The notes under the pieces are model-generated. The model ran no database searches. It was not told the origin of the DNA and was given only the letters and a program-made list of their open reading frames with translations. Shown here piece after piece: positions 1 to 39,722 of a DNA stretch of 39,722 nt (positions are counted from its first letter, which is position 1; each line of letters starts with the position of its first letter). The stretch comes from Pelomyxa schiedti (Eukaryota; Protista; Evosea): assembly GCA_020536535.1 (NCBI GenBank), contig JAHLWZ010000946.1:1-39722 (forward strand), read 5' to 3'. The translations under genes were made by a program, and so were the position numbers.

Positions 1-42
1 TTTTCCCCCTTTTTTTTGGTGTTGTTTGGTTTGGTATGTTAC

Positions 43-110
43 TTTCTTTGCGGTCCGTCCTGCGATCCCTGGCGGTTTTCTTTGCGGTCCGTCCTGCGGT
101 CCCTGGCGGT
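43..110. repeat. Tandem direct repeat, 2 x 34 bp (tttctttgcggtccgtcctgcgRtccctggcggt)
   Basis: Units 43-76 and 77-110 differ at one base (65 a / 99 g). The repeat is GC-rich within T-rich flanks. Confidence 0.9.
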
Positions 111-1022
111 TTACCTCTACAACATTTCAAGGGTTTGTTCAAAGATTTTACACACTTTTTCACATTTGCTTTTTCTCCCTTGAATACTGTTCATTACTTT
201 GTCTCAATCCTGTTCCTCAGTTTGCTTTGCCCAGCATTACCAGACCCACCTTAGGGTTGTCTGACCTGATGCTAGCACACATGAACTGACTTTGCTGTTA
301 ACATGAAAAAAGATACTTGGCCCTTTACCAGAACCCAACGATTGCAAGTTGGATTAAAAATTCTGAGTAGATTAATTTTTTCTGGGACCTACTCTATGTT
401 GGTCAGTCCTGCAACCAACCAAGGTTCTCCCCAACTTGCACAAGCTGGGGACCTTTTTTACCGATAAAAACCTCGTTTTTCCTTTGTTTGTTTTTGGAGC
501 CAAATAAAGGTACCCGAAATTGAGACATTGATCAGAAAGCCAAGAAAGGTCTTACATCATCACAGTGCAATTTAGAAATACCACTTATTAGGGGATTTCC
601 CGGTTTTTTTTTTTTTTGTGTTTTGTATTTGGCACCGGTATTATTTGGTATGCTGAATTATGGGTACTGATCGCTACGAGCTTGTGAGAAGAACAACTTG
701 GAGCCTTAGTTTTCGTGGTTGTATGACCATGTGGGAATACATGCTTGCTCTTGTTGCGTGTATTGCTGCTAAAAAAACATGGTGTTGTAACCTCAGTGTG
801 ATAAAATGTTGGTAAATTTATCCTTACAAACTGATTTGAAATGACAGTATAATACAGAGTGTTCCCAAGAATCAACTCACGATGGCATGCGGTACACTCT
901 AATCTCTTGAGCTGGAATAATAAGGGAGCCTGAGGCTTACAAGGCGAGGGTTGGGCAGCCCAGAATACCTACCAGAGGGTAGCTCTTCATCAGTGATGAT
1001 GTTGAAGTATAATTTCCAAAAG

Positions 1023-2673
1023 TATTTCAGGATAATTTCCCAAAGTATGTCTCCCGTGCAATCATTTCACATAAAATCACCTACAACTGGAATCGCTTAC
1101 GGAGTAAGGGAGTGGGTGTCCTGACTATAGGAATAAACATCAGATTTAGTGGTGAAGGGTCCTTTCCTCATAATTTCAGGAGCAAGCCAGGTGTATCAAA
1201 GGCAAAAGTGAGAACGAGTCAAGATGATACTTTGGGCAATACCAGGATTATCAACAACCTCACTTGCTACTGTATTTTGAAGACCTGTCACCTGAAGAAA
1301 GTAAGATAAGGAATTATGTTTGGGCTTTTTAAATCTCTGTAGATTTGAGGTGCTGAGTCATGTAAGAAGTGCATATCACAGGCATATCCATGGCTATCTT
1401 AAGCACTAGTGGGAACGGGAGAGGGGTGCTTCTCCATCATTACTCTGTGGTGTGTAGGTAGTTGTACAGGGAGGAAATAATGCCAATAATAAAAAGATCA
1501 TCTCCAGCAGTAAGGTGAACAGTCCCTACTTCGCAAAGAGACTCTACTGCCTGCCCTCGAGTTGTGTGTCTCTGGAAGGATATTAAAACATTCTTCCAAC
1601 TGAACCTGAAAATTACATGCACGTGGTATTCCGAGTTATGTCGATGGTCATTTTCTTGTCTTTCAGAAAGAGTAATCGGAATTCTCATTCCTCTTATCAA
1701 AGTGAGTGCATGACAAAATGGTTACCTTTATTACCATAAGTAGCAAGAGCATATTTCCTTTGTGTGTGTGTCAGAGCTATCTTATCTCTGAACATTGCCG
1801 TTTTGCCTACAGAAGAACTCCCTGTCAACTTACTTTTCCCGTTTCCAACTCCAATTTCGTGAGGTATCCGATTGTGGGAGGCGTCTCCTCAAAAAGGTTG
1901 TCCTATTCCTAATTAATAATATCCAGATTCATTGTGTAGACATTTTGATCACACCTGGTTTGTATCAGAGATAAGAATAACGGATACATTGAGAAAAAAG
2001 ACAAAGCTATTGCCGGAAATATTCAACGATTTCATGTAGACGAGTGATGGAGTCATTGGGGGCAATTCATCAAGAAAATTCAAGGAACTATTTAATCTGA
2101 AAAAACCACTAAGTTGTATTGCAAAGAATAGTACAAACGTTGCAAAACGGCAAAATCAGTCCAAGAGGATGGGTAGAATGCTAATCCAATGGAAGATACA
2201 CTCAGATCCTGGATTACTGGAGGAAATGCCGGTAATATCTTCGAGAGGCCACTAATATGTGGCATACTGATACTCAGTTGAAAGAAGGTCTTAATGTGAC
2301 ACACTGGAAATGATACATGCTTGCTGAAACGTCTATAATCTATTTACTAAATAAATTTTACGAAGAAGCTATCTACAAAACCTTTAACTCAACAAGAGGG
2401 TTGGACGAAATAGAAAAGTCAATTCGAAACTTTCCATACACGGAAACCCTTCACCAGAACTGTGGCTGATGCTATTTGAACCAAACAATTACAAAATAGG
2501 GTACTCTAGGTCACAAAGTACCTCAAATTAAGCTATCTCAGGATGGGTAGGGACAGAATAGCAAGAGGAAATGTGTTCAAGGTATCTCTACTTAGATCGA
2601 GCACATTCAAATTCTCAGTGAGAGGAATCACAAATTCCCCGTGAACAGGAAGGAAGAAGATATTATGATTCTT
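1023..2673 (-). pseudogene. Decayed LRR + tyrosine-kinase-like (Roco-type) kinase pseudogene; boundaries approximate
   Basis: Read on the mirror copy. LRR fragments: LNVLDLSRDTLNTFPLAILSLPILR*LNL, MKSLNISGNSF, NLFEETPPTIGYLTKLE. Kinase motifs: SLYNYLH, LVLKIAMD/(frameshift)/CDMHFLHDSAPQIYRDLKSPNI, VVDNP..WLAPEIMRKGPFTTKSDVYSY, VILCEMIARETYFGKLS*. In-frame stops and a frameshift are present, and no DFG motif is visible. Confidence 0.8.
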
Positions 2674-5006
2674 CATTCGATGCTGGACAATTGAAGGACG
2701 ACTGTGTGATATTAAAAAAGTGAGTACTTGGAGTTATCAAATATGCAGCACATTTTTGTTGCTAGTTACACATCAACATGGAAGCAAAATTTCGTATCCC
2801 ATCCAAAAAATCTTCATCGTACATTCAGTTCATTGAACTAGGGTGGTTGCTGAGTCGCTCAAACTCAAAAAAAAATGTTGAATACTACATCATTGCCACA
2901 GTGTAGTATGTTCCCCTGGAATTGAATACGAAAATAGCTTAAATAGAAGCACTGAGGTCCGTCGTCGCATAGAAAATGCCGCATTTTCCAACAAAAACAA
3001 AGAAATTTTTGTCCATCAAAAAATGAAAACCCCATCAACGGTCAAAAAAACCCTTGATAGTGGTGATTGCGTGCGCGTAACAAATATCCGTATCACAATG
3101 CCACGGGAAAGATGCATATCTTCCAACAAACAAATACCCTTCAAACAACATTCATCTGTCGCAAATGCAACCTGTTTCGACTAGTACTACTACATCTTCT
3201 ACGGGGGGGAATTTGAGCAATAGGACCGTGTTTGTTAGTGGCGAGGCGATGGGTGCTATTGTGGGGGGCGTGGCAACCAGAATGACGTTACTTCTCGCAG
3301 ATTTGGCTGGCGTGGTGTGCAAACATTTTCCTTTTGTCACTCAATTGTATTATTTTTGTTTTGGAAAACCACTATTTGTAAAACCACTATTATAAATATT
3401 TTCAGACCCACATTGGGGAGACTTCACTTTTTGAAAGGGTCCGACCAGACATCCAACATATGCACCAGCTTACCTCTGGACTTAAAATAGGGCTTGTTGA
3501 GATTCTGAAGGTTTCCAGCTTCAACAATAGGAAAAACTTATGTTAACGGAAGTACAGCTTGATCCCCTGGTTCCGAAGGGCTCTCTAAGGGCGTTTGCGG
3601 GCCCAACGCTGGAATATGATGAAATTTCTGTGGAACCAACTGGAAAACAAGCGGAGCCCCGACAGAAAGCAAGTGTCTCTGGAGTACAAACCGCAAACCC
3701 CAATGAAACTTATGTTGAGACAATACCACGAATTACGGCACTGTTGTACCAGATTAAGACTCTCTTGGAATGGCCGCTGGTATTTTACCTCCCCTGCCTC
3801 CCCTCTCCTAAAGCATTCAGGCTGCTGCTTCCATTACTCGCAATTCTGATTTGATTAATAAGAGGGTCACCACATTGGGCCGTATTGTGGATCATCTAGA
3901 AGAAGTTGTTCACCAATCAGGTATATTTCCTCTCCATACAGAACAATACTTTTGTCTTCTAACTAACAAACAGCGTGCGATTAATGACCGCTAAGTATTT
4001 CTATGGAAAAAGTTTTTGAAAAAATTTTTCATAATTTCTGACACATGAATTTGGATTTTTGTGTTTTTTGTGGTTTAGGGGTGTGTACACGAAACCCCTC
4101 AAAGGCGAAAATATTTGTGACATCACTAAACCAAATGCATGGCAGGGTGTTTGAATGGATAAATAAAAGTAGTCTTAGGTATACCCTTCTTCTACCATCT
4201 TCACTTGTCAATATCCACTGAATGTGTCTAGCTTCCACCAAGATATGTTCTCTCCTAGAGGATGTTGCACTCATCACAGCGGGTGCAGGATATACATCCT
4301 TGCCTGTCATTGTGTTGAGGCTCCAATATTCAACGCAAAATCGAATTGAACACTTTACTAGAACGCTGAGTATGGGTTATCGTGTCTTGCCACATCCACA
4401 TCAAGTAATTTCTTGAGCTCTTCCTTCTCCTTCTCATCTTTTTTCTAGATTAACTGTGTCTCTTCACATTGATGGATGTCAGCTTGCTCTCGTGGCCATT
4501 CCTCTAATCTCTCCAAGTTCTTGTGCTAAGTTTCCAGCTTCCATTACCTCTTGGCTGGGATTTAACGTACTTAGCTACTTCTACTACTTCCGATTTGTGC
4601 CCTTGGTGCTAGCAACATCAATTGCAACTACTTCTAGTGTCCAGTGTGGTTCACAGAGCCGATTGCACACAACCGCATGTACAACCCATCCTTACACTTT
4701 TCAACAAGTAATAATTCCACAGTTTAACCCAACTGGCTTCTTCCGCTCTTCATCGTGGTCCTACACGGTTGTTCAATGTACATTCTTACCACCTTGCCGT
4801 TTGACGGTCCAGCTCCAAGCAACCAGGTTCCAGTGAGGAAGCTTTTTTCAGGGTACTTGTTTATCCACCAATTGCAATTTCGGACCAATTGGAGAGCAGT
4901 TTTTGAAAAAAAATATGAAAAAAAAAGGTGCGAGATCCGCCGGTTTACTTTGTAGTCCTTTTTTTCAAACAAACCAAGGCCACAAACATCCCGCCCGTCG
5001 GACACC

Positions 5007-7165
5007 ATGACAAGCAAACTCAACAAAGAACTCACGATGGAGGGACCAATGATGGACGAGATGGGAGGGGAGCAGTACGATGCCGTTGTGAGCATTGAAG
5101 ATATCCAGGCTGTTCCTGGCCCCGATCCAGACGGCCTCGTCCGAAAATACGAAATCCAAGGCACTAAGCTAGATCCGATAACTGGTACGGAACTTGCAAC
5201 CGAGAAGTACATTGGCCTTATTACAACCAAATGGCGGCCCGTGCCGAAGGTGTGGCAGGCCATAGCGGTCAAATCCGCGGTCGTCAAACGCGTGGAAAGG
5301 TGTGGTGTGGCTTAGTTGGTTGTTTTTTGTATCGTATATACATTTTCCACATCTTGCTTGCTCTAGTTTGGTTTTTTTTACATTTGTTTTAACATATTTC
5401 TATTTCCAGGATCAACAAAGAAGTTTACATTGTTCAAGCTTATGATAGGCTGTGCCCAAACTTTAAGTTCCCGGTGACACCGGGCTGCGACTGTTGCTTG
5501 CCAGATTATGCCGTGATTGGTGATGCCGCTGTTCCTCGCCTAGGTTTGTGAGTTTATTATATTTATTACACTCACTGTAAAAACTCTTCACCACGGCACA
5601 GTCACGCAAAGAATCTTCCCTTCTCTTAAGTTACACTGAAACCACACAGGTTCGCCATTGTTTCAAGAAGGTGTGAATAATGTTGAATCGGGAAATCGCT
5701 TTATTGATGCTAGCCCTACTACTACTGCTGCTGATGCTGTTCGTCATTCCCTTGCTGAGGTTGAACATCATCGCCATAGCCCTGAAAATGTACCAGCAGC
5801 CTCCAGCAGGGATGACTCATCTGAACCCAGCCGTATTGGAATTGGCAGGATGCCCCCACAGCCTGCTGCATCTTTGCAACTGCGGGGCGACCGCGATGGT
5901 CGTCTTTGCCTTACTCCGGCAGTTCAACTGCCTCCTCCTGTTCTGAAGGCCCGTGCTCCTGGCATGAGTCTGCAAGTGATGCACCACGTCGATTCTCCTT
6001 TGTCACCAGTCCCTAAGCGTTGCAAGACTACAAGTAATGCTGGGCTTGGTAGTCTCAATGCGCCCATTGTACTGGAGGATGACCACGATGAGACACAACA
6101 CCCCGTTGCGCCGCATGCACAAGTTTCTTTGGTTGCTCCTCCGGTCATCAACTCGCCGCAACCAGAACAAATCAAGCCAGAATCCCCCCAATCCAGCGAC
6201 TCTGATCCGGTCCATGAGCAACAGCAAACTGGCTTTGATGCCGATACGGAAGCTGCTTGTGGCTCATATGTGCAGTGCGCCATTGGTGACATGAGGAGTG
6301 TTGTGGTGAGCGCCGTGTTGACGACGGGTCACGGCATCATCGCTTATGATAGAGAGGTAACCACAAGTCTCTTTTCCCTCTACTTTTTAGGTTCCTTTTG
6401 TGGCCTAACACCCCAAAAAACCCCCACACGCACACCACTAACACTACTCCAGGCAAATGAGGCCAATATTAGAGTCGCTGGTGGAGTCCAAACGGTACCA
6501 GGATTCTATTTGATCCAAGGAATAACATTATGCCGAAAAATGGACACGAACCAAGCGGTGTACATCATCAACGCAAGCACTGTTGTTGAGTGCAGGCTCT
6601 CACCCTCAATTGCCCACTTGTTTCCGGCACATATCGAGATAGACTTCGAGACCGCATCCGAAATCAGGAAACTCAAGTCTGAAGCTCTAGAAAGAAACAC
6701 AACCGCTGTCATAGGTACACTTGTCCACTCTGAGTTTGTTGATCCCTAACGTGTTCTCCAGATATGGCCTTTGGCGTGGTCAAACACTTTAATGGCAATA
6801 GTTACTGCGTGGTCTTACCAGACGGCACTCAGGCCAAGATATTTATCAAAAAGGCAGTTATGGAACTGATATACCCAAAACACCTGAAGAAAGGTGATGT
6901 AGCTGTCATATTGTATGGCTTGGTAGGACAACATGAGAAAGCCACAGATCCAAGTAAGTCCCCCTTCCCTCCTCGCACTTTCCCAAGTGAACTCACGAAC
7001 CCAATAGCAATGTTGTGCTGCATTCCAGACACCGGTTTCTTACAAGTCAATCCTACCTTTTTGGATGAGGCAGTTCGTGAGCGTCTGCAAGTGCTTGCTT
7101 TGGGAGAGTGTCAACTTACCAATGCCCACGTAGTTGGCCCAAGAAAGAAGAACAAGCGCTCTTGA
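5007..7165 (+). CDS. Six-exon gene, ~581 aa; putative multi-OB-fold (RPA70-like) ssDNA-binding protein
   Basis: Exons 5007-5299, 5410-5543, 5650-6356, 6453-6714, 6762-6953, 7008-7165 join in frame (1746 nt) with GT-AG sites; CTAAC branch points precede two of the acceptors. Layout: beta-rich N-domain, Pro/Ser-rich linker, two beta-rich domains ending LQVNP, basic tail PRKKNKRS. The gene model is solid; the family call is inferred. Confidence 0.65.
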
Positions 7166-7338
7166 CGAGCCAACTCTTCCCCTTCATCTTCGTCATCGTA
7201 GTCATCTCTGAATCGCCCCAAGCCAAAATCAAGCTTCTATCTTTGTTATTTCCCTTAAATGCAGTGGAAAAAATATGAAGATGTTTTGGCAATAGGGGGC
7301 AGAGGGTTGTGTAGTGTTGGGGTTTGGTTTGCTGTTCT

Positions 7339-8016
7339 TCAATCATTTCCTTGGTGCTGCTGGCGGTCGTTGCTGGAGACGGAGAGGGGAACCGCGGCCG
7401 TGATGCCTATCGGCACTGGGTTCTGTGTGAACTCCATTATCTGTGCGAGGCCTGTCTGGTCCATGCTGCACAAACTGTTTGTATCCGAACTTATGCATGT
7501 GATTAGTGCGGCGTGGCTAGGGAAGACGTGTTGCACTTTGGTGGCGACTCCGTGGTTCTGTTGCAGCTTCATCAGGTCAATCCCGTACAGGTTGCGGTAT
7601 CTCGCGCTGTTACTAACAACAACAAAGTCACTGCGCGGAACCTGTGTGTTGGGGGGAAGACTGAGAGTTGGGGGAGGTGGTAATAAAAGGAGCAGGAGTA
7701 GAAGAAAATGGGAAGGGAGGAAAAAAAAAAAAACCGCAAAAAGGCCGGTGATCGCGAAGTGACTGTCAAGCAGCTGCACCTCAGCAACGAGGCTTACGCT
7801 CGGCTACGTGGAAACCAAAGTGAACGACCTGGTTATCCTCATCCACAAGAACAAAAGCGGGGGCGGGGAGGATTTTACCTGAAGTGAAGTGGGGATCTCA
7901 AAGGAAACAGTCCCGTCTTTAAAAATCGCTGCTAGACGCCCAGAAGGCAAAATGTGGAAGGGCAACCTTGACAATCGGCAATTTCGCCACTGAGTGTACT
8001 CGACAGCCCCCAACAA
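7339..8016 (-). CDS. Multi-exon hypothetical protein with a WD40-like C-terminal repeat; 5' end unresolved
   Basis: Spliceable coding blocks (FKDGTVSFEIPTSLQ / PSVSLVAEVQLLDSHFAITGLFA / VPRSDFVVVSNSARYRNLYGIDL...VFPSHAALITCISSDTNSLCSMDQTGLAQIMEF). The last block resembles a GH...ITC...S.D...IW(D) WD repeat. Stop at 7339. Confidence 0.45.
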
Positions 8017-8167
8017 CTATCCCCATCTGAAAGTGACGTTGCGGTTGATGTCAAGGAAAAGTGTACCCCAACAAAAGAACAGCCTTAAGAAGCCCACGAT
8101 CCCTGTTCCATTTCTTCTTCGAAATCCCGTGTGTTCATCACCACAAAAACCAAACGTTGTTTGCAAC

Positions 8168-11100
8168 ATGCAGCCCTTCCTGGCCGCGTCTGCCTCTGCC
8201 ACGTCACCACACGCCTCCAAGTTAGTGCCTGGGGGGAGCGCCACCAGCACCACGTCGTCTTTCAAGCAACAGCAGCAGCAGCCGCAGGCCAGGCGACAAC
8301 CGTCGGTTGCGTCCATGGTTGGGGCGGCGATGACGCCCCATAATCGGGGGCTGGGGGGGAGCCGCGGCGGCGGGGCCGACGCGAGGGACACGGTGCCGCT
8401 GTCTCACCGATCCAACACGGGCGACGCCACGCTTCTGGCGCTCAAGAGGCTGGACACGCAGGGCATTCGCTCTTTTAAAAGGTACGGGGGGCGTGTCCCT
8501 TGTTGTTGTTGTGAATTGTGGGAGTCAACTGGGGACACATTTGTTCGTGGTTTCTGTGTTTCTAAATGGAAAACACAAACCAAAACAGGAACCAAATATC
8601 TTCAGACCGCCCAAGAGTATGCTAGTAGTCTTCCTTTCTATAGAGATTAAAAAAAGATTTTCGTTTTTTAGACAGCCCCTGTGGAAGCAGCTAATAGGGA
8701 AGATGTCCCACCAGATGCCGATATTCTGGACCCATTGTTTCGAATTGTTGACCCAATTGCCATTTCTCCACTTGTGAGTGAGCACCGTGATATTAGAGCC
8801 AAAATTGTTGACTCTGTTTCAGCGTCTTATCGGATTTCCATTTATTGGAGTACTGCTGTGCTGGGCTTTGCTTTTTATTTGCCTGGCAGTTGATCGCAGC
8901 TTGGAAAAATGGTATATTGGTGACAAGCCAGTTTGGTACAATTACACACCAATGGCCCTCACTTGGACGCTTTTCAACAGTGGCTATAATCAATGTACTT
9001 TTTCCCCCCCGTAGTCACTTTAACCTGCTTTATCAGCGTTTTCACTGTGGCAAGGATTGATTCCTGCAACGAATATGATTTTCGGAATTGTAATTACCAT
9101 CAGCTTTGTTTCAATACAAAATACTATGGAAAAAACTTCCCCTGTCGTTTTCCGCCATGTAACCTTCTCAAGTATCTCATTTTCAACTGACCCCTTTTTG
9201 TCCAGTTCTATACTGCCAAGTTCGTCATAATTTACTTTGCATTCTTATTTGTTCTCAATGTGCTCGTTTTCTGGTGTGGCCTCGAAACTGGTGGCCCTGT
9301 TGGAATTAAATTGGATGTGGATGTTGAGGGGCTTGAGGTTGACCCAAGGTCCCACTTCCCAAGACTTGCAACATGTGCCCTTTTTCCTTTTTCTATCTCT
9401 ACTCACACAACAACAACCAGTTGTAGCAGTCTTCTTTTCCAACTTGCAGATTTTCTTTCTGTTCCCCTTCCTGATCAAAGCCATGGGAATTCTGGATCCC
9501 AACCAAGTGGTGAGCAATCTGGTTGAGAAGGGCCTAAACACTGTCATCGAATCTATCAACTTGACAACATATGGCAACTCACGCAAGCATCAGGTGTGCC
9601 TGCTTTCGTTACCTCAATCGCGTCATTTATATTCTTTTTTTAAAAAGGAGTTGCAACAATCCACAACAAAAACCATTGATTGCCTGCTGGAGGGCACCCA
9701 TGCCTCCTCTGAAAAAGATGCAAATAAAGTTTTTTGCTCCATTGTAGTTGATGCTCTGTGCAGCTTTGGGATGCACTACGCCAACATTAAATCCAAGGTA
9801 CACTTCAAAATTTTTCTTCAAAAATCCTCACTCTGTTTGTTGTAGGCTTCAAAACAGTGGTTTGAAATTCCAACTTGGTTACGACGGTCACCTGATTTCT
9901 ACCTATTGTAATTTTCTATTCCCACAACAAAACGGAATAACTTCTCCAATGTAGAAATGATGATAGCATCCAAGAGTTGGTGCAACGTGAAACCTGGGTG
10001 GAATGGAAACTTATGCGTCAGTATCAGCACCTTTATTCTCAAGGGCTGATGACTTTCCACAATGATCTGTGCTACCACATTTGCATCAGCACCAGGATTC
10101 TTGGGCTAGCTTTCGCACACGAAGGACATGTAACAGGACTGGACTTGGCCATCAAATTTTTCAATACTTATCTTCGAGCTGGAATAAGTGCGTTATTGTG
10201 ATGTGGGGTGACTTCACTAAGAGTTACCCTGAATAGACTTTGGGGATATCAAAGTTGTTTATAATACACTTTTTCAGTACAGGGTGCTGGGTGAACGACT
10301 TCTTACTAGACACAGAGGTACAAACTAACAGTTATTCGACCGTTTCTCCTCTTATGTACCCAACAGATATTGAGCTGTCAACTGCAGTTCGTGCTGTCAA
10401 GATTGCTAAGTATGCCCTATATTACGCCGACCAATGCCGCGCAAGAGGCGGTGCCTTTTTGTTCCTTGTGGAAACAGTGGCCCAAGACTTGAGAGTACTG
10501 TGCGAAACAGCCTATTTCAGCTACTCATTGCCACAATTTGCGACATCAGAGAGCATGAATCAAAACAGAACAAAGAAGTACTCCGAAATTCATAGCAAAC
10601 TACTTGAGGTTCTCTTCCTTTTTCTTTTCACCAAGGGCAACTAATAACATAGTAATGCAGATATTCCTGAAGTTAGGAGATATGCCATGCCGAGATGTCC
10701 GCGGAGTTCTTCGCGCCCAAGTCATTCTTGCCACTTTCTATCTGCACCACAAGCAACAGGATCCTGCCAGGCAAATATCTTCGAAATTAAGAAGGTTCCC
10801 ACTTCTCCTAAAGAAAATAAAAGCTTTATTCTTTCCTGCCCAGGACGGAGTTCACTCCCACGCTGTATAGTATCTATTATGAGCTCAGCACTGGAACCAC
10901 AAAAGAGTTCTGGGAAGTCAGTGAGCGAGGATACAACTTTGCCTACATGGACAAGCGGCTTGCGAACTACCTGAATGAGTTCTATGGATGGTTTGAATGG
11001 TTCACACCAAATGAAGGAGACAAGGACTCAGGGTTCTGGTCAACAGCCGGTAATGGCTACACCTTTTTTCCCAGCCATTATTAACCTGGCCCTCAGAAGG

Positions 11101-11188
11101 AAAAAAGCTGAAAGTGCAACAAGAACTCACCAATTTCGATGAATCAGATGATGAAGAAGACAACCAAGACGGCGCGGGTTTGCTGTAA
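8168..11188 (+). CDS. Multi-exon membrane protein with a conserved helical C-terminal domain (DUF2254-like family, by recall)
   Basis: ATG at 8168, low-complexity N-terminus, several hydrophobic segments (8800-9480). Then WVEWKLMRQY, IKFFNTYLRAGINFGDIKVVYNTLFQYR, FLVETVAQDL, RGVLRAQVILATFYL, EFWEVSERGYNFAYM. The last exon EGKKLKVQQELTNFDESDDEEDNQDGAGLL ends at TAA 11186-11188. Confidence 0.7.
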
Positions 11189-11296
11189 AATAACACACAA
11201 GTTTATTGTAAAGGAGGGAATAAAAAATAAAGCGGGTATAAGAACCCCTATTCCCATTTATTGTGTTCCCATTTGGCAAAAACAAAGTGCCTCTCT

Positions 11297-13211
11297 TCAG
11301 ACATCATGGCTTCTTCCCACTCCCTTTTTATCCTCCAATTCCACTTCTTGGAATGCCTTTGATAGCCCACCACCGGCGGTGTCCTGTTTTACAAATGCCC
11401 ACCCACAAGCCCAAAATGCCACGCTGAGGCACATCACTGCCGGCACAATTGCGATTGCAAGCCGGAGGTTCCCTGTGGAATCTGATATGGCTCCCACAAT
11501 GGCGGGGCTGGCCGCGTCACCAAAGGCGTGTATGAACAGAATTCCAACGGCATTGGAGCGGCCCCGCATGTTGGCCGATACACAATTGGTTATAATTGCA
11601 TTGATAGGCCCTGTGTTGTTTGTGAGTGTATGTTGTTTTGGTGAGAGTATTTACTGTGTGCTTGTTGTACAAGAAAAGGATTCAGTGTTTGTTTGGTGTT
11701 ATTGAAGCTGGGGAATACCGTTAAAGAACCAGGAGAAGAAGACTATGAAGAAAAACAGGAGCTCCACAACAAGCTTTGGCAAAGTGATTACAAGTGCTAA
11801 AAACCCCAGTGAAAGGGCAAAGCCTTGCGATACAGTGCTCACTGCGAAGTATGGTTGTTCAAAGGATTTTCTGACAATGTCGGCCAGAACCCCACCCACA
11901 ATAGTGCCTGCTAAACCACCCACCATAACAATAGCCCCTACCACAACGTCTGCTTCTGCAATGGTGGCATCATAGTACCTAGTTAAGCCTCCATTAATAC
12001 GGTCCCTATTTTATTTGTGTACCTGGAGAAGAATGTTGGAAGCCAGTCTGACAATGCGCCCATCCCAAAGGTCACAGCAATATAACCGCATGTGGCGAAT
12101 ACCCATGCTCTATTCCGAAAAAGAATCTGTCACATAATTTGAGTGAGTAACGGTGGGAAGGAAGTGAAACCTTGAGCCCCTCTATTACTGGTGGAGTGGT
12201 AGATTTGGAGCTTTGTGAAACTAGACCAACTGAGGTATCCCTTTTCCCTGCCTCACCACTCTTCGGCGATTCTGTATTATCTGCTTCCCCTGTTACATCC
12301 TCTACAATGCTGCTTGCTCCTTCCGTGTCCACAACATCAAATTGGCCACGAGGCGGTTCTTTAAGTGCAGCCACGCATAGAGCAAAAAATAGTCCCGGCA
12401 CACCACTCACCAAAAAAGCCATTCGCCACCCAAAATTTTGTCCTACGAAGCCCCCAATTGCGTAGCCGAGTGCTACTCCAACAGGGATCACAACATAGTA
12501 CGCAGTGAGGGCTTTTGAGACTTGATGCTTGGGGAAGTAATCTGCTATGAGCGCAGGTGATACAGAGGTGTAAACAGCTGCATTTGTGTGGTTTGTTCTA
12601 CTTGAGAGTGAATTCATACAAAGAAACAAGAAAAAAAAAACTGTACGAGGCAAGAGGAAAGTACCTTCACCAATTCCAACAATGGTTCTGGGAATAAGTA
12701 AGGACCAGAAGGTATTGCATAGAGAGGATGCGCATGTAGCTGCTGACCACACCAATACCCCTGCCATAAGGAGGTACTAGTGTACTATTAATCGCCGAAA
12801 GGGAGCACAAACTCAATCAATCAACCTTTCTGGAAATCCCTTTATCTCCAATGTATCCAAAGACAGGAGCTGCAAGCATCTCCGCGATAACAAAGGTTGT
12901 GAGAAGAAGACCTGTTGGAATATCCATGAATTAATCCCCGATACTTACCAAAGGGGAAGAAGGAACGCCAGTTACAACACGAGGGAAAATAAAACAGACA
13001 GACCAGTCTGGAGATCAGACAGGTCCAAATCACTCTTTATCAGTTCCTTGTTGGCACTTGGAATATACCTTGGTTTTCGTGTCATACAGCTGAAAAACCC
13101 ACAATGGGGGAAGGGAGGGAAAAAAAACCTGTCGAAGTAATTAAAAGCACTCACAGTGGTCAAAACCACGAGACCAACGTATTTATTCCCAAGGAAACCT
13201 CCAACCCCCAT
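11297..13211 (-). CDS. Spinster-family (SPNS-like) MFS transporter, multi-exon
   Basis: Motifs FNYFDRYI, APVFGYIGDK, GVLVWSAAT, RTIVGIGE, PALIADYFP, IPVGVALGY, WRMAF, IHAFGDAASPAIVGAISD are characteristic of spinster-type MFS proteins. Confidence 0.9.
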
Positions 13212-13443
13212 TCTTCGTTTCTGTTGTTCGAATCCCTTGTGTGGCTTTTTTTTTCTTCTTGTAGGAAACGCGTTTGTGATTGGAGAATTTGCGGTGAAAA
13301 AGTCCTGAGAAGGGACACACGGAAGTGTTACAGGACAATGCATCATTCAACCCTTGTCAGTTTTATACTGACAATCATAAAACAAAGATGCCTTTTTATG
13401 GAATGGTTTTTCTTTTCCATTGTTTCTAGTGTTGATTGGGGTC

Positions 13444-15325
13444 CTAGAACACACCAGGGATGATGTGATTGGGTACAATCTTGCAGTACTCAGCCCAGGA
13501 CTCCCCATACTTGTGCTTTAGGCGCGAAGAGTCGCGGAACGACCTGTGCACAAGTAGCAGTGTCATGTAGATGATATAAAAGTATGGCATCACGTTCCTT
13601 TGTGAGACTGGTTATGAAAGCAGGCAACGTATAGGAAGGGAATACTTGAAACCACAGGGCAGACAAAAGGCCAGGGACATGGCTAGATCACCCACATAAT
13701 TAAAGTGTCTTGCCTGGGGAATAGTGAATGCCAGCAACATCAAACAGGAACACTCACCAATCCCCAGAAACCACTGGTCAAGAGTTTTGATTTGTGCTGT
13801 CGTCCATCAGAAGTTGAATACTCAGCTTGAACGAACCTAAGGACAGTGTAAGAGACACTTAACCGGGGTTGCAGTACGTGGCTGGCTTTCCCCATATATC
13901 GCATTTTCCGTCTTTTGCCCGGAAATAATCTTTCTGGGAATTAGCCCCCCTGAAGATGAAGTATCCAACACCTCCGAGTGCAAGAATACAACCAAACCAC
14001 CACCATTCCAATACAACGGGGTTGTAAACCAAGTAGAACCCCTGAAACTGGAGTTACTGAAGGGTCAACCCAAGGGCTCAAACCTGGAGAGTGTACATGC
14101 ATGGTAACCATACAGAGTCGCCCCATGATAGCATCCACCCAAAGTGGTCGTGGGCTATGTCAATGGTTTTTAAGTACCAGGCCTCATTCCAAAAGAAGTC
14201 ACCCACATAGAGAGCTTGAAGAAGGGTGACCAGGATCAAAGAATTTGAGACATAGCCATACTTACTAATGAAGGTTAAAAGAAACGTGAGAACAATGGGT
14301 AATTACTGATATTGTGCAGCCATGAAAGAAAAATTGATGAGGTCCCACCCTCCAATACCAGGCCTCCCATTGAAAAACAGTTTGAAATCAAGATTGCCTA
14401 TGCGTGGATTGCATTCAATTCCCATATAGAAGTCATACGCCCAACTTTGGTATAAAATAAATTTAAAAGTGTAAAAATGTAACTGCACAACATACTTTCC
14501 AGAAACCTTGCAGTCGTCAGGGTGTGTTGGGAAGTAATGAGCTTTGATATACGAAAATATAGAAAGGCCAAATCCAAAAATATTGGCGAGGACAAGAATC
14601 TTGGGCCACAGATCAAACAGTCTGTATGCCGGAAGAACTGAAGAGGAAAATTATACAATGCAATCATTTTTTTACAAAGTTACCTCCACTAAGAGTTAGC
14701 ACTGCAAACGCAATATGAGTGATGACCATCATCCTCCATCCATTTACGCGGTATATAAGCCTACATGTTACTTAACTACGTATTATAAATCAAAAAGCGC
14801 ACTTGTTCCCTGCTGGAGTGAGTTGACCTTCAGCAATAGGGGAAGGGAAATATAAATAAAATAATATCTACTTGCGTTAGGCTAAACGAAGGAGTGACAT
14901 GGCGAAGCAAACTTGAAGAGTCATCCAGGATATATAGAGGGTCACCGACGAAACCCAGTCGTGTGGGTTGTCAACAACTACTCCCCAGAGAGTCGACACC
15001 ATAGTATTAAAAAGTGAGCGTAGGCCCTGAGACTCCACTACACGAAGCGGCTCATTGACAAGAGAGCAAGTGTAGTTCTCACAACAAATGTAACAGTAAT
15101 AAAAGGCCTTTTTCCCAAAGAGATTAGAGTAGAAACAATAAAACGGAAACATACTGAAGGAGTCAAGAACATCAAAGGAGTGCCCAACTTTGTCAACAAG
15201 TCCAAAGCCGCGTAGTTCCTTCCCCACATTATTTCCTTCTCCCCACCCTCCTTCATGGATCTCGGAAGATCCGCATTTTTCTTGCGGCTTTGTGTCTTCT
15301 TTGTCTTTGTCTGGGTCTTTTTCAT
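13444..15325 (-). CDS. DHCR7: 7-dehydrocholesterol reductase (sterol delta-7 reductase, ERG4/ERG24 family), multi-exon; start may extend to ~15558
   Basis: WGR; [14 protein letters not shown]; EGQLTPAG; [26 protein letters not shown]; [39 protein letters not shown]; LLTSGFWG; RD..R...KYGESW; IIPGVF*. These match DHCR7 better than ERG24/LBR. Confidence 0.92.
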
Positions 15326-15732
15326 TGCTATGGATCTCCGCTCCCTCGTGTGGGCCTGTGTTTCCCTTTTGTTTGTTTTTCTCTGTCTAACTTTTCTGTG
15401 GACGCGTGTTTTCTCTGTGAACAGATTATTAGTTCAGCGATGAAAACACCCTTGCTGAGTCCTGAAGGAATGGAGGTAACCTGACAAAACTATTGGTCAG
15501 TGAGCGCTTACTGTTGCTGTTGAATCACCCTCGGAGAGGCAGGACCGGAAAGCGACATTTCCACGGGGTTAGAAATAGAAAAGAATCTGCTCGAAGAAGA
15601 CAGTTGGAAAACTTCTGACGTAAAAGATTAAGAAGCCACGGAAAAAATGAAAGTAATTAGATCCTTTTTTTTTTAATTTTTCGTTCTCTCCGTCGGTACC
15701 CTCCGTCGCACGTCGCGTGAAGATCTGCCCCG

Positions 15733-16557
15733 ATGAAGTACAATCCACGTACGTCCCCCGCAAATAATCGTTTATTGCGATCTATGATCGTTGTTGTGGT
15801 GGTCTCGTTCCCTCGTGGCCGTTTTTTTGGGTGTTATTTTGTCGGCCTGTATCAACATATATCTGTCCATTACACCGAAGCCTCAAAACCAACCAACCAA
15901 ACAAAAAAAAAAACCCCGAAAGACAACTCTCATTACAACATAACACCCACCACTCAATGCACGAACCCTTAGTCATTGCCCCTAAGGTGTCAGCAGCTCC
16001 CGAAGAAAGTGCCGCAAAGCGCACTTCAGCGCCCCCTCGAGCATTAGGCGCAAAATCATGAGCTCCCCTCTCTCTAAAGAGCTCAAGGCCAAATACCACG
16101 TATGCGTAACCACCTTTACTGTAACATTGTACTTCGTTTGAGTTATCTCACGCCGTCACCAGCCCATCCTACTTCCACTTACACACTCCCCAGGTCAATT
16201 CCCTGCCCATTCGAAAGGATGACGAGGTTTTCGTTTTCCGAGGAGCTTTCAAGAACCGCGAGGGCAAAGTCACACAAGTCTACCGCAAAAAGTGGGTTAT
16301 TCACATCGACAAGCTCACCCGTGACAAATCAAACGGTGCGCTCCTTTCCCCTCTTATGCGTAGACTGTATTGACGCAATTTCAGGCGCCAGTGTTAATAT
16401 CGGCATTGACCCAAGCAAAGTGGTCATTACCAAACTGAAGCTCGACAAGGACCGCAAGGCCATTCTCGCTCGCCGCGATGCCTCCAAATACAACAAGGAT
16501 AAGCTCAAGGGTAAAATTGCCGCCCCTGTAGTTTCAGAAATGCAAAAGGTGGACTGA
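15733..16557 (+). CDS. RPL26: 60S ribosomal protein L26 (uL24), 4 exons, 147 aa
   Basis: Exons 15733-15748, 15987-16099, 16194-16335, 16385-16557 give [55 protein letters not shown]...[14 protein letters not shown]...[21 protein letters not shown]. Confidence 0.98.
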
Positions 16558-16757
16558 GTCTAGCAAACCATTCACATTATTCTCTTGTTTTTTTCACTCG
16601 AATTCAAAACACCAACACATTTCTGCTTGTTGCCTTCCGAGACCTCTTTATAAAAACAAAAAAAACCCCGGTTTTGTCAACGAAACAATAAGACCCTTTC
16701 CATTAAAGTATTTACAGCTAGATACAACACTCACAAGTTGTTGCCATAAGCCCGTTT

Positions 16758-18739
16758 CTAGTGCAACTTGGACTGCACAGAATCAAGTCCATCAAGCCAT
16801 TTCTGTGCGTTTTTGGTTGTGTCCTCAAATTTGTACGTCCTTTTACCCTGTTAAATGGTGAGGTGTGGGTGAATAACTAAAGAACGTACCGATTGGACAA
16901 AGAACTTTGCTGGCGGCTTGGACATACCGTAATGTATGCTGGAGTTTAATGGTACCTCTCCCTTGAGGGACAGTTCCTGGGGATGAATATACAACATCCG
17001 TGGTGTATTGGTAAGAAGAAGCTCCCGCTTCTGTGAGGATATTAGGGGATTGCGGTGTGGAAATACTGTTACCTGCGATGTGATTCCCTTGTGCTTGATA
17101 ACTGTGCCTGAAACTATAACGGCCTCACCTGGTTTTAGAAATCTTGCCCTTAACACAGTGAGATTTTTTATTCAAAGAGTAGGATACCTACCAATGAGCA
17201 GAATCGGCCGATTCGGCATGCGACGTAGCGGCAGTGCTGGCGGTTGTGCTTGCGGAGCTAGTGGTAGTGCCTGACGTTGTTGTTGTTGTTGCTGCTGCTG
17301 CTGAAGCTGGTGGTACTGTTGCTGACGGTGGGGCGGAAGGTGGGTCGTCAAATATGAGGGCTACAGGGAGTGGAGTGACTTCAGGAGGATCCTTTTCCCA
17401 CAAGCCTTGAAAACTGAGCCCCGCGAAGAATGGGTGTGACTTCAGCTCCTATGATGGTGTGTTAAAATAGTAAGGGAATGCAAGGCCTACATCATATCCC
17501 CGATAACCAAGCCGCTCGGTTGGATTAACAACTAGCAGTTTATCGATGAGGTCCATAAGCACAGGAGGGAAATTAGTTGGAAACTTCAGGTCCCTGCCTG
17601 ATATCCTCTGGAAGGTAAGCATATCTGTCTTTCCGTGGAAGGGAAAACGCCCTGTGGCCATCTGGTAGAGAATGCATCCTAGTCCCCAAAGATCCACCCT
17701 GGCAAAACATTACTCGGAATACATAGAAGAGAAAAGTTACGTTGGACCAATAAGGTCTAATTGAGCATTGAGTATTTCGGGACTCACATATTCTGCGGTG
17801 CCAACAAAGGAATTGGTTCTTTGTACCTCTTTTTTTTGTTGGCAAAAGTTCTTTTGCATGAATATGATACCTTGTGTAGGATTTGCTGCTTTTTCCTCAG
17901 GCGGCTTTGATAGATCCTTGGCTGTTCCGAAATCGATGAGCTTGAGGTGCATGGTTTTAGAGAGCAACAAGTTCTCGGGTTTCAAATCTCTAAGTATCTA
18001 TAAGTATGACTCATAGATAGGCACTGGGTACCTATGAATGATGCCTGTGGAGGGTTAATAGAAGGAAAGTACGAGAAATTGCACACCTCTTGAATGAAGG
18101 TGCTCTAAAGCATTTATTATTTCAGCACCATAAAACTGAATAACTGGTTCACAGAAGGTTTTGTGCTAAGACCTTTAGAAAATAGCTCAATATTGCAGGA
18201 CTCTACCTTTTGCATCAATTTCTATGTGGTCTTATTAGAGCCTGGGGAAGGGGGGAAGAAATTACCAACAATTCTCCGTTTGGACACAATTCCAGAACAT
18301 AATCTGGGGAAGTATTAAGAAGGAAGTGGTGCATGAATCCAGGACTCACGCAAGCTGGTTTCAGATCGAAATGTGCCATATAATTTGATAACATTTGGGT
18401 GATCAAGTTTGCACAAGATATCTCGTTCAGTAATCACATATTTCTGTTTGTTGAGCCTTATGATTTGTGCTTTCTCCAGCACCTTGATAGCAACTTCCCT
18501 GCCATTTTCTTTGTCCGTAGCAAGCATAACCTATCATACAAGTCAAAAAAAAAAAAAAGAAACAAAAAAAAACACACGGCTCCAAAAGAACCGATTCCGA
18601 GTTGCCTGCCCCAGTTGTAGTCTTCATAATGCTTGTTCTTTGGCTGGGCAGCGGCAGCGGCGGGCGGGGCACTAGGCTTCTGTGTGGCGTCTGTGTTGTT
18701 GGCGCTGTCGTCACTGGGATTGTTGTTGGTCGCAGACAT
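16758..18739 (-). CDS. PDK1: 3-phosphoinositide-dependent protein kinase 1 (AGC kinase + C-terminal PH domain), multi-exon
   Basis: LGIGSFG, VAIKVLEKAQII, IIHRDLKPENLLL, IDFGTAK, RTNSFVGTAEYVSPE, DLWGLGCILYQM, LKSHPFF; PDK1-type PH domain KRELLLTNTPRMLYIHP...KGEVP...RTYKFED; stop TAG. Confidence 0.95.
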
Positions 18740-18989
18740 GTCGTGGAAGGGGTCCGGTGCAATGTATCGTAAAGACACAAACTTGTTTGTTTTTTTTTTT
18801 TTTTTTGGTTTTTTGAAAAAACAAAAGGCAGGAAATCAGCAGAACTTCAGTGGCATCTTGTAATTCAAACTTTTTCCTTCTTTGTGTTGTGACGAAAGTG
18901 ACACTATGACAAGTGGGCAGGGCTGCTCATTGTGCAAAAAAAAACATAGTGAAGAGTGTAGTGATGAAAGGAAGGGTCTTCTATTTACT

Positions 18990-19953
18990 CTAGTGCTTGT
19001 AACCAATTTTGCGTAGAAAGGCCTTTCTTTCATCTTGATCAGCTTCTGTTTCCACTCCCAAAGGTGATTCCCCATCTTTTTTTGTTTTTGGTTTCAGTTA
19101 CGAGTGCTGTGGCTACAATTAGGTGATGTTTCATATACCTATAACACCCATTATTCCTCTCCCCTGTGCAGTTTTGGCTACAATTACTTGCACTGGGTTA
19201 CTAGTTGCACAAAAAATTCTGTTTCATGACCATTAACGCGAAAATGGAAATAAAAGAGTTGTACCTGCAAACTTCCGGAACTGATTTCAGTTGATTTAAA
19301 ATATTGATTGGGTACCCTTGCTTTAAAAAGATGAAAAAGCTATGACCAGCACCAACGCACATAGCTACGTTTGTGTATGAATTACTATAGGCGTAGGGAA
19401 AAAGAAGAGTGAGGAATACCATTTCGTTTGGCTGCCTCTATGCATTCCTGGTCATTACCTACACTTAGGTTAGTAAGGGACAAAAAAAAAAAGCTTCAAG
19501 AGAGGGAAATTGACCATCCCAACGAAGTAATCTAACACCCGAGGCTTCACAGAAAGCCTGCAACACTAGGCGTTAAAGAAAGAGTCAGCAGAATTTGCTA
19601 TCAAGACACATACGACGCCAAACTTGATGCTGATACCAGATTGAACAATAACTTCATACACATCCTCCACAGTCCTTTTCAGGCCCAATCGTAAGTCAGT
19701 GGTGCATACAAACAACAAAAAGAACAAAAGCAAAAAAAATACGAAAATACGGACACCAAAAAAAAAAAAAAAAGACAAGAATCATTCAAAACGCACAGTG
19801 TCATACAACACTAGTTTACTTGATGAAATGAGCTTGTCCCATAATGAAGTTGAGAGAATTAGGGTTGTCGATGGGTATGACAGAGAACTGGGCCTGTGGT
19901 TGCGGGGGCAGTGCTGTCGTCGCCGCAGTAGTAGGTGCTGTTGTCCCGTCCAT
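18990..19953 (-). CDS. Adenosine-specific kinase family protein (PF04008 / DUF355), intact copy, 7 exons, 180 aa
   Basis: Exons (minus strand) 19953-19820, 19674-19614, 19557-19515, 19458-19420, 19364-19265, 19218-19139, 19075-18990 total 543 nt and read ...[146 protein letters not shown], which follows the family consensus end to end. Confidence 0.93.
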
Positions 19954-19992
19954 GTTGTGCGACACTTGTGGGTTTGTTTCCTGGTTTTTTTC
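19731..19992. other. 262-bp non-palindromic central spacer (loop) containing exon 1 and the 5' part of intron 1 of the adenosine-specific-kinase-family gene
   Basis: Symmetry breaks at 19731/19992 (one mismatch, 7 further A:T matches, then divergence). The minus strand reads ATG at 19953: [44 protein letters not shown], then a GT donor at 19819. Confidence 0.95.
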
Positions 19993-20048
19993 CTTTTGTT
20001 CTTTTTGTTGTTTGTATGCACCACTGACTTACGATTGGGCCTGAAAAG

Positions 20049-20733
20049 GACTGTGGAGGATGTGTATGAAGTTATTGTTCAATCTGGTATCAGCATCAAG
20101 TTTGGCGTCGTATGTGTCTTGATAGCAAATTCTGCTGACTCTTTCTTTAACGCCTAGTGTTGCAGGCTTTCTGTGAAGCCTCGGGTGTTAGATTACTTCG
20201 TTGGGATGGTCAATTTCCCTCTCTTGAAGCTTTTTTTTTTTGTCCCTTACTAACCTAAGTGTAGGTAATGACCAGGAATGCATAGAGGCAGCCAAACGAA
20301 ATGGTATTCCTCACTCTTCTTTTTCCCTACGCCTATAGTAATTCATACACAAACGTAGCTATGTGCGTTGGTGCTGGTCATAGCTTTTTCATCTTTTTAA
20401 AGCAAGGGTACCCAATCAATATTTTAAATCAACTGAAATCAGTTCCGGAAGTTTGCAGGTACAACTCTTTTATTTCCATTTTCGCGTTAATGGTCATGAA
20501 ACAGAATTTTTTGTGCAACTAGTAACCCAGTGCAAGTAATTGTAGCCAAAACTGCACAGGGGAGAGGAATAATGGGTGTTATAGGTATATGAAACATCAC
20601 CTAATTGTAGCCACAGCACTCGTAACTGAAACCAAAAACAAAAAAAGATGGGGAATCACCTTTGGGAGTGGAAACAGAAGCTGATCAAGATGAAAGAAAG
20701 GCCTTTCTACGCAAAATTGGTTACAAGCACTAG
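20049..20733 (+). pseudogene. 5'-truncated mirror copy of the adenosine-specific-kinase-family gene (exons 2-7 only)
   Basis: Identical to exons 2-7 of the left copy. Upstream, intron 1 is cut at 19993 and runs into the antisense strand of exon 1, so the ATG exon and its donor site are missing. Confidence 0.88.
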
Positions 20734-20983
20734 AGTAAATAGAAGACCCTTCCTTTCATCACTACACTCTTCACTATGTTTTTTTTTGCACAATGAGCAG
20801 CCCTGCCCACTTGTCATAGTGTCACTTTCGTCACAACACAAAGAAGGAAAAAGTTTGAATTACAAGATGCCACTGAAGTTCTGCTGATTTCCTGCCTTTT
20901 GTTTTTTCAAAAAACCAAAAAAAAAAAAAAAAACAAACAAGTTTGTGTCTTTACGATACATTGCACCGGACCCCTTCCACGAC

Positions 20984-22965
20984 ATGTCTGCGACCAACAA
21001 CAATCCCAGTGACGACAGCGCCAACAACACAGACGCCACACAGAAGCCTAGTGCCCCGCCCGCCGCTGCCGCTGCCCAGCCAAAGAACAAGCATTATGAA
21101 GACTACAACTGGGGCAGGCAACTCGGAATCGGTTCTTTTGGAGCCGTGTGTTTTTTTTTGTTTCTTTTTTTTTTTTTTGACTTGTATGATAGGTTATGCT
21201 TGCTACGGACAAAGAAAATGGCAGGGAAGTTGCTATCAAGGTGCTGGAGAAAGCACAAATCATAAGGCTCAACAAACAGAAATATGTGATTACTGAACGA
21301 GATATCTTGTGCAAACTTGATCACCCAAATGTTATCAAATTATATGGCACATTTCGATCTGAAACCAGCTTGCGTGAGTCCTGGATTCATGCACCACTTC
21401 CTTCTTAATACTTCCCCAGATTATGTTCTGGAATTGTGTCCAAACGGAGAATTGTTGGTAATTTCTTCCCCCCTTCCCCAGGCTCTAATAAGACCACATA
21501 GAAATTGATGCAAAAGGTAGAGTCCTGCAATATTGAGCTATTTTCTAAAGGTCTTAGCACAAAACCTTCTGTGAACCAGTTATTCAGTTTTATGGTGCTG
21601 AAATAATAAATGCTTTAGAGCACCTTCATTCAAGAGGTGTGCAATTTCTCGTACTTTCCTTCTATTAACCCTCCACAGGCATCATTCATAGGTACCCAGT
21701 GCCTATCTATGAGTCATACTTATAGATACTTAGAGATTTGAAACCCGAGAACTTGTTGCTCTCTAAAACCATGCACCTCAAGCTCATCGATTTCGGAACA
21801 GCCAAGGATCTATCAAAGCCGCCTGAGGAAAAAGCAGCAAATCCTACACAAGGTATCATATTCATGCAAAAGAACTTTTGCCAACAAAAAAAAGAGGTAC
21901 AAAGAACCAATTCCTTTGTTGGCACCGCAGAATATGTGAGTCCCGAAATACTCAATGCTCAATTAGACCTTATTGGTCCAACGTAACTTTTCTCTTCTAT
22001 GTATTCCGAGTAATGTTTTGCCAGGGTGGATCTTTGGGGACTAGGATGCATTCTCTACCAGATGGCCACAGGGCGTTTTCCCTTCCACGGAAAGACAGAT
22101 ATGCTTACCTTCCAGAGGATATCAGGCAGGGACCTGAAGTTTCCAACTAATTTCCCTCCTGTGCTTATGGACCTCATCGATAAACTGCTAGTTGTTAATC
22201 CAACCGAGCGGCTTGGTTATCGGGGATATGATGTAGGCCTTGCATTCCCTTACTATTTTAACACACCATCATAGGAGCTGAAGTCACACCCATTCTTCGC
22301 GGGGCTCAGTTTTCAAGGCTTGTGGGAAAAGGATCCTCCTGAAGTCACTCCACTCCCTGTAGCCCTCATATTTGACGACCCACCTTCCGCCCCACCGTCA
22401 GCAACAGTACCACCAGCTTCAGCAGCAGCAGCAACAACAACAACAACGTCAGGCACTACCACTAGCTCCGCAAGCACAACCGCCAGCACTGCCGCTACGT
22501 CGCATGCCGAATCGGCCGATTCTGCTCATTGGTAGGTATCCTACTCTTTGAATAAAAAATCTCACTGTGTTAAGGGCAAGATTTCTAAAACCAGGTGAGG
22601 CCGTTATAGTTTCAGGCACAGTTATCAAGCACAAGGGAATCACATCGCAGGTAACAGTATTTCCACACCGCAATCCCCTAATATCCTCACAGAAGCGGGA
22701 GCTTCTTCTTACCAATACACCACGGATGTTGTATATTCATCCCCAGGAACTGTCCCTCAAGGGAGAGGTACCATTAAACTCCAGCATACATTACGGTATG
22801 TCCAAGCCGCCAGCAAAGTTCTTTGTCCAATCGGTACGTTCTTTAGTTATTCACCCACACCTCACCATTTAACAGGGTAAAAGGACGTACAAATTTGAGG
22901 ACACAACCAAAAACGCACAGAAATGGCTTGATGGACTTGATTCTGTGCAGTCCAAGTTGCACTAG
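20984..22965 (+). CDS. PDK1: Mirror copy of PDK1
   Basis: Reverse complement of 16758-18739. Confidence 0.95.
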
Positions 22966-23165
22966 AAACGGGCTTATGGCAACAACTTGTGAGTGTTGTA
23001 TCTAGCTGTAAATACTTTAATGGAAAGGGTCTTATTGTTTCGTTGACAAAACCGGGGTTTTTTTTGTTTTTATAAAGAGGTCTCGGAAGGCAACAAGCAG
23101 AAATGTGTTGGTGTTTTGAATTCGAGTGAAAAAAACAAGAGAATAATGTGAATGGTTTGCTAGAC

Positions 23166-23990
23166 TCAGTCCACCTTTTGCATTTCTGAAACTACAGGGG
23201 CGGCAATTTTACCCTTGAGCTTATCCTTGTTGTATTTGGAGGCATCGCGGCGAGCGAGAATGGCCTTGCGGTCCTTGTCGAGCTTCAGTTTGGTAATGAC
23301 CACTTTGCTTGGGTCAATGCCGATATTAACACTGGCGCCTGAAATTGCGTCAATACAGTCTACGCATAAGAGGGGAAAGGAGCGCACCGTTTGATTTGTC
23401 ACGGGTGAGCTTGTCGATGTGAATAACCCACTTTTTGCGGTAGACTTGTGTGACTTTGCCCTCGCGGTTCTTGAAAGCTCCTCGGAAAACGAAAACCTCG
23501 TCATCCTTTCGAATGGGCAGGGAATTGACCTGGGGAGTGTGTAAGTGGAAGTAGGATGGGCTGGTGACGGCGTGAGATAACTCAAACGAAGTACAATGTT
23601 ACAGTAAAGGTGGTTACGCATACGTGGTATTTGGCCTTGAGCTCTTTAGAGAGAGGGGAGCTCATGATTTTGCGCCTAATGCTCGAGGGGGCGCTGAAGT
23701 GCGCTTTGCGGCACTTTCTTCGGGAGCTGCTGACACCTTAGGGGCAATGACTAAGGGTTCGTGCATTGAGTGGTGGGTGTTATGTTGTAATGAGAGTTGT
23801 CTTTCGGGGTTTTTTTTTTTGTTTGGTTGGTTGGTTTTGAGGCTTCGGTGTAATGGACAGATATATGTTGATACAGGCCGACAAAATAACACCCAAAAAA
23901 ACGGCCACGAGGGAACGAGACCACCACAACAACGATCATAGATCGCAATAAACGATTATTTGCGGGGGACGTACGTGGATTGTACTTCAT
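23166..23990 (-). CDS. RPL26: Mirror copy of 60S ribosomal protein L26
   Basis: Reverse complement of 15733-16557. Confidence 0.98.
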
Positions 23991-24397
23991 CGGGGCAGAT
24001 CTTCACGCGACGTGCGACGGAGGGTACCGACGGAGAGAACGAAAAATTAAAAAAAAAAGGATCTAATTACTTTCATTTTTTCCGTGGCTTCTTAATCTTT
24101 TACGTCAGAAGTTTTCCAACTGTCTTCTTCGAGCAGATTCTTTTCTATTTCTAACCCCGTGGAAATGTCGCTTTCCGGTCCTGCCTCTCCGAGGGTGATT
24201 CAACAGCAACAGTAAGCGCTCACTGACCAATAGTTTTGTCAGGTTACCTCCATTCCTTCAGGACTCAGCAAGGGTGTTTTCATCGCTGAACTAATAATCT
24301 GTTCACAGAGAAAACACGCGTCCACAGAAAAGTTAGACAGAGAAAAACAAACAAAAGGGAAACACAGGCCCACACGAGGGAGCGGAGATCCATAGCA

Positions 24398-26279
24398 ATG
24401 AAAAAGACCCAGACAAAGACAAAGAAGACACAAAGCCGCAAGAAAAATGCGGATCTTCCGAGATCCATGAAGGAGGGTGGGGAGAAGGAAATAATGTGGG
24501 GAAGGAACTACGCGGCTTTGGACTTGTTGACAAAGTTGGGCACTCCTTTGATGTTCTTGACTCCTTCAGTATGTTTCCGTTTTATTGTTTCTACTCTAAT
24601 CTCTTTGGGAAAAAGGCCTTTTATTACTGTTACATTTGTTGTGAGAACTACACTTGCTCTCTTGTCAATGAGCCGCTTCGTGTAGTGGAGTCTCAGGGCC
24701 TACGCTCACTTTTTAATACTATGGTGTCGACTCTCTGGGGAGTAGTTGTTGACAACCCACACGACTGGGTTTCGTCGGTGACCCTCTATATATCCTGGAT
24801 GACTCTTCAAGTTTGCTTCGCCATGTCACTCCTTCGTTTAGCCTAACGCAAGTAGATATTATTTTATTTATATTTCCCTTCCCCTATTGCTGAAGGTCAA
24901 CTCACTCCAGCAGGGAACAAGTGCGCTTTTTGATTTATAATACGTAGTTAAGTAACATGTAGGCTTATATACCGCGTAAATGGATGGAGGATGATGGTCA
25001 TCACTCATATTGCGTTTGCAGTGCTAACTCTTAGTGGAGGTAACTTTGTAAAAAAATGATTGCATTGTATAATTTTCCTCTTCAGTTCTTCCGGCATACA
25101 GACTGTTTGATCTGTGGCCCAAGATTCTTGTCCTCGCCAATATTTTTGGATTTGGCCTTTCTATATTTTCGTATATCAAAGCTCATTACTTCCCAACACA
25201 CCCTGACGACTGCAAGGTTTCTGGAAAGTATGTTGTGCAGTTACATTTTTACACTTTTAAATTTATTTTATACCAAAGTTGGGCGTATGACTTCTATATG
25301 GGAATTGAATGCAATCCACGCATAGGCAATCTTGATTTCAAACTGTTTTTCAATGGGAGGCCTGGTATTGGAGGGTGGGACCTCATCAATTTTTCTTTCA
25401 TGGCTGCACAATATCAGTAATTACCCATTGTTCTCACGTTTCTTTTAACCTTCATTAGTAAGTATGGCTATGTCTCAAATTCTTTGATCCTGGTCACCCT
25501 TCTTCAAGCTCTCTATGTGGGTGACTTCTTTTGGAATGAGGCCTGGTACTTAAAAACCATTGACATAGCCCACGACCACTTTGGGTGGATGCTATCATGG
25601 GGCGACTCTGTATGGTTACCATGCATGTACACTCTCCAGGTTTGAGCCCTTGGGTTGACCCTTCAGTAACTCCAGTTTCAGGGGTTCTACTTGGTTTACA
25701 ACCCCGTTGTATTGGAATGGTGGTGGTTTGGTTGTATTCTTGCACTCGGAGGTGTTGGATACTTCATCTTCAGGGGGGCTAATTCCCAGAAAGATTATTT
25801 CCGGGCAAAAGACGGAAAATGCGATATATGGGGAAAGCCAGCCACGTACTGCAACCCCGGTTAAGTGTCTCTTACACTGTCCTTAGGTTCGTTCAAGCTG
25901 AGTATTCAACTTCTGATGGACGACAGCACAAATCAAAACTCTTGACCAGTGGTTTCTGGGGATTGGTGAGTGTTCCTGTTTGATGTTGCTGGCATTCACT
26001 ATTCCCCAGGCAAGACACTTTAATTATGTGGGTGATCTAGCCATGTCCCTGGCCTTTTGTCTGCCCTGTGGTTTCAAGTATTCCCTTCCTATACGTTGCC
26101 TGCTTTCATAACCAGTCTCACAAAGGAACGTGATGCCATACTTTTATATCATCTACATGACACTGCTACTTGTGCACAGGTCGTTCCGCGACTCTTCGCG
26201 CCTAAAGCACAAGTATGGGGAGTCCTGGGCTGAGTACTGCAAGATTGTACCCAATCACATCATCCCTGGTGTGTTCTAG
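24398..26279 (+). CDS. DHCR7: Mirror copy of 7-dehydrocholesterol reductase
   Basis: Reverse complement of 13444-15325. Confidence 0.92.
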
Positions 26280-26511
26280 GACCCCAATCAACACTAGAAA
26301 CAATGGAAAAGAAAAACCATTCCATAAAAAGGCATCTTTGTTTTATGATTGTCAGTATAAAACTGACAAGGGTTGAATGATGCATTGTCCTGTAACACTT
26401 CCGTGTGTCCCTTCTCAGGACTTTTTCACCGCAAATTCTCCAATCACAAACGCGTTTCCTACAAGAAGAAAAAAAAAGCCACACAAGGGATTCGAACAAC
26501 AGAAACGAAGA

Positions 26512-28426
26512 ATGGGGGTTGGAGGTTTCCTTGGGAATAAATACGTTGGTCTCGTGGTTTTGACCACTGTGAGTGCTTTTAATTACTTCGACAGGTTTTT
26601 TTTCCCTCCCTTCCCCCATTGTGGGTTTTTCAGCTGTATGACACGAAAACCAAGGTATATTCCAAGTGCCAACAAGGAACTGATAAAGAGTGATTTGGAC
26701 CTGTCTGATCTCCAGACTGGTCTGTCTGTTTTATTTTCCCTCGTGTTGTAACTGGCGTTCCTTCTTCCCCTTTGGTAAGTATCGGGGATTAATTCATGGA
26801 TATTCCAACAGGTCTTCTTCTCACAACCTTTGTTATCGCGGAGATGCTTGCAGCTCCTGTCTTTGGATACATTGGAGATAAAGGGATTTCCAGAAAGGTT
26901 GATTGATTGAGTTTGTGCTCCCTTTCGGCGATTAATAGTACACTAGTACCTCCTTATGGCAGGGGTATTGGTGTGGTCAGCAGCTACATGCGCATCCTCT
27001 CTATGCAATACCTTCTGGTCCTTACTTATTCCCAGAACCATTGTTGGAATTGGTGAAGGTACTTTCCTCTTGCCTCGTACAGTTTTTTTTTTCTTGTTTC
27101 TTTGTATGAATTCACTCTCAAGTAGAACAAACCACACAAATGCAGCTGTTTACACCTCTGTATCACCTGCGCTCATAGCAGATTACTTCCCCAAGCATCA
27201 AGTCTCAAAAGCCCTCACTGCGTACTATGTTGTGATCCCTGTTGGAGTAGCACTCGGCTACGCAATTGGGGGCTTCGTAGGACAAAATTTTGGGTGGCGA
27301 ATGGCTTTTTTGGTGAGTGGTGTGCCGGGACTATTTTTTGCTCTATGCGTGGCTGCACTTAAAGAACCGCCTCGTGGCCAATTTGATGTTGTGGACACGG
27401 AAGGAGCAAGCAGCATTGTAGAGGATGTAACAGGGGAAGCAGATAATACAGAATCGCCGAAGAGTGGTGAGGCAGGGAAAAGGGATACCTCAGTTGGTCT
27501 AGTTTCACAAAGCTCCAAATCTACCACTCCACCAGTAATAGAGGGGCTCAAGGTTTCACTTCCTTCCCACCGTTACTCACTCAAATTATGTGACAGATTC
27601 TTTTTCGGAATAGAGCATGGGTATTCGCCACATGCGGTTATATTGCTGTGACCTTTGGGATGGGCGCATTGTCAGACTGGCTTCCAACATTCTTCTCCAG
27701 GTACACAAATAAAATAGGGACCGTATTAATGGAGGCTTAACTAGGTACTATGATGCCACCATTGCAGAAGCAGACGTTGTGGTAGGGGCTATTGTTATGG
27801 TGGGTGGTTTAGCAGGCACTATTGTGGGTGGGGTTCTGGCCGACATTGTCAGAAAATCCTTTGAACAACCATACTTCGCAGTGAGCACTGTATCGCAAGG
27901 CTTTGCCCTTTCACTGGGGTTTTTAGCACTTGTAATCACTTTGCCAAAGCTTGTTGTGGAGCTCCTGTTTTTCTTCATAGTCTTCTTCTCCTGGTTCTTT
28001 AACGGTATTCCCCAGCTTCAATAACACCAAACAAACACTGAATCCTTTTCTTGTACAACAAGCACACAGTAAATACTCTCACCAAAACAACATACACTCA
28101 CAAACAACACAGGGCCTATCAATGCAATTATAACCAATTGTGTATCGGCCAACATGCGGGGCCGCTCCAATGCCGTTGGAATTCTGTTCATACACGCCTT
28201 TGGTGACGCGGCCAGCCCCGCCATTGTGGGAGCCATATCAGATTCCACAGGGAACCTCCGGCTTGCAATCGCAATTGTGCCGGCAGTGATGTGCCTCAGC
28301 GTGGCATTTTGGGCTTGTGGGTGGGCATTTGTAAAACAGGACACCGCCGGTGGTGGGCTATCAAAGGCATTCCAAGAAGTGGAATTGGAGGATAAAAAGG
28401 GAGTGGGAAGAAGCCATGATGTCTGA
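26512..28426 (+). CDS. Mirror copy of the spinster-family MFS transporter
   Basis: Reverse complement of 11297-13211. Confidence 0.9.
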
Positions 28427-28534
28427 AGAGAGGCACTTTGTTTTTGCCAAATGGGAACACAATAAATGGGAATAGGGGTTCTTATACCCGCTTTATTTTT
28501 TATTCCCTCCTTTACAATAAACTTGTGTGTTATT

Positions 28535-31500
28535 TTACAGCAAACCCGCGCCGTCTTGGTTGTCTTCTTCATCATCTGATTCATCGAAATTGGTGAGTTC
28601 TTGTTGCACTTTCAGCTTTTTTCCTTCTGAGGGCCAGGTTAATAATGGCTGGGAAAAAAGGTGTAGCCATTACCGGCTGTTGACCAGAACCCTGAGTCCT
28701 TGTCTCCTTCATTTGGTGTGAACCATTCAAACCATCCATAGAACTCATTCAGGTAGTTCGCAAGCCGCTTGTCCATGTAGGCAAAGTTGTATCCTCGCTC
28801 ACTGACTTCCCAGAACTCTTTTGTGGTTCCAGTGCTGAGCTCATAATAGATACTATACAGCGTGGGAGTGAACTCCGTCCTGGGCAGGAAAGAATAAAGC
28901 TTTTATTTTCTTTAGGAGAAGTGGGAACCTTCTTAATTTCGAAGATATTTGCCTGGCAGGATCCTGTTGCTTGTGGTGCAGATAGAAAGTGGCAAGAATG
29001 ACTTGGGCGCGAAGAACTCCGCGGACATCTCGGCATGGCATATCTCCTAACTTCAGGAATATCTGCATTACTATGTTATTAGTTGCCCTTGGTGAAAAGA
29101 AAAAGGAAGAGAACCTCAAGTAGTTTGCTATGAATTTCGGAGTACTTCTTTGTTCTGTTTTGATTCATGCTCTCTGATGTCGCAAATTGTGGCAATGAGT
29201 AGCTGAAATAGGCTGTTTCGCACAGTACTCTCAAGTCTTGGGCCACTGTTTCCACAAGGAACAAAAAGGCACCGCCTCTTGCGCGGCATTGGTCGGCGTA
29301 ATATAGGGCATACTTAGCAATCTTGACAGCACGAACTGCAGTTGACAGCTCAATATCTGTTGGGTACATAAGAGGAGAAACGGTCGAATAACTGTTAGTT
29401 TGTACCTCTGTGTCTAGTAAGAAGTCGTTCACCCAGCACCCTGTACTGAAAAAGTGTATTATAAACAACTTTGATATCCCCAAAGTCTATTCAGGGTAAC
29501 TCTTAGTGAAGTCACCCCACATCACAATAACGCACTTATTCCAGCTCGAAGATAAGTATTGAAAAATTTGATGGCCAAGTCCAGTCCTGTTACATGTCCT
29601 TCGTGTGCGAAAGCTAGCCCAAGAATCCTGGTGCTGATGCAAATGTGGTAGCACAGATCATTGTGGAAAGTCATCAGCCCTTGAGAATAAAGGTGCTGAT
29701 ACTGACGCATAAGTTTCCATTCCACCCAGGTTTCACGTTGCACCAACTCTTGGATGCTATCATCATTTCTACATTGGAGAAGTTATTCCGTTTTGTTGTG
29801 GGAATAGAAAATTACAATAGGTAGAAATCAGGTGACCGTCGTAACCAAGTTGGAATTTCAAACCACTGTTTTGAAGCCTACAACAAACAGAGTGAGGATT
29901 TTTGAAGAAAAATTTTGAAGTGTACCTTGGATTTAATGTTGGCGTAGTGCATCCCAAAGCTGCACAGAGCATCAACTACAATGGAGCAAAAAACTTTATT
30001 TGCATCTTTTTCAGAGGAGGCATGGGTGCCCTCCAGCAGGCAATCAATGGTTTTTGTTGTGGATTGTTGCAACTCCTTTTTAAAAAAAGAATATAAATGA
30101 CGCGATTGAGGTAACGAAAGCAGGCACACCTGATGCTTGCGTGAGTTGCCATATGTTGTCAAGTTGATAGATTCGATGACAGTGTTTAGGCCCTTCTCAA
30201 CCAGATTGCTCACCACTTGGTTGGGATCCAGAATTCCCATGGCTTTGATCAGGAAGGGGAACAGAAAGAAAATCTGCAAGTTGGAAAAGAAGACTGCTAC
30301 AACTGGTTGTTGTTGTGTGAGTAGAGATAGAAAAAGGAAAAAGGGCACATGTTGCAAGTCTTGGGAAGTGGGACCTTGGGTCAACCTCAAGCCCCTCAAC
30401 ATCCACATCCAATTTAATTCCAACAGGGCCACCAGTTTCGAGGCCACACCAGAAAACGAGCACATTGAGAACAAATAAGAATGCAAAGTAAATTATGACG
30501 AACTTGGCAGTATAGAACTGGACAAAAAGGGGTCAGTTGAAAATGAGATACTTGAGAAGGTTACATGGCGGAAAACGACAGGGGAAGTTTTTTCCATAGT
30601 ATTTTGTATTGAAACAAAGCTGATGGTAATTACAATTCCGAAAATCATATTCGTTGCAGGAATCAATCCTTGCCACAGTGAAAACGCTGATAAAGCAGGT
30701 TAAAGTGACTACGGGGGGGAAAAAGTACATTGATTATAGCCACTGTTGAAAAGCGTCCAAGTGAGGGCCATTGGTGTGTAATTGTACCAAACTGGCTTGT
30801 CACCAATATACCATTTTTCCAAGCTGCGATCAACTGCCAGGCAAATAAAAAGCAAAGCCCAGCACAGCAGTACTCCAATAAATGGAAATCCGATAAGACG
30901 CTGAAACAGAGTCAACAATTTTGGCTCTAATATCACGGTGCTCACTCACAAGTGGAGAAATGGCAATTGGGTCAACAATTCGAAACAATGGGTCCAGAAT
31001 ATCGGCATCTGGTGGGACATCTTCCCTATTAGCTGCTTCCACAGGGGCTGTCTAAAAAACGAAAATCTTTTTTTAATCTCTATAGAAAGGAAGACTACTA
31101 GCATACTCTTGGGCGGTCTGAAGATATTTGGTTCCTGTTTTGGTTTGTGTTTTCCATTTAGAAACACAGAAACCACGAACAAATGTGTCCCCAGTTGACT
31201 CCCACAATTCACAACAACAACAAGGGACACGCCCCCCGTACCTTTTAAAAGAGCGAATGCCCTGCGTGTCCAGCCTCTTGAGCGCCAGAAGCGTGGCGTC
31301 GCCCGTGTTGGATCGGTGAGACAGCGGCACCGTGTCCCTCGCGTCGGCCCCGCCGCCGCGGCTCCCCCCCAGCCCCCGATTATGGGGCGTCATCGCCGCC
31401 CCAACCATGGACGCAACCGACGGTTGTCGCCTGGCCTGCGGCTGCTGCTGCTGTTGCTTGAAAGACGACGTGGTGCTGGTGGCGCTCCCCCCAGGCACTA

Positions 31501-31555
31501 ACTTGGAGGCGTGTGGTGACGTGGCAGAGGCAGACGCGGCCAGGAAGGGCTGCAT
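28535..31555 (-). CDS. Mirror copy of the DUF2254-like membrane protein gene
   Basis: Reverse complement of 8168-11188. Confidence 0.7.
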
Positions 31556-31706
31556 GTTGCAAACAACGTTTGGTTTTTGTGGTGATGAACACACGGGATT
31601 TCGAAGAAGAAATGGAACAGGGATCGTGGGCTTCTTAAGGCTGTTCTTTTGTTGGGGTACACTTTTCCTTGACATCAACCGCAACGTCACTTTCAGATGG
31701 GGATAG

Positions 31707-32384
31707 TTGTTGGGGGCTGTCGAGTACACTCAGTGGCGAAATTGCCGATTGTCAAGGTTGCCCTTCCACATTTTGCCTTCTGGGCGTCTAGCAGCGATTT
31801 TTAAAGACGGGACTGTTTCCTTTGAGATCCCCACTTCACTTCAGGTAAAATCCTCCCCGCCCCCGCTTTTGTTCTTGTGGATGAGGATAACCAGGTCGTT
31901 CACTTTGGTTTCCACGTAGCCGAGCGTAAGCCTCGTTGCTGAGGTGCAGCTGCTTGACAGTCACTTCGCGATCACCGGCCTTTTTGCGGTTTTTTTTTTT
32001 TTCCTCCCTTCCCATTTTCTTCTACTCCTGCTCCTTTTATTACCACCTCCCCCAACTCTCAGTCTTCCCCCCAACACACAGGTTCCGCGCAGTGACTTTG
32101 TTGTTGTTAGTAACAGCGCGAGATACCGCAACCTGTACGGGATTGACCTGATGAAGCTGCAACAGAACCACGGAGTCGCCACCAAAGTGCAACACGTCTT
32201 CCCTAGCCACGCCGCACTAATCACATGCATAAGTTCGGATACAAACAGTTTGTGCAGCATGGACCAGACAGGCCTCGCACAGATAATGGAGTTCACACAG
32301 AACCCAGTGCCGATAGGCATCACGGCCGCGGTTCCCCTCTCCGTCTCCAGCAACGACCGCCAGCAGCACCAAGGAAATGATTGA
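31707..32384 (+). CDS. Mirror copy of the WD40-like hypothetical gene
   Basis: Reverse complement of 7339-8016. Confidence 0.45.
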
Positions 32385-32557
32385 AGAACAGCAAACCAAA
32401 CCCCAACACTACACAACCCTCTGCCCCCTATTGCCAAAACATCTTCATATTTTTTCCACTGCATTTAAGGGAAATAACAAAGATAGAAGCTTGATTTTGG
32501 CTTGGGGCGATTCAGAGATGACTACGATGACGAAGATGAAGGGGAAGAGTTGGCTCG

Positions 32558-34716
32558 TCAAGAGCGCTTGTTCTTCTTTCTTGGGCCAACTACGTGGGCA
32601 TTGGTAAGTTGACACTCTCCCAAAGCAAGCACTTGCAGACGCTCACGAACTGCCTCATCCAAAAAGGTAGGATTGACTTGTAAGAAACCGGTGTCTGGAA
32701 TGCAGCACAACATTGCTATTGGGTTCGTGAGTTCACTTGGGAAAGTGCGAGGAGGGAAGGGGGACTTACTTGGATCTGTGGCTTTCTCATGTTGTCCTAC
32801 CAAGCCATACAATATGACAGCTACATCACCTTTCTTCAGGTGTTTTGGGTATATCAGTTCCATAACTGCCTTTTTGATAAATATCTTGGCCTGAGTGCCG
32901 TCTGGTAAGACCACGCAGTAACTATTGCCATTAAAGTGTTTGACCACGCCAAAGGCCATATCTGGAGAACACGTTAGGGATCAACAAACTCAGAGTGGAC
33001 AAGTGTACCTATGACAGCGGTTGTGTTTCTTTCTAGAGCTTCAGACTTGAGTTTCCTGATTTCGGATGCGGTCTCGAAGTCTATCTCGATATGTGCCGGA
33101 AACAAGTGGGCAATTGAGGGTGAGAGCCTGCACTCAACAACAGTGCTTGCGTTGATGATGTACACCGCTTGGTTCGTGTCCATTTTTCGGCATAATGTTA
33201 TTCCTTGGATCAAATAGAATCCTGGTACCGTTTGGACTCCACCAGCGACTCTAATATTGGCCTCATTTGCCTGGAGTAGTGTTAGTGGTGTGCGTGTGGG
33301 GGTTTTTTGGGGTGTTAGGCCACAAAAGGAACCTAAAAAGTAGAGGGAAAAGAGACTTGTGGTTACCTCTCTATCATAAGCGATGATGCCGTGACCCGTC
33401 GTCAACACGGCGCTCACCACAACACTCCTCATGTCACCAATGGCGCACTGCACATATGAGCCACAAGCAGCTTCCGTATCGGCATCAAAGCCAGTTTGCT
33501 GTTGCTCATGGACCGGATCAGAGTCGCTGGATTGGGGGGATTCTGGCTTGATTTGTTCTGGTTGCGGCGAGTTGATGACCGGAGGAGCAACCAAAGAAAC
33601 TTGTGCATGCGGCGCAACGGGGTGTTGTGTCTCATCGTGGTCATCCTCCAGTACAATGGGCGCATTGAGACTACCAAGCCCAGCATTACTTGTAGTCTTG
33701 CAACGCTTAGGGACTGGTGACAAAGGAGAATCGACGTGGTGCATCACTTGCAGACTCATGCCAGGAGCACGGGCCTTCAGAACAGGAGGAGGCAGTTGAA
33801 CTGCCGGAGTAAGGCAAAGACGACCATCGCGGTCGCCCCGCAGTTGCAAAGATGCAGCAGGCTGTGGGGGCATCCTGCCAATTCCAATACGGCTGGGTTC
33901 AGATGAGTCATCCCTGCTGGAGGCTGCTGGTACATTTTCAGGGCTATGGCGATGATGTTCAACCTCAGCAAGGGAATGACGAACAGCATCAGCAGCAGTA
34001 GTAGTAGGGCTAGCATCAATAAAGCGATTTCCCGATTCAACATTATTCACACCTTCTTGAAACAATGGCGAACCTGTGTGGTTTCAGTGTAACTTAAGAG
34101 AAGGGAAGATTCTTTGCGTGACTGTGCCGTGGTGAAGAGTTTTTACAGTGAGTGTAATAAATATAATAAACTCACAAACCTAGGCGAGGAACAGCGGCAT
34201 CACCAATCACGGCATAATCTGGCAAGCAACAGTCGCAGCCCGGTGTCACCGGGAACTTAAAGTTTGGGCACAGCCTATCATAAGCTTGAACAATGTAAAC
34301 TTCTTTGTTGATCCTGGAAATAGAAATATGTTAAAACAAATGTAAAAAAAACCAAACTAGAGCAAGCAAGATGTGGAAAATGTATATACGATACAAAAAA
34401 CAACCAACTAAGCCACACCACACCTTTCCACGCGTTTGACGACCGCGGATTTGACCGCTATGGCCTGCCACACCTTCGGCACGGGCCGCCATTTGGTTGT
34501 AATAAGGCCAATGTACTTCTCGGTTGCAAGTTCCGTACCAGTTATCGGATCTAGCTTAGTGCCTTGGATTTCGTATTTTCGGACGAGGCCGTCTGGATCG
34601 GGGCCAGGAACAGCCTGGATATCTTCAATGCTCACAACGGCATCGTACTGCTCCCCTCCCATCTCGTCCATCATTGGTCCCTCCATCGTGAGTTCTTTGT
34701 TGAGTTTGCTTGTCAT
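32558..34716 (-). CDS. Mirror copy of the putative RPA70-like OB-fold gene
   Basis: Reverse complement of 5007-7165. Confidence 0.65.
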
Positions 34717-37049
34717 GGTGTCCGACGGGCGGGATGTTTGTGGCCTTGGTTTGTTTGAAAAAAAGGACTACAAAGTAAACCGGCGGATCTCGCACCTTTT
34801 TTTTTCATATTTTTTTTCAAAAACTGCTCTCCAATTGGTCCGAAATTGCAATTGGTGGATAAACAAGTACCCTGAAAAAAGCTTCCTCACTGGAACCTGG
34901 TTGCTTGGAGCTGGACCGTCAAACGGCAAGGTGGTAAGAATGTACATTGAACAACCGTGTAGGACCACGATGAAGAGCGGAAGAAGCCAGTTGGGTTAAA
35001 CTGTGGAATTATTACTTGTTGAAAAGTGTAAGGATGGGTTGTACATGCGGTTGTGTGCAATCGGCTCTGTGAACCACACTGGACACTAGAAGTAGTTGCA
35101 ATTGATGTTGCTAGCACCAAGGGCACAAATCGGAAGTAGTAGAAGTAGCTAAGTACGTTAAATCCCAGCCAAGAGGTAATGGAAGCTGGAAACTTAGCAC
35201 AAGAACTTGGAGAGATTAGAGGAATGGCCACGAGAGCAAGCTGACATCCATCAATGTGAAGAGACACAGTTAATCTAGAAAAAAGATGAGAAGGAGAAGG
35301 AAGAGCTCAAGAAATTACTTGATGTGGATGTGGCAAGACACGATAACCCATACTCAGCGTTCTAGTAAAGTGTTCAATTCGATTTTGCGTTGAATATTGG
35401 AGCCTCAACACAATGACAGGCAAGGATGTATATCCTGCACCCGCTGTGATGAGTGCAACATCCTCTAGGAGAGAACATATCTTGGTGGAAGCTAGACACA
35501 TTCAGTGGATATTGACAAGTGAAGATGGTAGAAGAAGGGTATACCTAAGACTACTTTTATTTATCCATTCAAACACCCTGCCATGCATTTGGTTTAGTGA
35601 TGTCACAAATATTTTCGCCTTTGAGGGGTTTCGTGTACACACCCCTAAACCACAAAAAACACAAAAATCCAAATTCATGTGTCAGAAATTATGAAAAATT
35701 TTTTCAAAAACTTTTTCCATAGAAATACTTAGCGGTCATTAATCGCACGCTGTTTGTTAGTTAGAAGACAAAAGTATTGTTCTGTATGGAGAGGAAATAT
35801 ACCTGATTGGTGAACAACTTCTTCTAGATGATCCACAATACGGCCCAATGTGGTGACCCTCTTATTAATCAAATCAGAATTGCGAGTAATGGAAGCAGCA
35901 GCCTGAATGCTTTAGGAGAGGGGAGGCAGGGGAGGTAAAATACCAGCGGCCATTCCAAGAGAGTCTTAATCTGGTACAACAGTGCCGTAATTCGTGGTAT
36001 TGTCTCAACATAAGTTTCATTGGGGTTTGCGGTTTGTACTCCAGAGACACTTGCTTTCTGTCGGGGCTCCGCTTGTTTTCCAGTTGGTTCCACAGAAATT
36101 TCATCATATTCCAGCGTTGGGCCCGCAAACGCCCTTAGAGAGCCCTTCGGAACCAGGGGATCAAGCTGTACTTCCGTTAACATAAGTTTTTCCTATTGTT
36201 GAAGCTGGAAACCTTCAGAATCTCAACAAGCCCTATTTTAAGTCCAGAGGTAAGCTGGTGCATATGTTGGATGTCTGGTCGGACCCTTTCAAAAAGTGAA
36301 GTCTCCCCAATGTGGGTCTGAAAATATTTATAATAGTGGTTTTACAAATAGTGGTTTTCCAAAACAAAAATAATACAATTGAGTGACAAAAGGAAAATGT
36401 TTGCACACCACGCCAGCCAAATCTGCGAGAAGTAACGTCATTCTGGTTGCCACGCCCCCCACAATAGCACCCATCGCCTCGCCACTAACAAACACGGTCC
36501 TATTGCTCAAATTCCCCCCCGTAGAAGATGTAGTAGTACTAGTCGAAACAGGTTGCATTTGCGACAGATGAATGTTGTTTGAAGGGTATTTGTTTGTTGG
36601 AAGATATGCATCTTTCCCGTGGCATTGTGATACGGATATTTGTTACGCGCACGCAATCACCACTATCAAGGGTTTTTTTGACCGTTGATGGGGTTTTCAT
36701 TTTTTGATGGACAAAAATTTCTTTGTTTTTGTTGGAAAATGCGGCATTTTCTATGCGACGACGGACCTCAGTGCTTCTATTTAAGCTATTTTCGTATTCA
36801 ATTCCAGGGGAACATACTACACTGTGGCAATGATGTAGTATTCAACATTTTTTTTTGAGTTTGAGCGACTCAGCAACCACCCTAGTTCAATGAACTGAAT
36901 GTACGATGAAGATTTTTTGGATGGGATACGAAATTTTGCTTCCATGTTGATGTGTAACTAGCAACAAAAATGTGCTGCATATTTGATAACTCCAAGTACT
37001 CACTTTTTTAATATCACACAGTCGTCCTTCAATTGTCCAGCATCGAATG

Positions 37050-38700
37050 AAGAATCATAATATCTTCTTCCTTCCTGTTCACGGGGAATTTGTGATTCCT
37101 CTCACTGAGAATTTGAATGTGCTCGATCTAAGTAGAGATACCTTGAACACATTTCCTCTTGCTATTCTGTCCCTACCCATCCTGAGATAGCTTAATTTGA
37201 GGTACTTTGTGACCTAGAGTACCCTATTTTGTAATTGTTTGGTTCAAATAGCATCAGCCACAGTTCTGGTGAAGGGTTTCCGTGTATGGAAAGTTTCGAA
37301 TTGACTTTTCTATTTCGTCCAACCCTCTTGTTGAGTTAAAGGTTTTGTAGATAGCTTCTTCGTAAAATTTATTTAGTAAATAGATTATAGACGTTTCAGC
37401 AAGCATGTATCATTTCCAGTGTGTCACATTAAGACCTTCTTTCAACTGAGTATCAGTATGCCACATATTAGTGGCCTCTCGAAGATATTACCGGCATTTC
37501 CTCCAGTAATCCAGGATCTGAGTGTATCTTCCATTGGATTAGCATTCTACCCATCCTCTTGGACTGATTTTGCCGTTTTGCAACGTTTGTACTATTCTTT
37601 GCAATACAACTTAGTGGTTTTTTCAGATTAAATAGTTCCTTGAATTTTCTTGATGAATTGCCCCCAATGACTCCATCACTCGTCTACATGAAATCGTTGA
37701 ATATTTCCGGCAATAGCTTTGTCTTTTTTCTCAATGTATCCGTTATTCTTATCTCTGATACAAACCAGGTGTGATCAAAATGTCTACACAATGAATCTGG
37801 ATATTATTAATTAGGAATAGGACAACCTTTTTGAGGAGACGCCTCCCACAATCGGATACCTCACGAAATTGGAGTTGGAAACGGGAAAAGTAAGTTGACA
37901 GGGAGTTCTTCTGTAGGCAAAACGGCAATGTTCAGAGATAAGATAGCTCTGACACACACACAAAGGAAATATGCTCTTGCTACTTATGGTAATAAAGGTA
38001 ACCATTTTGTCATGCACTCACTTTGATAAGAGGAATGAGAATTCCGATTACTCTTTCTGAAAGACAAGAAAATGACCATCGACATAACTCGGAATACCAC
38101 GTGCATGTAATTTTCAGGTTCAGTTGGAAGAATGTTTTAATATCCTTCCAGAGACACACAACTCGAGGGCAGGCAGTAGAGTCTCTTTGCGAAGTAGGGA
38201 CTGTTCACCTTACTGCTGGAGATGATCTTTTTATTATTGGCATTATTTCCTCCCTGTACAACTACCTACACACCACAGAGTAATGATGGAGAAGCACCCC
38301 TCTCCCGTTCCCACTAGTGCTTAAGATAGCCATGGATATGCCTGTGATATGCACTTCTTACATGACTCAGCACCTCAAATCTACAGAGATTTAAAAAGCC
38401 CAAACATAATTCCTTATCTTACTTTCTTCAGGTGACAGGTCTTCAAAATACAGTAGCAAGTGAGGTTGTTGATAATCCTGGTATTGCCCAAAGTATCATC
38501 TTGACTCGTTCTCACTTTTGCCTTTGATACACCTGGCTTGCTCCTGAAATTATGAGGAAAGGACCCTTCACCACTAAATCTGATGTTTATTCCTATAGTC
38601 AGGACACCCACTCCCTTACTCCGTAAGCGATTCCAGTTGTAGGTGATTTTATGTGAAATGATTGCACGGGAGACATACTTTGGGAAATTATCCTGAAATA
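37050..38700 (+). pseudogene. Mirror copy of the LRR + TKL kinase pseudogene
   Basis: TAG at 37188 inside an LRR; YRDLKSPN at ~38382-38405; WLAPE at 38534; TGA at 38694. Confidence 0.8.
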
Positions 38701-39612
38701 CTTTTGGAAATTATACTTCAACATCATCACTGATGAAGAGCTACCCTCTGGTAGGTATTCTGGGCTGCCCAACCCTCGCCTTGTAAGCCTCAGGCTCCCT
38801 TATTATTCCAGCTCAAGAGATTAGAGTGTACCGCATGCCATCGTGAGTTGATTCTTGGGAACACTCTGTATTATACTGTCATTTCAAATCAGTTTGTAAG
38901 GATAAATTTACCAACATTTTATCACACTGAGGTTACAACACCATGTTTTTTTAGCAGCAATACACGCAACAAGAGCAAGCATGTATTCCCACATGGTCAT
39001 ACAACCACGAAAACTAAGGCTCCAAGTTGTTCTTCTCACAAGCTCGTAGCGATCAGTACCCATAATTCAGCATACCAAATAATACCGGTGCCAAATACAA
39101 AACACAAAAAAAAAAAAAACCGGGAAATCCCCTAATAAGTGGTATTTCTAAATTGCACTGTGATGATGTAAGACCTTTCTTGGCTTTCTGATCAATGTCT
39201 CAATTTCGGGTACCTTTATTTGGCTCCAAAAACAAACAAAGGAAAAACGAGGTTTTTATCGGTAAAAAAGGTCCCCAGCTTGTGCAAGTTGGGGAGAACC
39301 TTGGTTGGTTGCAGGACTGACCAACATAGAGTAGGTCCCAGAAAAAATTAATCTACTCAGAATTTTTAATCCAACTTGCAATCGTTGGGTTCTGGTAAAG
39401 GGCCAAGTATCTTTTTTCATGTTAACAGCAAAGTCAGTTCATGTGTGCTAGCATCAGGTCAGACAACCCTAAGGTGGGTCTGGTAATGCTGGGCAAAGCA
39501 AACTGAGGAACAGGATTGAGACAAAGTAATGAACAGTATTCAAGGGAGAAAAAGCAAATGTGAAAAAGTGTGTAAAATCTTTGAACAAACCCTTGAAATG
39601 TTGTAGAGGTAA

Positions 39613-39680
39613 ACCGCCAGGGACCGCAGGACGGACCGCAAAGAAAACCGCCAGGGATCGCAGGACGGACCGCAAAGAAA
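39613..39680. repeat. Mirror copy of the 2 x 34-bp tandem repeat
   Basis: Reverse complement of 43-110. Confidence 0.9.
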
Positions 39681-39722
39681 GTAACATACCAAACCAAACA
39701 ACACCAAAAAAAAGGGGGAAAA

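What the first reader, a model, noticed from the sequence alone, without database searches (positions are those of the whole stretch)
1..39722. The entire window is a 39.7-kb palindrome of ordinary protein-coding genes
Seen: 19,730-bp arms with no detectable indel, including introns, homopolymers and pseudogene DNA, around a 262-bp loop; both ends stop at exactly mirror positions. Known: natural giant palindromes exist in protists (rDNA of Tetrahymena, Dictyostelium, Physarum), and hairpin-ended linear DNA also assembles as mirror contigs. Inference: a non-rDNA palindromic minichromosome or amplicon would be novel. However, perfect identity plus symmetric ends is also what an assembler gives when it walks through a fold-back chimera, which I consider more likely.
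Basis: partly seen in the sequence, partly recalled or inferred. Interest (0 to 1): 0.8.

Follow-up and report, generated by a model that had tools for sequence, protein, structure and literature searches.

The report
Mirror contig from amplification fold-back artefact
The 39.7-kb mirror-image contig is real in the file, but it is very probably a fold-back artefact of single-cell DNA amplification that the assembler copied, because public data sets of the same amoeba continue past the fold point into different, non-mirrored DNA.

Summary
The window is the whole contig C946. Arms 1-19730 and 19993-39722 are exact reverse complements around a 262-bp spacer.

The palindrome is almost certainly not biological.
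- **Source.** The assembly (52,367,397 b, 5337 contigs) matches the published Pelomyxa schiedti genome. All of its DNA came from phi29 whole-genome amplification of single cells and was assembled with hybrid SPAdes.
- **Reads.** In three public runs of that study, contigs cross the left arm and spacer to 19999. They then continue 235-262 letters into unlike sequence, with the same first 30 letters in all three. No contig of any of the four runs enters the right arm through the junction.
- **Junction.** The native and fold-back forms share 7 nt (CTTTTGT) 262 nt from its complement. These are the modal overlap and distance of phi29 inverted chimeras.
- **Ends.** The outer ends lie in a dispersed repeat, an ordinary contig break that is mirrored because both arms follow one graph path.
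- **Second case.** The unrelated neighbour contig C945 is also a whole-contig palindrome. This scan had already flagged C945 and other mirror contigs in this genome.

What is really there is one ordinary 20-kb nuclear locus: an MFS transporter, RPL26, a PDK1-like kinase and a PF04008 gene. The assembly counts it twice and has lost its true continuation.

The parts
1..19730 (+). Left arm. Together with the spacer it is the native single-copy nuclear locus.
   Evidence: Contigs of runs X1-X3 cover 14500-19999 colinearly. A gene's first exon in the spacer and its intron cross 19730/19731 intact.
1..112 (.). Dispersed repeat at the contig end. This is the ordinary reason the contig stops. Its mirror is 39611-39722.
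   Evidence: Window 1-112 matches C4060 (two places, 99%) and C4587 and C734 (98%). Many more repeat hits fall within 1-600.
12072..12767 (-). Exon-sized ORF of an MFS transporter gene.
   Evidence: Pfam MFS_1, E 1.3e-18, 67.5 bits against a cut-off of 33.4.
16102..16557 (+). ORF holding the C-terminal exon of ribosomal protein L26 (uL24).
   Evidence: Pfam Ribosomal_L26, E 9.8e-11, 42.4 bits against a cut-off of 28.8.
16851..18778 (-). PDK1-like protein kinase gene in several exons, with a C-terminal PH domain.
   Evidence: Pfam PH_3, E 3.7e-13, on 16851-17156(-). Kinase motifs appear in the minus-strand ORFs at 17449-18527 and 18458-18778. The kinase subfamily is my inference from the PH_3 domain and the motifs.
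18836..19953 (-). Gene with a PF04008 (Adenosine_kin) domain. Its ATG is at 19953, exon 1 lies in the spacer, and the first intron crosses 19730/19731.
   Evidence: Pfam PF04008, E 1.1e-11, on 19201-19422(-). The ATG and a 45-codon exon ending at a GT donor were read. The exon-intron model is inferred and was not checked with RNA.
19731..19992 (+). 262-bp spacer. It is native unique DNA and forms the loop of the fold-back.
   Evidence: All 182 mismatches to the reverse complement lie here. Run contigs cover it colinearly with the left arm.
19993..19999 (+). 7-nt overlap CTTTTGT, shared by the native continuation and the reverse complement of 19724-19730. This is the template-switch point.
   Evidence: Run contigs fit up to 19999 and then diverge. 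Sequence comparison.
20000..39722 (+). Mirror copy of 1-19723. It is artefactual in this position: the native genome continues here with other sequence.
   Evidence: In X1, X2 and X3 the contigs go on from 19999 with the same 30 letters, unlike 20000 onward. That continuation is missing from the assembly.

Best explanation
The contig is an assembly copy of a phi29 (MDA) inverted chimera, not a structure of the amoeba's genome. Proposed steps, all inferred:
1. During single-cell whole-genome amplification, a growing strand that had copied the locus up to 19999 was displaced.
2. Its 3' end, CTTTTGT, annealed to the complementary ACAAAAG at 19724-19730, 262 nt back on the same or a sister displaced strand.
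3. The polymerase then copied the left arm backwards.
4. Hybrid SPAdes, using Illumina plus Nanopore reads of amplified DNA in single-cell mode, followed this junction. It traversed the same graph path a second time in the opposite direction.

This forces the two arms to be identical base for base. It also makes both ends stop at the same repeat-caused break. The real locus is single-copy: left arm, spacer, then a different continuation that the final assembly lacks.
For: - **Same assembly as the paper.** G000 has 52,367,397 bases in 5337 contigs. The Pelomyxa schiedti paper reports 52.4 Mb and 5337 scaffolds.
- **All DNA was amplified.** It was Illustra GenomiPhi-amplified DNA from seven single cells. 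The Nanopore library was made from T7-endonuclease-treated amplified DNA. Assembly was by SPAdes --sc (PMC8887013).
- **Native continuation seen.** In X1, X2 and X3, contigs cover left arm and spacer to 19999 and then run on 235-262 letters into unlike sequence with an identical 30-letter start. X1 carries reference-like alleles and X3 carries other alleles at 19107, 19282, 19469 and 19712. So at least two haplotypes or data sets share the native form.
- **Fold-back junction not seen.** Depth at 20126-20300 is 0 in X1, X3 and X4, and no contig crosses 19992/19993 into the arm.
- **Overlap.** There is a 7-nt overlap at the junction. A blunt random join would give 7 or more matching bases with probability about 4^-7 (my own calculation).
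- **Fit to the literature.** The review PMC9984789 states that inverted chimeras dominate MDA chimeras (85-91%). Their overlap length peaks at 7 nt, their distance peaks at 250-300 nt, chimeric rates reach 42-76% in long reads, and each event is unique to one reaction. Pervasive palindromic Nanopore reads after MDA are also documented in PMC13265396.
- **Ordinary ends.** The contig ends lie in a dispersed repeat.
- **Second case.** The unrelated contig C945 is also a whole-contig palindrome, making 2 of the 12 contigs C940-C951.
- **No scaffolding join.** The window has no N.
Against: - Only Logan contigs could be laid, not raw reads. Contigs drop rare variants, so the fold-back junction could exist at low frequency in these runs. 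It must exist in at least one library or long read that I could not see.
- Only 4 runs of the study were offered, all filed under one sample, so their independence as separate amplifications is inferred from their differing alleles.
- I could not show in which library the junction arose, or whether Illumina k-mers or Nanopore reads carried it into the assembly.
- No unamplified DNA exists for this organism in the data. A minority natural palindrome therefore cannot be formally excluded.
Confidence: 0.8

Rival explanations
1. The contig is still an artefact, but no phi29 chimeric molecule was the cause. Either a Nanopore ligation-library or strand-follow-on inverted read misled the assembler, or the de Bruijn graph was mis-traversed at the short T/G-rich inverted microrepeat.
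For: Ligation-based Nanopore libraries are reported to create false inverted-repeat chimeric reads (abstract of PMC13141652, listed). The junction lies in low-complexity T/G-rich sequence. The native continuation is missing from the assembly. C945 folds at a native imperfect inverted repeat of about 90-100 bp, where a graph error is easy.
Against: From my own knowledge, a strand-follow-on read folds at a fragment end with no loop and no overlap. Here there is a 262-nt single-copy loop and a 7-nt overlap, the modal values for MDA chimeras. A 7-nt repeat is far below the k-mer sizes used (21-121), so a physical junction sequence was probably present in some reads.
Confidence: 0.15
2. A real palindromic amplicon or minichromosome of ordinary genes exists in Pelomyxa nuclei, perhaps in a minority of nuclei or in one cell, beside the normal linear locus.
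For: Natural fold-back amplification also uses short inverted microhomologies. Pelomyxa is multinucleate (my own knowledge). Contigs cannot show that rare forms are absent (caveat).
Against: Three runs continue through the junction into non-mirrored sequence without a contig break, and none shows the fold-back. Contig depths show no 2x excess of arm over spacer: X1 20 against 22.2, X3 23.5 against 41.3. This is weak evidence, since there is only one figure per contig. The ends are a dispersed repeat with no visible telomere-like array. A second unrelated contig of nearly the same size has the same form. Every library was phi29-amplified.
Confidence: 0.03
3. The contig is a hairpin-ended linear DNA (a telomere-resolvase-type or viral element) that assembles as a mirror contig.
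Against: The fold point lies about 40 bp upstream of an ordinary nuclear gene's start codon. The same DNA continues into other sequence in three runs. The gene content is housekeeping nuclear genes with introns, and nothing viral or plasmid-like was seen.
Confidence: 0.01

Closest known systems
phi29 MDA inverted (fold-back) chimeras and the palindromic long reads and contigs they cause
   Same: The DNA was amplified by phi29. Adjacent segments are on opposite strands of the same locus. The overlap is 7 nt and the segments lie 262 nt apart, both at the reported modes. The junction was not seen in the contigs of four runs, and the assembly holds at least one more mirror contig.
   Different: The size of the assembled product (19.7-kb arms filling a whole contig) is larger than a typical single chimeric read segment. 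The arms were probably extended along the assembly graph rather than read from one molecule. The library of origin was not identified.
Natural giant palindromes of protists (extrachromosomal rDNA of Tetrahymena, Physarum and Dictyostelium)
   Same: Long, perfectly matching inverted arms around a short non-palindromic centre, in a protist.
   Different: There is no rDNA and no telomeres at the ends. The junction is absent from the contigs of the runs examined, the native continuation is present, and the DNA source was amplified.
Palindromic gene amplification by fold-back priming or breakage-fusion-bridge in yeast and tumour cells
   Same: A short inverted microhomology next to the fold point and a spacer of a few hundred bp.
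   Different: Those are found in unamplified DNA with raised copy number. Here there is no sign of raised copy number, and the structure is not seen in three data sets that cover the site.

Membership tests
phi29 MDA inverted chimera | Template DNA was amplified by multiple displacement amplification | tested here: met
   PMC8887013 Methods state that all genome sequencing used GenomiPhi-amplified single cells. The assembly size and contig number match G000.
phi29 MDA inverted chimera | Two adjacent segments map to opposite strands of the same region, less than 10 kb apart | tested here: met
   The right arm is the reverse complement of the left arm and starts 262 nt after the left arm ends.
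phi29 MDA inverted chimera | Short overlap (mostly 5-8 nt) shared by both segments at the junction | tested here: met
   CTTTTGT at 19993-19999 is shared by the native continuation and the reverse complement of 19724-19730. The literature mode is 7 nt.
phi29 MDA inverted chimera | Junction absent from the original genome, and the native sequence continues differently | tested here: met
   Contigs of X1, X2 and X3 continue from 19999 into the same unlike sequence, and none crosses into the right arm. Caveat: these are contigs, not raw reads.
phi29 MDA inverted chimera | Junction confined to one amplification reaction | not testable with these tools
   Raw reads of the seven libraries and the Nanopore run were not available. 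Only four runs were offered, as Logan contigs.
Natural palindromic minichromosome or amplicon | Junction present in every cell or library | tested here: not met
   No contig with the fold-back junction was found in four runs, and three show the non-mirrored continuation.
Natural palindromic minichromosome or amplicon | Arms at about twice the depth of the spacer when collapsed | tested here: inconclusive
   Contig word depths give arm against spacer-bearing contig as 20 against 22.2 (X1), 15.9 against 13.3 (X2) and 23.5 against 41.3 (X3). There is no 2x excess. But there is only one figure per contig, and the amplification is uneven.
Natural palindromic minichromosome or amplicon | Defined molecule ends (telomere repeats) at both outer ends | tested here: not met
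   The ends lie in a dispersed repeat shared with C4060, C4587 and C734, and no telomere-like array is visible in 1-420.

The most novel reading that the evidence does not exclude
A real palindromic amplicon of this 20-kb gene block, formed by fold-back at the 7-nt inverted microhomology, exists in a minority of nuclei or in one of the sequenced Pelomyxa cells alongside the normal locus. The assembly happened to capture it.
Probability: 0.03. Interest if true: 0.6.

Novelty: not a real feature. Interest (0 to 1): 0.07.

Why it matters
As biology it does not matter, because the palindrome is an artefact. It matters as quality control in three ways.
- **Duplicated genes.** The public Pelomyxa schiedti assembly contains whole-contig mirror duplications: 2 of the 12 contigs I sampled, with more flagged by this scan. 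These falsely double genes. The paper reports 8.6% duplicated BUSCOs and two identical, uncompletable NifS genes.
- **Lost sequence.** Here the true continuation upstream of the PF04008 gene is missing from the assembly.
- **Other findings in this genome.** Findings of the type 'perfect palindrome' or 'inverted duplication joined by microhomology' in this genome should be read with phi29 chimeras in mind before any biological claim is made.

Tried and rejected
- **Native continuation in the assembly.** I searched G000 for the 30-letter start of the native continuation with up to 2 mismatches. There was no match, so the continuation is not in the final assembly.
- **Second copy of the locus.** I searched G000 with 17000-21000 and with 1-1500 for a second, non-mirrored copy. 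Only C946 itself and dispersed repeats or paralogue fragments came up.
- **Fetching a public contig with the full continuation.** I tried two exact-ORF look-ups. Neither ORF is on record.
- **Rate of mirror contigs.** The rate therefore rests on 12 contigs.
- **Scaffolding by P_RNA_scaffolder as the cause.** Rejected, because the window has no N.
- **C945 as a variant of the same locus.** Rejected, because blastn finds no hits between the C945 pieces and the window.
- **tRNA scan of the arm.** It found no tRNA genes.
- **Pfam scans.** Several ORFs gave no family. Most are probably non-coding or antisense frames.
Full report
**Observation.** Comparing the window with its own reverse complement, base by base and without gaps, gives 182 mismatches, all between 19731 and 19992. 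Arms 1-19730 and 19993-39722 are therefore exact reverse complements around a 262-bp spacer. There is no N in the window. The window is the complete contig C946 of an assembly of 52,367,397 bases in 5337 contigs, so the 'mirror ends' are simply the two ends of the contig.

**Source of the DNA.** Earlier notes of this scan name the genome as Pelomyxa schiedti. The paper describing that genome reports 52.4 Mb in 5337 scaffolds, which matches G000. Its Methods give these details (PMC8887013):
- All genomic DNA was whole-genome amplified from single micromanipulated cells with the Illustra Single Cell GenomiPhi kit (phi29 multiple displacement amplification).
- Seven cells were sequenced with Illumina.
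- Nanopore libraries were made from T7-endonuclease-I-treated amplified DNA.
- Everything was co-assembled with SPAdes in single-cell mode.

No unamplified DNA went into the assembly.

**Test with public data.** Four runs of one study hold the region. I laid their contigs on 14500-20300, which covers the left arm, the spacer and 308 b of the right arm.
- In X1, X2 and X3, a contig covers the end of the left arm and the spacer colinearly up to 19999. It then continues for 262, 262 and 235 letters that do not fit the window.
- The first 30 of these letters are identical in all three runs and differ from the window from 20000 onward.
- No contig of any run passes the junction into the right arm. 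Depth in 20126-20300 is zero in X1, X3 and X4. In X2 it comes from one 61-letter fragment, which sits at the exact mirror position of the left-arm fragment 19554-19612.
- X1 carries the reference alleles. X3 differs at 19107, 19282, 19469 and 19712 and at several indels. So the same native continuation is attached to at least two allelic versions.

One caveat applies: these are run-level contigs, which show what is present but not the absence of rare forms.

**The junction.** The native form and the contig agree up to 19999. The last 7 bases, CTTTTGT (19993-19999), are the reverse complement of ACAAAAG at 19724-19730, the end of the left arm. So the fold-back has a 7-nt overlap and a 262-nt loop. 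The review of MDA chimeras (PMC9984789) makes these points:
- Inverted chimeras are the dominant class (85-91%).
- Their overlap length peaks at 7 nt, with 5-8 nt in most.
- The distance between the two segments peaks at 250-300 nt.
- Long-read data from single-cell-level input reach chimeric rates of 42-76%.
- Each event is unique to one reaction.

Palindromic Nanopore reads after MDA, and the damage they do to assemblies, are also documented (PMC13265396). The junction here sits on both modal values.

**Which side is native.** On the minus strand an ATG at 19953 opens a 45-codon exon that ends at a GT donor. The following pyrimidine-rich intron crosses 19730/19731 into the left arm. The next ORF downstream (19201-19422, minus) matches Pfam PF04008. 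The left arm plus the spacer therefore carries an intact gene start. The right-arm copy lacks its first exon in the proper orientation. The chimeric join is thus at 19992-19999, about 40 bp upstream of that start codon. This agrees with the read evidence.

**Why the arms are perfect and the ends symmetric.** This part is my inference from how de Bruijn graph assemblers work. In such a graph both strands of a sequence are one path. A contig that passes the chimeric junction re-uses the same path in reverse, so the arms are identical by construction whatever the allelic variation. One search shows about 20 variant sites in 5.5 kb among the runs. Both ends also stop at the same graph break. That break is ordinary: window 1-112 matches C4060, C4587 and C734 at 98-99%, and the first 600 b hit many contigs. 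There is no telomere-like array.

**Recurrence.** Contigs are ordered by length. Of the 12 contigs C940-C951, two are whole-contig palindromes: C946 and its neighbour C945 (39,745 b).
- In C945 the first 3000 b equal the reverse complement of the last 3000 b.
- Its sequence is unrelated to the window.
- Its ungapped centre is 341 b, of which about 87 b at each edge form an imperfect inverted repeat of roughly 99 b (partly overlapping the perfect arm) with two substitutions and two indels. The centre therefore looks like a native inverted repeat at which the fold-back happened.

C945 is the piece an earlier first-stage note flagged (s1-377961). Further mirror contigs are noted but not checked by me: s1-611453 (3.4 kb), s1-607433 (22.9 kb) and s1-377970.

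**What is really there.** It is one ordinary single-copy nuclear locus of about 20 kb with intron-containing genes:
- an MFS transporter (12072-12767, minus);
- ribosomal protein L26 (16102-16557, plus);
- a PDK1-like kinase with a PH_3 domain (16851-18778, minus);
- a PF04008 gene (18836-19953, minus);
- several ORFs without a family.

The assembly carries this locus twice and lacks its true continuation.

**Verdict.**
- Artefact overall: about 0.95.
- Within that, a phi29 fold-back chimera taken up by the hybrid assembly: 0.8.
- Another library or graph artefact: 0.15.
- A real palindromic amplicon in a minority of nuclei: about 0.03. It is not formally excluded, because only contigs of amplified DNA were available.
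- Novelty: not a real feature.
- Interest: low. It does serve as a warning for this assembly and for other palindrome findings in it.

Noticed in passing
G000:C945 (39,745 b); loci L017, L018, L019: An unrelated contig next in the length order is also a whole-contig palindrome, with the terminal 3 kb exact. Its 341-b ungapped centre holds an imperfect inverted repeat of roughly 99 b per side (two substitutions, two indels), about 87 b of it inside the centre, around a core of about 150 b. It looks like a native inverted repeat at which the fold-back occurred. So 2 of the 12 contigs C940-C951 are mirror contigs.
   Followed up: partly
window 1-112 and 1-600 (mirror 39123-39722): The contig ends lie in a dispersed repeat family. 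Window 1-112 includes two copies of a unit of about 37 b and matches C4060 (several places), C4587 and C734 at 97-99%. Positions 464-600 hit dozens of contigs at 74-82%.
   Followed up: partly
window 15520-19712: Run contigs differ from the assembly and from each other at about 11 substitutions and 10 small indels in 5.5 kb (for example 19107 C>T, 19282 T>C, 19469 G>T, 19712 A>G). This is allelic variation between cells or nuclei. It makes the zero-difference arms look like one path used twice.
   Followed up: no
window 18880 / 20004 (run X4): One low-depth contig (3.65) joins 18880 to 20004. Since 20004 onward is the reverse complement of 19719 and below, this could be a second, different inverted chimera in another library. 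The short side is only 29 letters, so it may be spurious.
   Followed up: no
window 19728 (run X2): In X2 only, a contig leaves the window after 19728, at the A-run at the start of the spacer, into 255 unlike letters. This may be another chimera, or an allele with an insertion.
   Followed up: no
window 1029-1469 against G000:C954:19280-19847; window 17000-17271 against G000:C313:28061-28296: There are diverged second copies elsewhere in the genome: 88-89% identity for a non-annotated stretch, and 77% for the PH-domain exon of the PDK1-like kinase (a likely paralogue).
   Followed up: no
Whole genome G000; paper PMC8887013: [quoted passage not shown] It also reports 8.6% duplicated BUSCOs. Both facts would be explained by fold-back contigs. 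Many notes of this scan on 'perfect palindromes' and 'inverted duplications joined by microhomology' in this genome deserve the same check.
   Followed up: no
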